From positions 1 through 64,000 of the forward strand of contig JBEIJY010000007.1 of the NCBI GenBank assembly GCA_040380025.1: a stretch of 64,000 nucleotides of DNA, written 5' to 3'. Below are positions 1 through 64,000 of the stretch, one piece after another; position 1 is the first letter of the stretch; each line of letters starts with the position of its first letter. Below the pieces are notes generated by a model that was not told the DNA's origin, ran no database searches, and worked only from the letters and a program-made list of their open reading frames with translations. This DNA is from Bdellovibrionales bacterium (GTDB lineage: Bacteria > Bdellovibrionota > UBA1018 > CAIMNF01). Position numbers and translations under genes: made by a program.

Positions 1-108
1 CTCGCTTTCGCGCGTCACGCGCTCGCGAGAGTCGGCAAAAATAGAATGATTCCAACCCCCTCTCCCCATCCCGCTCCTGAATCAAGCACAATCAAAGGGG
101 GCAGTTTG
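1..108 (-). mobile_element. MITE/REPIN-like palindromic element, copy A (partial, cut by window edge)
   Basis: Reverse complement reads CAAACTGCCCCCTTTGATTGTGCTTGAT...TTTTTGCCGACTCTCGCGAGCGCGTGACGCGCGAAAGCGAG, colinear with the copies at 3614 and 20908. It ends 5 bp from the stop codon at 114-116. Confidence 0.8.
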
Positions 109-113
109 TTGAG

Positions 114-860
114 TCAGACCAGATTCTCGGCAAGACAAAGCTCACGGAACGGAAGAACCCGCCCGCCTTTTTCGGCAGATCCATGATCGGCGGTACCGAG
201 ATGAACCTGATACACCCGCGGAATCGCATATCGCTCCTGATAATAGCGAAGACTCGGCTGAAGCGACCGCTCGCCGGTTTTGCATTCCACTGCGAATACG
301 GGTTTTTTATCCCGGGTCACCACAAAATCGATCTCTCTTTTTTCGGCATCCTGGATGTATCGAAGTTCCATGCGATGCCCCTCGGTGTCCTCTTTGAAAT
401 GGCAGTACTTCAGCAGGTGCGAGGCCACGAGATTCTCGAATCGCGCTCCCTCGGTTTCGGCCTGCGACCAGTCCCATAAAAACAACTTTTGTGTTTTTTT
501 CACCGCTTTTGCCCGGTTTTTCAGAGCATAGGGAGCGATCCGGTAACAAAAATACACGCTCTCCAGGAGCGAAATCCAGCGCTCCACCGTGTGCGGCGAT
601 ACGCCAAGATCCTCCTGCAAGCTCTTGATCGAAAGCGGAGCGGCCACCCTGCCAAACAGAAGCTCCACCAGCAATTCGACCAGACTGATGTCCTTCACCG
701 TCGAAAGATCAGCCAGATCCTGGGTGGTCACCCTCGCGACCAGCTCTCTCTGCCAGCGTCGCAGATGGGTCTCATCGGCCTTGGAATACGGTTCCGGAAA
801 TCCACCAAACTGCAAAAGACGATTCAAATCCGACGACAAGAGCTTTGGATGGATCTCGGA
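114..860 (-). pseudogene. 5'-truncated AAA+ ATPase / DUF4143 family gene (C-terminal ~250 aa only)
   Basis: Contains the family's C-terminal motifs (FGGFPEPY, KAVKKTQKLFLWDWS, GARFENLVASHL, KREIDFVV, AVECKTG). No Walker A (GPRQxGKT-type) or Walker B upstream; the upstream sequence is a palindrome and the 3' end of the neighbouring gene. Confidence 0.65.
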
Positions 861-890
861 ATAAAATGCAGTCAACTGCATTTTATTCCG
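857..890. repeat. Perfect AT-rich inverted repeat (16-bp arms, 2-nt spacer)
   Basis: CGGAATAAAATGCAGT-CA-ACTGCATTTTATTCCG, 7 bp downstream of the stop at 898. Confidence 0.85.
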
Positions 891-897
891 GCCCCAC

Positions 898-2139
898 TCA
901 CAACCCGGGACCGCGCTGGTCCTGCGAGCGTTTTCGGGCGTTTCCGAGGGTGATCGCAAGCCCGATCCGGGCGTAGGTCGAGAACCCGGGGCTGTTCCAG
1001 TACAGGTTGTAAAACATGGCCGGCAGGGCGATCGAGGGGTCCGGATCGGTCAGGCTGAGCTCGCGATACCGGATGCTAAAATTCCCATCCAGCCTCACTG
1101 CGGGTTTCGAGGGACGGATCTGGTAGCTCAGGTTCACGCCGGCCGAGTAGGTTCCGACCTTCTCGCCTCCCGCACGGAGCGGAATACTAAAGCCCGCATT
1201 CCCCGTGGTTTTGAGACGGGAGTCTTTCGAGTACACAATGAACACGATGCTCGCTCCACCGCTGGCAAAGGTCTCATGGAGCCGGTCGAAAATCGTCCGG
1301 AGCCGGTACTGGTTGTGGACCACGCCGATCGTCCCCTGCACGCGCACCTGGGTGGGCTGGCCCTGATCGCGGATCGGCACGAGATTCCACTCGATTCCGC
1401 CGGTCCCCGAGGTCGAAAAGTTGATATTCTTTTGCGCGGGGCTGTGTTCGGCCCCCGTGATCAAAAACGCATTCCAGTGTTTCTTGTCGTTCAGGCTGTA
1501 GGTCAGCGCAACCGTGGAGCCCACCAAAAGCCCGCTGATTCCCTCTCTTGTCCCCGAGATGATCTGGTTCGATGCCGAAAAATCGAGATTGTTCACATTC
1601 TCGAACTTCACGCGCGGAAAAGACCCGGCATTCAGATTGTACAGTCCGCCGCCATACGAGGAATTGGTCTTTCCGTTGTTCGAAAACCGCGCATTCCCCG
1701 TGATGTCAAAAAACCACGAGCCGCCGTCGTCCCCGCTCGTGAGCGGCTCATTCACCAAATGCGAGAGAAAATCCCGGATCGGGGCGATAAGGCGCTCCTT
1801 GCGAATCCGATCGTCGGCTGTTCGCGGAAGCTGGATCCGGATCATGAAGCTCCCCGACGGAGCCGAAGCCGTGATCGAGTACTCGACATTGTCTCCGAGT
1901 GCCTGATCGCTCAAGGTGACACTCACCGGAGCAGAGGGATCCGAGACGATCGTGATTCCGTCCAAGGAATCCTGAATGAACTGGATCATCCCCGCACAGC
2001 CCAGAACCGATTCATCGCGGAACGCGCACTGGACTCCCACCACGGGCTTGGCATCGGTGGCCTGCGCGCGGGCATCGATGGAGCCCGACAGAACGAGACC
2101 GATGCCAAACGACAAAAACAATTTCAAAACTCTCATCAT
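898..2139 (-). CDS. Secreted/outer-membrane hypothetical protein (possible beta-barrel C-terminal domain)
   Basis: 413-aa ORF with an N-terminal signal peptide (ARA-Q) and a C-terminal region of alternating hydrophobic/aromatic, Gly-rich strands. Confidence 0.7.
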   Translation of the reverse strand: MMRVLKLFLSFGIGLVLSGSIDARAQATDAKPVVGVQCAFRDESVLGCAGMIQFIQDSLDGITIVSDPSAPVSVTLSDQALGDNVEYSITASAPSGSFMIRIQLPRTADDRIRKERLIAPIRDFLSHLVNEPLTSGDDGGSWFFDITGNARFSNNGKTNSSYGGGLYNLNAGSFPRVKFENVNNLDFSASNQIISGTREGISGLLVGSTVALTYSLNDKKHWNAFLITGAEHSPAQKNINFSTSGTGGIEWNLVPIRDQGQPTQVRVQGTIGVVHNQYRLRTIFDRLHETFASGGASIVFIVYSKDSRLKTTGNAGFSIPLRAGGEKVGTYSAGVNLSYQIRPSKPAVRLDGNFSIRYRELSLTDPDPSIALPAMFYNLYWNSPGFSTYARIGLAITLGNARKRSQDQRGPGL

Positions 2140-2160
2140 CCAGCCTTGGGGGTCGAAGGG

Positions 2161-3567
2161 TTAAAGCACGCGGATCGGATTCGAGATCACCCAAGGATAG
2201 GTCTTCCGGGAGAGGCGCTCCGAGCGCGATTCGCGCTTAAGATGCAAGGGAATGATGAAAATCTCAACCCGATAATGGCCGGGCGCCGCAGGAACATGCG
2301 AGAAATCGGCTGTTTGGCCGGTCAAAATACGGGTTTCGACACCTTCCGGATTGACGTGGATCAAATCGGCGAAGATCTTGGGGCGATCTTCGGATCCGAT
2401 CGGAGCGAGCGGCGAATGAACCGAGGGGATTCGGATCTCGAGCACCGGCGAGGATTTCAACGATGCCCCTCCTCCCATCCCGGTCCGGACCGCGGTGCCG
2501 GGCTTCCTTCCCCGAGAAAGGGCAAAAAAATCAAACCCTGCCGGCGTGCCCAGCACCTCGAACACACCGAGCACCCTGCCCTCCCGGATCGCGGATTTCG
2601 CCGAATCCGGGGTCAGGTCGGGTGCGAGAATCCAGTTCGAGAGCTGCCCCAACATGCGACGATGGGAGTCCAATCGGAGCCCGTCCTCGGCCTTCATGCG
2701 AAACACATTCTGATGCGAGTCGATTCCGAGAACACCCGTCACGTGTCCGAAGCGAGAAAGGAGTTTTGCCCATTTCTCGAAGTACACCGGACTCAGCTTC
2801 AGGAACTCGAGCACGAAAAAATCCGGATTCGCCCAGCCGACCGGATCGAACAGATACTTCAGGAGACCGCCCATGAACCAAGACTCGCCCAGATGGTCTC
2901 TTCGAATCAACGGATGCCCCGAAGCGTGAAGATTGAACACCTCGATGAAATCGGGCTTCAGCTCGTACAAATACTCAAGACTCCGACTCTCGGTGTGAGG
3001 CACTCCGACGACCGCTCCCGTTTCTTTCTCGAACAGGAGTTTTGCATCGTTTTTTGCCGATCCCCCGCTCTCCATCACCTTGCGCCACGAGGAGTCATCC
3101 CGCCACTCCATTCCGAGCCCGAGAAGGGTCCCCTCTAGGCCGGGCATCAAATAGGGCCGAAATCCGTTCTCGCATCCGATCCGGATGGCGATCTCGCGGC
3201 CCTTCGCGGTCCGCACCGCAGAATCCTTCGGCCCCTTCAACAGAACCGCCGGATACGTCGCCTGTTCGAGCTTGTGCGGATGATCCGTCAGAAACGCGAA
3301 ATCGAGGTGGTTCGCACAAATCGCGTCTTTCAGGTCACGCTCGCACTGCGGGTTGATCGACCCGTCCGGATTGAGCCCCTTGTCGTCGCAAGCGTCGTAC
3401 GAAAACGGCCCATGAAGGTGCGTCTGCACCCGAAACCACCGCTGCCCCTTTGGGACCGGAAGCCCGAGGAGGTCAGGGAGCCCTGCCCTTGGCTCGCGAA
3501 GAGCAAAGGCGGTGGCTCCAAGCCATAGGCCCGGAGCGAGACACAAAAGAATCAACCATGACCTCAT
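2161..3567 (-). CDS. Secreted PHP-domain metal-dependent phosphoesterase-like protein
   Basis: Signal peptide; HLHGPFSYD, AFLTDH, PHTE, IEVFNLH and GIDSH motifs typical of the PHP fold. Confidence 0.75.
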   Translation of the reverse strand: MRSWLILLCLAPGLWLGATAFALREPRAGLPDLLGLPVPKGQRWFRVQTHLHGPFSYDACDDKGLNPDGSINPQCERDLKDAICANHLDFAFLTDHPHKLEQATYPAVLLKGPKDSAVRTAKGREIAIRIGCENGFRPYLMPGLEGTLLGLGMEWRDDSSWRKVMESGGSAKNDAKLLFEKETGAVVGVPHTESRSLEYLYELKPDFIEVFNLHASGHPLIRRDHLGESWFMGGLLKYLFDPVGWANPDFFVLEFLKLSPVYFEKWAKLLSRFGHVTGVLGIDSHQNVFRMKAEDGLRLDSHRRMLGQLSNWILAPDLTPDSAKSAIREGRVLGVFEVLGTPAGFDFFALSRGRKPGTAVRTGMGGGASLKSSPVLEIRIPSVHSPLAPIGSEDRPKIFADLIHVNPEGVETRILTGQTADFSHVPAAPGHYRVEIFIIPLHLKRESRSERLSRKTYPWVISNPIRVL

Positions 3568-3613
3568 CCAGACGAGGATATCTGACGCCGATCAATCGAG
3601 GCAAGTGCCGATC

Positions 3614-3815
3614 CAAACTGCCCCCTTTCATTGTGCTTGATGGGGCAGTGGGATGAAGAGAAGGGACTGGGATGATTCGGTTTTCCCCGACTCTCGCGAG
3701 GCAGGATTGCCGACAGCGAGGCCGCAGGACGCGGCTCGGAGGGGAAAATCGAATTATTCCAATCCCTTATCTTCATCCCTCGGCACAAAAAAGCACAGGC
3801 AAAGGGGGCAGTTTG
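3614..3815 (+). mobile_element. MITE/REPIN-like palindromic element, copy B (202 bp)
   Basis: Termini CAAACTGCCCCCTTT...AAAGGGGGCAGTTTG; inner 39-bp arms 3650-3688/3741-3779; conserved core 3689-3740; flanks GTGCCGATC (3605-3613) / GTGCGGATC (3816-3824), an 8/9 direct repeat. Confidence 0.85.
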
Positions 3816-3822
3816 GTGCGGA

Positions 3823-6171
3823 TCAGGCTTTCGCCGATTCGGTTTTTTTCTCGGGACTCGGGACCCTCGACTCGATCACAAAGTGCGGGCGGTCGTCCTT
3901 CAGAACCACGCGCACGGCTCCGCCGTTCTCAAGTTTTCCGAAGAGGATTTCTTCTGAAAGCGGCCGTTTGATCTCGTCTTGGATGACCCGCGCCAGCGGG
4001 CGCGCTCCCATCTTCCGGTCATAGCCCTTCTTGCCGAGCCACTCTCGAACGGGTTGCTCGAGCTCGATCTCGACGTTCTTCGCGAGGAGCAAATGCTCAA
4101 GCTCGACGATTTGTTTGTTCACCACCTGTTCCATCATCCGCTCGTCGAGAGGGTTGAAGAACACCGTGGCATCGAGGCGGTTCCGGAATTCCGGCGAGAA
4201 CGTGCGCTCGAGCTCTTTTTGCGAAGCTCCCGCTCCGCCCGGATCATTCTGGAATCCGACCGCCCTGCGCTCTGCATCCCGCGAACCCACGTTTGAGGTC
4301 ATGATGAGAATGATATTCCGGAAGTCGGCTTTTTTGCCGTTGTTGTCGGTCAAAAAACCGTGATCCATCACCTGGAGCATGATGTTCCAGACACTCGGAT
4401 GGGCTTTTTCGATCTCATCCAGAAGCACGACCGAATGCGGGTTTTTCATTGCGGCATCGGTCAAAAGCCCCGCCTGCTCGAACCCCACATATCCCGGAGG
4501 CGCGCCGATCAGGCGCGAAACGGTGTGCTGCTCCATGTACTCAGACATGTCGAAGCGAAGGAAGGAAACCCCGAGATGGCTTGCAAGCTGTTTCGAGAGC
4601 TCGGTTTTTCCGACCCCGGTCGGCCCGCAAAACAAGAACGATCCGATGGGGCGATCTCCGGTGCGCAAGCCCGAACGCGCAAGACGGATCGCCGAGACGA
4701 TTCTCTCGATCGCATGATCCTGCCCAAAGATCGTGAGTCGCAAGTTCCGATCGAGCGCCTGCAGGCGGTCTTTTTGGTTGTGGGTCACGGTTTTCGCCGG
4801 AATCCGCGCCATTTGCGCGATCATTTCCTCGACCTCGATTCCGGTGACCAGAACGGGCGCCGCCGGATCGACGGGCTGTTCTTGCACCCGTTTGATCCGG
4901 AGCTTTGCGCCGACCTCGTCGATCACGTCGATCGCCTTGTCGGGCAAAAACCGGTCGGTCAGATGCTTCACCGAGAGCTCGACCGCGGATTGAATCGACT
5001 CGGGGGTGTAAATGACCCCGTGGTGCATCTCGAACTGGGGCTTCAGTCCGTTCAGGATTTGAATCGTTTCGTCCTGGGTGGGCTCGGGCACGTCGATTTT
5101 TTGAAACCGCCGCGAGAGCGCGAGATCGCGCGCAAACGAGCTCCGGTACTCCTGGAATGTGGTCGAACCGAAACACCGGATCTCGCCGCGTGCGAGCATG
5201 GGCTTCAGCAGATTCGCCGCATCGACCGTGCCGCCGTTCACCGATCCGGCCCCGATGATGGTGTGAATCTCGTCAATGAAGAGGACGGGGAACTGCCCGC
5301 GCGAGTGCTTGGTCTCGAGCGCCTGAATGACCCGCTTCATGCGTTGCTCGAAATCCCCCCGGAACTTCGTTCCGGCGAGAAGGGCACCGAGATCGAGCGA
5401 GTAAATCACCGCCTCCCGAAGCAGATCGGGCACCTCGCGGTCGACGATCTTTTGCGCAAGACCTTCGGCGATCGCGGTCTTTCCGACGCCGGCCTCACCG
5501 ACCAGAAGGGGATTGTTCTTGCGTCTGCGGCAAAGGGTTTGAATGACCCGATCGAGCTCCTGTTTTCGTCCCACGAGGGGATCCAGTCGCCCGTTCTTCG
5601 CCAGTTCATTCAGATTCACCGTGTAGCTCGAGAGCACATCGTTCATCGACGCTCGGTGTTCGCTTTGCGGCTTCTGGCCCGACGCAGGTTGTTCTCCCGA
5701 CTCGGATTGAGACGCGCTCGAGAGATCCTCGGACGCTCCCTGCCCGTGACTGATGAAGCTCACCACTTCAAGACGATCAATGCCCTGCTGATTCAAAAGA
5801 TAGAGCGCCCAGGAGTCTTTGGCCTGAAACAGGGCGACAAACAAATCCACGGGTTGGATCTCGGTTTTTCCCGAGGACTGCACCTGAAAGATTGCGCGCT
5901 GGACGAGCCTCTGGACGCCCAAAGTCGCGATGGGGTTTTCTGCCTCGCCCTTTTCGGTTTTTGGCGCAAGCGGCACCTCCTTTTGCAGGTACGCCTTCAC
6001 GTCCTCACGGAGCTTCTCGACTGATCCTTTGCAGTGCTGGACCACCTGCACCACCTCGGGCTCATCGAGCAACACGGCCAGCACATGCTCAAGCGTCAAG
6101 AACTCGTGCTTGCCCTCGACTGCGGCCGACAGAGCCCGATTCAATACTGATTCCGCGCGTTTCCCGATCAT
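3823..6171 (-). CDS. clpA: ATP-dependent Clp protease ATP-binding subunit ClpA
   Basis: Clp N-domain, two AAA+ modules ([16 protein letters not shown]), RFDMSEY motif, no ClpB middle domain; directly downstream of clpS. Confidence 0.95.
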
Positions 6172-6521
6172 CGTTCATTCCTCTCCACCGGTTCCATCGT
6201 GAGTTTCAAGGGAAACCCCGACCTCCGGGCCTTTTCTGTGACCTTCAGGATCTTGCTTTCGGCGATCTCGAACGAGTACACGCCTGCCACGGCCTTTCCT
6301 TCTTCATGCACTTTCAGCATGATCCCGACCGCTTCTTCATGTGGTTTCGAAAAGTCCGAAGTCAAGACCTCCACAACGAATTCCATCGTCGTGTAATCAT
6401 CGTTATGCAAGAACACTGCGAACTTGCGGGGAGGCTCATTGACCGCGTCCAGCTCCTTCACGGCCGCTCCCGACTCGCCCTCGGTTCCTGGGTTTTGCGT
6501 CAAGTCCTTGTCTGATTCCAT
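6168..6521 (-). CDS. clpS: Clp protease adaptor ClpS
   Basis: VFLHNDDYTTMEFVVEVL, MLKVHEEGKAVAG and FPLKLTME motifs; overlaps the clpA start. Confidence 0.95.
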   Translation of the reverse strand: MESDKDLTQNPGTEGESGAAVKELDAVNEPPRKFAVFLHNDDYTTMEFVVEVLTSDFSKPHEEAVGIMLKVHEEGKAVAGVYSFEIAESKILKVTEKARRSGFPLKLTMEPVERNER

Positions 6522-6576
6522 GGTTTTCCTTGCACAAATTCTAGCATATTCCGCCCGATCCTGAGATCATTTCAGC

Positions 6577-7722
6577 ATGGGCATCCGGATTCCACGCGCC
6601 CCCGAAGAAAAAACCGAGGCCAACACGGCTTCGATCGCCTTTGACCACACCGATCCGAACCCGAACGGAGCGCGGCCCCCTGCGTCCATGCCCGATCTGG
6701 GAATCCTGAACGGCGCACTTTCGGACCCGGAAGTCACCGAGATCATGGTGAATGATCTGCGCAACATTGCCATCGAAAAACGCGGACAGATCGTGGTGAC
6801 CCCGATCCGCTTCAAGAGCCTCGAGGAGCTCGACCGTGTGGTCCAGATTCTGGCCCTTCCGTCCGGAAACCGGATCTCTCCCGAACATCCCCTCTGCGTG
6901 ACCACCCTGCCTGACGGATCGCGCGTGCATATTGCGGCACCCCCGATCACCGACTATGGTCCGTGCATCACGATCCGGCGTTTTCCGAAGCACCTGAACA
7001 TCTCCCAGCTCCTGCAATCGAAGATGCTCGATGTGCGGATGGCGCAATTCTTATCGGCATGCCTGCAGGGCCGCCAGAACGTTCTGATCAGCGGGGGAAC
7101 CGCCTCCGGAAAAACCACGCTCTTGAATGCGCTTCTTCCCTTGGTGCCGCCCCATGAACGGGTGATCACGATCGAGGAATCGCCCGAGATTCCGTATGTG
7201 CTTCCGAATCAGGTGAAGCTGACGGCGAGTGTTGCGACCGACGCTTCGGAGCAGGACATTTCGGTTCGGGAACTGATTCCGCATGCGCTCCGGATGCGAC
7301 CGGACCGGATCATTCTGGGCGATTGCCACGGCCCGGAAGCGAGGGAATTCATTCAGGCCATGAACGCCGGACACCGCGGCTCTATGACAACGCTTCATGC
7401 GGGCTCGCCCCGTGAGGCGCTCCTCCGGCTGGAGACGCTCTTGATGAGTGCGGGGCCCGAGATGCCGCTACCGGCAATCCGCAGGCAAATCGCGGGCGCG
7501 CTGGATTTGATTCTTCAGATCCGGAGGTTTCCTTCGGGAGTCCGGAAGCTCGTGTCGATCCAAGAAGTGTCCGGCTCCGATCAGGACACCTTGGTGTTGC
7601 ACGAGGTGTTCTCCTTCGAGCCGAAGAACCCGCTCGATTCCCAGAGCGATGAGGGAACCTTCCGGTTCAATGCCCCGTCGGGTATCGCAGATAAGCTGAA
7701 GGCGCAGGGGATCCGCGTCTAA
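6577..7722 (+). CDS. CpaF/TadA-family secretion ATPase
   Basis: DPEVTEIMVN, LPDGSRV, Walker A GGTASGKTT, TIEE, LRMRPDRIILG and His-box GHRGSMTTLHA. Confidence 0.9.
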   Translation: MGIRIPRAPEEKTEANTASIAFDHTDPNPNGARPPASMPDLGILNGALSDPEVTEIMVNDLRNIAIEKRGQIVVTPIRFKSLEELDRVVQILALPSGNRISPEHPLCVTTLPDGSRVHIAAPPITDYGPCITIRRFPKHLNISQLLQSKMLDVRMAQFLSACLQGRQNVLISGGTASGKTTLLNALLPLVPPHERVITIEESPEIPYVLPNQVKLTASVATDASEQDISVRELIPHALRMRPDRIILGDCHGPEAREFIQAMNAGHRGSMTTLHAGSPREALLRLETLLMSAGPEMPLPAIRRQIAGALDLILQIRRFPSGVRKLVSIQEVSGSDQDTLVLHEVFSFEPKNPLDSQSDEGTFRFNAPSGIADKLKAQGIRV

Positions 7723-7793
7723 ACTGCCCCCTTTGATTGTGCTTGGTGATGGAGCGGGCTCAATGGAGAAGCACAATCAAAGGGGGCAGTTTG
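7720..7793. repeat. TIR-only short derivative of the palindromic element (copy C1)
   Basis: Perfect 24-bp arms AAACTGCCCCCTTTGATTGTGCTT (7721-7744) / AAGCACAATCAAAGGGGGCAGTTT (7769-7792) with a 24-bp spacer; begins within the TAA stop of the CpaF-like gene. Confidence 0.85.
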
Positions 7794-7801
7794 CATGAAA
7801 T

Positions 7802-7975
7802 GCCTGAATCTCGGATTGCCCGAAACCATCCCGCCCCGTGAGGGCCCCACGAATGCTGGATGAGGCTCTCGCGAGCCAGGATGGCGAAAGCGAGGCCGCA
7901 GGACGCGGCTCGCCGAAATCCAGCATTCGTGGGGCCCTCACGGAGCGGGATGGTTTCGGGCGAACTGATTCAAGC
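7802..7975 (+). repeat. Core-bearing hairpin element lacking the family TIR (copy C2)
   Basis: 44-bp arms 7818-7861/7918-7961 (43/44 complementary) enclosing CTCTCGCGAGCCAGGATGGCGAAAGCGAGGCCGCAGGACGCGGCTCG. Confidence 0.85.
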
Positions 7976-8016
7976 GGATCGGGATTACTTTCGATATTTA
8001 CAACGAATTCAGTTTA

Positions 8017-8778
8017 ATGCTACGCATGAGAGTAATGACACAGCTCGACCCGACTCCTTCTTCGATCCCGTCCGCCGAACCCAACGGGTTTGTGAAAACC
8101 CTGAATCAAATGGGCTACATGACGAGCACCCTCGACCCGGTCTCGCAGGAGTTTGTCCGATTCGCAAAAAACCAGACCCTGCCGGTTCTGGACCTGGGCG
8201 CCGCCTACGGTGTGGCCAGCCGCCAGGCCCTGATGGCCGGTGCGCGCGTGATCGCGAACGATCTCGACGGCCGGCATCTCGACCTGTTCGAATCCACCCT
8301 GCCCGAGCCGGAACGCTCACGACTCAGCAAGCTCCCCGGCGATCTCCGCAGCCTTTCTCTGCCCGAGGGATCCTGCTCGGCGATTCTCGTGTGTCGCGTC
8401 CTGCATTTTTTCCGTGGCGAAGAGATCGAAGCCGCCGCGCAGAAGTTCCATCGCTGGCTCGCCAAGGGCGGCCGCATTTTCGTCGTATGCGAGACTCCGT
8501 ATCTCAAGAACTTCTCGAGCTTCATTCCGGTCTACGAGGAGCGAAAGAGATCGGGAGTCCGCTGGCCCGGCTTCATCGCGAACGTCGCCGAAGTCGCGCC
8601 CGAGCGTGCCGCATTCCTTCCGCCCGAGATGCACCTGCTTGATCCGGAGGTTCTGACCCGGAGCTTTGAGGCCGCGGGATTCCTCACCACCTGGTGCTCC
8701 ACCCTTTCGCGCACGGACTTCCCCGAGGACATCCGTCTCGACGGCCGCGAGAGCGTGGGCTACATCGGAAGAAAGTGA
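8017..8778 (+). CDS. Class I SAM-dependent methyltransferase (start could be 8026 or 8035)
   Basis: VLDLGAAYG motif I, VIANDLD, CRVLHFF, LAKGGRIFV. Confidence 0.88.
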   Translation: MLRMRVMTQLDPTPSSIPSAEPNGFVKTLNQMGYMTSTLDPVSQEFVRFAKNQTLPVLDLGAAYGVASRQALMAGARVIANDLDGRHLDLFESTLPEPERSRLSKLPGDLRSLSLPEGSCSAILVCRVLHFFRGEEIEAAAQKFHRWLAKGGRIFVVCETPYLKNFSSFIPVYEERKRSGVRWPGFIANVAEVAPERAAFLPPEMHLLDPEVLTRSFEAAGFLTTWCSTLSRTDFPEDIRLDGRESVGYIGRK

Positions 8779-8782
8779 CCGG

Positions 8783-11191
8783 GTGAAGTCTCCGATCCGG
8801 AACCTTCTCGATTTCACTCCGACGGCCCTTCTTGCGGTATTCACCACCGCGATTTTTCTCGCTCCCTATCTTGCACCGACGCCGCTACCGGTCCTTGATC
8901 TGACCCGAGCCGAGTGGAGTTCGTGTTTTCCTGACCGGGACGGAAGCGAATGCGAGCCCCGTCCGGCGCGGGTGCCGCAAGACGTGAATCGGCACAACTC
9001 GCCCGGATTCCAGGGAAGAATCCGGTACTCGGTGCGGTTCCCGACTCCGGACGCCTGCCGCCTCGGAAGCGGCTCCTGCTCGCTTTACATCGCAGAGCTC
9101 GGCGACTCCGCCGAATTCCGGCTGAACGGGGAGCCCCTGCCCTCTCATGGAGAATTCCGCTCCAAGGCCGTCTACCGCAAGCATTACCCCGTGAATCTCA
9201 GCCTGCCGGCAGCAGCACTCCGAAAGGAAGGCCCGAACACCCTCACGATCGAGGTTCACAGCTTCAAGAATGTGCAGGCGGGAATCCGCGGTGGTCCGGT
9301 CGGAATTTACGAACAAAAATGGGCCTTTTGCCTGACCCGGACGCGCATCTCGCAAACCATCCTGATTCCGCTCATCGCCGCGATCCTGATGTTCGTGATC
9401 GCTCTCACGGTTTCATGCTGCATGCTTCTGATGCGCACGCGGAGCGGCGAGCTCAAGGCGCTTCTGGGGTTCACGGTGGCGAGCGGGTTCTTCTTGTACT
9501 CCTTCACCGAGCTTCCCCGCGAATTCCTGCCCGTACCGCTCGCAGGATTCCTTCACTTCCTGTTTCGGATTCTCGCGGACTACTCGTTCTTCGAACTGGC
9601 ACGGATCACCTTCTTCCGGAACTCGCAGAGCTTGTCGCGTCTTCGCATCGCCTACTGGGCGATGCTCCTCTCGTATCCGGTCACGTTTCTGCTCGAGACC
9701 ATGAATCAAAGTGTTGCGATCCGGGGATTCGACGACGCCTACCTTCTCACCCGTCTTGCACTCCCCTTGCTTCTGATCCCGCATCTGGTCGCCTTCCGCG
9801 GAGCTTTACTCATGGAACGCTCGCGGCTGAAGCCCGTCCTGATCGGGATCTTCGGATTCTCGATGATCTGTCAGATCAACGATGCGTTGATTTTTCACGG
9901 ACTTCGGAGCGGACCGTATCTGATCCGCGTTTATCTGATTCCGATCGCATTCGGGATGGGACTCTGGATCTTCTCGCGGATCAGCCAGCGGATGATCGAA
10001 CGCGCGCTCCACCTGAAGTCCGATGCCCTGCTCGGCTCGATCACAGGGCAGGTCGCGCATGACATCCGCTCGCCGCTGGCCGCACTCGAAATGCTCTCGG
10101 ACCACCTATCCGAGCTTCCCGAAGAAAAACGCCGCATCCTCCGGAACTCGATCTCGCGGATCAAGGACATCGCAAACTCCCTGAAAAACCCCTCGAACAC
10201 GGCAATCGTGCGCCGTCCCCTCGGTGCGGCGCCCGCACGCGAGGAACCCGTGCCCGAGGAACCCGCTCCCGTCGCCCTCCAAAACCGGGCCGCGAGCGAA
10301 GAGCTCCTGATCGCTCCCGTGATCGAAGAACTGATCACCGAAAAACGCCTCGAATACCGGCATCTTCCCGGCATTCAGATCGGCTTCGAGCAATCCCGGG
10401 AGTGCTACGGCCTTGCGGCCGCGATCGAGGTGACGGCCTTCAAACGAGTCCTCTCGAATCTGGTGAACAACTCGGTCGAGGCGATTCCGGGCGGAACGGG
10501 TTCGATTTCGATCCTCCTTGCGCCGGGGGAACAGAACACCGTTCAAATCAAGATCAAAGACGACGGAATCGGGATCGAGCCCGGGATTCTGAACCGCCTG
10601 GGCACCAAGGGCGCCACCTTCAATAAGGCCGGAGGCTCGGGCCTGGGCCTTGCCCATGCGCGCGAAACCCTGCTCCGGTGGAATGGCTCGATTTCGATCG
10701 ACTCCGCGCCGAAGCGGGGCACGACGGTGAGCCTGCGTCTTCCGAAAAAGCCGCCCCCCGCGTGGTTTGTTCCCGAACTCGCGTTCGAGCCGAACAGCAC
10801 GATCGTGGTGTTCGATGACGATCAGAGCATCCATCAGGTCTGGCGCGGGCGTTTTCTCGAGAAAACCGGCCGCGCATCGGCGCTCCGGCTCGAGCACTTC
10901 AGCGGCTCGCGCCAGCTCCGCGATTTTTACCGCAATCGCTTCTTTGACCTCGAAAATCCCTTGTTCCTGATGGACTACGAAATCCTCGGCGAATCAGGCG
11001 TGAACGGCCTGGACCTCGTCGAAGAGCTCGGAATCGCCGGAAGCGCGGTCCTGGTCACGAGCCGGTACGAAGACCCCTCGATCCGCGCCCGTTGCGAGCG
11101 GATGGGCCTCCGGATGATTCCGAAATCGATGTCGGGCTTTGTTCCGATCCTCGAGGCTCAAGGAGACCGGAGCGCGACCGAATTCAAATAA
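8783..11191 (+). CDS. Membrane sensor histidine kinase (periplasmic sugar-binding-like beta-sandwich, ~7 TM, HisKA/HATPase, degenerate C-terminal receiver)
   Basis: GTG start 4 bp after the methyltransferase stop; QVAHDIRSPL H-box, SNLVNNSVEA, IKDDGIGI, GSGLGL; C-terminal VVFDDD...LMDYE...LVTS receiver-like segment. Confidence 0.88.
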   Translation: MKSPIRNLLDFTPTALLAVFTTAIFLAPYLAPTPLPVLDLTRAEWSSCFPDRDGSECEPRPARVPQDVNRHNSPGFQGRIRYSVRFPTPDACRLGSGSCSLYIAELGDSAEFRLNGEPLPSHGEFRSKAVYRKHYPVNLSLPAAALRKEGPNTLTIEVHSFKNVQAGIRGGPVGIYEQKWAFCLTRTRISQTILIPLIAAILMFVIALTVSCCMLLMRTRSGELKALLGFTVASGFFLYSFTELPREFLPVPLAGFLHFLFRILADYSFFELARITFFRNSQSLSRLRIAYWAMLLSYPVTFLLETMNQSVAIRGFDDAYLLTRLALPLLLIPHLVAFRGALLMERSRLKPVLIGIFGFSMICQINDALIFHGLRSGPYLIRVYLIPIAFGMGLWIFSRISQRMIERALHLKSDALLGSITGQVAHDIRSPLAALEMLSDHLSELPEEKRRILRNSISRIKDIANSLKNPSNTAIVRRPLGAAPAREEPVPEEPAPVALQNRAASEELLIAPVIEELITEKRLEYRHLPGIQIGFEQSRECYGLAAAIEVTAFKRVLSNLVNNSVEAIPGGTGSISILLAPGEQNTVQIKIKDDGIGIEPGILNRLGTKGATFNKAGGSGLGLAHARETLLRWNGSISIDSAPKRGTTVSLRLPKKPPPAWFVPELAFEPNSTIVVFDDDQSIHQVWRGRFLEKTGRASALRLEHFSGSRQLRDFYRNRFFDLENPLFLMDYEILGESGVNGLDLVEELGIAGSAVLVTSRYEDPSIRARCERMGLRMIPKSMSGFVPILEAQGDRSATEFK

Positions 11192-11988
11192 CGGTGGTAG
11201 CGGTTCAGGACTTCCCACTTCACGCGGTCCCGCGCCATGCGCTCCGCGAATTTCTGGTGGAATCCGAAGTCGGAGCGATTCCGAAGCTCAAGTCCGGCGT
11301 CGAGCCCCCGCGCGATCAGCCGGAGCACGAGGCCCGCATACCACTGCGAGATTCCCGCCGAATCCGATGAATCCTCATCGAACTTCCGGAGCGCTTCCTC
11401 GCCCAACACGCGCTTCAGCGTGAACGAGGACGCGCCGATGAAAACCCGAAGCAACTCGGCTTCGATCGCGGCCCGGTCTTTTTTTCGAGCGGGCGAAGGA
11501 GGAGTCGTCGCCGGAGCGGCTGGAGCAGAGGAGGAGGCATCACCCCCAGGAAACTCGATCTCGGGCGCGCGTTTCGAGGTCTCGTCGAACAAGGTCGGAT
11601 TCCGCATCGCGAGCTGGAGCTCGGCCATCTCGGAGGCGAACGCACGGAGTTCCTGCGGGGATGCGCCTTTTGATTTCGACTCGAGCGCGCGATACCGCGT
11701 TCCCATCACGATCCCGCGATAAATCCCCTCGAGACTCGCCCCCTGATTCAAAGAGCGGGACAGCTCCTCGAACGATCCGGGATCCTCGATCTGATCCTCA
11801 CGGAACACCACGCGAATCATCTCGGCCAGAAGCTCGCGGTTTTCTCGTGCCAGCGTCTCGACCGGCGAGGGTGCAAGAGCGGGAGTAGGCGTGCTTGTGA
11901 GGGGCCTTTCGCGAAACCGCTCCGTGACCTTGCAACCCGACAAACCAAGAAGCAAAAAAACAGCGATCGAACGATCGCAACGAATCAC
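11158..11988 (-). CDS. Hypothetical lipoprotein
   Basis: GTG start overlapping the permease stop (GTGA); lipobox-like LLLGLSGC. Confidence 0.65.
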   Translation of the reverse strand: MIRCDRSIAVFLLLGLSGCKVTERFRERPLTSTPTPALAPSPVETLARENRELLAEMIRVVFREDQIEDPGSFEELSRSLNQGASLEGIYRGIVMGTRYRALESKSKGASPQELRAFASEMAELQLAMRNPTLFDETSKRAPEIEFPGGDASSSAPAAPATTPPSPARKKDRAAIEAELLRVFIGASSFTLKRVLGEEALRKFDEDSSDSAGISQWYAGLVLRLIARGLDAGLELRNRSDFGFHQKFAERMARDRVKWEVLNRYHRYLNSVALRSP

Positions 11989-12863
11989 TCCACCACCCCG
12001 AGGGCCTTGGGCGCGCGGGAGCGGCCCACGGCGGAAGCGAGCACCACGATCGTGATCAGATAAGGAAGGATCTGGATCCACTGCACGGGAACCGGCTCTT
12101 CACTGCCCGGAAGCACCACCCCCTGAAGCCGGGTCTGGATCTGCTCGGTGAACCCGAACAACAGGCACGCGAGCACGGTTTGCACCGGACGCCATTTGCC
12201 CAGAATCACGGCCGCAAGGGCGATAAAGCCCCTTCCGGCCGACATGTTCCGGATGAATGAGGACGAAAGATACGTCGACAGGGTCGCACCCGCGATTCCC
12301 GACAAAATGCCGCTCAAGAGCACGCCCTGCCAGCGTTTGACGGCGACCGAAACGCCCGCGCTCTTCAGCGCCTCGGGATGTTCCCCGGCGAACCGCAAGC
12401 GAAGCCCGAATTTTGTGCGCGTGTACACGAACACGCTGAACGCCACCGTAAGTCCGGTCAGGATGAGCGGCAGGAACCGCAACTGCGCCTCGCCCGGAAT
12501 GGGCGGGGTCGAACCGGTCGAATCGAACCAGATTTTCGAAAGAAACGGCGGAACACCGAGCGCAAACAGATTCACCGCGGTTCCGGCCACGATCTGGTTC
12601 GCTCTGAACCGCAACACCGAAAACCCGTACAGAACCGACAACAGCGCCCCCGCAAGCGCACCCGCCAAGAGACCAAGATAAGAGTTGCTGAAGTACAGCG
12701 TCGTCACCGCGGCAAAGAACGAACCCACGAGCATGAAGCCCTCGAGTCCGATCTGGATCACTCCGCTGCGCTCGCACCACATCCCCCCGAGTGCCGCAAA
12801 AATCAGCGGGGTCGAAACCCGAAGCACCGGAAGGGCCCAATTCGTGAAGATCTCAGCCAGCAT
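11985..12863 (-). CDS. Nucleoside/sugar ABC transporter permease
   Basis: ERSGVIQIGLEG, GEHPEALKSAGVSV, GRGFIALAAVILGKW motifs; polytopic. Confidence 0.92.
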   Translation of the reverse strand: MLAEIFTNWALPVLRVSTPLIFAALGGMWCERSGVIQIGLEGFMLVGSFFAAVTTLYFSNSYLGLLAGALAGALLSVLYGFSVLRFRANQIVAGTAVNLFALGVPPFLSKIWFDSTGSTPPIPGEAQLRFLPLILTGLTVAFSVFVYTRTKFGLRLRFAGEHPEALKSAGVSVAVKRWQGVLLSGILSGIAGATLSTYLSSSFIRNMSAGRGFIALAAVILGKWRPVQTVLACLLFGFTEQIQTRLQGVVLPGSEEPVPVQWIQILPYLITIVVLASAVGRSRAPKALGVVE

Positions 12864-13923
12864 TGCTTCTCCACCTTTGTCCGAGTTTTCCGACCGCATC
12901 CCAGAGTCCTTCGGCCGAGACCCCGAGAATGATCAATCCCTGAATCAGATACGACAAATCGCGGGTGACTTTTTCGGTTTCGAGATCAAGACTGGCCGCT
13001 CCCTTTTGCAGAAACCCGAACAAGAATGCGGCAGGAAGGATCCCCATGATGTTCCCCCGCGCGACAAGGGCAACGGCGATTCCGACAAAGCCATAGTCGG
13101 CCGAGAATCCGATCTTGAACCGATGGGAGTTTCCGAGGATCTCAATCAGACCGACGAGCCCCGCGACTCCACCTGCGACGAACATCGAGGACATCCAGGC
13201 GCGTGCCCTTGGGATTCCGTAGGTCTCGGCCGCCGTTTCATTCTCTCCGAGGGCCTTCAGCTCATAGCCCCACACACTGTTCCAGAGCACCTGATGGAGC
13301 ACGACCACGAGCAGGATCAGGAAAAAAATCAACCCGCCCATCGGGGCTCCGTTGAAGACCGAAAATGGCGCGAGATGAAACGACGCCGGAAGAGGGATCG
13401 TCTCGGCCTGTGCCGAGTTCGGATCCTTGATCGTGTAGAGGGTGAAGTACGAGGTCACCCCGGCCGCGATGAAATTGAGCATGATGGTCGTGATCACCTC
13501 ATGACTGCCGCGCTTGGCCTTCAGGTACCCGGGAATGAGTCCCCAGAGTCCCCCTGCCAAAAACGCAAGCCCCGCCGCAAAAGGAACGGCGATCCAGGGC
13601 GAGGTGATTCCGGAACCGAGCACTCCGGCCCAGGCGGCGGCGAGCGCACCGATCGTGAGCTGACCCTCGGCTCCGATGTTGAAGAGTCCTGCCTTGAAGG
13701 GGATCGCCACCGCAAGGCCGGTCAGAATCAGAGGCGCGGTGTAAAACAAGGTCATTCCGAAATCATACCCGGAGCCGAATCCGCTCCGGTAAAGAATGCC
13801 GATGATCTTCATCGGCGACTCGCCCGCCAAAGCACAAACCAGGAGCCCCGCTCCGAAGCCTGCAAGGGCTCCGGCAAACGAGCGAAGAAACGATCGGAAC
13901 GAAGCCGGCAGAAGATTCTTCAT
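12853..13923 (-). CDS. Nucleoside/sugar ABC transporter permease
   Basis: GLFNIGAEGQ, HEVITTIMLNF, GFVGIAVALV motifs. Confidence 0.92.
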   Translation of the reverse strand: MKNLLPASFRSFLRSFAGALAGFGAGLLVCALAGESPMKIIGILYRSGFGSGYDFGMTLFYTAPLILTGLAVAIPFKAGLFNIGAEGQLTIGALAAAWAGVLGSGITSPWIAVPFAAGLAFLAGGLWGLIPGYLKAKRGSHEVITTIMLNFIAAGVTSYFTLYTIKDPNSAQAETIPLPASFHLAPFSVFNGAPMGGLIFFLILLVVVLHQVLWNSVWGYELKALGENETAAETYGIPRARAWMSSMFVAGGVAGLVGLIEILGNSHRFKIGFSADYGFVGIAVALVARGNIMGILPAAFLFGFLQKGAASLDLETEKVTRDLSYLIQGLIILGVSAEGLWDAVGKLGQRWRSNAG

Positions 13924-15446
13924 TTCTCTCCTCCCCCCATCACCCGGCCCATCGACCAGGCATCGAATTCCGATCGCGCATAGGTGGCGCGGACGGATCC
14001 GTTGTAAAACACCAAAATGCGATCGCTCAGATCGATCAGCTCATCGAGCTCGGACGAGAAGAGCAACACGGCTTTTCCGCGATTCCGCTCCTGCATGATC
14101 GCCTCGTGGATTTTTTCGATCGCCCCGACATCCACCCCGCGCGTCGGGTGCGCGATCAGGAGCACATCCGGGTTCGAGTCGAGGGCGCGGGCGATCACGA
14201 GCTTTTGCTGGTTTCCGCCGCTCATGCGCCCCGTCCATACCGTCGTGAAAGGAGGCCGGATGTCGAACTCCTTGATCTTCTCTTCGACCCGGGTGCGGAC
14301 CACACCCCGGTTCAGGAAGCCGCGAGTCCCGTACCGGGGATCGCGATGCTGACCGAGCAGAAAATTCTCGGTCAGATCCTGATGCAACAAAAGCCCTTCC
14401 GAGAGGCGGTCCTCGGGGACGAGCCCCACCCCGGCATCGCGGAGGGAGAGCGGATCAAACCGGCTTGCGTCCTTGCCCTTCAGCAAAATCAGGCCTTCCG
14501 AACTTCCCTCGAATCGCGCGGGATGGGTCAGGTAACGAAGAAGCGTGGTCTGGCCGTTCCCCTGCACGCCTGCGATGCCCAGAATTTCTCCGGGACGGAT
14601 CTCGAAACTCACATCGCGGACGGGCTCCGAGGAACTCTCGACCGAAAGGCCCTTCACAGCGAGCACGGGGCGGGTGGCGCCACCCGCCGTGGCGAAAATC
14701 TTCCGCTCGCCCTGATAGGTGAACGAAACCGGACGCCCCACCATCATCTGCGCAAGCTCATCCTCGTTCGTCTCGGAGGTGATTTTGGTGCCCACTCCCT
14801 CGCCCCGCCTCATCACGGTGACCGAGTCGGTGAACTCGAGCACTTCCTTCAGCTTGTGCGAGATCAAAAGAATGGTCTTTCCCTCATCCTTCAGGCGCCG
14901 GAGGTTCTGAAACAGCTCCTTCACCTCTTGCGGGGTCAGAACGGCCGTGGGCTCGTCAAGAATCAGCACTTCGGATCGTTGGTAGAGGAGTTTCAGGATC
15001 TCGACCCTTTGCTGTTCGCCCACCGAGAGCTCCGACACCGGGCTGTCCCAGCGGTCGAACGAGAGCCCGTAGTCGGAGGAAATTTTACGGAGAGTGACGC
15101 GGGCCTTTTCGCGGTTGATGCCGAAGAATCCGGGCTCATGGCCCAAAATGATATTATCGAGAACGGTTTCGGGACCCGCCAGCATGAAATGCTGGTGGAC
15201 CATTCCGATCCCGTGCTTCATGGCATGAACGGGGCTTTTGATCCGAACGGGCTTTCCGCCGACCAGGATCTCGCCCTCATCGGCCGGATGGATCCCGAAC
15301 AGGACCTTCATCGCGGTCGACTTGCCGGCGCCGTTTTCGCCGATCAGACCATGAATCGACCCTGCGCGGACCTCAAAGCTCAGGTCGCGATTGGCATAAA
15401 AGGACCCAAAGCGCTTGGAGACTCCGCGAAACTCGAGCGCGTTCAT
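13920..15446 (-). CDS. Nucleoside/sugar ABC transporter ATP-binding protein (tandem NBDs)
   Basis: GENGAGKST, LSVGEQQRVEILK, ILDEPT, SGGNQQK, PTRGVDVGA. Confidence 0.95.
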   Translation of the reverse strand: MNALEFRGVSKRFGSFYANRDLSFEVRAGSIHGLIGENGAGKSTAMKVLFGIHPADEGEILVGGKPVRIKSPVHAMKHGIGMVHQHFMLAGPETVLDNIILGHEPGFFGINREKARVTLRKISSDYGLSFDRWDSPVSELSVGEQQRVEILKLLYQRSEVLILDEPTAVLTPQEVKELFQNLRRLKDEGKTILLISHKLKEVLEFTDSVTVMRRGEGVGTKITSETNEDELAQMMVGRPVSFTYQGERKIFATAGGATRPVLAVKGLSVESSSEPVRDVSFEIRPGEILGIAGVQGNGQTTLLRYLTHPARFEGSSEGLILLKGKDASRFDPLSLRDAGVGLVPEDRLSEGLLLHQDLTENFLLGQHRDPRYGTRGFLNRGVVRTRVEEKIKEFDIRPPFTTVWTGRMSGGNQQKLVIARALDSNPDVLLIAHPTRGVDVGAIEKIHEAIMQERNRGKAVLLFSSELDELIDLSDRILVFYNGSVRATYARSEFDAWSMGRVMGGGEK

Positions 15447-16465
15447 TTTTTCTTCTGGACGAGATAATAATCAGGAACCTTGATCTTGCCATTGATGATC
15501 TGCGAGCGAAGCGATTCGAGCTCTTTTTTATTCACTTCGCTGACCAGCTTCGCATTGTTTTCATCGACTGCGTAATCGACTCCTTTCGACTTCACTCCGA
15601 GTCGAACCAGGCCGGTGGTGAACTTGCCCTCTTTGTACATCTTCACGGACTCGAACACGGCATCATCCACGCGCTTCAGCATCGATGACAGAACAAATCC
15701 GGGCTTGATCCAGTTCTGGTTCGAATCAACCCCGATCGCGAGCTTGCCCTTTTCGGCCGCCGCATCGAAGACCCCGAGCCCGGAGTTGCCGGCCGCCACA
15801 AAAATGACATCCACTCCGTGGTTGTATTGGTCAAACGCGAGCTCTTTCGCCTTCGGGGGATTGTTCCAAGCCTCTCCGGTCACGCCAAGATAGTTTGCGA
15901 CCACTTGGGCTTTCGGATTGATTTTTTTGACACCCGCCTCGTAGCCCATCTGGAATCGACGGATCAGGGGAACATCCATGCCACCGATGAAGCCGACTTT
16001 TCCGGTTTTGGAGTGCATGGCGGCCAGGGCTCCCACCAGAAAGCTTCCCTCGTGCTCCTCGAACATCACCGAACGGACATTCGGGGCTTTCGCATCCTCA
16101 TCGATCAGCAAGAACTTCTGATCAGGAAACCGTGCCGCGTTCTTTTTGATCGCCTCAAGCTGATGGAATCCGACGGCCACCACGAGGTCGAATTTCTTCT
16201 CTGCAAAGGCTCTTTGAAGCGACTCATAGGCCGAGTTGTCGGGCGCTTCGACAGTCTTGGTGACCACACCCAGCTCTTTTTCGGCGCGCTTCAGCCCCTG
16301 GTAGGCCGAGGCATTGAAGGATTTGTCGTCTTTCCCGGAGCGTTCCAGAACGAGCCCCACCTTGATCTCGGCACTTGAATTGGCCGCATGACACACCAGA
16401 ACCATCAGGCAAAGAGAGACCTTCCCGAACCAACGAAGACACATTGTGCTCATGCCCCAATTCAT
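15443..16465 (-). CDS. BMP-family ABC transporter substrate-binding protein
   Basis: DDKSFN, EHEGSFLVGALAA, GFIGGM, AIGVDSNQ, SMLKRVD; signal peptide. Confidence 0.93.
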   Translation of the reverse strand: MNWGMSTMCLRWFGKVSLCLMVLVCHAANSSAEIKVGLVLERSGKDDKSFNASAYQGLKRAEKELGVVTKTVEAPDNSAYESLQRAFAEKKFDLVVAVGFHQLEAIKKNAARFPDQKFLLIDEDAKAPNVRSVMFEEHEGSFLVGALAAMHSKTGKVGFIGGMDVPLIRRFQMGYEAGVKKINPKAQVVANYLGVTGEAWNNPPKAKELAFDQYNHGVDVIFVAAGNSGLGVFDAAAEKGKLAIGVDSNQNWIKPGFVLSSMLKRVDDAVFESVKMYKEGKFTTGLVRLGVKSKGVDYAVDENNAKLVSEVNKKELESLRSQIINGKIKVPDYYLVQKKK

Positions 16466-16491
16466 ACCCGATTCGAACCCCGTTCGTCGAA

Positions 16492-16520
16492 TTGATTTTG
16501 ACCCCCACAGGGGCTACCCT
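16492..16520 (+). promoter_or_regulatory. Sigma70-like promoter, probably leaderless
   Basis: TTGATT-N17-TACCCT-N6-GTG (start of the Tad-domain gene); no Shine-Dalgarno. Confidence 0.55.
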
Positions 16521-16526
16521 GAAAGA

Positions 16527-18746
16527 GTGGGGCAATCGGGGAAAACCGTCAGGGATCAAAAGCGAAATCGACTCGGGGACAATCAGGGACAGTCGATCTT
16601 CATGGTCGCCATCCTGATCCTGACCCTGATTCTTTTTTTCACGTTCACGGTCAATACGGGGCTTCTGATCCACGCCAAGATCAGCGTCCAGGCCGCGGCC
16701 GACGCCGCCGCCTATTCCGGAGCCGCAACTCAAGGAAGATGGTTGAACGCGATCTCGTTTTTGAACTACGACATGCGCCGGCAGTACAAAAAATTCCTGT
16801 TCCGGAACGCCTTTGTGGGAAACATGGGGAGTCCGGATTTCCTGAGCGGATCATTTGCGCAAGGGGATGTCGATGCGGACGGACGCTATCTTTTTCCGAA
16901 GTTCGACCGGTCTGGAAGCCCTGTCGATTATAAAAAAACCATCAACCTCCGCGTGCCGGCAGTCTGCATGCCCATGTTTCCGAACCCAAACGGTCCTTCC
17001 GGCAAGAACGAAGACAATTGCATGGCAATCAACCAAAGAAACACAACGCAGGATGTGCTTCAGCAGGTCGGAATTCTCGCAGGAACAGGCGGCTCCATCC
17101 TCGATACGTATCTGGATGCCTCCCGAAGCATCATGGCGCTTCAGAACGAGCTTTGCAAAGCCCAGGGGCTCATCAACCAGTTCGTGCTCCTGACTTGGGC
17201 ATTCCGGGGCGACTCCGACAACCAGGAAATCAACCGGATTCTCGACCGGCTGTACACCAGCATCCCCGGCGCAAGCCAACAGCTGCAGGACCGGAGCCGC
17301 CTGAATAGAATCATCGCAGAGGTCACCAAGGGACTGGGTTTGTACCCCAAGAATATTTTCACCCTGATGCGGATCCAAACCCTGGTCGAGTTTCTGAACA
17401 CCACTCCCCAAACCGTGAATCCCGACCAGCTCGAGGCATGGGAGAGGGCCACAGACACCGCCGACACGCACGAGCATTCCATTCTGGCCTTTCGGTCCGC
17501 CCTCTCGAATCTGAATCACTCGGTGTTCGACGTCTCGAAAACCGAGATGCAGGAACTGCATCAGGCCAAAACCCTGGACGCCCAGACCGTCGAGGCCGAC
17601 ATCGACACCTTCATTCAAGTCATGATTCCGAGTGCGACCTTGAACCCTTCCGCCGCGACCTTTTGCAATGCCTCGATTCATCAGATCCCGCTCCGGGGAA
17701 TTCCGGTTGGCGTGAAACTGAACCGGCGCCCGGGAACCAATGTGGTGTACGGAGTGAAGCTCAGGGCCTTCGTGAAGCCCCGCGGGCTATTCTTCGCCCC
17801 CTGGAACGAGCCGCTCGAGCTCTCGGCCTATGCGGCGGCGAAGCCATTCGGAAGCCGGACCGGTCCCTCTGACCTGAATCCCGAGGCGGAGCTCTACGAA
17901 AAAGAAGTCGATTTGAGCTCGGTGGTTGTGAACGGAGAACACATTTGCAATCCGGGCGCTGTCGCCCTAGGTCACAAATGCAACGTACCCAACATGAAGG
18001 TCGACCCTTCCGACTCAAAACTCACATTTTTCCATCAGGATTTCTTGAAGAAGATGGCGGAGCTCTCAACCAGCCGGCCTGCGGGCACCAATAAGGTCAT
18101 CCTCGATGATAGCAAGCTTCAAACCGCTCAACATCATGCCATGGCACCGAACCCGATCGAGGTGGGCCGATACAACATTCTCCCCCCGCCCCCCGAGAAC
18201 TTGGACTCTCTGAAATACGAATTCATCCCCTACTTTGACAAAGAAACCGCCCAAAGCCAGCAAACCGGACCCCAAGGCACCTACCAGGCCCCTCCGGCCT
18301 ATCGGTTCTACGCCCCGATCTTCAAAAAGGGCTCCGAGGATGTCAACGGCATCATCCAGAAGGTGCTCGACAAAACCCTGGATGGCGCATTTCCGAACCA
18401 GTTCGGAATCACCCTGAATGACGTCAAAGAGCAGACCAAGATCGCGATGAACAACTACTATCTGAACAAACTTAAATCGACCGGCGGAGACGACAACGAG
18501 ACTGAGACCTTCGCCGCGGTTCAACTTCCCTTATACAAACTGACCCCTCCGGGATCAAAAAAGTTCTGGCTCCAGACCGACAAAGAAGTCCTGAGCTCCT
18601 GGGGACCGGACCATGTGAAGATCGGGAAGACCCAATGGGGCTATCGGCCCCGTTTCGGGTATTCCGTCCGGTTCGTCGGCTTGCAAGACCTGCTGGCCGA
18701 AGGCTTGCAAGATGTGAGCGAAGAATTCGATCAAGTCGGACATTGA
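16527..18746 (+). CDS. Large TadE/TadG-like pseudopilin-domain protein
   Basis: Prepilin-like NQGQSIFMVAILIL...QAAADAAAYSGA N-terminus followed by a ~650-aa Cys-containing extracytoplasmic domain. Confidence 0.82.
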   Translation: MGQSGKTVRDQKRNRLGDNQGQSIFMVAILILTLILFFTFTVNTGLLIHAKISVQAAADAAAYSGAATQGRWLNAISFLNYDMRRQYKKFLFRNAFVGNMGSPDFLSGSFAQGDVDADGRYLFPKFDRSGSPVDYKKTINLRVPAVCMPMFPNPNGPSGKNEDNCMAINQRNTTQDVLQQVGILAGTGGSILDTYLDASRSIMALQNELCKAQGLINQFVLLTWAFRGDSDNQEINRILDRLYTSIPGASQQLQDRSRLNRIIAEVTKGLGLYPKNIFTLMRIQTLVEFLNTTPQTVNPDQLEAWERATDTADTHEHSILAFRSALSNLNHSVFDVSKTEMQELHQAKTLDAQTVEADIDTFIQVMIPSATLNPSAATFCNASIHQIPLRGIPVGVKLNRRPGTNVVYGVKLRAFVKPRGLFFAPWNEPLELSAYAAAKPFGSRTGPSDLNPEAELYEKEVDLSSVVVNGEHICNPGAVALGHKCNVPNMKVDPSDSKLTFFHQDFLKKMAELSTSRPAGTNKVILDDSKLQTAQHHAMAPNPIEVGRYNILPPPPENLDSLKYEFIPYFDKETAQSQQTGPQGTYQAPPAYRFYAPIFKKGSEDVNGIIQKVLDKTLDGAFPNQFGITLNDVKEQTKIAMNNYYLNKLKSTGGDDNETETFAAVQLPLYKLTPPGSKKFWLQTDKEVLSSWGPDHVKIGKTQWGYRPRFGYSVRFVGLQDLLAEGLQDVSEEFDQVGH

Positions 18747-18763
18747 TTTCCCGAGGGAACCCC

Positions 18764-18793
18764 TTGCCAAAACCATTCCCCTTTCGCTAGCTT
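18764..18793 (+). promoter_or_regulatory. Sigma70-like promoter of the histone-like gene
   Basis: TTGCCA-N18-TAGCTT, followed by AAGGAG SD before ATG 18829. Confidence 0.45.
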
Positions 18794-18828
18794 TCAAGGG
18801 TACGCCGTTCCAAAAAAGGAGAATCACC

Positions 18829-19533
18829 ATGGCAAAAAAGAAAATCCAGAAAAAGACCGCTGCGGTCAAAAAATCCGCGGCAAAAAAACCAGCGGTTAAG
18901 AAACCAGCGGTTAAAAAAGCAGTCAAGAAAGCAGTCACCACAAAAGCGCCCGCAAAAAAGACCACAGCGAAGAAGACCGTAGCAAAAAAACCTGTCGCTA
19001 AAAAAGCGGCTGCTAAAAAACCTGCCGCAAAGAAGACCGTCGCGAAGAAACCGGTGGCGAAAAAAACCGTAGCCAAAAAAACCGTGACCAGTAAAACAGT
19101 CGCGAAAAAAGCGGCCACCAAAAAACCTGCCCCGAAACCAGTCCCCGTGAAGACCGGGACCCCTTCGGTCACCACCTCTCCAACCGGCGCCGCCACCCTT
19201 GCAACGGCAATGGCCGCAACCGCCGCCGTGGGAGCCCTCGGAGCGAACCTCGTCGGCGAGGGGCATGATGCCTACGATGACGATCAGGAACTCGGCATGG
19301 AGGAGACCTTCATCGAAGACGAAGAATCCCTTCAGGACCCGTCCGACGAGGATGAAGAAGACGAGTACTACACCCGCGGGTTTGACGAGGAAGAGGAGTC
19401 CGAGGACTTCGAATCCGAAGACCTGAGCGAAGAGGATGAAGAAGACTTCGAGCTCGACGAAGAAGAGCTCGAAGAAGACGAAGACATGGAATTCGACTCG
19501 GACGAGGACTTCTCGGACGAGGACGAAGACTGA
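18829..19533 (+). CDS. Histone H1/Hc2-like protein with acidic C-terminal tail
   Basis: Strong SD; (T/P/A)(V/A)AKK pentapeptide repeats (~41 Lys in the first ~108 aa), Ala-rich linker, ~56 Asp/Glu in the last ~91 aa. Confidence 0.85.
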   Translation: MAKKKIQKKTAAVKKSAAKKPAVKKPAVKKAVKKAVTTKAPAKKTTAKKTVAKKPVAKKAAAKKPAAKKTVAKKPVAKKTVAKKTVTSKTVAKKAATKKPAPKPVPVKTGTPSVTTSPTGAATLATAMAATAAVGALGANLVGEGHDAYDDDQELGMEETFIEDEESLQDPSDEDEEDEYYTRGFDEEEESEDFESEDLSEEDEEDFELDEEELEEDEDMEFDSDEDFSDEDED

Positions 19534-19582
19534 TCTCCGGACTTCCGGGATCCGAAACCAAGAACAAGGGAGCTCATGCCGT

Positions 19583-20899
19583 ATGGATATCCGAGACGTG
19601 ATCCATGGTGTAATCCCGATCGAAGCGCATGAGCTCCCGGTTCTTGAATCGTTCTTGTTCCAACGACTCCGGCAGATCCGGCAAACCGGCTTCGCCGAGC
19701 ACTCCTACCCGGGCGCCACCCACAACCGCTACATTCACAGCATCGGCGCCCTCCACACCATCACCGAGACCTTTGAAGCGATCTTCTCGGGACTGAAGAA
19801 AAAGAAATACCCGCTTTGGAAGCGCTTTCGCGCTCTTGCGCGCCTGTCTGCCGCCCTTCATGACATCGGCCACGGGCCGCTCTCCCACACGACCGAGTTC
19901 GCGATGCCCGAGGTCTCCAAACTCGGCGCTCGCTTCGGATCGAAACGAAAAGCCACCCACGAGGACTACACCCTCAAAATCATCCTCGACTCTCCCCTTA
20001 CCCCCGTCCTCGAAAAAGCGGGCGAACCGTTTGGTTTTGGTCCCCTTCACATCGCGGCGCTGATCGATTCCGGAATCAAACTGAACGAGGATTTTTTCAT
20101 CGAACGCATCGAGGGCGAGAAGCTGAACTTCCGCCCGGTTTTGCACCAGCTGATTTCGAGCGAGATGGATGCGGATCGCATGGACTACCTGAGACGCGAC
20201 AGCTTTTACTGCGGCGTCAACTATGGGGTCTTCGACTACTCCTGGATTTTGCGGAACTCCTGCGCACACACCAAGGACGGAAAAGTATATCTTGCGATCA
20301 AACACCGCGCGCTCTACGCCTTCGAGGACTTCCTGCTCGCCCGCTTCAACATGTTCCTGCAGGTGTATCTACACCACAAAACGGTCGTGTACGACGAGAT
20401 GCTCGCAAACTACCTGAACGACCCGTTCTGCGACTACAAGCTCCCGGCCGACATCGAGACCTATGCCCGTTGTACGGATGCGCACTTATATGCCCATCTT
20501 GCACAGTCCACGAACCCCTGGGCCAAACGAATTGTCGAAAAACAACCCTTCAAGATGTTCATCGAGATCCACAGCGGGATTCCCTCGACCGCGAATGCAC
20601 GGGAACAACAAGAACGGCTGTTCCGGAAAGCGCGGGCCGAACTGGAGTCGCGCGGCATTCCCTACATCGAGAACACCTCGACCGGGATCCTGTCCAAATA
20701 CTTTGGCCGGTCGGATCATCCGATTTTTGTCAAATACGACAACCTGTATTCGGATCCGAGCTTCATTCCGCTCGAAAAATGCACTTCGCTCTTCACCCAG
20801 TACCCGAATTCGCGCTCGATCTCGCGGCTCTTCGTTGCGCCCGAGGATCATCAAAAGCTCGTGGGCCGGAAGCGCGATCACGCGATCCTGTTCGAGTGA
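19583..20899 (+). CDS. HD-domain phosphohydrolase (dNTP triphosphohydrolase/SAMHD1-YwfO-like)
   Basis: RDVIHG, FQRLRQIRQ, YPGATHNRYIHSIG, LHDIGHGPLSH, DADRMDYLRRDS, QVYLH. Confidence 0.9.
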   Translation: MDIRDVIHGVIPIEAHELPVLESFLFQRLRQIRQTGFAEHSYPGATHNRYIHSIGALHTITETFEAIFSGLKKKKYPLWKRFRALARLSAALHDIGHGPLSHTTEFAMPEVSKLGARFGSKRKATHEDYTLKIILDSPLTPVLEKAGEPFGFGPLHIAALIDSGIKLNEDFFIERIEGEKLNFRPVLHQLISSEMDADRMDYLRRDSFYCGVNYGVFDYSWILRNSCAHTKDGKVYLAIKHRALYAFEDFLLARFNMFLQVYLHHKTVVYDEMLANYLNDPFCDYKLPADIETYARCTDAHLYAHLAQSTNPWAKRIVEKQPFKMFIEIHSGIPSTANAREQQERLFRKARAELESRGIPYIENTSTGILSKYFGRSDHPIFVKYDNLYSDPSFIPLEKCTSLFTQYPNSRSISRLFVAPEDHQKLVGRKRDHAILFE

Positions 20900-20907
20900 A
20901 TCTCAAC

Positions 20908-21110
20908 CGAACTGCCCCCTTTGAGTGTTCCTGATCAGTACGATGTTTCGGGAAAGGGGGTGGGAAACAAAAAGGTTTTGCCGACTCTCGCGAGCCAGGA
21001 TGGCGAAAGCGAGGCCGGAGGACCCGGCTCGGAGGCAAAAACATTTTTGTTTCCCACCCCCTTTCCCGAACCACGGTACCGGATCAAGCACACCCAAAAG
21101 GTGCAGTTTG
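20908..21110 (+). mobile_element. MITE/REPIN-like palindromic element, copy D (203 bp) with 9-bp target-site duplication
   Basis: Termini CGAACTGCCCCCTTTG...CAAAAGGTGCAGTTTG; perfect 27-bp inner arms 20947-20973/21044-21070; conserved core; AATCTCAAC on both sides (20899-20907, 21111-21119); lies between convergent stop codons. Confidence 0.88.
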
Positions 21111-21114
21111 AATC

Positions 21115-22047
21115 TCAACTCGGAAGATTCGCCCGATACATCAGTCCTTGGGCATTCACGCGAAGATCCAGATCCAGAAGCCCGAGCTCCCGCTCATCGA
21201 GGCGGAATCCCTGACTCTGAAAATACTCGCTCACCCACGCCCGCAGGAGCCCGCAGGTCCGGGCCTCCGACAGCCCCTCGTTCCTGATCCTCGTCAAAAG
21301 ATCCATCGAGAACCGGAGCTGATCGCGAAGCATCGCCAGCATCCTCGGATGCTCGCTCTTCGGAATCATGCCGAAATGCGTGGGCGCGATCCATGCCGGA
21401 GCAAGCCGCTCGATCCAGTCCAGGGTGGCGAGAGCCGCCTCGCCGTCAAAATCAGTGGGAGAAGTCGAAACGAGCGCCACCACCCCGTGCTTTGCGTTCA
21501 GCACCGGGTACGAAACGCCGCAGGAATCGCCTGTGAACAAGGTGCGTGTCAGGGGCTCGAACACGACCAGATGATGGTTCGCATGCCCGCGGGTATGGCG
21601 GATCTCGAGCTCCACCCCCTGAAAAAACAAAGAATCCCCGTCCTTCAGCACCTGCACCCGCTCCTCGGGGCAAGGAAGAATCGTCCCGTAGAGTCGTTGC
21701 ATGAACTCTTCGCCATACACCGCTGTCGCACTCGCCACGAGCTTCGAGGGGTCGATCGCATGGCGCGCGGCCTTCGGGTGCGCAAAGAGCCTTGCGTTCG
21801 GAAAGGTCTTCAAGAACAAGCCGGCTCCGCCCGCATGGTCAAGATGAATATGGGTCACGATGAGCCCATCGACTTGCTCGAGCGAGAGTCCCTCGGCATG
21901 CACGGCCTTCACGAGCTCCGGCAGGGCGTGATTCGTGTTGCATTCGACAAACATGGCCCGCTCGCCGCGAACCAAAAGGTAAGACGCCGCAAATCCCGGC
22001 TCGACATAGTTGCAATCCACCGTGATGATCTTCATCATGGATTTCAT
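21115..22047 (-). CDS. MBL-fold metallo-hydrolase
   Basis: THIHLDHAGG, TRGHANHH, LFTGDS, PTHFG; start at 22047, 22038 or 22035. Confidence 0.9.
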   Translation of the reverse strand: MKSMMKIITVDCNYVEPGFAASYLLVRGERAMFVECNTNHALPELVKAVHAEGLSLEQVDGLIVTHIHLDHAGGAGLFLKTFPNARLFAHPKAARHAIDPSKLVASATAVYGEEFMQRLYGTILPCPEERVQVLKDGDSLFFQGVELEIRHTRGHANHHLVVFEPLTRTLFTGDSCGVSYPVLNAKHGVVALVSTSPTDFDGEAALATLDWIERLAPAWIAPTHFGMIPKSEHPRMLAMLRDQLRFSMDLLTRIRNEGLSEARTCGLLRAWVSEYFQSQGFRLDERELGLLDLDLRVNAQGLMYRANLPS

Positions 22048-22050
22048 ACC

Positions 22051-22842
22051 ATGAGACTCCGGATCCTCACTTGGAATCTTGGTTTCGGATACGGCCCGGG
22101 CTCCGATGGGCTCGGGGGCCGCTACCGGACCCGTCCCGCATCCCATTTCGATCATGCGCTGAACGAAATCGCGCGCGTGATCAAGACCGAATCGATCGAC
22201 ATCGCGCTCCTTCAAGAAGTCGATTTCGATGCCGCCCGCTCCCACCACATCCACCAGCTCGATCAGATCTCGCGCAAAAGCGGCCTTCTTCATCGGGCTC
22301 CCGTCGTGAGCTGGAATTCGATGTATGTTCCCTACCCCGGGCTCGATCCGCGAACCCATTTCGGCCGCATCCGGTCTGGCGGAGGAATCCTCTCGCGGTT
22401 TCCCATCCATCCGATTCTTTCTGACTTGCTCGCAAAGCCGCGCGAGAAAGGCAGACTCCGGAACTTCTTTTCGCTCCACCGCTACCTGCAAATCGTCTCG
22501 ATCGAGGGGCTGCGAATCTGCAATCTGCATCTCGAGGCCTTCTCGGCCGAAAACCGCGAGCTCCATCTGATTCGGCTTCAGGACCGCCTTCGGGATTTGG
22601 ACCTTGATCTTGCCGGAGGCGACTTCAACGGCGAGGCGATCCTCGGTCCTGAAACACAGGCGCTTTACGAAGAACCCTCTCAAACCGGAGCGACCTTTCC
22701 GAGTGACGCACCCGATGTTCTGCTCGATCGGTTCCTTTTACGAAAAAACAAGTTCCAGAAGATCTCGATCCGCGTGCTTCCGACCGGTACGGTGTCGGAT
22801 CACTTGCCGGTGTTGCTCGAAGCAGACTTCATCAGAGCCTGA
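22051..22842 (+). CDS. Endonuclease/exonuclease/phosphatase (EEP) family protein
   Basis: ILTWNLGFG, LLQEVD, NLHLEAF, GGDFNG, LDRF, SDHLPV. Confidence 0.9.
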   Translation: MRLRILTWNLGFGYGPGSDGLGGRYRTRPASHFDHALNEIARVIKTESIDIALLQEVDFDAARSHHIHQLDQISRKSGLLHRAPVVSWNSMYVPYPGLDPRTHFGRIRSGGGILSRFPIHPILSDLLAKPREKGRLRNFFSLHRYLQIVSIEGLRICNLHLEAFSAENRELHLIRLQDRLRDLDLDLAGGDFNGEAILGPETQALYEEPSQTGATFPSDAPDVLLDRFLLRKNKFQKISIRVLPTGTVSDHLPVLLEADFIRA

Positions 22843-23951
22843 TCAAGGTCACCCCAGAAGGTCCGCGCCGCGTCCTTCATAAGCTCGCACGAGAGATCAC
22901 GAAGCTTCTCGACCGCAACGGCCACTTCCTCGGATCGGTGATGCTCGGTTTTTTCTTCGTCGCTCAACATCGACTCTTCTTCGCCCGTGATCTTCAGGGT
23001 TTTGGCGTGGATGAGCTGAAAGTAATCGACCGCGCCCACTCCCTCGGGCAGATTGACCGATTCGCTCTTCAGGGAGTTTCCGAATACCGCGATCATGGCA
23101 GAGCCAAGCTCGGGCGCTTTTTTGCGCGCGATCGCAAGGATCGCACTTTCTCCCGCATAGGGTCTCGAATCCTCTTTTTGCAGGCACTCCTCGATTCCCT
23201 GCTCCCAGGGGGTCTTCACCATCTCGAGCACCATTCCCTCGTAGGCGTAATGGTAGTTCGAGATCGCGTGGGTCGTGCGCTTCACGAAGCCGCGAAACAG
23301 GGACTTCCACGGCACCATGCGAAGGCTCGGAATCTGGGTCGAGTGAAAGGGCTGAAGGAGATCTTGAATGAGATGCTCGCGCCAAAGAAGAGTACGAAGC
23401 CCGAAGAAGACGTTCCCGGATGCGAAATACGAATCCGAGGCTTGCTTCAGAACCTCGATCCGGCCGAAGGCGTCTCCGATTCGAAATGGCGGAACCTGAA
23501 AGCTCGCAAGCGGAGAACTCCACTCGAAGCCCGGGAACACCATGTGCCGGAACCCCTGCGAGGTCGGGCCGTTTGTTCCGCCCATCCATTTGCGATACCC
23601 GTTCGGATCGGCCGAATCGGGCAAATCCTGATCCATGCCCGAATCAGGCTCGTCGATGAAGCCCATGCCAAGGAGCTTTTCGATCGTGATCGGAGCGGAA
23701 CCGGAATTCGATTTGCTCCCGCACGACTGCTTCGAGACAGGCTCAACCGAACCCGCACGGATGCCGATGCGGGCAGCAAGGGCATCAAGCTCTTTTTGCT
23801 CTTCTTCGATGCAAGGAATGCTGATTTTTTGCGAAAGATAAGGACGCGAGTCCCCGGCAGGGCCAAGTAGAATCCGGTTCACCATTTCCTGGTGCCGGTC
23901 CCACGCCGATGCCGGGGTCGCCCAAATCAGAATCGCAAGAAGAACCCCCAT
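22800..23951 (-). CDS. Secreted protein, probable Zn-dependent phospholipase C / S1-P1 nuclease fold
   Basis: Signal peptide ending ASA followed by W-DRH; DEPD; HLIQDLLQPFH; HYAYE. These match the Zn-ligand pattern of the fold. Confidence 0.62.
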   Translation of the reverse strand: MGVLLAILIWATPASAWDRHQEMVNRILLGPAGDSRPYLSQKISIPCIEEEQKELDALAARIGIRAGSVEPVSKQSCGSKSNSGSAPITIEKLLGMGFIDEPDSGMDQDLPDSADPNGYRKWMGGTNGPTSQGFRHMVFPGFEWSSPLASFQVPPFRIGDAFGRIEVLKQASDSYFASGNVFFGLRTLLWREHLIQDLLQPFHSTQIPSLRMVPWKSLFRGFVKRTTHAISNYHYAYEGMVLEMVKTPWEQGIEECLQKEDSRPYAGESAILAIARKKAPELGSAMIAVFGNSLKSESVNLPEGVGAVDYFQLIHAKTLKITGEEESMLSDEEKTEHHRSEEVAVAVEKLRDLSCELMKDAARTFWGDLDQALMKSASSNTGK

Positions 23952-23963
23952 GAGGTCAACGCG

Positions 23964-25256
23964 TCACGGGAAGAGGCCACGAAGGAGCATGGCCTGCGAG
24001 AGACGCTCCACCGAGGTGATCAGAGCGGCGGTCTTCATGCCGGTGTTGTAGCGATCGGCATTGCTGGCCACGCGATGGAACGCGCGGGCCATGATCTCGG
24101 CGAGCTTCTCGTTCACTTCTTTTTCGTTCCAGAAGAATTGCTGCAGCCCCTGCACCCACTCGAAGTAGGACACGATCACGCCGCCCGCGTTGGCGAGAAT
24201 GTCGGGAATGATGAATGCGCCATTCGCCTCGAGGTACTGCTGGGCCTCCGAGGTGATGGGGCCGTTCGCGCCTTCCGAGATGATCTTGGCCTTGATGTTC
24301 TTCATGTTGGCCTTGGTGATCACGCCGTCGATCGCCGCCGGAACAAGAATGTCGACGTTCAACGCCAACAGTTCTTCGTTGGTGATCGGCTCGGCACCGG
24401 GATACCCCTTCAGCGTGCGGTTCTTCGCAAGATAAGCCGATGCTTCTTCGACATTCACGCCGTTCCGGTTGTAGATCCCGCCGAAGAAATCGCTCACCGC
24501 AACCACTTTGCAGCCGCGGATCGCAAGCTCATGGGCCGCAACCGCGCCCACCTTGCCGAATCCGTGAACCGCGGCCGTGCATTCCTTCAGGTTGAAGTTC
24601 CCGCGGTTTTTCTTTTTCAAAAGTTCGATCGCATGCTCGATCACGTACACCACGCCACGGCCGGTGGACTCGGGGCGACCGAGAGATCCGCCGATTTCGA
24701 TCGGCTTGCCGGTCACGACACCGGGGACCGCATGGCCTTTCGCCATCGAATAAGTGTCCATCATCCACGCCATGTGACGACCGTCAGTTCCGACATCCGG
24801 AGCGGGAATGTCCTGCTCGGGTCCGATCATCGAGATGATTTCCATCGTGAACCGGCGGGTGAGCGCCTGCTGTTCGGCGCGCGAAAGCTGGGAGGGATCG
24901 ACGCGGATTCCGCCCTTGGCCCCGCCGAGCGGCAGTCCCACGAGCGAACACTTCATGGTCATCAGCATGGCAAGCGCCGAAACCTCAGAGAGATTCACTT
25001 CGGGATGGAAGCGGATTCCGCCCTTGCCGGGCCCGAGGGTCGTGCTGTGCTGGACACGATAGCCTTCGAAGGTTTTCACCGAGCCGTCATCCATGCGGAC
25101 AGGAATGCTCACGCACATGGCTTTTTTGGGCATCTTCAGGCGTTCGAGAACGCCCGGATCGAGATCCATGACCTTTCCGGCCATCTCGAGGTCCATGACC
25201 GCGTTTTGATACAGGGGGCTGGTGTCGTAAAGTCCAGAACGCAAACCGTGACTCAT
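23964..25256 (-). CDS. gdhA: Glutamate dehydrogenase (Glu/Leu/Phe/Val dehydrogenase family)
   Basis: GPGKGGIRFHP, GGAKGG, DIPAPDVGT, GFGKVG, EGANGP, NAGGVIVSYFEWVQ. Confidence 0.93.
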   Translation of the reverse strand: MSHGLRSGLYDTSPLYQNAVMDLEMAGKVMDLDPGVLERLKMPKKAMCVSIPVRMDDGSVKTFEGYRVQHSTTLGPGKGGIRFHPEVNLSEVSALAMLMTMKCSLVGLPLGGAKGGIRVDPSQLSRAEQQALTRRFTMEIISMIGPEQDIPAPDVGTDGRHMAWMMDTYSMAKGHAVPGVVTGKPIEIGGSLGRPESTGRGVVYVIEHAIELLKKKNRGNFNLKECTAAVHGFGKVGAVAAHELAIRGCKVVAVSDFFGGIYNRNGVNVEEASAYLAKNRTLKGYPGAEPITNEELLALNVDILVPAAIDGVITKANMKNIKAKIISEGANGPITSEAQQYLEANGAFIIPDILANAGGVIVSYFEWVQGLQQFFWNEKEVNEKLAEIMARAFHRVASNADRYNTGMKTAALITSVERLSQAMLLRGLFP

Positions 25257-25338
25257 GATCCTCTCTCCTTAACAGTTTCCGATTGTTCCGAGTCTTTTTA
25301 TTTTGGGTCGAGCCTAGCAGAAGTGTTACCCTTCTGCC

Positions 25339-26472
25339 ATGAAGAATGTCGAACCCGACAAAATCACAGTGGGAATTCTCTACGGCGGACGAAGCAGCGA
25401 GCACGAGGTTTCACTCCGTTCGGCGGCAAGCGTCTTCAACCGTTTGGATCGAAACCGTTTCATTCCGCGCGCCATTTACATCGACAAAGAAGGGGCATTT
25501 CATTGGGCCGATGTTCCGGAGTCCTTCCGCGAGCGGCAAGAGACTGCTCTTCCGAAAGCACTCACCTCGCCCGAAGTCGTTCTGCTTCCGAGACCCCATC
25601 ACGACAGCTCGGGGCGAGCGAAGGCCCTCTTCGCCTGGCAGGATCCGGCGCATGCCGGAAAAGTCGAAGCTGTCGATGTGATCATTCCCATGCTCCATGG
25701 CAAGAACTGCGAGGACGGCACGCTTCAGGGAATTTTTGAAAGTGCGGGAATTCCGTACACTGGCTCGGGAGTGCTCGGATCGGCCATCGGAATGGACAAA
25801 GAAATCACCAAACGTCTCGCCCATGAGGCGGGAATTCCCATTGTTCCCTACCGCGTGGCCCGCTCCTGGGATCCGGTCACCCGGCACGAATTGCTTTTGA
25901 ACGAGGTGCAAGCGGCGTTCGGCTTCCCGGTGTTCGTGAAGGCGGCCCGAGAGGGCTCCTCGGTCGGAGTCTTCAAGGTGAAATCCCGCGAGGAATTTCT
26001 GCCGCGACTGAAGGAAGCCTTCGAGCATGACTCGAAAGTGCTGATCGAAAAAGCGATCCCCGCGCGCGAAATCGAGTTCTCGGTGCTCCAGAACACCGAT
26101 CGCGCGAAGGCGCCGCTCGTGTCGATCGCGGCCGAGATCATCCCCACCCATGAATTCTACACCTACGATGCCAAGTACAACGACGAGAACGGTGCCGTGT
26201 TCAAGATCCCGGCCGAGATTTCTCAAGACCTGACTCAAGATCTAACGCGGATGGTCGAAAAAATCTTTGGCGCTCTTGAACTCGAAGGGTACGCACGGGT
26301 CGATTTGTTCCTCGACCGCGAAACGGGCGCTTGTTACCTGAATGAGGTGAACACCCTTCCCGGCTTCACGAGCATCAGCATGTTCCCGAAACTCCTCGAA
26401 AAGACAGGCATCCCGTACACGGATCTCTTGACGAAGCTCATCGACCTTGCCTTACTTCGGTATCAGAGGTGA
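25339..26472 (+). CDS. ddl: D-alanine--D-alanine ligase
   Basis: GGRSSEHEVSL, LHGKNCEDGTLQG, GSSVG, FYTYDAKY, NEVNTLPGFT. Confidence 0.95.
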   Translation: MKNVEPDKITVGILYGGRSSEHEVSLRSAASVFNRLDRNRFIPRAIYIDKEGAFHWADVPESFRERQETALPKALTSPEVVLLPRPHHDSSGRAKALFAWQDPAHAGKVEAVDVIIPMLHGKNCEDGTLQGIFESAGIPYTGSGVLGSAIGMDKEITKRLAHEAGIPIVPYRVARSWDPVTRHELLLNEVQAAFGFPVFVKAAREGSSVGVFKVKSREEFLPRLKEAFEHDSKVLIEKAIPAREIEFSVLQNTDRAKAPLVSIAAEIIPTHEFYTYDAKYNDENGAVFKIPAEISQDLTQDLTRMVEKIFGALELEGYARVDLFLDRETGACYLNEVNTLPGFTSISMFPKLLEKTGIPYTDLLTKLIDLALLRYQR

Positions 26473-26479
26473 GCCAAAC

Positions 26480-29089
26480 GTGCCCAAAACCGACTCCAAA
26501 ACATGCCTGGTGATCGTCGAATCACCGACCAAGGCCCGAACCATCCGGAAGTTTCTTCCGAAGAGTTACATCGTCGAAGCGTCGATGGGGCACATCCGCG
26601 ACCTCCCCCAAAGTGCCGCTGAAATTCCCGAGAAGCTGAAAAAAGAAGACTGGGCACGGATCGGCGTGAACATCGAGCACGACTTCGAGCCGCTCTATGT
26701 CGTGCCCAAAGGAAAATCAAAAGTCATCTCGGACTTGAAGAAAAAGCTCTCCGGCGCGGATGAGCTGTATCTCGCAACCGATGAGGACCGCGAGGGAGAA
26801 TCCATCTCGTGGCACCTTCTCGAGGTACTGAAGCCGAAGGTCCCCGTGAAGCGCATGGTGTTCCATGAGATCACCCGCTCCGCCATCGAGCGAGCGCTCG
26901 AGAACACGCGTGAGGTCGACATGCGGCTCGTGCGCGCGCAAGAAACCCGGCGCATCCTCGATCGCCTCGTCGGCTACACGGTGTCGCCGCTCATCTGGAA
27001 GAAAATCGCTTATGGACTCTCGGCCGGACGCGTACAATCGGCGGGACTCCGCCTGTTGGTGCAACGCGAGCGCGAGCGCATCCGATTCCGGAGCGCGACC
27101 TATTGGGACCTCGAAGCCGAGCTCGAAAAATCCGGCCGGGACGGCGGAAAATTCAGCGCCCGCGCGATCGCCCTAAACGGAATGCGGCTTCCGACGTCGA
27201 AGGATTTCGACGAGACGACCGGAAAGCTCCTCGCCAAAAAAGAGGGCGAAATCCTGATCCTGGGATCAGCCGAGGCCAACCGCTTGAAGGGCGCGCTTGC
27301 ATCGGGAACCTTCACGGTCCAATCGACCGAAGAAAAACAATTCAACCAGCGCCCGTCGATTCCCTTCATCACCTCGACGCTCCAGCAAGAGGCGAACCGC
27401 AAGCTCGGCATGAGCGCACGCGATGCGATGCGCACAGCCCAAAGCCTCTACGAACAAGGGTTCATCACCTATATGCGGACCGACTCGCCGAATCTCTCGG
27501 CCGAGGCGATCCGCGGGGCGCGTGCGGCGGTCGAGGAACTCTTCGGCAAAGAATACCTCTCTCCCGAACCAAGACAGTTCACCTCGAAGAACAAAGGAGC
27601 GCAAGAAGCACACGAGGCCATTCGCCCTGCGGGAGCCGAATTCAAGCATCCTCGCTCGACCGGACTCTCGGGGCGCGAGCTTGCCCTGTATGAGATGATC
27701 TGGATGCGCACGGTGGCCTGTCAGATGGCCGAAGCCCGCAAGCTCTCGGTCAGCGTTAAAATCGAGGCCAAGGCCGGCGCCGACACGGTTCTCTTCAACG
27801 CCCACGGATCCCGCATCCTGTTTCCGGGCTTTCTTCGCGCCTATGTCGAAGGTCGCGATGACCCCGAAGCCTCGCTCGAGGACCGTGAGGTGATCCTGCC
27901 CGAGATGAAACAGGGCGATTCGGTGAAACCTCACGACATCGAGGCGCTCTCGCACACCACCAAACCTCCTGCGCGCTTCACCGAAGCCTCGATCGTCCAA
28001 CAACTCGAAAAAGAAGGCATCGGCCGCCCTTCGACCTATGCCTCGATCATCGACACGATTCTGGACCGCGGCTACGCCCGCAAGATCGGGAACGCGCTCG
28101 TTCCGACCTTCACCGGCATCGCTGTGATGCAATTGCTCGAGAATCATTTCGAAAACCTCGTCGACTTTCGCTTCACCTCCGAGATGGAAGGTTCGCTCGA
28201 CGAGATCGCCGAGGGAAAACGCGAGTATCTTCCGTACCTTCAACGGTTTTTTTCGGGCGCGAACGGACTCGCCGAGCAGGTGAAGGCGCAAGAAAAAAAG
28301 ATCGATCCGAACCGCTCGCGCACCGTCCAGCTCGAACAACTGAAAGACGTCGAAGTCAAGATCGGCCGCTATGGCGCCTACGTGGTCAAAGCCGGCACCA
28401 AGACCGAGGACGAGATCCATGCGACGATTCCGGATGACATCGCCCCCGGTGATCTGACCGAAACCCAAGTCTCGGACCTCCTCGCCGCCTCTGAAAAAGG
28501 CCCGCAGAGCATGGGAGTGGATCCCAAATCCGGACTCGACGTGTACTGCCTGAGCGGGCGCTACGGGCCGTATGTGCAACTGGGCCTGCCGACCGAAGAA
28601 AAACCAAAACCCCGTCGGGCCTCGCTCTTGAAGGGCATGGATCCGAAAACCATCACCCTCGACAAAGCGCTCGAGCTCCTCTCGTTGCCGCGAGAGCTCG
28701 GCGAGCATCCCGAGAAGAAAAAACCCGTGATCACGAACCTCGGGCGCTTCGGACCGTATGTGATGTGCGACGGGGACTTTCGCTCGCTCAAAAAAGAAGA
28801 CAACGTGTTCACCGTGACGCTGGATCGCGCACTCCAGCTTTTGAGCGAAGAGAAGAAAGCGCGCCGGGGCGCACAGGCCCTGCGCGAGGTCGGGCGACAC
28901 GAAGACAAGCCCGTCGAGCTTTACGACGGCAAATACGGCATGTACGTGAAGTGGGACACGATCAACGCCACTCTTCCGAAAGAGATCAAGCCCGAGGAGC
29001 TCAACCTCGAGCAGGCCGTGGCGCTCATCAAGGCCCGCGCGGAAATGGAACCCGCAAAGAAAACAAAGCGGGCCAGAAAGAAGTCCTGA
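26480..29089 (+). CDS. topA: DNA topoisomerase I (C-terminal GRYGPY-type repeats, no Zn ribbons)
   Basis: IVESPTK, ATDEDREGE, SAGRVQS, ITYMRTDS, AQEAHEAIRP, GIGRPSTY; basic C-terminal tail. Confidence 0.96.
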   Translation: MPKTDSKTCLVIVESPTKARTIRKFLPKSYIVEASMGHIRDLPQSAAEIPEKLKKEDWARIGVNIEHDFEPLYVVPKGKSKVISDLKKKLSGADELYLATDEDREGESISWHLLEVLKPKVPVKRMVFHEITRSAIERALENTREVDMRLVRAQETRRILDRLVGYTVSPLIWKKIAYGLSAGRVQSAGLRLLVQRERERIRFRSATYWDLEAELEKSGRDGGKFSARAIALNGMRLPTSKDFDETTGKLLAKKEGEILILGSAEANRLKGALASGTFTVQSTEEKQFNQRPSIPFITSTLQQEANRKLGMSARDAMRTAQSLYEQGFITYMRTDSPNLSAEAIRGARAAVEELFGKEYLSPEPRQFTSKNKGAQEAHEAIRPAGAEFKHPRSTGLSGRELALYEMIWMRTVACQMAEARKLSVSVKIEAKAGADTVLFNAHGSRILFPGFLRAYVEGRDDPEASLEDREVILPEMKQGDSVKPHDIEALSHTTKPPARFTEASIVQQLEKEGIGRPSTYASIIDTILDRGYARKIGNALVPTFTGIAVMQLLENHFENLVDFRFTSEMEGSLDEIAEGKREYLPYLQRFFSGANGLAEQVKAQEKKIDPNRSRTVQLEQLKDVEVKIGRYGAYVVKAGTKTEDEIHATIPDDIAPGDLTETQVSDLLAASEKGPQSMGVDPKSGLDVYCLSGRYGPYVQLGLPTEEKPKPRRASLLKGMDPKTITLDKALELLSLPRELGEHPEKKKPVITNLGRFGPYVMCDGDFRSLKKEDNVFTVTLDRALQLLSEEKKARRGAQALREVGRHEDKPVELYDGKYGMYVKWDTINATLPKEIKPEELNLEQAVALIKARAEMEPAKKTKRARKKS

Positions 29090-29092
29090 CCC

Positions 29093-29740
29093 ATGAGCTC
29101 GGATCGGAAGCGTCACTGGCTGATCAGCGCATTCGAACCCTTTGCAGGACGCCTCGAAAACGCCTCGATGCTAGTGCTCGAGGAACTCATCAAGGCATCA
29201 GCCCGTCTTGAGCCGAGCCCGGACGGTGCGTTTGCGTTTCATTTTCGGGTCCTGCCCGTGGAGTACGATCGGTGTGCAAGCGTTCTTTTGCAAGAAATTG
29301 AGGCCCTTGCCGCGCAGGGTATTCGCCTTGAAGGCGTCCTCTCGCTCGGAGAGGGCGACGAAGAACTCAAAATCGAGACCCGTGCCAACAACCTCGATGA
29401 TGTGGAAGGGTTTCCCGACAACGCCGGTATGATCCGTGAAGGTCAAGCGATCTTCAAGGATCTTCCGGACGATGCGGTGATTCCGCTTCGCTTTCCTTTT
29501 GATGCGTTCTCACGGATCCGCACCTCGATGAGTCCGGGATACTTCGTGTGCAATCATCTGTGCGCAAAAATGGCGCGTGCGCTTGCGTCCGACCCAAAAG
29601 CCCCTTGGTTTGGCTTCATTCATGTGCCGCGTCCCGGGCGCGGCGGAATTTTCACGCCCGAGATCATCGCCGCAATGATCCTGAACGGGTTCCGGAAACT
29701 CCCTTCCATCCGGCAGCCTGTTTTTTCTCTCCTTTCCTGA
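29093..29740 (+). CDS. pcp: Pyroglutamyl peptidase I (C15) family protein
   Basis: AFEPFAG..NAS, LPVEY, ETRANN, PGYFVCNH, FIHVP. Confidence 0.82.
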   Translation: MSSDRKRHWLISAFEPFAGRLENASMLVLEELIKASARLEPSPDGAFAFHFRVLPVEYDRCASVLLQEIEALAAQGIRLEGVLSLGEGDEELKIETRANNLDDVEGFPDNAGMIREGQAIFKDLPDDAVIPLRFPFDAFSRIRTSMSPGYFVCNHLCAKMARALASDPKAPWFGFIHVPRPGRGGIFTPEIIAAMILNGFRKLPSIRQPVFSLLS

Positions 29741-29804
29741 CGGCGGTCGTGTTTCATTCTTCCCGCGCCTGATAGAACCATCCTCGCTTGCGGGCGGGGA
29801 GTTC

Positions 29805-31820
29805 ATGCAACCAATACCGATTCCATCAAACGAATCCGAACGCCTGAAGGCTCTTCAGGACCTTCAAATCCTGGATACGGATAGCGAGAAATGCTTCAAT
29901 GATCTCACCCTGATCGCAAACCAGATCTGCGAGACGCCGATCTCGCTCATCAGCCTGGTCGACGGGCACCGGCAATGGTTCAAGTCCGCGCGGGGAATCG
30001 AGGTGACCGAAACTCCCCGCAAGATCTCGTTCTGCGGACATGCGATCCTCCAGTCCCAGGTGTTCGAGGTCCGGGATGCCCGAAAAGATCCGCGCTTCCA
30101 TGACAACCCTTTGGTGACCGGTGCCCCTGGAATCCGTTTTTATGCGGGGGCTCCCCTCATCACCTCGAGCGGGCATGCGATCGGAACCATCTGCGTGATC
30201 GGAACCGAGCCGAAGGCTCTGACCTCGGGGCAGAAGAGGGCTCTCGAAACCCTGGCAACCCATACCGTGACCCTGATCGAGCGAAGAGTCGAGGTCGAGG
30301 AACTGAAAAAACGGAACAAGCGCTTGAAGGCGCTCACCGATGTGATGAGCGAGGGGGTGATCCTTCAGGACTCCGAGAATCGCATCATTGATTTCAACCC
30401 GGCGGCGCTCCGGCTCACCGGCCTGACTCCCGAGGATTTAATGAGCCGAACCTCGCTCGATTCGCGCTGGAAGCTCTTTTGGGAGGATGGAACCGTGATC
30501 ACCCCCGAGTCGAGGCCTTCCCGCCGGGTGATCCTCGAGAATCGGGCATTCCTGAATGTCGTCATGAAGATCGAGCTTCCCGACGGAACCCATCGCTGGC
30601 TCAACACCAATGCGGTTCCGCTGCATCTGAGCGGGGGGACCTTCCCCTCGCACGTGTTGATCACCCAGAGCGACATCACCGAACAAAAGCAGCTCATGGG
30701 AGAACTGCTCCGGAGCGAGGAAAAATTCCGGAACTTTTTTCAATTCGCTCCGATCGGCCTCGTCATCACGGACATGAACGGAAAGTTCCTTGAGGCCAAC
30801 CTGGCGTTCCAGCAAATGGTGGGATTCTCGGTAGCCGAGCTTCGCGGCAAAGACACCCTCGAGATCACCCACCCCGAAGACAAAGAAAAAACAAGCGAGG
30901 CAATGGATGCGCTGTTTGAATTCGGATATGAAAGCGCCGGCATCCAAAAACGCTACCGGTCGAAAGACGGGAAAACCGTGTGGACGAAGCTCTTCAACCG
31001 GGAGCTGATCGCAGAACGCGGCGGAGGAAAAAGAGGCCTCGTGGTGATCGAAGACATCACCGAAAAAGTAAAACTCGAGGAGCAGCTGAAAGAGCAACAA
31101 GCCCAATTGATCCAGTCCGCGAAGATGTCGTCGCTCGGAGAAATGGCCGCGGGAATGGCCCATGAAATCAATAATCCGCTTGCAATCGTCATGGCCACAA
31201 TGAATTACATGCGAAAGATCCTTGATGTAGAGTCCTCCACTCATCTTGATCTTTCGAAACTCCGCGAGAAAATCGAACTCACCGAGAACACCGTAGGCCG
31301 CATCGCAAAAATCGTGAAAGGGCTTGGCTCGTTTTCGCGGGAAGGAACCCACGATCCGAAAGAACCGGTGCAGATCTCACGGATTATTGAGGAAACTCTA
31401 AGCCTCTGCCAGGAGCGCATCCGCTCGAAGACCGTCGACCTCAAGCTCGACCTGAACCATGACAATACCGTTCTCGGACGGCCCGGACAGATCTCGCAGG
31501 TGCTTTTGAATCTGCTCAACAACTCGTTCGATGCGATCGAGCGCGAGCCGAATCCTTGGATCGAACTGAAAACCAGAACCCAAGGCGATCTTGAAGTGGT
31601 CAGCGTGACCGACAGCGGGAAGGGCATCCCGAAGGCCATGCGAGCAAAAATCATGCAGCCTTTTTTTACCACCAAAGAAACAGGCAAAGGCACGGGCCTC
31701 GGCCTCAGCATCTCAAAAGGGATCATCGAGGATCACGGCGGCCGCCTTTACTACGACGAGAAATCCGAGAACACGCGCTTTGTGATCGAACTTCCGATTC
31801 TGAAAAAAGCTACTTCTTGA
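29805..31820 (+). CDS. Cytoplasmic GAF-PAS-PAS sensor histidine kinase
   Basis: GAF ([26 protein letters not shown]), two PAS domains, [23 protein letters not shown]. Confidence 0.93.
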
Positions 31821-33204
31821 ACATGGCGATGGCTTTCAGGCGCTGGGTCTTGTGATCCACCAGCGGCTCCGGGTAGTCACCAAGCCCCCTCCGGAAGAGG
31901 CCTTCCTCGTGAGGCCAGTGAATCCGCTTGGCATCGAGCCCCGAAAGCTCGGGCACATACTTGCGGATGAACACGCCTTCGGGATCGAACTTCTCGCTCT
32001 GCGAGACGGGGTTCATCACGCGAAAGTACGGCTGGGCATCGCAACCGGTCGAGGCACTCCACTGCCAGCCGCCGTTGTTTGCGGCAAGATCATGATCCAG
32101 GAGCTGCTCCGCGAAGTAGCGCTCGCCCTCGCGCCAGTCGATGAGCAGGTCTTTTGTCAGAAACATCGCAGTGATCATGCGAAGCCGGTTGTGCATGAAG
32201 CCCGTCTGGTTCAACTGCCGCATGGCCGCATCGACGATCGGAAAGCCGGTCCTGCCCTCGCACCAGGCTTTGAACTGCTCGGGGGTGCCGCTCCATTTCA
32301 GGGAATTGTATTCGGGCTTGAAGGCGCCCTCGACCACATGCGGGAACTGATCGAGAATCATCTGGTAAAAATCGCGCCAGATCAGCTCGTTCAGCCAGGT
32401 TTTTGCCCCTTCTGAAAAATGCTCGTACGAAAACCGCACCGCCTCCCGGATGGAGACCGTGCCAAAGCGAAAATGCGCCGACAGCAGGCTCGTTCCGGGG
32501 AGCGCCGGGAAATCGCGATCCCGCCGGTAATTCCGGATCGACTCGTCAAACGATCGCAGAATCTTCCGTCCGGCCTTCTCGCCCGCGTCCACAAACAGCG
32601 GAACCTTCTGAAACCCGAGATCGGCAAAGCGCGGATTCCGGCCCTTGATCTTGGCGGCCGGAATGAGCCGTTTCAGGTCCGGCTTGAACTCACGCAGGTG
32701 GAGCGCGCGATCGGCCTCGAGCGTCTTGAGCCAATTCTTCGAATAGGGGGTGAACACCCGATACGGTTCACCGCCACCGCTCAGGATCTCGCGCCGCTCG
32801 AAAATGACCTGATCCTTGAACGAAAAAAACCCGACTCCGATCGCCTTCAGCTTTTCTTCGACCCGGCGGTCGCGGAGCTTCGCGGAGGGCTCATAATCCT
32901 GATTCAAGAACACCGCTTGTGCGCCGTACTCTTTGGCAATCGCCGGAATCTCGCGCACGGGGTCGCCGCAAAGCACGAGGAGCCGGGATTCCTTTTCTTT
33001 CAGCCGCTCCTCGAGCTCATCGATCGATTGCTGGATGAACTCGACCTGACGGTTGTCTTTTTTCAGGTTCTTCAGAATACCTTCATCGATCACAAAGACC
33101 GGAATCACCTCGGCAAAGCGCGAGCATGCCTCAAACAAAGCGCGATGATCCGAAAGCCTGAGATCGCGCCGGAGCCAGACGATCGCACGATTCTGCCGTT
33201 CCAT
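31810..33204 (-). CDS. phrB: Deoxyribodipyrimidine (CPD) photolyase
   Basis: WLRRDLRLSDH, TGFPIVDAAMRQL, GFMHNRLRM, NNGGWQWSASTG. Confidence 0.93.
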   Translation of the reverse strand: MERQNRAIVWLRRDLRLSDHRALFEACSRFAEVIPVFVIDEGILKNLKKDNRQVEFIQQSIDELEERLKEKESRLLVLCGDPVREIPAIAKEYGAQAVFLNQDYEPSAKLRDRRVEEKLKAIGVGFFSFKDQVIFERREILSGGGEPYRVFTPYSKNWLKTLEADRALHLREFKPDLKRLIPAAKIKGRNPRFADLGFQKVPLFVDAGEKAGRKILRSFDESIRNYRRDRDFPALPGTSLLSAHFRFGTVSIREAVRFSYEHFSEGAKTWLNELIWRDFYQMILDQFPHVVEGAFKPEYNSLKWSGTPEQFKAWCEGRTGFPIVDAAMRQLNQTGFMHNRLRMITAMFLTKDLLIDWREGERYFAEQLLDHDLAANNGGWQWSASTGCDAQPYFRVMNPVSQSEKFDPEGVFIRKYVPELSGLDAKRIHWPHEEGLFRRGLGDYPEPLVDHKTQRLKAIAMFKK

Positions 33205-34091
33205 CAGGCATGTCCTCCCACGAGCTCGAGCACCAGGTGCGAGACCCAATACATTCCCGCCCCGAGCAGGATCCACGCCGGTGCGAACTTGAGCTTGAGC
33301 GCCGTCGGCAGGAGCTGAACGAGCGTCACAAAAATCAGGATCCCCGTCGAGACCGCGAGAAAGGTCGATTCAAAGCCCTTGATGAAAAACGGAATCAGCG
33401 ACCCGAGCACGAATGCTCCGCCGATGAACAACAACACCTTTTGAGCGGACTTCAGGTTCGCTCCGCCGGCAAGAGCCATCGCCCCCGAAAGGACCCCCTC
33501 GGGCAGGAGGTGCAGAATCACGCCGATCACCATCAAAAATCCCAGGTGCGGATCGACCGCTTGCACCGAAGACAGCGCGATTCCGTCAAAAAACGAGCAA
33601 ATCATGAAGCACGCAATCGCCGAGCACACCTCGCCCGTCCCGAGCACTTCCATGTGGGTGTGGCGGTGAAGATGCGCGTGATCGTGCGAGTGCTCGCACT
33701 GCACGGCTTCGGCCAGATCGTGATGCTCATGATGGGTCGCCCCTTCATGGACGCTCGGATCATGGGTTTCGATGTGAGAGAGGGTTTCTTTGTCGGGATG
33801 GAAAAACGTCTCGACAAACCGGAGCCGCGGCACCCCGTAGCGTTCAAAGGCGATGACCAGAATCATGCCGAGCAGGGACCACGCAAAGAAGATTCGCGGC
33901 CCCCCCGGAAACTGAATCAGATTCTCGGGCAGAAGATCGATGAACAGAAACGCCATCATGAAGCCCGAGGCCACTGCGATGAAGACCTGCAGACGGTCCA
34001 TGTTGATGTGGCGGCCGGCGCGACCCATGATGAGCATGCCAAGGACGATCATCGAGAGCGCGATGACGATAGAAAACCCGAGAAGTAGCAT
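33204..34091 (-). CDS. ZIP-family divalent metal transporter with His-rich loop
   Basis: ASGFM...DLLPE, long His-rich cytoplasmic loop, SFFDG and LHLLPEG motifs, ~8 TM; TGATG overlap with the photolyase start. Confidence 0.85.
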   Translation of the reverse strand: MLLLGFSIVIALSMIVLGMLIMGRAGRHINMDRLQVFIAVASGFMMAFLFIDLLPENLIQFPGGPRIFFAWSLLGMILVIAFERYGVPRLRFVETFFHPDKETLSHIETHDPSVHEGATHHEHHDLAEAVQCEHSHDHAHLHRHTHMEVLGTGEVCSAIACFMICSFFDGIALSSVQAVDPHLGFLMVIGVILHLLPEGVLSGAMALAGGANLKSAQKVLLFIGGAFVLGSLIPFFIKGFESTFLAVSTGILIFVTLVQLLPTALKLKFAPAWILLGAGMYWVSHLVLELVGGHA

Positions 34092-34149
34092 ATCGAAAAT
34101 CCTACCGAATTTGACGGGTTCCCGCAATGGCGATAAGATCGCCCGCATC
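34092..34149. promoter_or_regulatory. Overlapping divergent sigma70-like promoters (leaderless/near-leaderless)
   Basis: + strand TTGACG(34111)-N17-TAAGAT-N10-GTG; - strand TTGCGG-N17-TAGGAT-N7-ATG. Confidence 0.6.
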
Positions 34150-34746
34150 GTGAAAGAACCCGCGATTCTCTTTGAATCAAGCGACCTCGTCGCACTCGAC
34201 AAGCCCCCGGGCTGGCTCAGCATTCCTGCGCGCGAACCCGCTCCGTCCGATCCGGTGGTCAGCCAGTGGCTCTCCGGCCGCTATGCGGGCGATATCCTGC
34301 CCGTTCACCGCCTGGATCGCTTCACGAGCGGAGTCATGATCTTTGCCCGGAACCGCGATGCCCACCGCACGGCAAACCGCTGGTTCGAGAAGCGCCTTGC
34401 AAAAAAGGTCTATCTTTTCCTGGCCGCGCCCCCTCCCTCCCGCCCGGCGGTGCAAATTCGAAGCGCCATCGACGGCAAGCCCGCTCAGACCTTGTTCGAG
34501 ATCCTCGAAGCCGCGCAAGACTCCTTTTTCGGACGGGCGACTCCGCTCACGGGGCGATTCCATCAAATCCGGGTCCATGCCGAAGAGGCGGGATTTCCGC
34601 TCCTCGGGGACCGGACCCACGGCGGAAGGGAGGCCCACCGGGTCTGCCTCCATGCGCATGAGCTGGACACCCCGGCCGGAACCTTCACCGCGCCCTGGCC
34701 CGAGGATCTGGCTGTTCTTTGGAGGCAACTCAAACATGGTGCATGA
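34150..34746 (+). CDS. RluA-family RNA pseudouridine synthase
   Basis: LDKPPGW, catalytic HRLDRFTSG, TGRFHQIRVH, LLGD, LHAHEL. Confidence 0.9.
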   Translation: MKEPAILFESSDLVALDKPPGWLSIPAREPAPSDPVVSQWLSGRYAGDILPVHRLDRFTSGVMIFARNRDAHRTANRWFEKRLAKKVYLFLAAPPPSRPAVQIRSAIDGKPAQTLFEILEAAQDSFFGRATPLTGRFHQIRVHAEEAGFPLLGDRTHGGREAHRVCLHAHELDTPAGTFTAPWPEDLAVLWRQLKHGA

Positions 34747-35701
34747 AATCCTGAAATCCGCGATTGATCTTCGCAAGAGCCTTGGCGTCTTGAACTCCAC
34801 CGAAGCGGTTCGTTTGTTTTACGGGCCCGGAGAGACCGATCATCCTGCACTTAAGCACTTGGCCATTGATCAGTTCTCGGATCAGTTCTGGATCACGATG
34901 TGGAACCCGGCCGGTGCCGCGGCCTTGCCCGAGGTGGAGCGGTTTATCACCACCGGCCTTGCGGGAGCGGTTCGCGCGATCGTTCTCATGGATCGCTCCG
35001 AGATCGCGACCGATGCCGAGGTCCGGACGATCGCCGGCACGCCGCGCCCGGGACGCTTTGCGGTTCGGGAATTCGGAATCCCCTACCTCGTGCAGATGGA
35101 ATCGACCAAGCACCCGGGGCTGTTTTTGGATCACGCGCCCTTGCGCGCGTGGCTCAAAGAAACCCAGCGGGAAAAAACCGTGCTGAATCTTTTCGCGTAC
35201 ACCGGAAGCCTCTCGGTTGCGGCCGGAGTCTCGGGCGCCGCAAAAGTCACGACGATCGATCTTTCCAAACCCACGGTGGAATGGGCGAAAGAGAACTGGC
35301 TCCATGCCGGGCTTTCTTCGGAACGCGGCGAGTTCCTTTCGGGGGATGTCTTTGAGTGGCTTCCGCGGCTCCGAAAACGAGGCGCCCTGTACGATACGAT
35401 TCTTTGTGATCCGCCCTCGTTCTCGCGCTCCAAGACCGGAACATTCTCGACCCGCAAGGACTCCGCGCGCCTGCACGAGGCGATCCTCCCGCTCCTTCGA
35501 ACCGGAGGAATCCTCATCACCTCGATCAACTCCGAGAACCACCCCGAAGCGGCATTCCTGCGCGACATCGAGACGGCCGCAAAGAACACGGATTGCACCC
35601 TCCGGGTGCTCTGGCGGGTGGATCTTCCCCCCACCTTCCCGACCGGAATGAACCTGACCGAGCGGTATTTGAAGGGGTTTGCGTTGGTGAGGCAGCGGTG
35701 A
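34736..35701 (+). CDS. RlmI/RlmK-like SAM-dependent rRNA methyltransferase
   Basis: GLFLDH, VLNLFAYTGSLS, IDLS, ILCDPPSF, YLKG. Confidence 0.88.
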   Translation: MVHEILKSAIDLRKSLGVLNSTEAVRLFYGPGETDHPALKHLAIDQFSDQFWITMWNPAGAAALPEVERFITTGLAGAVRAIVLMDRSEIATDAEVRTIAGTPRPGRFAVREFGIPYLVQMESTKHPGLFLDHAPLRAWLKETQREKTVLNLFAYTGSLSVAAGVSGAAKVTTIDLSKPTVEWAKENWLHAGLSSERGEFLSGDVFEWLPRLRKRGALYDTILCDPPSFSRSKTGTFSTRKDSARLHEAILPLLRTGGILITSINSENHPEAAFLRDIETAAKNTDCTLRVLWRVDLPPTFPTGMNLTERYLKGFALVRQR

Positions 35702-35792
35702 GGTAGCGGTGAGGCAGTGACCAAAACTTGAACACCCCCGGCCCCGGGTGGTCATTTTGCGGGATTTTCCTGCCATTTAAGGGACTTTTGCA

Positions 35793-35808
35793 TGGCACGG
35801 CTTTCGCT
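35793..35808 (+). promoter_or_regulatory. Putative sigma54 (-24/-12) promoter
   Basis: TGGCACG-GCTT-TCGCT with canonical GG/GC spacing, 28 bp before ATG 35837. Confidence 0.6.
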
Positions 35809-35836
35809 CTATCAGGGGGGAGAGGTCCTGAGAGCC

Positions 35837-36259
35837 ATGAAGAAGATCCATCTTTTCAGTTTATTCGTTGTGATCGTAGCATCACTGTTCACCCTGAACT
35901 CGCTTGCGGCGACGAGAATGAAAATCCATGTACTCGACAACCTCTCGGCGAAAGAATCCCAGTTCATGCTGAAAGCCCTGGCAAAACTCGGCTATGAGGC
36001 TTCCCCGTCGCCCCTTTTCACCGAATCGACCCACGCACTGGTGATCACCAAGGTACTGGGCCCGGCGCTCGAGACCGAGAGCTTGTCGCTCGAAGTGCTA
36101 GAGCTGAAAAAGAACGAGCCTCTGCCGAAAACGCTTTTTCAGGTCAAATCAAACGAAAAAAGCCTCGAAGGACTATTGAAGCAAGCCCCGTCCTCGGATG
36201 AGGTGAAGAATCTTTCTGATGCCCGCGCGGCAGTTACGCCTGTGGCTGCTCTGAAGTAG
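35837..36259 (+). CDS. Secreted hypothetical protein
   Basis: MKKIHLF signal peptide (SLA-A); GAGG upstream. Confidence 0.7.
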   Translation: MKKIHLFSLFVVIVASLFTLNSLAATRMKIHVLDNLSAKESQFMLKALAKLGYEASPSPLFTESTHALVITKVLGPALETESLSLEVLELKKNEPLPKTLFQVKSNEKSLEGLLKQAPSSDEVKNLSDARAAVTPVAALK

Positions 36260-37010
36260 CGGGAACTTCTGCGACGGTGACCGGAGCCGGGGCTGACCCC
36301 GGAAGAGTCGTTGCCGACTGCCCCTTCAGCACCAAACGGAGCTCGCCCGCCCCACGGGGACCGCGCGGAGCTCCTGATCTTTTTTCAGCGCTTTTTGCTT
36401 CTGGATTTCGGGGACGATCGGCTCGCGGTGCACGCGGAGGGCGAGGTGCCCTGGGCGGGCGGGGCGCGACGGTTCCCGCTCCCGGTGCCACAGCCCCGGA
36501 GGCATTCCCCACCTGAAACGAACCCTCGGCCGGACGGGCGGGCTTGTTCTCAAACCGGTCTCCCCGTGCGGGGCGATCACTGCGTGCAGGACGATCTCCG
36601 CGATCGGGACGGCCACCGGGTCCGGAACGATCGGGACGGCCGCCACGGGAGCGATCCCCGCGGCCCTTCCGGAAATCCCGATCCGACGACTCACGCGAAA
36701 CTCCGCGAGAGTTCGCATCCGGAAAATACTCCACCAGATAAAAATGGCCTTCCCGCTCGATGTAGGATTCGGGGACCTTTTCTTCCTCGGCGGACTTCAA
36801 CGCCACCACGACGCGCTTCACGCGATCCATCCGGGAACTGGTCATGTCGACCACGTTTTTGTAAAAACCGGCCTTGGCCTCATCGAGCTTCATGTGCTCC
36901 TGAAGGGCCGCCTGAACCTCTTCTTCGGTCTTACCTTCGGCGAGAAGTGCGGTTTTTTTGATTTGGGCGTCCTTGAGGGTGAATCCCGAGAATTCCGTGA
37001 GAGTTTTCAT
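36234..37010 (-). CDS. Hypothetical protein with Arg/Pro/Gly-rich disordered C-terminus
   Basis: Globular-looking N-terminal ~100 aa, then RGDR/GGRPDR/PRAPR repeats; near-consensus promoter upstream. Confidence 0.75.
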   Translation of the reverse strand: MKTLTEFSGFTLKDAQIKKTALLAEGKTEEEVQAALQEHMKLDEAKAGFYKNVVDMTSSRMDRVKRVVVALKSAEEEKVPESYIEREGHFYLVEYFPDANSRGVSRESSDRDFRKGRGDRSRGGRPDRSGPGGRPDRGDRPARSDRPARGDRFENKPARPAEGSFQVGNASGAVAPGAGTVAPRPPRAPRPPRAPRADRPRNPEAKSAEKRSGAPRGPRGAGELRLVLKGQSATTLPGSAPAPVTVAEVPATSEQPQA

Positions 37011-37020
37011 AGAGTTCTGG

Positions 37021-37049
37021 AATCTAGGCCAGTTCCCGGGCAAAGTCAA
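37021..37049 (-). promoter_or_regulatory. Sigma70-like promoter, near-leaderless
   Basis: TTGACT-N17-TAGATT-N10-ATG(37010). Confidence 0.65.
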
Positions 37050-37136
37050 ACTGGGGGTGCCCGCGATCGGGCCCGCACAGCGGGCAGCTCATTAAATCTT
37101 TCTATTTCGCGCTGATTCCTCTATGATCGGGCTTCT

Positions 37137-37985
37137 ATGAGCATGGTGTATTTCATCCCGTCCTCGCAAAGAAAAATCGCTCTCGCAGCCGCCCAGGCCG
37201 AGGACGAACCCGTCCTCATCATCGGCGGAACCGGAACCGGAAAAGGCGCCCTCGCAAACTGGATCCACAAGAACAGTCCCCGTGCGGCCCAGACCTGCAT
37301 CCTCGCAACCCGGGAGCGTACCCTGGCCGAACAGATCCGGGAATGCAATGGGGGAACGCTGATCGTGGACGACATCGTGAACTACCCCATGGCCGAACAA
37401 ATGGTCATTCTGAATTTCTTGAAGACGAAGGCCGTGCACCAGACCCAAAAAGGAATGCCTGCCGTTCCCATGATCGCGAACGTGCGGATCATCGCGACCG
37501 CCGCTCCGCAGATCGACTCGCGCGCCCGCGCGGGAATGTTCAACGACGAGCTTTTGTTGCGACTGAGCAAGAATCGCATCGAGATGCCGAATCTCTCGGA
37601 GCGCCTGAACGAGTTCGAGGACATCGCGATGGGCATCTTGCAGGAAATCACGCAGGAACTGCACAAGGAATACATCAAGGGATTCTCCGAGACCGCATGG
37701 CGGAAGCTCCGTGACTATGACTGGCCCGGAAACCTCCGCGAGCTCCGAAACGTTCTTCGCATGGCGACGGTGGCGTGCGAATCCGAACGCGTCGAGATCA
37801 AGGACCTTCCCGACTTCGGTCACGACAAGATCGACTTTCAGGCCACGCGTTCCGAGTTCGAACGCATCTATTTGAGCGAGCTGCTGAAGAGCTTCAATCA
37901 CGACCTCGACAAGGTCGCGCGCGCGGCGCGGATGGAGCGAGTGGTTCTTCTCGAGAAGCTGAAGCTTCTCGGGCTCATGCACTGA
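37137..37985 (+). CDS. Atypical NtrC/Fis-type AAA+ transcriptional regulator
   Basis: Walker A GGTGTGKG, NVRIIAT, YDWPGNLRELRN and C-terminal Fis-like HTH; no GAFTGA and no N-terminal sensor domain. Confidence 0.85.
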   Translation: MSMVYFIPSSQRKIALAAAQAEDEPVLIIGGTGTGKGALANWIHKNSPRAAQTCILATRERTLAEQIRECNGGTLIVDDIVNYPMAEQMVILNFLKTKAVHQTQKGMPAVPMIANVRIIATAAPQIDSRARAGMFNDELLLRLSKNRIEMPNLSERLNEFEDIAMGILQEITQELHKEYIKGFSETAWRKLRDYDWPGNLRELRNVLRMATVACESERVEIKDLPDFGHDKIDFQATRSEFERIYLSELLKSFNHDLDKVARAARMERVVLLEKLKLLGLMH

Positions 37986-37992
37986 GACCGGC

Positions 37993-38523
37993 TCAGCCGG
38001 CTTTTTTCGTGCCCGGACGGGTGAATTTCCGGACTTCGCGCTCGCCCGATGCCATGAGCTTCAGCTGGTAGCGCTGATCGAACTTTCCGCCGGAGTGGCG
38101 GTTGCAACAAGCCGCGCAGGCGGCAACCGGAAATCGTTTTCTCACGAACACCCGCTGACCGCAGGTTCCGCACTCATAGCAATGCCGGAACGGCCGGTGT
38201 CTCGGCACCGGATTGTAGCGGCTCACGCCGAGTTCCTGCATTTTCTCGTAGAACAAGTGCGTGTGCCCGTAAGGAAGATTCTTGTGGAAGAGCCAGTAGT
38301 GGATCATCTCGTGCCCGAGCGTGTCGCGGATCAGCGCCTCCGCCTCCTTCTCTTCCCGAAGATAGGCCGCGATCTCGATGACACAAAGACCGGGATCGGG
38401 AATGAATCGTCCGGCCGTGCTTCGAAGCCGCGGATTCCACCGGACCTCGGGGAGCGGAAGCTCCCCTTTGAACGCGGATCCATTCCACTCTCTGAACATC
38501 CTGATCAGATCAAAGTCTCTCAT
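37993..38523 (-). CDS. SprT-like zinc metalloprotease
   Basis: WNPRLRSTAGRF, TLGHEMIH (HExxH), YGH..F, C-terminal CxxC...CxxC. Confidence 0.88.
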   Translation of the reverse strand: MRDFDLIRMFREWNGSAFKGELPLPEVRWNPRLRSTAGRFIPDPGLCVIEIAAYLREEKEAEALIRDTLGHEMIHYWLFHKNLPYGHTHLFYEKMQELGVSRYNPVPRHRPFRHCYECGTCGQRVFVRKRFPVAACAACCNRHSGGKFDQRYQLKLMASGEREVRKFTRPGTKKAG

Positions 38524-38595
38524 CCTGAAACAGGATAAGACATCCGGGTTTTTACACAATTGTAGTTTATTTGACTCGGCAAAACCTGCCCCGGA

Positions 38596-38611
38596 CGGCA
38601 CGGATCGTGCT
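38596..38611 (+). promoter_or_regulatory. Putative sigma54 (-24/-12) promoter
   Basis: CGGCACG-GATC-GTGCT with canonical spacing, AT-rich tract upstream, GGAGG SD and ATG 38640 downstream. Confidence 0.55.
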
Positions 38612-38639
38612 CGTCCTGCGTTGAACGGAGGAAGCCCCG

Positions 38640-39251
38640 ATGAAGCAGGCCTTTGCCATGATTGTGTTTTTTCTGCCCCTTTCCGCCACTGCCGAAGGGT
38701 TGACGGTCGCGTCCGAGTGGTCGACCGAGGCCCATCACCGTCTGATCCGGGCCGCGTTCGAGGGCGAATCCGGGGATTGCCTGGGACAAATCGAATCCGG
38801 AAGCGACGATGTCGACCGGCCCTCGAATCAGGGCCCGGGGAACTCCTATCTGCATGCGATGCGATCGCCCGACGAGACCGTCGAACAAGCGCGCTCGGCC
38901 ATGGCCCGCTTCGTACGCCGCGAGTACGAGATCGCCATTCGCATCGCAAGGGAATCGCGCGATCCGGATCCGATTCCCCTGCTGCAGTCTTGTTTTCATC
39001 GGGGCAGGGCGCTTCATCCGATGATGGACATCACCTCACCCGCGCATGCGGGATTCCGGATCTGGTCCCCTTGGAACATTCTCGAAATGCTCCGTCACGG
39101 ATCGTTCCTGACCTCGATCGAAGATGCCGAAGATCTCCTTCAAAGTCCCGACCGCTTCAAAAAAACCATCGGTCTCATGCGGGCGGTGGATCAGGTGTAC
39201 CGAAAACTCGGATTTCTGGATTTCCTGTTCGACGGATCCGACTCACACTGA
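38640..39251 (+). CDS. Secreted hypothetical protein, possible Zn-dependent PLC/nuclease-like fold
   Basis: Signal peptide; WSTEAHH, DDVD, YLHAMR, GRALHPMMDITSPAH. Confidence 0.6.
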   Translation: MKQAFAMIVFFLPLSATAEGLTVASEWSTEAHHRLIRAAFEGESGDCLGQIESGSDDVDRPSNQGPGNSYLHAMRSPDETVEQARSAMARFVRREYEIAIRIARESRDPDPIPLLQSCFHRGRALHPMMDITSPAHAGFRIWSPWNILEMLRHGSFLTSIEDAEDLLQSPDRFKKTIGLMRAVDQVYRKLGFLDFLFDGSDSH

Positions 39252-41690
39252 GAACCGGACAAGCGTCGCGCCGCCGCTTCCCGCGTCCTGATACACAGCC
39301 ACGTAATTCGTGGTCTTCAGGAGCGAGCGCACCCCCTCACGGAGGGCGCCGGTTCCGAGTCCATGAACGATCGTCACCTCGTTCTTGCCTGCTCGGAATG
39401 CGCGATCGAGATACCCCGAAACCTCCCGCATCGCGTCTTCGAGGCGCTGGCCCCGAAGGTCGATCTGATCGGCGACGGGACCGGGATCGGCCGCCTGCAC
39501 GGTCACGTTTTTTCTGATCTGGCCCGATTGTCCCGCCCGGACTCCGAGAACGGTCCGTTTCTCGAGTTCAGAGAGGGGCTCCATCTCGGCCGGATACACG
39601 GTCACCACGAAGGCCTTTCCGAGGCCCCCGCCTCCCGTTCCGGCTCCGAGAGCCACACGGGCTCTCTTGCCGTCCCACTCTACGATTTCGCCGACGTTCT
39701 TCCACTTCGGGACCCGGACCCACTGCCCGGTATGGAACTCCACCACGACCGAGGGAATCGGGGCGTCGCCGCCGATCGCATCGAGCAGCTCGGGCGAGGC
39801 CTCGCCGATCGAAGCATCGAGGCGTTTTTCGCCGGACTGAAACACCTCGTTCAATTCTTCTCTCACCTCGTCCAGGGTCTTGCCGCTCCGGCCGGATTGG
39901 ATTTTTTTCAGGGTCTCGCGGACTTCGATCTGCGCCATCTCGAGCACATGCTTCAGTTTCTGCCGCGCTTTTTCGAGCGATTCATTCACCGTGCTCCGGA
40001 CGCGTTCCTCCCACTCGAGCTTGAGCTTTGCCGCCTCTTCCTTCATCTGGGCCGCCTCGCGATGGGCTTTTTCGACCGTACCGAGACGCTCCTGCAATTG
40101 CTGGAGCACCGATTCGACGATCTCGTGCTCTTTCGAAAGATGGGTCTTCGCAAGATCGAGCACGGCCTTCGGGATTCCGAGCCGCTCAGCGGTTTCGAGC
40201 GCGCGCGACCTTCCGGGCGCGCCGAACACCACCCGATACGTGGGCTTCAGGGTCTCTTCGTCAAACACAATGCTGGCACTCAGGACTCTTCGATCGGACA
40301 GCCCCATGGCCTTCAGTTTCGGGTCATGGGTGGTTGCGACCAGAACCGCACCCTCGACCTCGAGCACGGTCTTCACGAAAGCAAGGGCGAGCGCCGCCCC
40401 CTCCTCGGGATCGGTGGCCGAGTTCATCTCGTCGATCAGGACAAGGCTCCCGGGGCCGATGTTCTCGAGAATGCGCTTCATCTTGAGCACATGGCCCGAG
40501 AAGGACGAGATGTGCTCCTCGATCGATTGCGGATCGCCGAGATCGATGAAAAAAGAATCGAAGAACGGAACCTGGATTTTCCCCGTGCCGGGATAGAAGA
40601 AACCGGTGCGGGCGCAGATCGCAGAAAGTCCCAAGGTCTTCAGGAGCACGGTTTTCCCGCCGGTATTGGGACCCGACAGGAGAATCATCTGCCGGCCCTC
40701 TTCGAGTTCGATCGTGTTGCGGACGATCTCCTGCTCGGGAAGATTCCAGAAGAGCACGGGATTCGCCGTCTCCTGAAGCATCCACTCGCGGGCCTCGCTG
40801 ATCGCAACGGGTCTGCCGCCGTAGCGCTTCGCGATCCGCGCGCGCGCCTGCACGGCATCCCAGTAGCCGATCACCCCGACCGAGGCGGTGATCGGATCCG
40901 AATACGGCTGGAGTTCGCGCGAAACGGCCGTCAGGATCACGAAGATCTCCTGGCTGATTTCGGCCTCGATCCGCCGGAGCCGGGACTGGAGTTGCTCCAC
41001 TTCGGCGGGCTCGATGAACACAGTCTGGCGGCTCACCGAGAATTCGGCCACCCGGCCCTCGACCTTGCTTTGATCCGACACCCGGACCGGGAGCACATAC
41101 CGCCCGTCGCGCACATCCGAATAGTTCTCTTGCAAGACCCCCTTCGATTCGTACTCCCGAAGAAGCGAGTCCATTTTGCTTCCGATCTCACGGCGGAGAT
41201 CGCGCGCCTGCGAAAGAAGGGAGCCGAGCTTGGAGGAGGCCTTTTCAGAGAGCTCGCCCGCCGGAGTCAGCACGCGGTCGAGCGTTCGCAGACAATCGTG
41301 CGGAGAGAAAAGCGAAAGGAGCGCGCCCTTGAAGAACTTGCCGGCCAGCTCTTTCGGAAAATGTCCCCAGGAGTCCATCGCGTACAACCAGGACCGGATC
41401 CGCACGAGCGCCGCGACCTCGAGAATCGATCCGCGCTCGAGATTCTCCAGATCCTCGTCCACCGGAAGAAGCCCGAGGAGCGGACCCCAGAGGGCCGATC
41501 GCTCGAGAATCTGCGCCATTTCGGCGGTCTCGGCCTGAAGCTCGCGGGCCCGGGCCGGAGTCGGTGCGAACGAATCCACCGCACCGAGCGCGAGAATGCG
41601 CGCTTTTCCGTACGGTGTGCGTGCCTCGCCCGAGGCAAGATCCAGAAGTTTCGGCCAGTCGAGATCTTCGAAGGGTGCGCGGGAATTCAT
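39243..41690 (-). CDS. mutS2: Endonuclease MutS2 (with Smr domain)
   Basis: RDGRYVLPV, SGPNTGGKT, DLGDPQSIEEHISSFSGH, LIDEMNSATDPEEG, C-terminal IDLRG...IVHGLGTGALR. Confidence 0.92.
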   Translation of the reverse strand: MNSRAPFEDLDWPKLLDLASGEARTPYGKARILALGAVDSFAPTPARARELQAETAEMAQILERSALWGPLLGLLPVDEDLENLERGSILEVAALVRIRSWLYAMDSWGHFPKELAGKFFKGALLSLFSPHDCLRTLDRVLTPAGELSEKASSKLGSLLSQARDLRREIGSKMDSLLREYESKGVLQENYSDVRDGRYVLPVRVSDQSKVEGRVAEFSVSRQTVFIEPAEVEQLQSRLRRIEAEISQEIFVILTAVSRELQPYSDPITASVGVIGYWDAVQARARIAKRYGGRPVAISEAREWMLQETANPVLFWNLPEQEIVRNTIELEEGRQMILLSGPNTGGKTVLLKTLGLSAICARTGFFYPGTGKIQVPFFDSFFIDLGDPQSIEEHISSFSGHVLKMKRILENIGPGSLVLIDEMNSATDPEEGAALALAFVKTVLEVEGAVLVATTHDPKLKAMGLSDRRVLSASIVFDEETLKPTYRVVFGAPGRSRALETAERLGIPKAVLDLAKTHLSKEHEIVESVLQQLQERLGTVEKAHREAAQMKEEAAKLKLEWEERVRSTVNESLEKARQKLKHVLEMAQIEVRETLKKIQSGRSGKTLDEVREELNEVFQSGEKRLDASIGEASPELLDAIGGDAPIPSVVVEFHTGQWVRVPKWKNVGEIVEWDGKRARVALGAGTGGGGLGKAFVVTVYPAEMEPLSELEKRTVLGVRAGQSGQIRKNVTVQAADPGPVADQIDLRGQRLEDAMREVSGYLDRAFRAGKNEVTIVHGLGTGALREGVRSLLKTTNYVAVYQDAGSGGATLVRFSV

Positions 41691-42136
41691 CGAGGCAAAA
41701 GATAGCACGAGAAGCGCCGGAGCGCACCCCGCTGGGCTTCGAAACCGATCCGGCGCTCCGCCTCTTCGATCGAAACCCATTCGAAAGCCTCGTGCTCGCC
41801 CGGGTCGAGGGCGGGACTGCTCTCGACCGGAAGAATGAATCCGAATGCGTGTTCTTCGGCGGGCCCGAAACGGCCCTGAAAGCGATGGGAGAACCGAAGA
41901 TCGATCCACTCCCCTTGCTCGGGGCGGAAGCCGGTCTCCTCACAGAGCTCGCGCTTCGCTCCTTCGGCAAACGATTCCCCCGGATCGACTCCGCCGGTCA
42001 CGGGATGCCAGCCGCCCCCACGCTTTCCGATCACCCGAAAAAGCAGGATCCGCGGCTCTCCGCGGGCATCTCCGCCTGCGTCCGGGGCGGCGCGGACACC
42101 GATCCAGACCTGGGCTTTTTCAGATCGGTTCGACAA
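41687..42136 (-). CDS. NUDIX hydrolase
   Basis: Nudix box GGVDPGESFAEGAKRELCEETG, EHEAFEW; TTG start is uncertain. Confidence 0.85.
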   Translation of the reverse strand: MSNRSEKAQVWIGVRAAPDAGGDARGEPRILLFRVIGKRGGGWHPVTGGVDPGESFAEGAKRELCEETGFRPEQGEWIDLRFSHRFQGRFGPAEEHAFGFILPVESSPALDPGEHEAFEWVSIEEAERRIGFEAQRGALRRFSCYLLPR

Positions 42137-43349
42137 AATCCAGATCCTTTCCGAAACTCTCGCGGAGTCCGCGAAGCGAAACGAGCGCCACCGCGAACAC
42201 AACGACCGCAACGGCAAGGGTCGCTCCGGTGAGCCCGAGGGAGGGTTTCAGGCCCAATACCGCGAAATTCATCGGCACGAGCGAGAATCGAATGAAGTTC
42301 GGCACCGAGGTCGCCACCGTCGCACGCAGATTCGTTCCGAACTGCTCGGCCGCGATCGTACACACCACGGCCCAATAGCCCGCGGTGGTGCCGAGCAAAA
42401 AGCACACGAAATAAAGCATCGATGCGGTCGCGTCCTTCATGCCAAGGAGGTAAAACAGCGTGACCATCGAATTCATCGTGATCGACACGAGCACTGCCCG
42501 GTTCCGGCTCTTCATCCACTGGCTCAGGAACCCGAAAGCGAAATCGCCCACGGTGAAACCGGCGTAACTCGCCATCACCGCGCGGGCCGAAAGCACCTCA
42601 CCCCGGATGCCGAAAATCCCGGCGAATTCCGGCGCGTTCGTCACCAGAACTCCGATCGTGAGCCAGATCGGAACCCCGATCAGGATCGAGAGCGCAAAAC
42701 GCTGGAAGCGATCCTTCGAGGTGAAGATCGCGAAGAAATTCCCGCGGCTCACGGACCCTTTGCGGGCCCGCTCGAAAATCCCCGATTCATGGACGCCGAT
42801 TCGCAGGAGCAACAAAAGAAACCCGAGCACACCGCCGATTTTGAATGCGGTCCTCCAGTCGAACACCTGCGCGACCCAGCCACCCACGATGGCGCCGGTC
42901 ACCCCCACGGTGGCGACGATCATGGTTCCGTATCCGCGGATGGACGGGTGCAGGACCTCGGACACGAGCGTGATTCCCGCACCGAGTTCGCCGGCAAGAC
43001 CGAGCCCCGAAAAAAACCGGCAAAACGCATATTCGGTGTAGGTGGTGGCGAAGCCATTCAAGAAATTTCCGAGGGAGTACAAAAAAATCGACCCGAACAG
43101 CACCGAAAGGCGCCCCTTGCGATCCCCGAGGACGCCCCAGAGGATCCCTCCGAGCATGAGTCCGGTCATTTGAATATTGCTCAGGGACGCACCGACCTCG
43201 AGTTCCCTTCCCTCGAATCCGATCGAACGGAGGCTTTCGACCCGCACGATGCTGAACAAAAGCAGGTCATAAATGTCGACGAAGTACCCGAGGGCCGCGA
43301 CGATGACTGCGGCATTCCAGAGAGAACGCTTCGACCGCACCCCCGACAT
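42120..43349 (-). CDS. MFS transporter
   Basis: GYFVDIYDL, GVLGDRKGR motif A, RFFSGLGLAGE, AEQFGTNLRAT; about 12 TM. Confidence 0.92.
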   Translation of the reverse strand: MSGVRSKRSLWNAAVIVAALGYFVDIYDLLLFSIVRVESLRSIGFEGRELEVGASLSNIQMTGLMLGGILWGVLGDRKGRLSVLFGSIFLYSLGNFLNGFATTYTEYAFCRFFSGLGLAGELGAGITLVSEVLHPSIRGYGTMIVATVGVTGAIVGGWVAQVFDWRTAFKIGGVLGFLLLLLRIGVHESGIFERARKGSVSRGNFFAIFTSKDRFQRFALSILIGVPIWLTIGVLVTNAPEFAGIFGIRGEVLSARAVMASYAGFTVGDFAFGFLSQWMKSRNRAVLVSITMNSMVTLFYLLGMKDATASMLYFVCFLLGTTAGYWAVVCTIAAEQFGTNLRATVATSVPNFIRFSLVPMNFAVLGLKPSLGLTGATLAVAVVVFAVALVSLRGLRESFGKDLDFVEPI

Positions 43350-43353
43350 GGGA

Positions 43354-45324
43354 CTATTTCGCAGCCCGGGCGAGCCAGTCGCCCATGATGTTCAGCGCCT
43401 CTTGCACCCGCGGATCCTTGAGCCAGAGTTGCTTCCGGCCCTCCACCGTGGCCGAGAGATCCTTCCGTTCTTTCTTCTTGTCTTTGTCCTTGCCCGAACG
43501 CTTCAGGATGTCGGCCACTTTGATCCAGCCCTCGTTCTTCTTGGTTTCCTCGAGATCCTTCTGGATCTCCTTGAACTCTTCATTCTGCGAGATGCGTTTC
43601 GTGGAGCGTTCCTTCAGGTAGCGGACCAGATCCTCGCCGACGGGTTTCCACTCCTCGGCCGGAGCCTTGCCCCGCGCGAGTTCCATCGACAAAAACGGCG
43701 TGGTTTTGGCCGGAGGAAGGGCGTAATCCATGTAACGCTCGCCCAAATCATCGAGATCCAGATACGTCGGCATCGAGATGTCGGAATCGACGCCTCCGAA
43801 CTGGGTCGAGACCCCTCCGGGCAAATAGAACATCTGGGTCGTGAACTTCATCGCACCGAGCTTGAACGGGAGAGGATTCAGCACCTGGACACTGCCCTTT
43901 CCGAAGGTGTGATCCCCGCCCACGATCAGGGCCCGGCGGTAATCTTTCATCGCACCGGCCAGGATCTCGGATGCCGAGGCGCTCTGCCGGGTGGTCAGAA
44001 TCATGAAGGGACCGGTGAACAGAACCCGCTCGTCATCGTCGGCCAGAACCTCACGACTGCCTTTTCCGTCCTGGGTGGCGACCACTCCGCCTGTCTTGAT
44101 GAACAAACCCGCGATCCGGACCGCATCCTGCAAAAGTCCTCCGCCGTTCGACGAAAGATCGAGGATCATCCCGTCGACCTTTTTGGCGCGGGCCTCCTCC
44201 ACGATGCGTTTCATGTCCTCGTAGCAGTTCCGGGAGTTTTTCTCGGATCCGCCATAGAACGAGGGAAGCTCCACGACCGCGATGGTGTGGTTCTTTCCGT
44301 CGATCTTGCGGGTCTGGTAATCGACCTTCGCGGCCTGCTCCTTCATGTCGACCTTGTCGCGGACGAGGGTGACGTGGAAGGTCTCGGACTTCGAACCCGC
44401 GGCGCGGACCACCGTCAGACTCACGCGGGTGCCCTTTTTTCCGCGGATCATCTTCACCACATCCGAGAGATCCATGTCGACGATGTTCACCGGCTCCTGC
44501 TTGTCCTGGCCGACCGCGATGATCTTGTCCTTCGGCCGAAGCGCCGATGCCCGGTCGGCGCTTCCGCCCGGGATGATTTCCTGCACCACCGTGTAGCCGT
44601 CATCCGAACTGAGCGACACCCCGATCCCCTCGAGTGAGAGACCCATGCTGATCCGGAACTCGTCGAGCTGTTCGGGCGAGAGATAGTCCGAGTGGGGATC
44701 GAGCGCGTGCGCGAAAGACTCGGCGAACAGCGTGACCATCTTTCCCGGATTCAACTCGCGCGAGCGCTTGACCGAAAGCGTGTAGCGCTTGACGAGTTGC
44801 TCTTTCGCCTTCGGGAGCTTCACATCGCCGGCGGTGATCGTGGCGATCTGGGTATGGACGGCCGCCTCGATCAAAGCGCGTTTCTGGATGGGATCGAGCG
44901 GATGCTCCCGTTTTTTCGAATCGGTCTGATACCGGATCTCCTCATTGATCTTGAAGTCCCCGCGCAAAGTGTCTTCGACGATTTTCAGATTCTCGCCAGC
45001 CCGCTCCACGAGGAGCTTTCCGATGTCGGCGAGCGGACCGCAGTTCCCCGCATCCATGCCGGATTTCAAGAACAGACCGTTCAACTGCGCGGTCATCTGG
45101 TCGATGTCCTTGCGGTAGAAGATCTGCTTGTTCGGATCGAGAAATTTCAAGAACAGCGTCACGGTCCTTTTCTTCACCTCATCGTTCAGCTGATTCACCG
45201 AAAGATGATTGCCCAAGAACACGTTCATGAGCGAGGGAACCTGTTCGCATTTCAGTGTCTGGGCGGAGGCCGCACCCGAAAGCACCAGCGAAAGAGAAAG
45301 GACCAATGCAGGGAGGTTTCTCAT
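43354..45324 (-). CDS. Carboxy-terminal processing (tail-specific) protease, S41 family
   Basis: LDPHSDY, PDZ (LEGIG), DLSSNGGG, SASASEILAG, TFGKGSVQ; signal peptide. Confidence 0.93.
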   Translation of the reverse strand: MRNLPALVLSLSLVLSGAASAQTLKCEQVPSLMNVFLGNHLSVNQLNDEVKKRTVTLFLKFLDPNKQIFYRKDIDQMTAQLNGLFLKSGMDAGNCGPLADIGKLLVERAGENLKIVEDTLRGDFKINEEIRYQTDSKKREHPLDPIQKRALIEAAVHTQIATITAGDVKLPKAKEQLVKRYTLSVKRSRELNPGKMVTLFAESFAHALDPHSDYLSPEQLDEFRISMGLSLEGIGVSLSSDDGYTVVQEIIPGGSADRASALRPKDKIIAVGQDKQEPVNIVDMDLSDVVKMIRGKKGTRVSLTVVRAAGSKSETFHVTLVRDKVDMKEQAAKVDYQTRKIDGKNHTIAVVELPSFYGGSEKNSRNCYEDMKRIVEEARAKKVDGMILDLSSNGGGLLQDAVRIAGLFIKTGGVVATQDGKGSREVLADDDERVLFTGPFMILTTRQSASASEILAGAMKDYRRALIVGGDHTFGKGSVQVLNPLPFKLGAMKFTTQMFYLPGGVSTQFGGVDSDISMPTYLDLDDLGERYMDYALPPAKTTPFLSMELARGKAPAEEWKPVGEDLVRYLKERSTKRISQNEEFKEIQKDLEETKKNEGWIKVADILKRSGKDKDKKKERKDLSATVEGRKQLWLKDPRVQEALNIMGDWLARAAK

Positions 45325-45352
45325 AGAGTCTCAGTTTCTTCTGTTTCCGGGC

Positions 45353-46918
45353 TTACCGCAAGATTTCCGTAAGCACCCGTCCCTCGGACTGCGAAGGAGG
45401 GAGGACCTCGAGAACCCGCGAAAGCGTCGGAGCGATGTCGGTGACGTTCACCGTTTGACGGTACGTCCCGGGCTTGAAGGTCTTACCATAAAACACCAAG
45501 GGAACGTAGCGGTCGTACGAGTAAAAGGTCATGTGGGTGATCGGGTACGTATCGCTGTAGTGAAAGGGCTTGAGCACCACGACCAAATCCCCGCTCCGGC
45601 GGGTGAGCGTCCGGTCGGCGACAATCCCGTACTCCCCGGCCGGAACTTTTCGTTCATACAGGATGTCGTCCCTGGCCCAAACCTGGTCGACGAATCGTTC
45701 CTTCAAGAGAGCCTCCCGCACCGGTTTCAGCGCCTGGGCCGGCGTGATTCCGGCGGACTTCATCGCCTCTCCGTTCAAATAGACCTGGAACTCCACAGTC
45801 GAGTCGACCCATTTGCCGCCCTTCGGTTTTCCGAACGCATCGCTCATGGCCTTCTCGATCAGACGGGGCAGTTCGTCCACCGGGACATTCTCGGAGGCGA
45901 CCCGGTCCTTGGGAAGGTTGCCGGGAGGAATGCCGTGGTCGCCGGTCAGCACCACGAAAACGTCCTTCAGCCCGCCCGGGACTTTCTTGGCAAGGGCATT
46001 CAGGAATTCCGAAATCAGCCGGTCTTCGGCAAGGGTCATCGCCTCCATGTCGGGGTGGTTCGGCCCGATCTGATGGCCGAGGTAATCGTGGCTCGACAAG
46101 CTCACCAGCAGGAGGTCGGTGTCTTTTCCCTGCCCGAGCTTCAGACCCTCGGCCGCGGCGAGCGCCATGCGGAAGGTCTCTTCGATGCCCCACGGAGCAC
46201 GCAGGGAATCCTTCGAGCAGATTTCGATTCCTTTTTTGGAACCGAAGTCGAATTTTTTTCCTTTTTCGGTTTTGAGGCGCTCATTCTCGCGAAGCGCGAA
46301 ATCCGGAAGCTTCGTAAGGAAGAACTCGCTGGAGATCCACTCGCATCGCTTCTCGTCGAACCAGAGCGTGTAATCCGTGCGTTTGCCTCCGAGCAGAATG
46401 GAGGCGCGATCCTTGACCGCCACACTCACGATCCGGGAGGGGCGATCGACGTTCTTGATCTCATCCCCCACCGTGCTGGCATTGAAACCCCGGGGCGAAA
46501 CCCCGATTTTTTTCGGGTCCGCGATCACCCCGTCCGAGCCGACGAGCCGGGTTTGCTCGTCCTCGACGCAATACACTTCCTTCTTTTTTTCGCGATCAAA
46601 CCAGGTGTTCGTCGAGATGCCATGCCGGTACGGATACGCTCCCGAAAGGATCGCCGCATGCCCGGGACCGGTCATGTCCTGCAGAAGTCCGTGATCCGCG
46701 AGCGGAAAATACGCGCCGTTTTCGACCAAAAATCGATACCCCTTGCCCGATCCGCCCGCGGGCCGGAAGCGGTCCTTGAACCGCATGAGGTAATCGGCGC
46801 GGAACTGGTCCACCACCAGAACCACTCCCAGTCGATAGGAGCTGCCGGCCTGCGCGACGCCCGCCGACCAGAACAAAGACAGCAACAACGCTTTGAAAAT
46901 CCAAGAATTTTTGATCAT
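45353..46918 (-). CDS. PafA-like alkaline phosphatase / nucleotide pyrophosphatase family protein
   Basis: VVDQFRADY, TGPGHA, KDRASIL, DYLGHQIGP, TGDHG, YDRYVPL, DIAPTL. Confidence 0.9.
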   Translation of the reverse strand: MIKNSWIFKALLLSLFWSAGVAQAGSSYRLGVVLVVDQFRADYLMRFKDRFRPAGGSGKGYRFLVENGAYFPLADHGLLQDMTGPGHAAILSGAYPYRHGISTNTWFDREKKKEVYCVEDEQTRLVGSDGVIADPKKIGVSPRGFNASTVGDEIKNVDRPSRIVSVAVKDRASILLGGKRTDYTLWFDEKRCEWISSEFFLTKLPDFALRENERLKTEKGKKFDFGSKKGIEICSKDSLRAPWGIEETFRMALAAAEGLKLGQGKDTDLLLVSLSSHDYLGHQIGPNHPDMEAMTLAEDRLISEFLNALAKKVPGGLKDVFVVLTGDHGIPPGNLPKDRVASENVPVDELPRLIEKAMSDAFGKPKGGKWVDSTVEFQVYLNGEAMKSAGITPAQALKPVREALLKERFVDQVWARDDILYERKVPAGEYGIVADRTLTRRSGDLVVVLKPFHYSDTYPITHMTFYSYDRYVPLVFYGKTFKPGTYRQTVNVTDIAPTLSRVLEVLPPSQSEGRVLTEILR

Positions 46919-46983
46919 GAGGCCGTTTTAATCCTGCGGGTCGGATCCGATCAAGGGAATTGCGTGCGTCCCGTCCCGATCGA

Positions 46984-47015
46984 TTAAACAAAAATAATTT
47001 ACTTTTATTGTTTAA
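46984..47015. promoter_or_regulatory. AT-rich inverted repeat (candidate operator) in divergent promoter region
   Basis: TTAAACAA-N16-TTGTTTAA between the phosphatase and protease genes. Confidence 0.4.
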
Positions 47016-47110
47016 ACCGAATCCATTTAATGCTATTCGATCCAACTACGGACACCAGGTCCGGGGACCAGGCCCGAAAAGGCCGGAAACAGAAAGGGAA
47101 GGCCGCACGC

Positions 47111-47965
47111 ATGAAACGGAACACCAATCACTCACCCCTCGCCGCTTCGCTGATCGGAGCGGGACTCATCCTCTCGGGAGCACTCTTCGGGGCAATCTCT
47201 GTCGCCCACGCCACCGGGTACAGCCCCTCCAAGATCATCGGGATCAATCCGCTCGTCCCGGTCAAGGTGGACGGGAGCAACATCCCCGAGGCCCTGCGAC
47301 CGACCCTCGATGCCTTCGGTCTGGTGGCCGTCGGGAACTCGGGGGCATGCTCGGGCACCCACATCGGCAACGGCTATGTCCTCACCGCCGGCCACTGCTT
47401 CATCGACGGCGATGGCCCGGGCGTTCTTTCGAACGAGGCCTGCGCCACCACCAAGCTCTACTGGGGCTACCGCGGATCTCCCGCCACCGGGACCCCGAAA
47501 CCCCTGGTGACCTTGGTCAGCAAATGCGTCAAAATCGTCCATGCCGAGCTGAATGACGATCGCGACTACGCCCTCCTGCAGGTCGATCAGATGCCCGCAT
47601 CGAGCATTCCGGTGGCGGTTGAACCCGCCCGGACAACCGCAGGAACCCCCATCACGATTTTCGGATACCCGATGGGACGCCCCCTGGAGTGGTCCCAATT
47701 CTGCTCCATTCAAAGAAGCACGGTGGTGGGAGCTCCGTTCGATCTTCCCTCGCGGATGGCGCACCAGTGCGACACCCAGCACGGAAACAGCGGCAGCAGC
47801 ATGCTGGCCCAAGGCGCGAACGGTGGTCTGAAAGTGGTGGGCATCCACGCCGCTTCGGCTCCGGACCCGATCCGCTACAACATGGGCACCTACATGCTCG
47901 ATATCCGCAAAGCCCTGCAACGCGCCGGGATCAACGTCGAACGGCTCTCGGGTGCGGCCCAATAG
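47111..47965 (+). CDS. Secreted trypsin-like serine protease
   Basis: CSGT, LTAGHC, DYALL and GNSGS catalytic triad motifs; signal peptide. Confidence 0.9.
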   Translation: MKRNTNHSPLAASLIGAGLILSGALFGAISVAHATGYSPSKIIGINPLVPVKVDGSNIPEALRPTLDAFGLVAVGNSGACSGTHIGNGYVLTAGHCFIDGDGPGVLSNEACATTKLYWGYRGSPATGTPKPLVTLVSKCVKIVHAELNDDRDYALLQVDQMPASSIPVAVEPARTTAGTPITIFGYPMGRPLEWSQFCSIQRSTVVGAPFDLPSRMAHQCDTQHGNSGSSMLAQGANGGLKVVGIHAASAPDPIRYNMGTYMLDIRKALQRAGINVERLSGAAQ

Positions 47966-48030
47966 CGCGGCCCAATCGTTCCGAAGAAGCGATTCCCATT
48001 TGCCCGGGGATCGCGTAAACTCCGGACCCC

Positions 48031-49170
48031 ATGAGCGAAATCAAAATCCGGGAAGTATCAGGAAAACGCGGCACCGAAGAATTCGTCGAGGTGGTCTGGA
48101 AGATCTGTGACCAAAAAAAATTCCCCGCCTGGGTCCCTCCTCTTCGATTGTCCGTGATCGAGAGCCTGGACACCAAAAAAAACCCTTTCTACCGGCGTGC
48201 TGAAATCCAGCTCTTCATCGCCGAAAAGGACGGGGCCCCGGTGGGACGGATCGCCGCGGTCGACAACCGCGGACACAACGAGTTCCACGGCGAGAAAACC
48301 GGATTCTACGGTTTTTTCGAGTGCATCAACGATCAGGAAGTCGCAAATCACCTGTTCCGGACCGCCGAAGCCTGGCTGAAAGCACGGGGGCTCGACAAAA
48401 TGGTGGGCCCGGTGAACCCTTCGACCAATCATGAGTGCGGACTTCTGATCGAGGGCACCGATCAGCACCCCACCGTCATGACCACCTGGAACCCCGATTA
48501 TTACGCTCCCCTACACGAAGGATTCGGACTGTCGAAGGCGAAGGATCTGGTGGCCTACCGGATCGAGCGCGAAAAAAATGCAGGACTCCCTCCGAAAGTC
48601 GTCAAATACGTCCAGCGCCTCCGCGAGCGGAATTCGCGAATCACTTTCCGCGACTTCAACCTGAAGGACTACAAGAACGAAGTTGACCGGTGTTTCGAGA
48701 TTTACAATTCCGCCTGGGAGAACAACTGGGGATTCTTCCCGATGACCCGCGAGGAGTTCGAATTCGCGGCAAAGGACATGAAGATGATCCTCGACCCCCG
48801 GATGGCCTTCATAGCCGAGGTCGACGGAAAACCCGCGGGATTCATGCTGGCCGTGCCAGACCTGAACCTCGTGCTGAAACGCATTCCGGACGGAAAGCTC
48901 CTCCCCACCGGGATCTTCAAGCTTCTGTTCGGAAAAAAACACATGAACAAGGTCCGCATCGTCACCTTGGGTGTGAAGCCCGAATTTCGCGGGAGCGGAA
49001 TCTTCGCGCTCTTCACCTTCGAGGCCTTCGACCGCGCCCATCGATATGGTTATTCGGAGGGGGAAGCCTCATGGATTCTCGAGGACAATGTCGCGATGAA
49101 CAAGCCGTGGGCGGACCTCGGAGCGCCTCGCCACCGTAGATGGCGAATTTACGAAAAATCCCTCGCATGA
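48031..49170 (+). CDS. GNAT-fold N-acetyltransferase-like protein (YghO-like)
   Basis: VGRIAA, GFFECIND, GPVNPSTNHECGLL, NSAWENNWGF, LGVKPEFRGSG, SWILEDN. Confidence 0.82.
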   Translation: MSEIKIREVSGKRGTEEFVEVVWKICDQKKFPAWVPPLRLSVIESLDTKKNPFYRRAEIQLFIAEKDGAPVGRIAAVDNRGHNEFHGEKTGFYGFFECINDQEVANHLFRTAEAWLKARGLDKMVGPVNPSTNHECGLLIEGTDQHPTVMTTWNPDYYAPLHEGFGLSKAKDLVAYRIEREKNAGLPPKVVKYVQRLRERNSRITFRDFNLKDYKNEVDRCFEIYNSAWENNWGFFPMTREEFEFAAKDMKMILDPRMAFIAEVDGKPAGFMLAVPDLNLVLKRIPDGKLLPTGIFKLLFGKKHMNKVRIVTLGVKPEFRGSGIFALFTFEAFDRAHRYGYSEGEASWILEDNVAMNKPWADLGAPRHRRWRIYEKSLA

Positions 49171-50336
49171 TGCGGCCATGGATTCTCCTCCTCTGCGTTC
49201 TTGGCTTCGCATCCGGGGCACACGGGCAGGACACGCCGACGATCGAAATCGACCCGGGGTCCCTCGGTTTTTCGGATGACCTCGGGTTCCGCGATCTCGA
49301 GCGCGCCATCCAACGCCAGATCGACGCTTACGATGAAGGCCGCGCAAATCTGGAAGGAAGAATCACCTTCGGAGCCCGGTCCTACCCGAAGAGTGTTCTC
49401 CGCGATACGCTCGTGCTGTTCCGGGAGATCGCGCGTGAGGGCGAGGAATGCCTTGCCTCGCTCCCGGACTCCGTGTGCCGGGAGCACTTTGACCGATCGA
49501 TCAAAAAAAGATTCCGGGTCTTCACACCGGCCGCCGGAACCTCGCGCTTCACTGCTTACTATAGTCCGGACTTCACGGGCGCCCTTGCTCCGACAGAACA
49601 GTTCCGGATCCCTTTGTATTCCGCGCCCTCCGATCCTGTTCTTCGGGCTTCGACCCGCGAGGACATCGTCTATCACGGCGTATTGGGTGGCCGCGGACTC
49701 GAGTGCGCCTGGATCGATGCCGATCTATTCGAGCTTTACTCCCTGCACATCGAGGGCGGGGGCCGGATCCGGCTGGTTGACCCGGTCTCAGGAGCGATCA
49801 CCACCAAATACCTCACGTATGACGGCAAAAACGGCCAACCACTCCGATTTTTTTCGAGGCTCATGGTCGAGCACGGCTGGCTTGATCCCTCCGACATGAG
49901 CCATGCGTCCCAGCACCGGGTGTTCCTCGAGCGACCTGAGATCCAGCGGATCCTGCATGCCGAAAGTCCGAGCTATGTTTATTTTCGGGTCACGGACGAA
50001 GAACCGGTCGGCATCGACTCGATTCCCTTGACCGAACGCCGCTCCTATGCGTATGATACTGCTTATTACCCCGTCTCGGGGATCTTAAGCTTCACCCGAC
50101 TGACCCGGAATGACGGCCGCGAGATCTCCCGCTTCATGCTGGGGCAAGACATTGGTGGCGCAATCAAGGGGCCGGCAAGGGCGGATCTGTATTTCGGGTT
50201 CGGCGAAGAGGCGAGAATCGCGGCCGAGAGCCTCGGAGCGGAGGGCCGGCAGTTTTTCTTGATCCGGAAGGATGCCCGATCAAAACCGAAGAAAACGAAA
50301 AAACGGCGGAAACCGATCCGCGGGACAAGAACATGA
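49167..50336 (+). CDS. mltA: Membrane-bound lytic murein transglycosylase A family protein
   Basis: FTAYYSP, LHIEGGGRI, PSYVYFR, QDIGGAIKGPARADLYFG (3D domain). Confidence 0.88.
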   Translation: MMRPWILLLCVLGFASGAHGQDTPTIEIDPGSLGFSDDLGFRDLERAIQRQIDAYDEGRANLEGRITFGARSYPKSVLRDTLVLFREIAREGEECLASLPDSVCREHFDRSIKKRFRVFTPAAGTSRFTAYYSPDFTGALAPTEQFRIPLYSAPSDPVLRASTREDIVYHGVLGGRGLECAWIDADLFELYSLHIEGGGRIRLVDPVSGAITTKYLTYDGKNGQPLRFFSRLMVEHGWLDPSDMSHASQHRVFLERPEIQRILHAESPSYVYFRVTDEEPVGIDSIPLTERRSYAYDTAYYPVSGILSFTRLTRNDGREISRFMLGQDIGGAIKGPARADLYFGFGEEARIAAESLGAEGRQFFLIRKDARSKPKKTKKRRKPIRGTRT

Positions 50337-51949
50337 AGCAACTCAGGAATCTGGACGAACAATCCAGACAATGGTTTTCACAGGCAGCCCTTTTTTCGAT
50401 CGCCTGTGTCGCGGTCATGGGAAAACCCTGGGAATCGCTGCTGCAGGCCTGGGACAGCTCCCTTCATGCCCGGGTCGCGCTGCAGGTCTCTTCGGGAGGA
50501 TGGCTTCCCCGCTTTCCGATGCAATGGATGAATCTGGACTTCTCCAACCCGGTCTACAATGACCACCCGTTCCCCTTGTTCTATCTTGCCGGAAAGTTCA
50601 TGCGTTTTTTCGGAGCCAATGCGTGGAGCGCGCGATTCCTTCCGTCTTTGTTCTCCGTGCTCGCGCTCGGGGTGCTGTACCGACTCGTTCGTACCCAATT
50701 CCATCACCGAATCGCGATCCTGGCTTCGGTTCTGGTCCTTTCGACTCCGATGTGGTTCCAGCACGGCGCCAAGTTCCAGCTCGATCCGGCCATGATTTTC
50801 TGGATCCTGATCTCGTTCGCACTTTGGCGGAAGGTGCATCTCCCGGGAACCATTTCGCTTGCTCCCGCTTTTCTTGCCGGTCTTGCCTCCGGTTTGGCCG
50901 TGGCGTTCAAGAACCCCGTGGGATTCCTTCTTCTGCCCGTGGCATGGATCGTGGATTTCGGATTCCAGAGCCACCGTTCCGTCCGGTCCTTGTTGGCCTA
51001 TGCCCTCCTCGGTGCGGGATCCCTCCTTCCTTCTCTTCTGATCTGGGCCATCACCATCCGTCTCGGAGGCTGGCATCTTTTCGAGGACTATTTTTCACGG
51101 CAGGTCCTCGGCAGCGCCCTTCACGGACGGGGCTACGGAAGCCCCATTGACCCGTTTTATTTCTGGAAGGTATTGCGACAGTCCTATCTTCCCGGGCTCC
51201 TGGTGTTGGCAGGATCCTGCATCGCGATCCTGCTTTCCGGGAATCGTCCCGGAATCACGATTCCGCGAAATCGCGATCTTCAAATTCATCTGGTGGCCGT
51301 GGCCGTCCTGGTGACAGTGCTGACGCTGATCCGGTTCAAGTATCCGTACTATTTTCTTCCCGTCTTTCCATTCCTTTCGGTCGTCGTAGCATGCGTTGTC
51401 GATCGCGCATTCCGGGCGGCCGGACGCACCTTCACCGCACGAACGATCGATCTTTTCCTGATCCCTGCCGGCCTGCTCCTGCCCCTGGCCTTGGTTGTTT
51501 TTCCGGTTTCGCTCACGGCGGAGCAGTTCCCTGCGATCCGGAAATTCATGCCCTTCATCCAGACCCACTCGAAACCGGGCGATCGGGTGATGTATGTCAA
51601 CCATGTCCAACCCTACGGCAATGACGGGGATACGTATGTGGAAATCGCATTCTATACCAACCGGGGCTTCACTTCGGCCTCTTGCGATGGTGCCGCAGGG
51701 AAGGTCGCCGAAGTTCGACCCGAGTGGATCATCACTTCCGGAACCGCCCCCGGGGATTGCCTGACCCCGGCCCTGCTCGGGCGTTATCCCTTCCGCGTGC
51801 GGGCGGGAAATCAGTTCCTCCTGTCATCGCGCGATATTCCGGCCGAAAACGGAGTTTTCGATCTGACCCCGCTGTATCTCGAGCTCAATGCGACCGTGGA
51901 TGACGAGCCACCTCCGCTCCCGAAGAATCAGTTTCACCGGTACGAGTGA
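50333..51949 (+). CDS. ArnT/PMT-like (GT-C, GT39/GT83) glycosyltransferase
   Basis: WD..H, DHPFPLFY, WSARF, LDP, FKNPVG, YFLPVFP; many TM segments. Confidence 0.82.
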   Translation: MKQLRNLDEQSRQWFSQAALFSIACVAVMGKPWESLLQAWDSSLHARVALQVSSGGWLPRFPMQWMNLDFSNPVYNDHPFPLFYLAGKFMRFFGANAWSARFLPSLFSVLALGVLYRLVRTQFHHRIAILASVLVLSTPMWFQHGAKFQLDPAMIFWILISFALWRKVHLPGTISLAPAFLAGLASGLAVAFKNPVGFLLLPVAWIVDFGFQSHRSVRSLLAYALLGAGSLLPSLLIWAITIRLGGWHLFEDYFSRQVLGSALHGRGYGSPIDPFYFWKVLRQSYLPGLLVLAGSCIAILLSGNRPGITIPRNRDLQIHLVAVAVLVTVLTLIRFKYPYYFLPVFPFLSVVVACVVDRAFRAAGRTFTARTIDLFLIPAGLLLPLALVVFPVSLTAEQFPAIRKFMPFIQTHSKPGDRVMYVNHVQPYGNDGDTYVEIAFYTNRGFTSASCDGAAGKVAEVRPEWIITSGTAPGDCLTPALLGRYPFRVRAGNQFLLSSRDIPAENGVFDLTPLYLELNATVDDEPPPLPKNQFHRYE

Positions 51950-51951
51950 AT

Positions 51952-52371
51952 TCAACCGAGAACCGCCAGCGCGAACTTGCCCCACATCCAGAACAAAGCA
52001 ATGCACGAAAGGAAATAGGCGGTAAACCGCAGGGTGATGATATTCACCGTGCAATGAACGAGGCTGTGCACGGCCCGGAAGGCCACAAACGCCCAAGCGC
52101 CTTTTTCATAAAGGGGATCCGAATCGCCCCCGTGGATCAGAAGAAGCATCAGCACGAAAAACAGTACCGGCACTTCGAACAGATTCTCGAAATTGTCCGA
52201 AGGGTTCGTCGCATCGCGGATCCTTTGGTATCCCTCTTCGGTCCTGAGATCCTCGATCGCGACCCGATTCCGGATCATCGATGAAAGCCGGGTCAGATAC
52301 ATCCAGCACCATACCAGCACCGTGAGCGCGATCTGGGCAAGGACCGGAAGAACAAGAGGATGGTGGTTCAT
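51952..52371 (-). CDS. MAPEG family membrane protein
   Basis: NFENLFEVPVLFF, AWAFVAFRAVHSLVH. Confidence 0.88.
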   Translation of the reverse strand: MNHHPLVLPVLAQIALTVLVWCWMYLTRLSSMIRNRVAIEDLRTEEGYQRIRDATNPSDNFENLFEVPVLFFVLMLLLIHGGDSDPLYEKGAWAFVAFRAVHSLVHCTVNIITLRFTAYFLSCIALFWMWGKFALAVLG

Positions 52372-52445
52372 GGCTTCATGATCCCGAAATTCCGTGCCGA
52401 TCGCAAGTCTTTCGACAATGGGATTTTTGGCTCATCACCCATGAT

Positions 52446-53177
52446 TCACAACCCGAGCGTCATTTCCGAATACCCGTAGCGGTAATACGTGCCGACCGGA
52501 GAGCCATCGGTGGCCGAGGGGAACACGCTTCCCTCCTCGATGACGACATCGCCTTTATACCAAGAGGACTGCGCATTGGAGGCTTCGGGCTTCAATCGCA
52601 GTTCGATCCCGAAGCCGATGCCCGCCCCTGATTTTTTCTTTTCGAGAAAGGCCGAAAGATACGGCGTCTTGATTGAACTGTTCTGCACCGGATTCGGGAT
52701 GACATACCGGAGCGGCCTGGTGTTCGCGGGCAAGCCTCCGTTCAGGGGATTGTCCGGATTGAAAGGATCGCAAAGGATGCGCATCTCCTTGTCGATCGAA
52801 CAGTTTTCGTCCTGCGAGGTCCAGCTCATCATGAACAGGCTCTTCATTCCGAGCTCCAGAAGGATCTCGGCGTTTTTTCCGATGATCGCCGATCGCTCCT
52901 CCTGGATTTGCGGCTCGTCCCGTCCCTCGATCTCGCGCAGACGTCTTTTGTTCTTGCTCAGAAGATTGGTCTGCTCGAAGATTGCCCGCCATTCCTCGAC
53001 CGAATAGTCCTTCGGAAAGATCACCACGAACAGCTCCCGGACTCGCATTCCCCGTAGCCCTTCGATCCTTGATGCGTCCACGCGGTATGGCTCACCGGAA
53101 CGCACCTCGGGCGGGGAATCCGCAGAGCAACCCATCAATCCTGCACACAACCATAAAACCGGAATCAGGCTCTTCAT
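52446..53177 (-). CDS. Hypothetical lipoprotein
   Basis: AAGGAGG SD; MKSLIPVLWLCAGLMGC lipobox. Confidence 0.72.
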   Translation of the reverse strand: MKSLIPVLWLCAGLMGCSADSPPEVRSGEPYRVDASRIEGLRGMRVRELFVVIFPKDYSVEEWRAIFEQTNLLSKNKRRLREIEGRDEPQIQEERSAIIGKNAEILLELGMKSLFMMSWTSQDENCSIDKEMRILCDPFNPDNPLNGGLPANTRPLRYVIPNPVQNSSIKTPYLSAFLEKKKSGAGIGFGIELRLKPEASNAQSSWYKGDVVIEEGSVFPSATDGSPVGTYYRYGYSEMTLGL

Positions 53178-53185
53178 GTGCCTCC

Positions 53186-54436
53186 TTAAAAAAACATCGA
53201 CCCTTGGAGCTGGATCACCGGCTCCGCGATCGCATTCCGTCCTCCCAGGGGGATTCCCACCCCGAGCTCCGCAACGGCAGGAAACAAAAACCCGCCTTCC
53301 AGAAAACTTTGAATCGAATTCAGATCGAACGAAAAATAAGACGAAACCAGCTCGCTCGAGGTGCGGCCGGAGGCGATGGCATACTGGGAACCCGAGTACG
53401 TGGAACCGGTGATCGTCTCCTGGAATCGCTTTTGATAAACCATTCCCGCATTCAGGCTGACCCACTTCGGAAAAGAATACCGGAGCTGGGCCTGGGTCTG
53501 CACCCTGCTTCCCCCGCTCACGCGGGCATCCTCCTCGATGAGCTCGTTCATCTGATCGGCGGCATTCAAGGGGATTCTCCGCGCCCGCGTGGCATCGAAA
53601 AGGTACGTCCCCGAGACACCGAGATTCGCCTGAAACCGCCCCGGAAGGGGTTGTTCGAGCGCATACTTGAAGGATACTCCCCAACGGCGTTCCCCCGCAC
53701 GAAGCCCGTAAAGATCATGAATGTCCTGATCGGTCGCCGTGGGGAGCACGATCCCGGGCTGGATCGAGTGCCGGAGCTCTCCCTTTCTTCCCGAGAACAC
53801 CTTCATCACGTTCACTTGCACGTCGCCCAGATAGCTCCGGTTCAAGTTCGGATCCCAGGCAAGATCGGCGTTGTACAGTTTGCTCTCCAGACTCGTGTTC
53901 AGGGCCGCGGTCATCTCGTTTGCGACCGAGACCTGGTCGTTTTCGCTCAAGCGGCTCAAAAACGACTGAGTCGACGAGCTCTCTTGGAACTCGTATGCGG
54001 CCCGGATGTTGAAAGTCAGGACCGGCACCGACACAAAGACCCCGATGTCATCGGTGATGCCATAACCGAGGACCGGGATTTTTCCGTTCACCGTTCCTTG
54101 GATGGATCCCGTCATCGTCCCGGCCGAATCCGAAAGGTTCACTCCGTTCGCCAAAAACAGACCGGCAAGCTGGTTCCCCCGTGCAGGGTCCTCACTTGTG
54201 ATGCGCTGAAACGAGATGTCCTGATTGAAGTTGCTCGAAAGAGAGGTCTGCTCGCCACTTGCGCCATACATGGTATCGATCGACGCATTCACTGCGACGA
54301 ACGACACCATGAAGCGGCCGCGAGGAAGAGTCCCCACCTGCTCGCGCACATACGACGAAAGAATCTGCGCACGCGCTTCGGGGAAAAAGAAGCCGGAAGC
54401 GAGGACCAGCAGCCATGCCATTTCGAGAATTTTCAT
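53186..54436 (-). CDS. Hypothetical outer-membrane (beta-barrel-like) protein
   Basis: Signal peptide, amphipathic strands, C-terminal IQLQGSMFF ending in Phe. Confidence 0.68.
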   Translation of the reverse strand: MKILEMAWLLVLASGFFFPEARAQILSSYVREQVGTLPRGRFMVSFVAVNASIDTMYGASGEQTSLSSNFNQDISFQRITSEDPARGNQLAGLFLANGVNLSDSAGTMTGSIQGTVNGKIPVLGYGITDDIGVFVSVPVLTFNIRAAYEFQESSSTQSFLSRLSENDQVSVANEMTAALNTSLESKLYNADLAWDPNLNRSYLGDVQVNVMKVFSGRKGELRHSIQPGIVLPTATDQDIHDLYGLRAGERRWGVSFKYALEQPLPGRFQANLGVSGTYLFDATRARRIPLNAADQMNELIEEDARVSGGSRVQTQAQLRYSFPKWVSLNAGMVYQKRFQETITGSTYSGSQYAIASGRTSSELVSSYFSFDLNSIQSFLEGGFLFPAVAELGVGIPLGGRNAIAEPVIQLQGSMFF

Positions 54437-54468
54437 TCCCCGTCCCCTCCCCCCGGGATTCCGGATCC

Positions 54469-55266
54469 TCAGCCGCCGAGCCGGGCGAGCAGATCGCGCG
54501 CGGCCTTGCGATCCCGTTCGATCTCGGGCTTCAGGTTCCGGAGCGGTTCTTCGGGATAAGGATCAAGCTCGCGATCGCTCATCGAAAGAAACCGATTCAG
54601 AACGGTCCGTGCCTCGTTCTTTTTGCCATTCACCTGAAGGATTTTTGCATACGCCAGATGATTCGCGCACATCGAGGGGCTTCCTTTCAGCGCATCGAGC
54701 AAGGTTTTTTCGGCGAGGGATTTGTCGCCGCCCACGATCGCGGGCATCTGCGTGTGCATGGTGCCGAGTACGCGCGCGGGCCCGTGGGAGTGAAGAGGCG
54801 CATTCAGCGAGATCGCCTTTCTGAGATCATCCTGAATCGATCGAAGCACTCCGAACAGAGTGCGGGGCAGGGCCTGGCCCCGGTCCTTCTGCATGGCATC
54901 GAAGCTGACAAACACGGCTCGCCAGTAAAAAAGTCCGGCACTCTCCGAGACCTCGCGGGAATACCGCCCGAGGAGTTCCATTGCTTTCCGGATCGCATCG
55001 ACCTCGGTCTGCGTTTTGGGTGAATCATTCACCATCGCCGAGAGCGCAATGAACTGTCGTTCATAAACCGACTCGCGCTGATCGAGCGGCAACTCCACCC
55101 GGAGCTTTTCGTAACATTCGACCGAGGCGGGAAGATTCGCTCCGCGCAGGGAATAGAGCTGATCGCAAGAATCGAGAGATTCGACGGATTCGAAGTCTGC
55201 GCGCGCGGGAAAAGAAACGACTGCGGAACCGACGAGGAACGCCAAGCCAACGAAAATCGTTTTCAT
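54469..55266 (-). CDS. Secreted helical-repeat protein, TRAP TatT-component-like
   Basis: Signal peptide; YWRA...GPARVLG..H.QMPAIVGGD...NHLAYA pattern recalled from TatT/TPR-like proteins. Confidence 0.55.
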   Translation of the reverse strand: MKTIFVGLAFLVGSAVVSFPARADFESVESLDSCDQLYSLRGANLPASVECYEKLRVELPLDQRESVYERQFIALSAMVNDSPKTQTEVDAIRKAMELLGRYSREVSESAGLFYWRAVFVSFDAMQKDRGQALPRTLFGVLRSIQDDLRKAISLNAPLHSHGPARVLGTMHTQMPAIVGGDKSLAEKTLLDALKGSPSMCANHLAYAKILQVNGKKNEARTVLNRFLSMSDRELDPYPEEPLRNLKPEIERDRKAARDLLARLGG

Positions 55267-55322
55267 TGACCAAGAAGTACCCCACACAAACCGGGAGATC
55301 AAGTTTTTTAAATGAATAAAAT

Positions 55323-56858
55323 TTACATTTTGAGATTGCGCAAAAAGAAGTATCCGATCGGGTTGATGGAGAACCCCTTCACGGCAGAAGAAACCAGTGC
55401 CTCGTTTTCTTCATAAAAGAGCGGTAGAACGGCGGCATCCCGCACCTGGAGGATGTTCTGGGCCTCCTTGTACAGAAGATCGCGCTTCACCGTGTTCCAA
55501 TCCTCGCGCGCCTTCCGGATGTTCTCATCGACCTTCGAGTTCGAGTACCGGGTCATGTTGTTTCCGGTGCCGGTCTCGAAGAGACCCATGAAGGTGTCCC
55601 CGTCGGGATAATCCGCGGCCCACACCATGAGCATGAGCGGAAAATTCGCGGTCTGCAGCTGGCTCCGGAAGATCTTGTGGTCGAACGCCTGGATTTGCAG
55701 GTCCAAGCCGAGATTCTTCTTGAGTTCGCTCTGAATGTACTGGGTCATGATCTGCGGACGCTCGCTGTTTCTCGAAACGATCTCGAGCTTGAGGGTTTTC
55801 GGATCGAGCCCGGATTTTTTGAGATACTCCTTGGCCTTCGCCGGATCGAACTGGATTCCGATCTTCGGGTCATAGCCCGTGACCTTCGGAGGAATCATCG
55901 TGGAGGCAACCTTTTGAGTTCCGTTCAGAACGCTCGGAATCGGCTTTCGGTTGATCGCGTGGGCGATCGCAAGCCGCAGGTTCGCGTTCTCGGCGATCGA
56001 GCCTTTGGTGCGGAAGGCGAGGTAGTGGGTTTTTAGATAGGGAAAGGTCTTGAACTGCGGCATGGGCCGCGCGACCTTCAGGTCGTTGGGCGAAAGATCC
56101 TGCATCATCTGGATCCCGCCCGAGCGGAACACATTGAGCGCAGTCGAGCTGTCCTTGATGATCATGGCGACGACTTCGGTCACGTTCCCCATGCTCCGCC
56201 AGTATTTCGGATTCGCCTTCAGAACGATTTTGGTCTGCATCTGGTAACTGTCGAGCAGATACGGCCCGAGGCTCACCATCTTGCCGGGCTTCGCCCACTG
56301 CGCCCCCTCGCGGTCGATCACATCCTTGCGGATCGGAAAAAGCGGCCAAAAGCCCGTGAGATACTGAAAATACGCGACCGGATGCTTCAAGGTCACCACC
56401 AGCGTGGCATCGTCCTTCGCCGACACCCCCACCTTCGAAAAATCCCCGAGAGATCCTTTGTGGAATTCCTCGGCGTTCACCAGGTCAAACAAAAGGTAGG
56501 CGTAAGGGGCTCCGGTGGAGGCGGTCAGCAGACGCTTCCAGCCCTCGACGAAATCTTGCGCCCGCAGCGGTGCCCCGTCCGACCAGCGGATGTTCGGACG
56601 AAGACGGAAGGTATACGTCTTTTGATCCTTCGAAACCTCGACCTTGCTGGCAAGACAAGGAACGGGCTTCAGCTTTTCGTCGATTTCGGTCAGCCCCTCC
56701 ATGACGTTCATCACGATCGGGGTCTCGATCAGGGTGCTCGCGAGGTTCCAGTCCAAGGTGACGGGCTCGGCAAGAAGGCGGAACTTGAAAGTCGCCGCCT
56801 GGGACACGGAAGCCCAAAGAAACAACATCAGCGCGATCAACGAAAATCGATTTTTCAT
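55323..56858 (-). CDS. Oligopeptide ABC transporter substrate-binding protein (OppA family)
   Basis: EPVTLD, EGL, YTFRLR...WSDG, LGPYLL, WAADYPD. Confidence 0.92.
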   Translation of the reverse strand: MKNRFSLIALMLFLWASVSQAATFKFRLLAEPVTLDWNLASTLIETPIVMNVMEGLTEIDEKLKPVPCLASKVEVSKDQKTYTFRLRPNIRWSDGAPLRAQDFVEGWKRLLTASTGAPYAYLLFDLVNAEEFHKGSLGDFSKVGVSAKDDATLVVTLKHPVAYFQYLTGFWPLFPIRKDVIDREGAQWAKPGKMVSLGPYLLDSYQMQTKIVLKANPKYWRSMGNVTEVVAMIIKDSSTALNVFRSGGIQMMQDLSPNDLKVARPMPQFKTFPYLKTHYLAFRTKGSIAENANLRLAIAHAINRKPIPSVLNGTQKVASTMIPPKVTGYDPKIGIQFDPAKAKEYLKKSGLDPKTLKLEIVSRNSERPQIMTQYIQSELKKNLGLDLQIQAFDHKIFRSQLQTANFPLMLMVWAADYPDGDTFMGLFETGTGNNMTRYSNSKVDENIRKAREDWNTVKRDLLYKEAQNILQVRDAAVLPLFYEENEALVSSAVKGFSINPIGYFFLRNLKM

Positions 56859-56908
56859 GGACCTAAACCCTATCGAAGGAAAGAAAAAAACGCTAGACTG
56901 GAACCCGT

Positions 56909-58918
56909 ATGAAACTCTTCGAGCCCCTCGATCTCGGCTTCACGAGCGTTAAAAACCGTTTTGTCATGGGATCCATGCACACCGGGCTCGAGGATCACGC
57001 AAAAGACCTTCCCGCCCTGACCCGGTATTTTGTCGAACGGGCCAAAGGGGGTGTGGGCCTCATCATCACCGGTGGGTACTCACCGAACCGACTGGGAAAG
57101 CTCGCCCCTTCCGGCGGAGCCTTTCATTCCAAATCCCTCGCAAAGGCCCATCGCGCACTCACCGGTGCCGTTCAAGAACACGGAGCTCGCATCTGTCTCC
57201 AGCTCCTCCATGCGGGGCGGTACTCCGTCCATCCCTTTCTGGTCGCCCCCTCGCGCATCAAATCGCCGATCTCGCCCTTCACTCCGTTCGCGATGCCGAA
57301 GTTCCTGGTGCGCTCGACCGTTCGCGATTTCGGCCGGGCCGCCGCGAATGCAAAGCTTGCCGGGTATGATGGCGTCGAAGTCATGGGGTCCGAAGGGTAC
57401 CTGATTCATCAATTCGTCGCTGAGCGCACCAACCGCAGGACCGATGAATACGGTGGAAGCTTCGAGAACCGGATTCGCTTCCCGCTCGAGATCGTCCGCG
57501 AGATCCGGAAACGCGTCGGGAACGATTTCATGATCATTTACCGGATCTCCATTCTGGATCTGGTGGACGGAGGCTCCTCCCCGGACGAGGTGATCCGGTT
57601 CGCAAAAGAACTGAAACGTGCCGGGGTCACCATCCTGAATTCCGGAATCGGCTGGCATGAGGCGCGCATTCCCACCATCGCCTCGATGGTGCCGCGGGCG
57701 GCATTCACGCCGATCACCGCGCGTCTGCGCGAGGCGGTGAATCTTCCGGTCATCGCCACAAACCGAATCAACGACCCCATGACCGCAAACGAGGTTCTCT
57801 CGCAGGGGCACGCCGACCTGATTTCCATGGCCCGTCCTTTTTTGGCCGATCCTGACTTTGTCGAAAAAGCCCGTTCCGGGCGCGAAGAAGAGATCAATCC
57901 CTGCATTGCCTGCAATCAGGCCTGCCTTGATCATATTTTTGAAGGAAAAAAGGCCTCCTGCCTCGTGAATCCCGCGGCCTGCGAGGAAGACCGGTGGGTT
58001 CCGGTCAAAACCGCGCATCCGAAGAAGATCGCGGTCGTGGGCGCGGGCCCCGCGGGCCTGAACGCCGCGATCGTGCTCCTGAAGGCGGGCCATCAGGTCA
58101 CCGTCTTCGAAAAATCCGAGATCCCGGGAGGCCAGTTCAATCTCGCCGCCCGCATTCCGGGCAAGGGCGAATACCAAGGCTCGATCGAGCACTGGACTTC
58201 CGAGATCCGGCGCCTGGGCGGAAAAATCAGCCTGAAGCGCGAGATCAAGAGCGAGTTCGAGATCAAGGGCTTCGACGAGGTGGTGGTCTCGACCGGCGTG
58301 AAGCCGCGGATTCCCTCGATCCCGGGCGCGGATCTTCCGCATGTGCACCGGTATGACGAGCTTCTCTCGGGCAAAGTGGTACCGAAGAACATTCTCGTGA
58401 TCATCGGCGCGGGCGGCATCGGCGTCGATGTGGCGACCTATCTGATTCACCACCACTCGAACCACGATCTCGATCCCGAGGCGTATTTCCGGCACTGGGG
58501 AATCGACCCCGCCCGAAAGAACGGTCTTGTCCCCGACTTCAAAGCGCCCCGCACCCGTCTCTCTGTGACCCTGCTTCAGCGAAGCGCGGGGGGAATGGGC
58601 CGAAATCTCGGCAAGACCACCGGCTGGATCCACCGGCTCGACCTGAAGCGCTCGGGCGTGCGCTATTTGAACAATCTGCAATACGAGGCGATCACCCCCG
58701 AGGGCGTCTCGGTGATTCTGAAAGACGGGACGAAAAAACTCGTTCCGGCCCAGCAGGTGTTTTTGTGCGCGGGCCAGGATTCCGAGAACTCGCTCCAGTC
58801 CATTTGCGAAAAAGCGGGTGTTCCCTGCCACATCATCGGAGGCGCGAAGCTCGCGGCCGAGATCGATGCGAAACGCGCGATCCGCGAGGCATGGGACCTT
58901 GCCCGCGTGATCGGCTGA
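56909..58918 (+). CDS. fadH: NADPH-dependent 2,4-dienoyl-CoA reductase
   Basis: MGSMHTGLE, GYDGVEVMGSEGYL, GIGWHEARIPTI, CIACNQAC, GAGPAG, LGKTTGWIHR. Confidence 0.95.
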   Translation: MKLFEPLDLGFTSVKNRFVMGSMHTGLEDHAKDLPALTRYFVERAKGGVGLIITGGYSPNRLGKLAPSGGAFHSKSLAKAHRALTGAVQEHGARICLQLLHAGRYSVHPFLVAPSRIKSPISPFTPFAMPKFLVRSTVRDFGRAAANAKLAGYDGVEVMGSEGYLIHQFVAERTNRRTDEYGGSFENRIRFPLEIVREIRKRVGNDFMIIYRISILDLVDGGSSPDEVIRFAKELKRAGVTILNSGIGWHEARIPTIASMVPRAAFTPITARLREAVNLPVIATNRINDPMTANEVLSQGHADLISMARPFLADPDFVEKARSGREEEINPCIACNQACLDHIFEGKKASCLVNPAACEEDRWVPVKTAHPKKIAVVGAGPAGLNAAIVLLKAGHQVTVFEKSEIPGGQFNLAARIPGKGEYQGSIEHWTSEIRRLGGKISLKREIKSEFEIKGFDEVVVSTGVKPRIPSIPGADLPHVHRYDELLSGKVVPKNILVIIGAGGIGVDVATYLIHHHSNHDLDPEAYFRHWGIDPARKNGLVPDFKAPRTRLSVTLLQRSAGGMGRNLGKTTGWIHRLDLKRSGVRYLNNLQYEAITPEGVSVILKDGTKKLVPAQQVFLCAGQDSENSLQSICEKAGVPCHIIGGAKLAAEIDAKRAIREAWDLARVIG

Positions 58919-58951
58919 CCCGCTTTTGCGCGGATTTCGCCCGGCAACGAA

Positions 58952-61057
58952 TCAAAGCTCGAGCGAGAGCATCCGCACCCGGCGCAAAATGTCACGGAGC
59001 TCGGCCGCCTTCTCGAACTCGAGATTCTGTGCGGCCTCGCGCATCTCTTTTTCGATCTTCTTCAGCGTGCCCGGAAGCTTTTCCATGCTCGTGAAGCGTT
59101 CCCCCAGAATCTGCCGGACGGCATCGACCCGCGAAAGCTCGTCGACATAATCCAACAAGACCGGAGGAGCAGGCACCTCGGAATCCCCACGGGTTTTCCC
59201 GGCCGCGACCGATGGCCAGAGACCCTGCCCCGGAACGAGATCCGACCCGGCCTCGATGCGCTCCGCGATTTTTTTCCGGATGGTTTTGGGCTCGATTCCG
59301 GCTTTTTTGTTGTACTCCTGCTGGACGGTGCGCCTTCGTGCGGTCTCCCCGATCGCCCTCTGCATGCTATGGGTGACCTTGTCCGCGTAAAGGATCACGA
59401 ATCCGTTCGCGTTCCGCGCGGCCCGTCCGATCGTCTGGATGAGCGAGCGTTCCGAACGCAAGAACCCTTCTTTGTCGGCGTCGAGGATCGCGACCAGCGA
59501 TACCTCGGGCAGATCAAGCCCCTCACGGAGCAGGTTGATCCCGACCAGCACATCGAAGGTTCCGAGCCGCAAGTCGCGCAAAATCTCAACCCGCTCGAGC
59601 GTCTCGATGTCGGAGTGCAGATACTTCACTTTGATTTTTTTCTCGGTGTAATAGCGCGTGAGATCCTCGGCCAGCCGCTTCGTGAGCGTGGTCACCAGGA
59701 CCCGCTCGTTCCGCTTCACGCGCTCGCCGATTTCCTGCAAGAGGTCTTCGACCTGGGTTTGCGCCCCCCGCACCTCCACCACCGGGTCAAGGAGCCCCGT
59801 CGGCCGGATCAGCTGTTCGGCCACCGTTCCGCCCGTCAGTTGCAGTTCGTAGTCGCCGGGGGTCGCCGAAACATACACGCATTGTTTCAGGATCTTCTCC
59901 CACTCCTGAAAATTGAGCGGGCGGTTGTCGAGCGCCGAGGGAAGCCGGAATCCGTGCTCGACCAGATTCATCTTGCGGGCCCGGTCGCCGCGGTACATGC
60001 CGCCGATCTGCGAGACCGTCACATGGCTCTCGTCGACAAAACAAAGCCAGTTCTTCGGAAAATAATCCATGAGCGTCGGAGGCGGCTCGCCCGGATTCCG
60101 GCCCGTCAGGTGGCGGGAGTAGTTCTCGATCCCCTGGCAGAATCCGATCTGCTCGATCATTTCGAGGTCAAAGAGCGTTCTTTGCGAGAGCCGTTGCGCT
60201 TCGAGAAGCCGGTTCTGCGCGTTCAATTCGACGAGCCGTTCCTGAAGCTCCGCCCGGATCGACTCGAGCGCGCGCTTCCGGTTGTCGACCGTCGTCACAT
60301 AGTGGCTCGCCGGATAAACCGTGACTCGCGGGAGTTTCTCATAGCGGATGCCCCGAAGCGGATCAAACGTCGAGATGCCCTCGAGCTCGTCGCCAAAGAA
60401 CTCAAGCCGGATCGCGACATCCTCTTCGTAGGCGGGATAAATCTCGACCGATTCTCCCCGCACCCGGAAGGTCCCGCGATGAAAATCGACGTCGTTCCGC
60501 TGGTACTGGATCTCGAGGAGTTTTCGCAAAACCTCTTGCCGCTTGTATTCCTTGCCGGTCTCGAGATGAAGAATGAGCCCCTCGTAGGCCTCGGGGCTTC
60601 CGAGACCGTAAATGCACGACACCGAAGAAACGATGATCACGTCCTCGCGCTCGAGCAGCGACCTCGTCGCCGAGTGCCGGAGCTTGTCGATCTCGTCATT
60701 GATCTGCGAATCCTTTTCGATATAGGTGTCGGTGGCGGCGATGTAGGCCTCGGGCTGATAGTAGTCGTAGTAACTTACGAAATACTCCACCGCGTTCTCG
60801 GGAAAGAACTCCTTGAACTCGGCATAAAGCTGGGCGGCCAGGGTTTTGTTATGGCACAGAATCAGCGTGGGCCGGTTTACCTTGGCGATGACGTTGGCCA
60901 TGGTGAAGGTCTTGCCGGAGCCGGTGACCCCCAAAAGAACCTGCGAGGACTTGCCCTCTACGAGACCCGCCACCAACTGCTCGATCGCACGGGGCTGATC
61001 ACCGGTGGGTTGGTACTCCGAGACCAGATGAAAGGGTTTGACCGTATGGATCGGCAT
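58952..61057 (-). CDS. uvrB: Excinuclease ABC subunit B
   Basis: [39 protein letters not shown]-terminal UVR domain. Confidence 0.97.
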
Positions 61058-61067
61058 GAAATGAGCC

Positions 61068-62507
61068 TCAGACCCCGGCCTTCAGTTTTTTCGCGTAACC
61101 GGGCTTGGTCACCTGGCGAGAGCGGGCGATCGCAAGCGCCCCCTCTTCGACATCCTCGGTGATGGTCGAACCCGAGGCCACAAAGCTTCCGCGCTTCAGG
61201 GTCACCGGCGCAACCGCCTGACAGTCGCTTCCGACAAACACATCGTCTTCGATCACAGTCTTGTGCTTGCGGCTTCCGTCGATCACCCGCCCGTCATAGT
61301 TGCAGGTCACAAACCCGCAGCCGATGTTCACCCGCGCACCGACCTCGGCATCTCCCACATAGCTCAAATGCGAAATCGCGGTTTTCTCGCCGATGACGGA
61401 TTTCTTGAGCTCGACGAAATTGCCGATCTTGGCCTGGTCGCGCACGATGCTCCCCGGACGCAAGTGCGCATACGGCCCAAGATTCACGCCGTTCCCGATC
61501 TCGCTCTCCTCGGCCACGGTTCCCGCCTTGATCTCGCATCCCGCGCCGACCACGACGTTCCTCAAAAACACATTCGGACCGATCACGGTCCCCGAGCCGA
61601 TTCGGGTTTTTCCCTCGAGGATCGCCCCGGGATAAACGGTCACATCTTTTTCGATCGTGACCGTGGGCTCGATCCGGCACGAAGAAAGATCCACAAACCG
61701 CACGCCGTTCACCGCATGATCGCGGATCACACGCGAATTCAAAATGCCCGCGGCAAGCGAAAGTTCATACGGGTTGTTCACCCCACGCACATCCTCGGGC
61801 GAATCCCAGACCAAGGCCTCCATGGAGCGTTTTTTCGATGCAGCGATGCCCACCAGATCGGTAAGGTAGTATTCCTTCTGCGCATTCCGGTTTTGAAGGG
61901 AGGCAACCCCCGAAGCGAGGAACTTCGCCTGGAAGCTGTAAATCGACACCCCCACCTCGCGGATTTGTTTTTCGCGCGCATTCGCGTCTTTTTCTTCGAC
62001 GATCCGGAGCACCGGACCCGACTTGCCCCTTCGCACGATCCTTCCGTAACCGGACGGATCCGGAAGAACCGCGGTCAATACCCGGAGTGCGGTTCCCCGT
62101 TTCAAGGGCTCGAGCATTTCCTTCAGCAATCCGGCCGTGATCAGGGGCAAATCCCCGGGAAGCACGAGAACGCTCTCGTTTTTCTCGACCGCAAGACGGC
62201 CCCACTCGGACTCCATCGCACATTTTGCCGCATGCCCGGTGCCCTTTTGCTCGGCCTGCTCGACAAACGCGATCGGCATCGGATAGCCCTGCGCCCGGAC
62301 CGCATTGATCACCAGTTCTTTTTGATGTCCGACCACGATCGCCACTCGAGAAGCGGGAGAAACCGCAGAAAGCCGGTCGAGAATCTGAAAGATCATGGGC
62401 CTTCCGCACACCGGGATCAACACCTTCGGAAGCGAGGAATTCATGCGTTTTCCGAGGCCGGCGGCGAGAATCACAACAGAGGACTGGGCTGGGATCTTCG
62501 AAATCAT
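61068..62507 (-). CDS. glmU: Bifunctional UDP-GlcNAc pyrophosphorylase / GlcN-1-P acetyltransferase
   Basis: [32 protein letters not shown], hexapeptide repeats, [15 protein letters not shown]. Confidence 0.96.
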
Positions 62508-62671
62508 GGGCCGTAGGTTCCCTGATTTTGCTCGATTTTGAAACTGCCACTTGCGGGGACTCGCGGCTTTTTCATGATTCCGCGCAATTCCCGACTTTTA
62601 TGCTTCAAATATGAAAATCTTCAAAATAAACCGATTGATCCGGCTCCCGCGAGGCCGTAAACCCTGATCAA

Positions 62672-62693
62672 GCGATTGATGTTTGTCAATCGC
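62672..62693. promoter_or_regulatory. Inverted repeat immediately before the dksA ribosome-binding site
   Basis: GCGATTGA-N6-TCAATCGC; contains TTGAT-GTTT-GTCAA, one mismatch from the FNR-type box. Confidence 0.4.
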
Positions 62694-62706
62694 GGGGGGA
62701 TAGAAA

Positions 62707-63069
62707 ATGGACACTCAAACCATCGGAAAATTCAGAACGATCCTGACTGCGGAGCGGGAACGCCTGCTGAAGGTATCGAAACACAGCATTCAGAATGAGC
62801 TCAACATCTCGACCGATGACCTGCCGGATGAGGCGGACCTTGCGGCAAGCGAGATCAACCAGAGCCTCACTTTCGAGCTCCGGAATCGCGAGCGGGTGAT
62901 GATCTCGAAGATCAACACCGCCTTGAGGAAGATCCACAACGGCACCTTCGGCCTGTGCGAAACCTGCGAAGAAGAAATCGAACCGCGGCGTCTGGAAGCG
63001 CGACCCTTCTCGATCCTGTGCGTGTCGTGCCAGGAGCACCACGAGCACAAAGAAAAAGTCTACGCCTAG
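62707..63069 (+). CDS. dksA: DksA/TraR family transcription factor
   Basis: Coiled-coil tip DEADLA (DxxDxA) and C4 zinc finger CETC...CVSC. Confidence 0.88.
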   Translation: MDTQTIGKFRTILTAERERLLKVSKHSIQNELNISTDDLPDEADLAASEINQSLTFELRNRERVMISKINTALRKIHNGTFGLCETCEEEIEPRRLEARPFSILCVSCQEHHEHKEKVYA

Positions 63070-64000
63070 TTCTTCGGCGTATCCTCGAAACGGAGTTCGC
63101 GGAACAACACCACTCCGAACGGGTTCGCACGGAAGCCTGAAACCCGTTTGGAAACCCCGAAGCGAAGCACCTGGTGAAGAAGCGGAATCACCGGAGCTTC
63201 CTCCCAGAGAATCGATTCGATCTCGTAAATGAGCTTGGAGCGCTTCACGAGGAGCGGCTCCTGATGAAGTTCCTCGACCAGGGCATCATACTCCTTGTTC
63301 GACCAGCCCGTGAAGTTGTTCGGACTGTCCGTGGTGAGAACATCGTACACAATCGAGGCCGAGCTGATCGGATTCTGCCAGCCGAAGCGATAGATCGCGG
63401 CAGGATCGGACTTCAGTCTGGCGTAATGAGCCTTCCAATCCAGAAGCTCCAGCTCCGAAACCCATCCCAGCTCATCTTTGATGCCGCTTTGTACGAATTC
63501 CAGCATGGTTTGATTCCTCGATCCCGAATCGCTCTGGATCCGGAATCGCGCCGGAGGATCGGTCTTGACGGGGGTGATGATCCATTCGCGCCGATACCCG
63601 CCGGGGGCGAGCAATGTCGGCAAGAACGAGGGAGCCCCCCGCTCGCCGGTTCCCAGAAGCTTTGCCAGTTCCGCCCGTTTCGCGATCAGAACCGCATTCC
63701 GGACGGCGATGCGATGATCCCGATCCCGGAACGGCGGCTTTTTCGTGTTGAATGCAAGATAGGTCACCGCTTCGACCGGCACCTCGACCAAGGATGCGAT
63801 CGAAGCCACCTGCTTTTGCTGAAGCGTCGGAACGCGGGTCAGGATGTCGATTTTTCCGGACTTCATCAAAGGGTAAAGCGAGGCTTCATCTGCGATGAAA
63901 CGCACCATCACCTCGGGAATCGTCACCGAGTCCGACGCGTGGAATCGCGGGTTCTTCCGGAGCAGAAGGTGGCTGTCCCGGCGGTACTCCACCACCTCGT
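63066..64000 (-). CDS. Peptide ABC transporter substrate-binding protein, 3' part (5' end outside window)
   Basis: YLAFNTKKPPF, NNFTGWSNKEYDALV, EEAPVIPL; frame open to the window edge. Confidence 0.85.
   Translation of the reverse strand, partial: EVVEYRRDSHLLLRKNPRFHASDSVTIPEVMVRFIADEASLYPLMKSGKIDILTRVPTLQQKQVASIASLVEVPVEAVTYLAFNTKKPPFRDRDHRIAVRNAVLIAKRAELAKLLGTGERGAPSFLPTLLAPGGYRREWIITPVKTDPPARFRIQSDSGSRNQTMLEFVQSGIKDELGWVSELELLDWKAHYARLKSDPAAIYRFGWQNPISSASIVYDVLTTDSPNNFTGWSNKEYDALVEELHQEPLLVKRSKLIYEIESILWEEAPVIPLLHQVLRFGVSKRVSGFRANPFGVVLFRELRFEDTPKN

Follow-up and report, generated by a model that had tools for sequence, protein, structure and literature searches.

Short palindromic repeats of a Bdellovibrionales genome are likely MITEs of an unnamed IS1-like insertion sequence and carry a TwoAYGGAY-like tip

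The 64-kb stretch of DNA analysed here (the window) contains dispersed hairpins of about 200 bp that encode no protein, which raises the question of what moves them and what they carry. The first-pass annotation had described three homologous copies, whose positions and ends were confirmed. Copy A (1-108, minus strand) is a partial element, cut off by the contig start, with one TIR (~84-108), an arm and, at 1-42, the tip's first half. Copy B (3614-3815, plus strand) is a full 202-bp element lying 7 bp 3' of the clpA stop codon, and its Y-shaped tip (3680-3749, plus strand) forms a three-way junction with tandem GA and two GGA loops. Copy D (20908-21110, plus strand), full-length at 203 bp and with its tip at 20974-21042 (plus strand), lies between convergent HD-domain and metallo-hydrolase-fold genes. 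The direct repeats claimed around B and D are also real: an exact 9-mer at D (20899-20907, overlapping the stop codon of the HD gene, and 21111-21119) and an 8/9 match at B (3605-3613 and 3816-3824), all on the plus strand. The whole-element hairpin folds have z scores of -12.8 (B) and -11.5 (D) compared with 200 shuffles.

Two features of the window had gone unnoticed. A fourth tip (7854-7925) is carried by a long TIR-less hairpin (7802-7975, plus strand) whose arms occur nowhere else in the genome. Beside it, a TIR-only remnant (7720-7793, without assigned strand) forms a 74-bp mini-hairpin with neither tip nor repeat. The secretion-ATPase gene upstream takes its stop codon from the first three bases of this remnant, and its product is 1-2 residues shorter at the C-terminus than in five related genomes. 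No called gene lies inside the window copies and, in agreement with the earlier reading, none of the window's genes was recognised as a transposase (Pfam on 20 ORFs and NCBIfam on 39 genes, which between them cover the 50 called genes, several of these without a match). Neither the partner transposase described below nor Y1_Tnp has a match on the window's contig.

The proposal of a non-autonomous, high-copy family holds for the whole genome, a Bdellovibrionales-type MAG from a predatory-type bacterium. We counted about 90 tip copies (91 tip matches), and a pattern search returned 81 matches compared with none for the reversed control. Thirty-five TIR pairs surround a non-coding interior, 31 of them spanning 199-206 bp, and the elements end in nnAACTG, the first two bases being loose with consensus CA. 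The arms are hypervariable among copies and near-perfectly complementary within any one copy, and one copy has the tip flipped relative to its shell. Shell and tip also occur apart: 13 of the 56 scorable copies carry a tip without a recognised TIR, and tip-less TIR elements of ~200 bp exist as well (on contigs C12 and C20). Among tip copies from related genomes, 16/70 passed a strict TIR test and many have no recognised TIR. Copy number within the genus ranges from 0 to 81. In an exact-pattern scan of GTDB (29 of 64 parts, 88 loci) real tips were found only in Bdellovibrionales, the remainder being chance GC-rich matches, and our literature searches, which covered papers outside subscription, found no description of the element or of the IS clade introduced next.

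A copy with the same TIRs enclosing a transposase, which the first-pass annotation had envisaged in either DDE or HUH form, was found outside the window, and it is of the DDE type. This candidate partner IS is ~1 kb long, has the same nnAACTG ends and encodes a 303-aa protein with zinc ribbon, HTH and RNase-H regions. Two full transposase genes are present, on contigs C5 and C12, each flanked by hairpin modules on both sides; further IS ends lie at contig ends (three left, three right), and a collapsed 1060-bp IS contig has twice the genome's depth. Nearly all complete IS loci examined end in nnAACTG[CG]. MITE ends and canonical IS ends share their first 12-15 bases in this genome and about 22 bases in related ones. 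In three related genomes the MITE ends are closer to the IS ends of the clade in their own genome (0.77-0.85) than to those of this genome (0.65-0.72); here, the MITE ends score 0.81 against their own IS, a value that includes the MITE-like C12 ends, and 0.71-0.72 against those of the relatives.

The transposase has 4028 homologues, and the clade occurs in 48 of 127 genomes of the class. Twenty-seven viral loci that carry the TIR 15-mer contain neither transposase nor tip; PLSDB plasmids gave no match to the transposase, and PDB holds no sequence relative of it. Its predicted structure (pLDDT 82) adopts a DDE/integrase fold, with the ISCth4 transposase as best match (Foldseek E 8e-6; Z 14.1, rmsd 7.9 over 254 residues). 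The Cys pairs of the zinc ribbon are conserved in the homologues, and D134, D213, N259 and H260 are invariant in 78 of them, as are E246 and D253. N259 falls at what we take to be the Glu position of the IS1 motif; that placement predicts Asn in place of Glu as the third catalytic residue, with E246 or D253 as alternative candidates. An N-terminal zinc ribbon, HTH, RNase-H/DDE fold and a single ORF in a ~1-kb element are all in common with the IS1 and IS1595 families, and the target duplication of IS1 is likewise 9 bp. The partner IS differs from the IS1 family in its predicted Asn and in its score against the IS1 model NF033558 (37.5-45.6 bits, far under the cut-off of 100). A Pfam search of the transposase gave no significant match, DDE_Tnp_IS1 included, and the nearest Pfam-bearing Atlas clusters are DDE_Tnp_IS1. 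Membership of IS1595 was not supported: NF033547 reached 13 bits against a cut-off of 75, in one of three proteins, and IS1595 elements as treated in PMC8101967 usually have 8-bp duplications and ends that begin with GG, whereas the partner IS has 9 bp and ends that mostly begin with CA.

The 9-bp target duplication claimed from two copies is present genome-wide above chance. Repeats matching at 7/9 or more positions flank nine of the 35 TIR pairs (four of them exactly), compared with 0.5% of 1190 cross-pairs (p ~1e-13), and over these 35 pairs the duplication length peaks at 9 only. The other 26 pairs are without a 9-bp repeat, a majority that had been overlooked. Among IS copies of the genus, 21 of the 22 scored are without a repeat of 7/9 or better, and near-identical young IS ends gave none in any pairing; outside the genus, exact 9-bp repeats are found at 2 of 17 well-defined copies. 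MITE and IS ends share a symmetric target preference: in the flanking 9-mer, position 2 favours a purine and position 8 a pyrimidine. Ends that have no repeat and do not lie at stop codons show it (63/77 with a purine at -8, p 1e-7; 62/77 with a pyrimidine at -2, p 1e-9), and so do IS ends (27/34 and 31/34, respectively). Since the repeat-less ends keep this symmetric signature, we infer that repeats were lost by secondary attack of the transposase; with repeats missing at so many MITE pairs and IS copies of the genus, some insertions may also have proceeded without duplication. Exchange of flanks between copies, considered as a cause of the missing repeats, was rejected (1 of 1640 cross-pairs at 8/9, the chance level). 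General mirroring of flanks beyond the TIRs was likewise rejected, with one clear case (C3:81964) among 41 and the rest near the null.

Related genomes contain empty sites. The junction of HD gene and metallo-hydrolase-fold gene, singled out beforehand as a place for an empty allele, is empty in 3/5 relatives, and there the two stop codons overlap directly. Overall, three of five repeat-bearing sites have an empty junction in one or more of these five relatives (D in 3/5, C25 in 2/5, C18 in 4/5); at the other two, B and C39, the repeat is present and the conserved neighbour absent. Repeat-less sites were empty in 0/4 (0/20 loci), a contrast to 3/5 that is not significant (one-sided Fisher ~0.12, by hand), and at two of these four a gene ends on a stop codon contributed by the TIR and is 1-4 residues shorter than in the related genomes. 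Logan contigs of three runs, one of which may be the source, contained no empty alleles; such contigs drop rare variants.

The tip is a separate TwoAYGGAY-like module, which occurs also without these TIRs; the first-pass annotation had not set it apart. Two hairpins stand on a common long basal stem and form with it a three-way junction that covaries and contains tandem GA and GGA loops. In the tip alignment 95.8% of cells are paired and 12 of 23 pairs show two-sided changes (128 such cells compared with 29 after shuffling); on the tip strand of the inner stem G-U exceeds A-C (70:26 here, 106:47 in related genomes), while the outer, TIR part shows no excess (33:32), and in genome G065 the excess is confined to the first 15 pairs (10:0) and not seen over 35 (18:13), all these G-U and covariation counts overstating independence since the copies share ancestry. 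Loops are here mostly 5-nt AGGAY or variants without GGA; GGA is kept in 52/80 first and 56/84 second loops (missing in 28 of each), compared with 62/64 and 68/70 in related genomes. Copies of the same tip in G065 have true AYGGAY hexaloops in at least 7 of the 22 viewed. TwoAYGGAY (RF01731), as outlined in PMC2864571, PMC4333381 and bioRxiv 10.64898/2026.09.22.753630, similarly has a long, poorly conserved basal stem, two GGA-loop hairpins, tandem GA pairs and dispersed copies of variable number. The tip differs by its predominant pentaloops and in not matching RF01731: no match above the gathering threshold was found on window copies, own-genome copies or 20 loci from relatives, and Rfam scans of the window and those 20 loci gave only sub-threshold hairpin matches. 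One sub-threshold RF01731 match was found in the order, and it has its first hairpin in common with the tip. Here, moreover, the tip lies inside IS-type TIRs with a candidate mover; the main text of the 2026 preprint reports none such, leaves the cause of variable TwoAYGGAY-type copy number open and offers a mobile-element-like route as a suggestion only.

Whole-element hairpins would also suit a REPIN-like family, in which an HUH/RAYT transposase would move the hairpins in single-stranded form; this was one component of the earlier reading. The genome has a single Y1_Tnp gene, and a TIR-only remnant does lie 17 bp past its end; strand-specific wobble would fit single-stranded DNA. REPINs and BIMEs with RAYT, as presented in PMC3184786, are likewise extragenic hairpins of high copy number that often lie near the 3' ends of genes, but the ends, the 9-bp duplications and the bias in target choice seen here agree with a DDE-fold IS. 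The Y1 gene itself lacks the codon for the first HUH His in 4/4 genus copies examined and adjoins the same neighbour gene in 3/3 related genomes; no tip was found at 13 Y1 loci from five genomes, and TIRs lie by the stop codon of ~2.7% of genes anyway (57/2117). With no intact HUH/Y1 transposase flanked by repeats in the genus, this mover is largely refuted and very improbable, and the REPIN component is not supported. A domesticated array of regulatory RNAs, in which host selection would maintain the copies as CsrA sponges or stabilisers of 3' ends and mobility would be only historical, strikes us as improbable, although less so. The CsrA/RsmE motif is described as an A(N)GGAX loop closed by a C-G pair, and the C-G-closed AGGAY pentaloops of the covarying tip resemble RsmZ SL3/SL4 (PMC4005645); csrA is present in the genome, GGA is kept in nearly all loops of the relatives, and the G-U asymmetry falls on the tip strand. 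Yet copy number drops to zero within the genus, insertion sites are not conserved, GGA is lost from a third of the loops here, the tip strand shows no bias relative to host transcription (in gaps between co-directional genes, 16 tips are sense and 11 antisense), and pentaloops lacking N are lower-affinity sites in that same account.

The alternative that the tip is the primary mobile unit, with some copying mechanism mirroring adjacent DNA into the long stem, is a possibility we take seriously but doubt. Tips would then have moved into MITE shells belonging to several IS families, the IS1-like transposase having only amplified the composites. Tips without TIRs, TIR elements without tips and arms that vary among copies and match within them all accord with it, as do the tips of G065 in a different, ~290-bp wrapper (at least 30 copies) and those within mirrored tRNA 3' ends in genomes G011 and G016. 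However, no candidate enzyme was found beside tip clusters or near Y1 genes, the ORFs between tips being housekeeping or hypothetical; decay or truncation of MITEs may account for the copies without TIRs; and the TIR-bound class would still need the transposase. A primary tip is largely compatible with the MITE explanation, from which it differs in the origin of the tip.

We therefore consider it probable, judging from sequence comparison, that the ~200-bp hairpins are MITEs which the unnamed IS1-like IS mobilises in trans through its transposase, with the tip as a likely passenger. Bacterial MITEs with the TIRs of a resident IS (Nezha/ISNpu3, Pseudomonas R0/R2), as presented in PMC3184786, have in common with them the IS-shared TIRs, target duplication, absence of a transposase, stable long stem-loop, ~200-bp size and empty and filled sites. 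The present family differs in its partner, in its loose first two terminal bases, in that most copies have a target signature without the duplication, and in its interior, which is palindromic within each copy and has the conserved, covarying three-way junction at its top. Very probably the transposase would bind two TIRs ~200 bp apart and insert the element with a 9-bp stagger. Somewhat more likely than not, it would later attack neighbouring DNA again from an end already in place, so that a flank is deleted or rearranged and a new target half-site is left without a repeat, often at a gene's last codons. By a narrow preference, we think that arm exchange and selection on the tip-bearing strand, folded as a single strand, would each contribute to keeping the inner stem complementary. 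More tentatively, the GGA loops might bind CsrA upon transcription of the tip strand.

The mobile-element logic in itself is ordinary MITE biology. The IS clade, widespread as it is, has been missed by curated models, and a residual target signature that reveals lost target duplications provides a simple test for other repeat families. Taken jointly, it is an unlikely though conceivable picture that an undescribed IS1-like clade of predatory bacteria, possibly D-D-N, spreads CsrA-binding modules of the TwoAYGGAY class, and that some 90 mini-elements re-cut their surroundings, shuffle gene order, trim genes to their last codons and seed regulator-binding hairpins at gene 3' ends. The transposase and its 200-bp substrate make up a directly testable pair for how TwoAYGGAY-like motifs may spread.

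The first-pass annotation placed three copies of a ~200-bp hairpin element with terminal inverted repeats (TIRs) in the window, and all three are present at the positions it gave: copy A (1-108, minus strand), partial and cut by the contig start, copy B (3614-3815), with an 8/9 flanking repeat, and copy D (20908-21110), with an exact 9-bp one, both repeats as claimed. B and D each fold, as proposed, into one long stem with two small hairpins on top (folding z -12.8 and -11.5). A TIR-only remnant (7720-7793) and a TIR-less hairpin (7802-7975) carrying a fourth tip, the Y-shaped three-way junction inside the element, were absent from that annotation. No transposase was found in the window, either among its genes or by direct search. 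Copy A adjoins a DUF4143 gene (114-959), and at another locus, L172, tips flank an ATPase gene that looks similar. A Lys/Ala-rich gene with 15-bp repeats and an acidic tail (18829-19533) matches histone H1-like HC2 (Pfam PF07382).

The predicted high copy number is borne out by 91 tip matches in the 2.35-Mb genome, 87 of them with E<1e-5. Since a tip or TIR lies within 260 bp at 43 of the 106 contig ends, the family is a main cause of breaks in this assembly. Paired TIRs span 199-206 bp in 31/35 pairs; the conserved end reads AACTG from position 3, and the two outermost bases vary (CA in 65/138 ends); in each of the four copies whose repeats are perfect, they differ between left and right end. 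The tip pattern is present in 4/17 genomes of the genus (counts of 81, 34, 19 and 16, against none for the reversed control), and a covariance model of the tip (R2) detects it in 16/127 genomes of the class. A GTDB scan over 29 of 64 parts gave real matches solely in records titled Bdellovibrionales. The element behaves as a classical MITE, showing every MITE feature testable here. Our literature search, with ISfinder and preprint supplements outside its reach, found no published description of it or of its partner insertion sequence (IS). On contig C40 (12599-12855 and 2340-2570) and at loci L137 and L178 the tip occurs in longer variants with additional internal hairpins, some of them GGA-looped.

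The likely mover is this partner, an IS1-like sequence with two full transposase genes (contigs C5 and C12). Three left and three right IS ends were found via orphan TIRs directed into contig ends, and a collapsed 1060-bp IS contig has a depth of 67 versus 33 for single-copy DNA. In related genomes the IS measures ~1000-1040 bp and also ends in nnAACTG. The transposase has 4028 homologues and is present in 48/127 class genomes. It has no significant Pfam match and matches the IS1 model weakly (37-46 bits, cut-off 100); by curated cut-offs the IS falls outside both IS1 and IS1595. In the Atlas it neighbours transposase clusters from Bdellovibrionota, and the nearest clusters with any Pfam assignment carry DDE_Tnp_IS1. 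Its predicted structure (pLDDT 82) resembles the ISCth4 transposase and retroviral integrase cores. D134, D213, N259 and H260 are unchanged across 78 sequences, as are E246 and D253; by the IS1 motif, N259 presumably occupies the expected Glu position, and we take E246 and D253 to be alternatives. End comparisons show MITE ends following the local IS subfamily: those of relatives score 0.77-0.85 against IS ends of their own genome versus 0.65-0.72 against those of the source genome, whose own MITE ends score 0.81 against its IS ends, a partly circular value; the canonical IS ends there have just 12-15 bases in common with the MITE ends. Outside the genus, 2/17 well-defined IS copies are flanked by 9-bp repeats that are exact and keep the same register; within it, repeats of at least 7/9 flank 1/22 scored copies. 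At C5:99901-101245 and C12:43756-45072 (L038, L047), and also at L022, whole ~200-bp hairpin modules apparently replace the transposase genes' own IS ends; in the C5 and C12 cases the downstream module begins at an identical position and gives the stop codon, and the proteins are just 63% identical.

Flank identity peaks at length 9 alone (0.43 vs 0.17-0.26). The proposed 9-bp target duplication holds for part of the family: 9/35 pairs match in at least 7/9 positions, against 0.5% of 1190 cross-pairs, while the other pairs look random, so that the distribution is bimodal and not one of gradual decay. At 118 repeat-less ends, C stands 8 bases out in four and G 2 bases out in seven, a scarcity that constitutes a symmetric 9-bp target signature. 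The signature is seen away from stop codons (purine 63/77, pyrimidine 62/77), in MITEs of relatives (22/26 and 20/26) and at IS ends (27/34 and 31/34). Both flanks of repeat-less copies therefore look transposase-made despite their mismatch. Flank swapping between copies was rejected, as it does not account for the missing repeats, which may instead stem from adjacent deletion or rearrangement after insertion. PMC11708052 documents this as a cause of absent duplications, and also reports that some insertions never produce one.

The suggested empty-site check, made in five relatives, showed flanking genes adjacent and the site empty at D in 3/5, at C25 in 2/5 and at C18 in 4/5; at the repeat-bearing B and C39 no empty adjacent-gene junction was seen in these five. 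For four repeat-less sites, none of the 20 loci of relatives has the partner gene, and at two of the four a TIR supplies the stop codon of a gene slightly shorter than in relatives. These synteny data agree with deletion or rearrangement after insertion, the contrast being small and not significant. An autonomous IS lies at the clpA 3' end, the site of copy B, in G011 (L314), and in G010 (L384) the C18 junction holds a 429-bp gap that bears an element-type end; these independent family members near junctions used in the source genome possibly mark recurrent target sites.

The REPIN/RAYT reading also raised in the first-pass annotation fails: the sole Y1 gene has degenerated, keeps its synteny and, in relatives, has no elements flanking it, and a RAYT was rejected as mover. 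This single-copy Y1/RAYT-like gene (C13:34583-35185; L011:1336-1938), beside what we take to be a tgt-like gene, lacks the first HUH His in 4/4 genus copies and is possibly domesticated. A domesticated sponge array is unlikely, because copy number swings between genomes and insertion sites are unconserved. A self-mobile tip that mirrors its flanks may account for the copies that lack TIRs and for how the composite arose. Tips are found without these TIRs, in another wrapper and within mirrored tRNA ends, so tip and shell are separable modules. In G065 (L235, L251, L261-L280) the tip sits within a different ~290-bp wrapper, which has long perfect outer arms and conserved sub-terminal motifs of its own. 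Next to tRNA-Arg, at C26:3486-3611 (L301), lies a separate tip whose long stem bears two AYGGAY loops; it scores 30 bits with RF01731, below cut-off, and does not match R2.

The tip is TwoAYGGAY-like and not a scoring RF01731 member: these elements gave no RF01731 match, although its architecture agrees with the published TwoAYGGAY description, some G065 copies bear true AYGGAY loops, and a sub-threshold RF01731 match in the order shares its first hairpin. Across 61 tips (five from the source genome, 56 from three relatives) the junction is 95.8% paired, against 33-46% in slid controls, with two-sided changes at 12/23 pairs, eight of them in the basal stem, and GA steps of the stems invariant or almost so. 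Most loops are AGGAY pentaloops closed by a C-G pair, as in RsmZ SL3/SL4, a type that PMC4005645 gives as lower-affinity CsrA sites. GGA is retained in 62/64 and 68/70 loops of relatives and in 52/80 and 56/84 of the source genome, where a csrA gene is present. On the tip strand, inner-stem mismatches favour G-U over A-C (70:26 in the source genome, 106:47 in relatives), versus no preference in the outer TIR part (33:32). This excess speaks for selection acting on a single folded strand, rather than for upkeep of the stem by copying alone; a flipped tip at C42 shows that arm exchange occurs too. Tip strand shows no bias relative to host transcription (16:11).

Follow-up and report, generated by a model that had tools for sequence, protein, structure and literature searches.

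The locus studied here raises the question of what is served by two small hairpins that present GGA loops at the tip of a repeated element. The preliminary description, made from the letters of the 64,000-nucleotide stretch of DNA under analysis (below, the window), had taken them for a selected RNA or single-stranded DNA structure, possibly a mobile dual Csr-binding module or a transposase recognition site. The window represents contig C7 of genome G000 (2.35 Mb, 53 contigs), and the core motifs are present in its sequence where they had been placed. So are the C-G to G-C swap in hairpin hp2 of copy D relative to copies B and C2, the absence of GGA from hairpin hp1 of copy A, and the CTCGC/GCGAG pairing, which in copy B forms stem P2 (3693-3697/3716-3720) with a GA/GACA internal loop in both the sequence and the fold. 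Upon folding, the GGA strand of copies B, C2 and D forms the described three-way junction (z = -3.46, -3.86 and -2.96, respectively), composed of a basal stem, of P2 with a GA/GANA internal loop under hp1, and of hp2; the opposite strands give z = -2.85, -2.72 and -1.97. Below both hairpins there is an extra GA/GA internal loop together with a T / TC junction that does not vary. The hairpin pair is a genuine motif with a conserved fold, and it forms the apex of a mobile element of ~200 bases (Table 1).

Table 1. Coordinates of the element copies, their parts and two related hairpins (window positions unless a contig is named).
Feature	Position	Strand	Remarks
Copy A	1..108	-	A single end repeat (84-107) and a single arm; GGA absent from hp1
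Copy B, left target-site duplication	3605..3613	+	8/9 letters identical to the right one
Copy B, whole MITE	3614..3815		Terminal inverted repeats 3615-3638 and 3791-3814; long arms pair within the copy
Copy B, core	3685..3744	+	Basal stem with GA/GA loop, three-way junction, P2, hp1, hp2; from sequence, fold, parse and covariation
Copy B, CTCGCGA	3693-3699	+	Sequence
Copy B, hp1	3700-3711	+	GGC-AGGATT-GCC; folds as GGCA-GGAU-UGCC
Copy B, GACA	3712-3715	+	Sequence
Copy B, GCGAG	3716-3720	+	Sequence
Copy B, hp2	3721-3735	+	Loop AGGAC
Copy B, right target-site duplication	3816..3824	+	Overlaps the stop codon of a ClpA-like gene (3823-6171, minus strand)
Copy C1	7721..7792		72-bp end-repeat hairpin, core absent; at the stop of a T2SSE/CpaF-type ATPase gene
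Copy C2	7811..7968	+	Core 7860-7918; arms without end repeat
Copy D, target duplication	20899-20907 and 21111-21119		Perfect, 9 bp
Copy D, whole MITE	20908..21110		Flanked by convergent genes; plus-strand core at 20979-21037
AUGGAY-loop hairpin (locus L153)	G000, C26:3486-3611		30.1 bits with RF01731
AUGGAY-loop hairpin	G000, C29:about 1-180		

The copies in the window differ in completeness and setting. Copy A, which comes after a DUF4143 ATPase-type gene, is truncated by the contig start so that its hp2 is missing; copy B has its GGA strand antisense to both flanking genes, which lie on the minus strand; and the arms of copy C2 have no other match in G000. Elsewhere in the window, an open reading frame at 18829-19533 contains 15-bp repeats rich in lysine and alanine, and it resembles a histone H1-like protein that has an acidic tail.

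A core profile built from three window copies gave 91 matches in the 2.35-Mb genome at E<=0.2 (113 listed at E<=10), nearly all of them intergenic. Anchoring succeeded for 88 cores, 73 of which were parsed completely, while the remaining 15 are truncated, degraded or of a longer type; the tail 3' of hp2 reads ATG instead of TCG in 6 of the 73. Two copies on contig C40 (12600-12854 and about 2420-2545) have the loop of hp1 replaced by a ~60-nt multi-hairpin insert with an additional AGGAY hairpin, which has no further match in G000 or in the retrieved loci. A 24-letter matrix of the end repeat finds 139 sites in G000 relative to none in a shuffled genome, and 44 inward-facing pairs of these sites are mostly 197-204 bp long. 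A 9-bp target duplication, one base outside the end repeat, is identical at 9/9 positions in four of these pairs, at 8/9 in two and at 7/9 in four. Duplications of at least 7/9, among them those of copies D (9/9) and B (8/9), are therefore found in 10 of the 44 two-ended copies where ~0.002 are expected per element, and are absent in the other 34. Cross-element target duplications comprise no exact case and seven with one mismatch (1.3 expected).

A probable source of these ends is found in the relatives, where 23 of the 61 genomes surveyed contain a single-ORF IS1-like transposase that weakly matches an IS1-type HMM (E 1e-10, under the family cut-off). At many of the 28 loci shown this gene lies inside a ~1.03-kb element with the end repeats of the short element, and at two of them (L200 and L185) a 9-bp duplication is readable around the autonomous IS at the same offset. 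Since the autonomous IS has the same ends and the same 9-bp duplication, the ~200-bp elements are very probably MITEs of this IS1-like insertion sequence, and the shared ends and duplication length suggest that they are mobilised in trans by its transposase. Thus the mobility proposed earlier for the core-bearing element is borne out by end repeats, by target duplications and by an IS with matching ends. The core also caps unrelated long hairpins (C2 in the window and, in other genomes, hairpins in unique DNA or at the 3' ends of tRNAs), and end-repeat elements without a core exist (e.g. C1).

Several further features of these elements were seen. At C12:43757-45071 and C5:99902-101244 of G000, IS1-like transposase genes lie between two end-repeat modules of ~190-200 bp, with both start and stop inside the repeats. 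Several IS copies (loci L179, L181 and L201) have a TGGCAC-N-TGC-like motif before the start codon that resembles a sigma-54 promoter, and several autonomous IS copies in relatives begin directly after a stop codon. At C22:16895, C1:133324 and C15:53649 of G000, two arms of different types are joined at the core, reflecting either recombination through the core or assembly chimeras. Finally, two short Y1/RAYT-like genes of G000 (C13:34583-35182 and C25:18404-18889) each have an element behind them, and homologues of these genes occur in 40 of the 61 genomes.

The fold also proved to be conserved beyond the window. In a first alignment of 34 rows both sides change in 11 of 20 pairs, and among 74 distinct cores of other genomes they do so in 17 of 20, counts that are overstated because the 74-row alignment was fitted to the model and relatedness was ignored. 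In the 74 cores 94.7% of the pair cells are paired, compared with 29.9-49.3% in slid controls. A second line of evidence is the strand on which imperfect pairs are tolerated. On the GGA strand the ratio of G-U to A-C is 24:3 cells in the cap (only 6:3 distinct types), 70:31 in the arms of 47 G000 copies and 180:103 in the arms of 67 copies in relatives. The selected single-strand fold that had been proposed is thus supported by covariation, which persists in the larger alignment, and by a G-U wobble bias on the GGA strand.

As to which ligand reads this fold, the earlier reading named CsrA, and csrA is indeed present in the host, where it is located between flgL and fliW. This presence is not discriminating since 59 of the 61 relatives also have csrA, as do 137 of 151 phylum genomes. 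The core occurs in 11 of 150 phylum genomes and in none of 15 csrA-negative genomes (scanned without a positive-control genome), a co-occurrence that is uninformative because only about one core is expected among the latter. By reading, ANGGA hairpin loops, which are typical of the leaders of CsrA targets, are found in three of the eight flagellin leaders of G000 (contigs C15, C28, C30, C37 and C2), and CsrA of Bdellovibrio bacteriovorus is reported to repress a flagellin leader (PMC13443453).

Genome-wide conservation of the GGA loops, the lack of which would speak against the preliminary description, is seen in other genomes but only in part in G000. In G000, GGA is present in 47 of 73 first loops and 49 of 73 second loops, with 36 of the 73 cores having it in both and 13 in neither. 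Eleven of these 13 GGA-less cores form one subfamily with GTGAC and ACGAC loops, and the arms of the GGA-less copies are paired as well as those of other copies. In other genomes GGA occurs in 71 of 74 first loops, surrounded by variable letters, and in 63 of 74 second loops; 60 cores have it in both and none (0/74) lacks it in both, part of this set having come from a pattern that admits only GGA or CGA in hp2. The motif A(N)GGA is found in 62 of these 74 second loops, and only 45 of the 74 first loops have it and, with it, the 5' A that CsrA needs. According to PMC4005645, RsmE binds AGGAX pentaloops that have a C-G closing pair with an affinity in the low micromolar range, weaker than for ANGGAX by one to three orders, and the bases of the A(N)GGAX motif are irreplaceable. 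Given this low affinity and these irreplaceable bases, the core would be a weak CsrA site at best, and no site in the 13 GGA-less G000 copies.

The orientation of host genes does not single out the GGA strand either. With our own hexamer-based gene calls (2148 genes in G000), host genes read into 24 copies only on the GGA strand and into 23 only on the other, indicating that the GGA strand is not favoured by host read-through. No sigma-70-like promoter is found at 3300-4200 around copy B, and no consensus promoter or terminator at copy B itself. An RNA sink for CsrA is also not required by the host, since it has FliW, a protein antagonist. The CsrA reading is plausible, yet it is weakened by the loss of GGA and by the random orientation of copies, and we consider CsrA a possible ligand of the core, at slightly less than even confidence.

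The explanation that we favour as a whole, with our confidence evenly divided for and against, is that the core is a TwoAYGGAY-like passenger module in a MITE and a weak dock for CsrA. Under this explanation a compact TwoAYGGAY-like module would ride as a passenger in a ~200-bp MITE which the IS1-like DDE transposase moves through its ends alone, the surviving copies being those located at gene stops. The GGA strand would at times be produced as RNA, and its two C-AGGAY-G loops could then offer a low-affinity, two-site dock for the host CsrA dimer, so that the dispersed copies may form a weak sink for CsrA, or 3' structures that respond to it. The constraint would have been relaxed in one subfamily of G000.

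The strongest competing explanation, which we regard as somewhat unlikely, is that a factor other than CsrA reads the core on the element's own single strand, be it the element's own transcript or a strand-specific single-stranded DNA intermediate. In that case the C-R-N-GA-Y-G loops would form the signal together with the GA-rich junction, and this signal would serve the element itself through arm matching or through spread onto new hairpins. This is congruent with the finding that the invariant part of the loops is GA and not GGA, with GA at loop positions 3-4 being near-invariant (72/73 in hp2 of G000; 74/74 and 73/74 elsewhere), and with the recurrence of ACGAY and GTGAY substitutes in distant genomes, ACGAY being found in 9 of the 74 other-genome cores and in several lineages. 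It is also congruent with the behaviour of the arms, which pair well within a copy (median 0.88 in G000 and 0.75 in relatives) yet hardly align between copies (0.55 and 0.45, relative to 0.42 upon shuffling).

The strand evidence points the same way. Even copies that are read into only on the opposite strand have their wobble bias on the GGA strand, both in G000 (19:8 in 12 copies) and in relatives (67:32 in 21 copies, with rough gene calls), and the bias is independent of replication, as cores have no replication-strand bias (32:25, with 29 ambiguous, in G000). At tRNA-adjacent two-hairpin loci the GGA strand is antisense to the tRNA in 9 of 9 cases, which involve five kinds of tRNA and include several orthologous loci, out of 42 loci and 40 G000 tRNAs checked; four G000 tRNAs have a single look-alike hairpin downstream on the sense strand. 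Because the wobble bias is independent of neighbouring genes, the replication strand is neutral and the tRNA-adjacent cores are all antisense, polarity looks intrinsic to the element, and an intrinsic polarity requires either an own transcript or a strand-specific single-stranded intermediate. Against a non-CsrA factor, GGA is the dominant loop outside G000, and the wobble bias is weak or absent in convergent copies (12:11 in G000 and 12:10 in relatives) and in the divergent copies of relatives (12:15). In addition, there is no candidate protein: among 39 proteins (Pfam) neighbouring distant low-copy cores there is no conserved neighbour gene and no recurring mobile-element or nucleic-acid enzyme. 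A broader form of the same idea, which we think unlikely, is that TwoAYGGAY-like cores are first of all polarity-defined recognition modules of selfish elements and not host regulators. A non-CsrA factor would read the R-N-GA-Y loops and GA junction on RNA or single-stranded DNA and copy one arm onto the other, the core could colonise any long hairpin (IS ends, tRNA 3' ends, unique DNA), and the likeness of GGA to a CsrA site would be due to mimicry or would be a by-product.

A further alternative, in our view improbable, takes the element for a common hairpin MITE whose action on the 3' ends of mRNAs is by termination, RNase III cleavage or stabilisation, with the core being a relic that once had a function and is kept uniform by gene conversion. 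Elements do lie at gene stops: in G000, 64 gene ends are no more than 60 nt away from one of the 139 end repeats, mostly at -17 to +3, gene contexts are convergent in 18 of 50 cases, and a symmetric hairpin would function in both orientations. Differing core types on near-identical arms (three pairs) and chimeric copies likewise fit gene conversion. Against this account, changes in the stems are compensated from genus to genus and from family to family, with loops and junction constant, and the wobble bias does not reverse with the direction of read-through.

Finally, in regards to the transposase recognition site of the preliminary description, the core is very improbably the site of either the IS1-like DDE enzyme or a Y1/RAYT-like HUH protein. 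In favour of such a site, both Y1-type genes of G000 have an element behind them, the C5 IS1-like gene lies between two core-bearing copies and core counts are highest in genomes with several IS copies. Against it, a model search of 60 loci that surround IS1-like or Y1-type genes yielded just three cores, of which two flank the C5 transposase and one is >1 kb away from the gene. No autonomous IS contained a core, nor did any of the 30 Y1-type loci, a set outside which falls the C25 Y1 gene with its core-bearing copy. The core is also missing from the element behind the C13 Y1 gene, some genus members in which no core was detected (G008, G014 and G015) do have Y1-type genes, and end repeats such as those of C1 do without a core. 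Because the autonomous IS lacks it, the core is not the recognition site of the IS1-like transposase, and the DDE-enzyme version of this reading is largely refuted.

These results matter beyond the single locus. The function of TwoAYGGAY has been unassigned since 2010 and a 2026 preprint leaves its spread and the link between mobility and Csr open, and the present core family offers a concrete route of spread, a MITE and a matching IS1-like transposase. It also offers a natural experiment, in that a single genome combines comparable arms with cores that have GGA in both loops, in one or in neither. The CsrA proposal already known for the parent motif is directly testable here. If CsrA binds, then docking sites for a global regulator are being spread by a transposon; if it does not, then a ligand other than CsrA has to be sought for motifs that have long been read as CsrA sites.

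Among known systems, hairpin-forming bacterial MITEs include Correia/NEMIS, ERIC, RUP and YPAL/RU-2. Compared with these and with IS1-family insertion sequences, the shared features are the lack of coding capacity, end repeats, a target duplication, a cognate transposase that would act in trans, a long RNA hairpin and a placement at gene ends. The differences are that the arms vary between copies yet pair inside each, that there is a conserved, asymmetric folded cap that is missing from the parent IS, and that the transposase scores under the IS1 family cut-off. REP/REPIN sequences with RAYT are comparable in that hairpin repeats lie near a Y1-type HUH gene in G000, but here the duplications are of 9 bp, the ends are of DDE type and, in a search for the core alone, no core was found beside Y1-type genes of relatives. 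Compared with CsrB/CsrC/RsmXYZ, the core has AGGAX pentaloops closed by C-G, which are the RsmZ SL3/SL4 site type (PMC4005645), and two sites that fit a CsrA dimer. It differs from these RNAs in having two loops per copy scattered over ~90 copies, in that no promoter, terminator or Rfam Csr/Rsm match was found for it, and in the partial loss of GGA.

Our literature search, which covered mostly openly accessible work, found nothing on a MITE-borne CsrA module of this core family, and the main text of PMC5737381 has no mention of CsrA or GGA. Database records with the same core are labelled Bdellovibrionales. A loose pattern scan of genome contigs matched at least 75 stretches; among the matches listed, those outside the full-scaffold records labelled Bdellovibrionota or 'Proteobacteria' lacked paired arms and were discarded as chance matches, as were two viral ones.

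The closest known relative is TwoAYGGAY (RF01731), a motif described by Weinberg et al., 2010 (PMC2864571). PMC4333381 proposes that it binds CsrA, and a mobile two-hairpin Csr module or sponge has already been proposed in print (PMC4333381; Li et al., bioRxiv 10.64898/2026.09.22.753630), with Li et al. leaving the mechanism of expansion open. In an Rfam scan of window positions 1-22000 and 10 related loci only tRNAs scored over threshold, with no Csr/Rsm match over the core. RF01731, at its threshold of 43 bits, matched no core copy there or in G000, where its sole match (30.1 bits) is another element and not a core copy. AYGGAY in both loops occurs in none of the 73 G000 cores. As its loops differ in length from those of the motif and no copy is recognised by the Rfam model, the core is not classed as a TwoAYGGAY member. 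Intermediates nevertheless exist. AUGGAU is found in hp2 of 2 of the 74 other-genome cores, single AYGGAY loops occur in bridge copies, and distant model matches have AUGGAU loops on the core's scaffold. In G000, two long hairpins with AUGGAY loops lie directly behind tRNA-Arg and tRNA-Pro, antisense to the tRNA. Conversely, rows with AGGAC and ACGAU pentaloops occur in the supplementary alignment of Weinberg et al., 2010 (PMC2864571).

Both motifs have a pair of successive hairpins that share a basal stem of low conservation (fold and covariation here), tandem GA in the stem (here GA/GANA and GA/GA loops conserved in alignments, their pairing geometry being deduced from them), GGA loops closed by C-G, many intergenic copies in widely differing numbers, and CsrA as a proposed ligand. 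The core differs in having mostly AGGAY/ACGAY pentaloops or NGGANW in place of AYGGAY, a tighter junction, and hosts in the Bdellovibrionota, and in that the present analysis supplies end repeats, target duplications and an IS that matches. We are fairly confident that the selected fold is related to TwoAYGGAY. The core probably also works like that motif, and on its sequence it looks like a compact pentaloop variant of TwoAYGGAY that the Rfam model misses.
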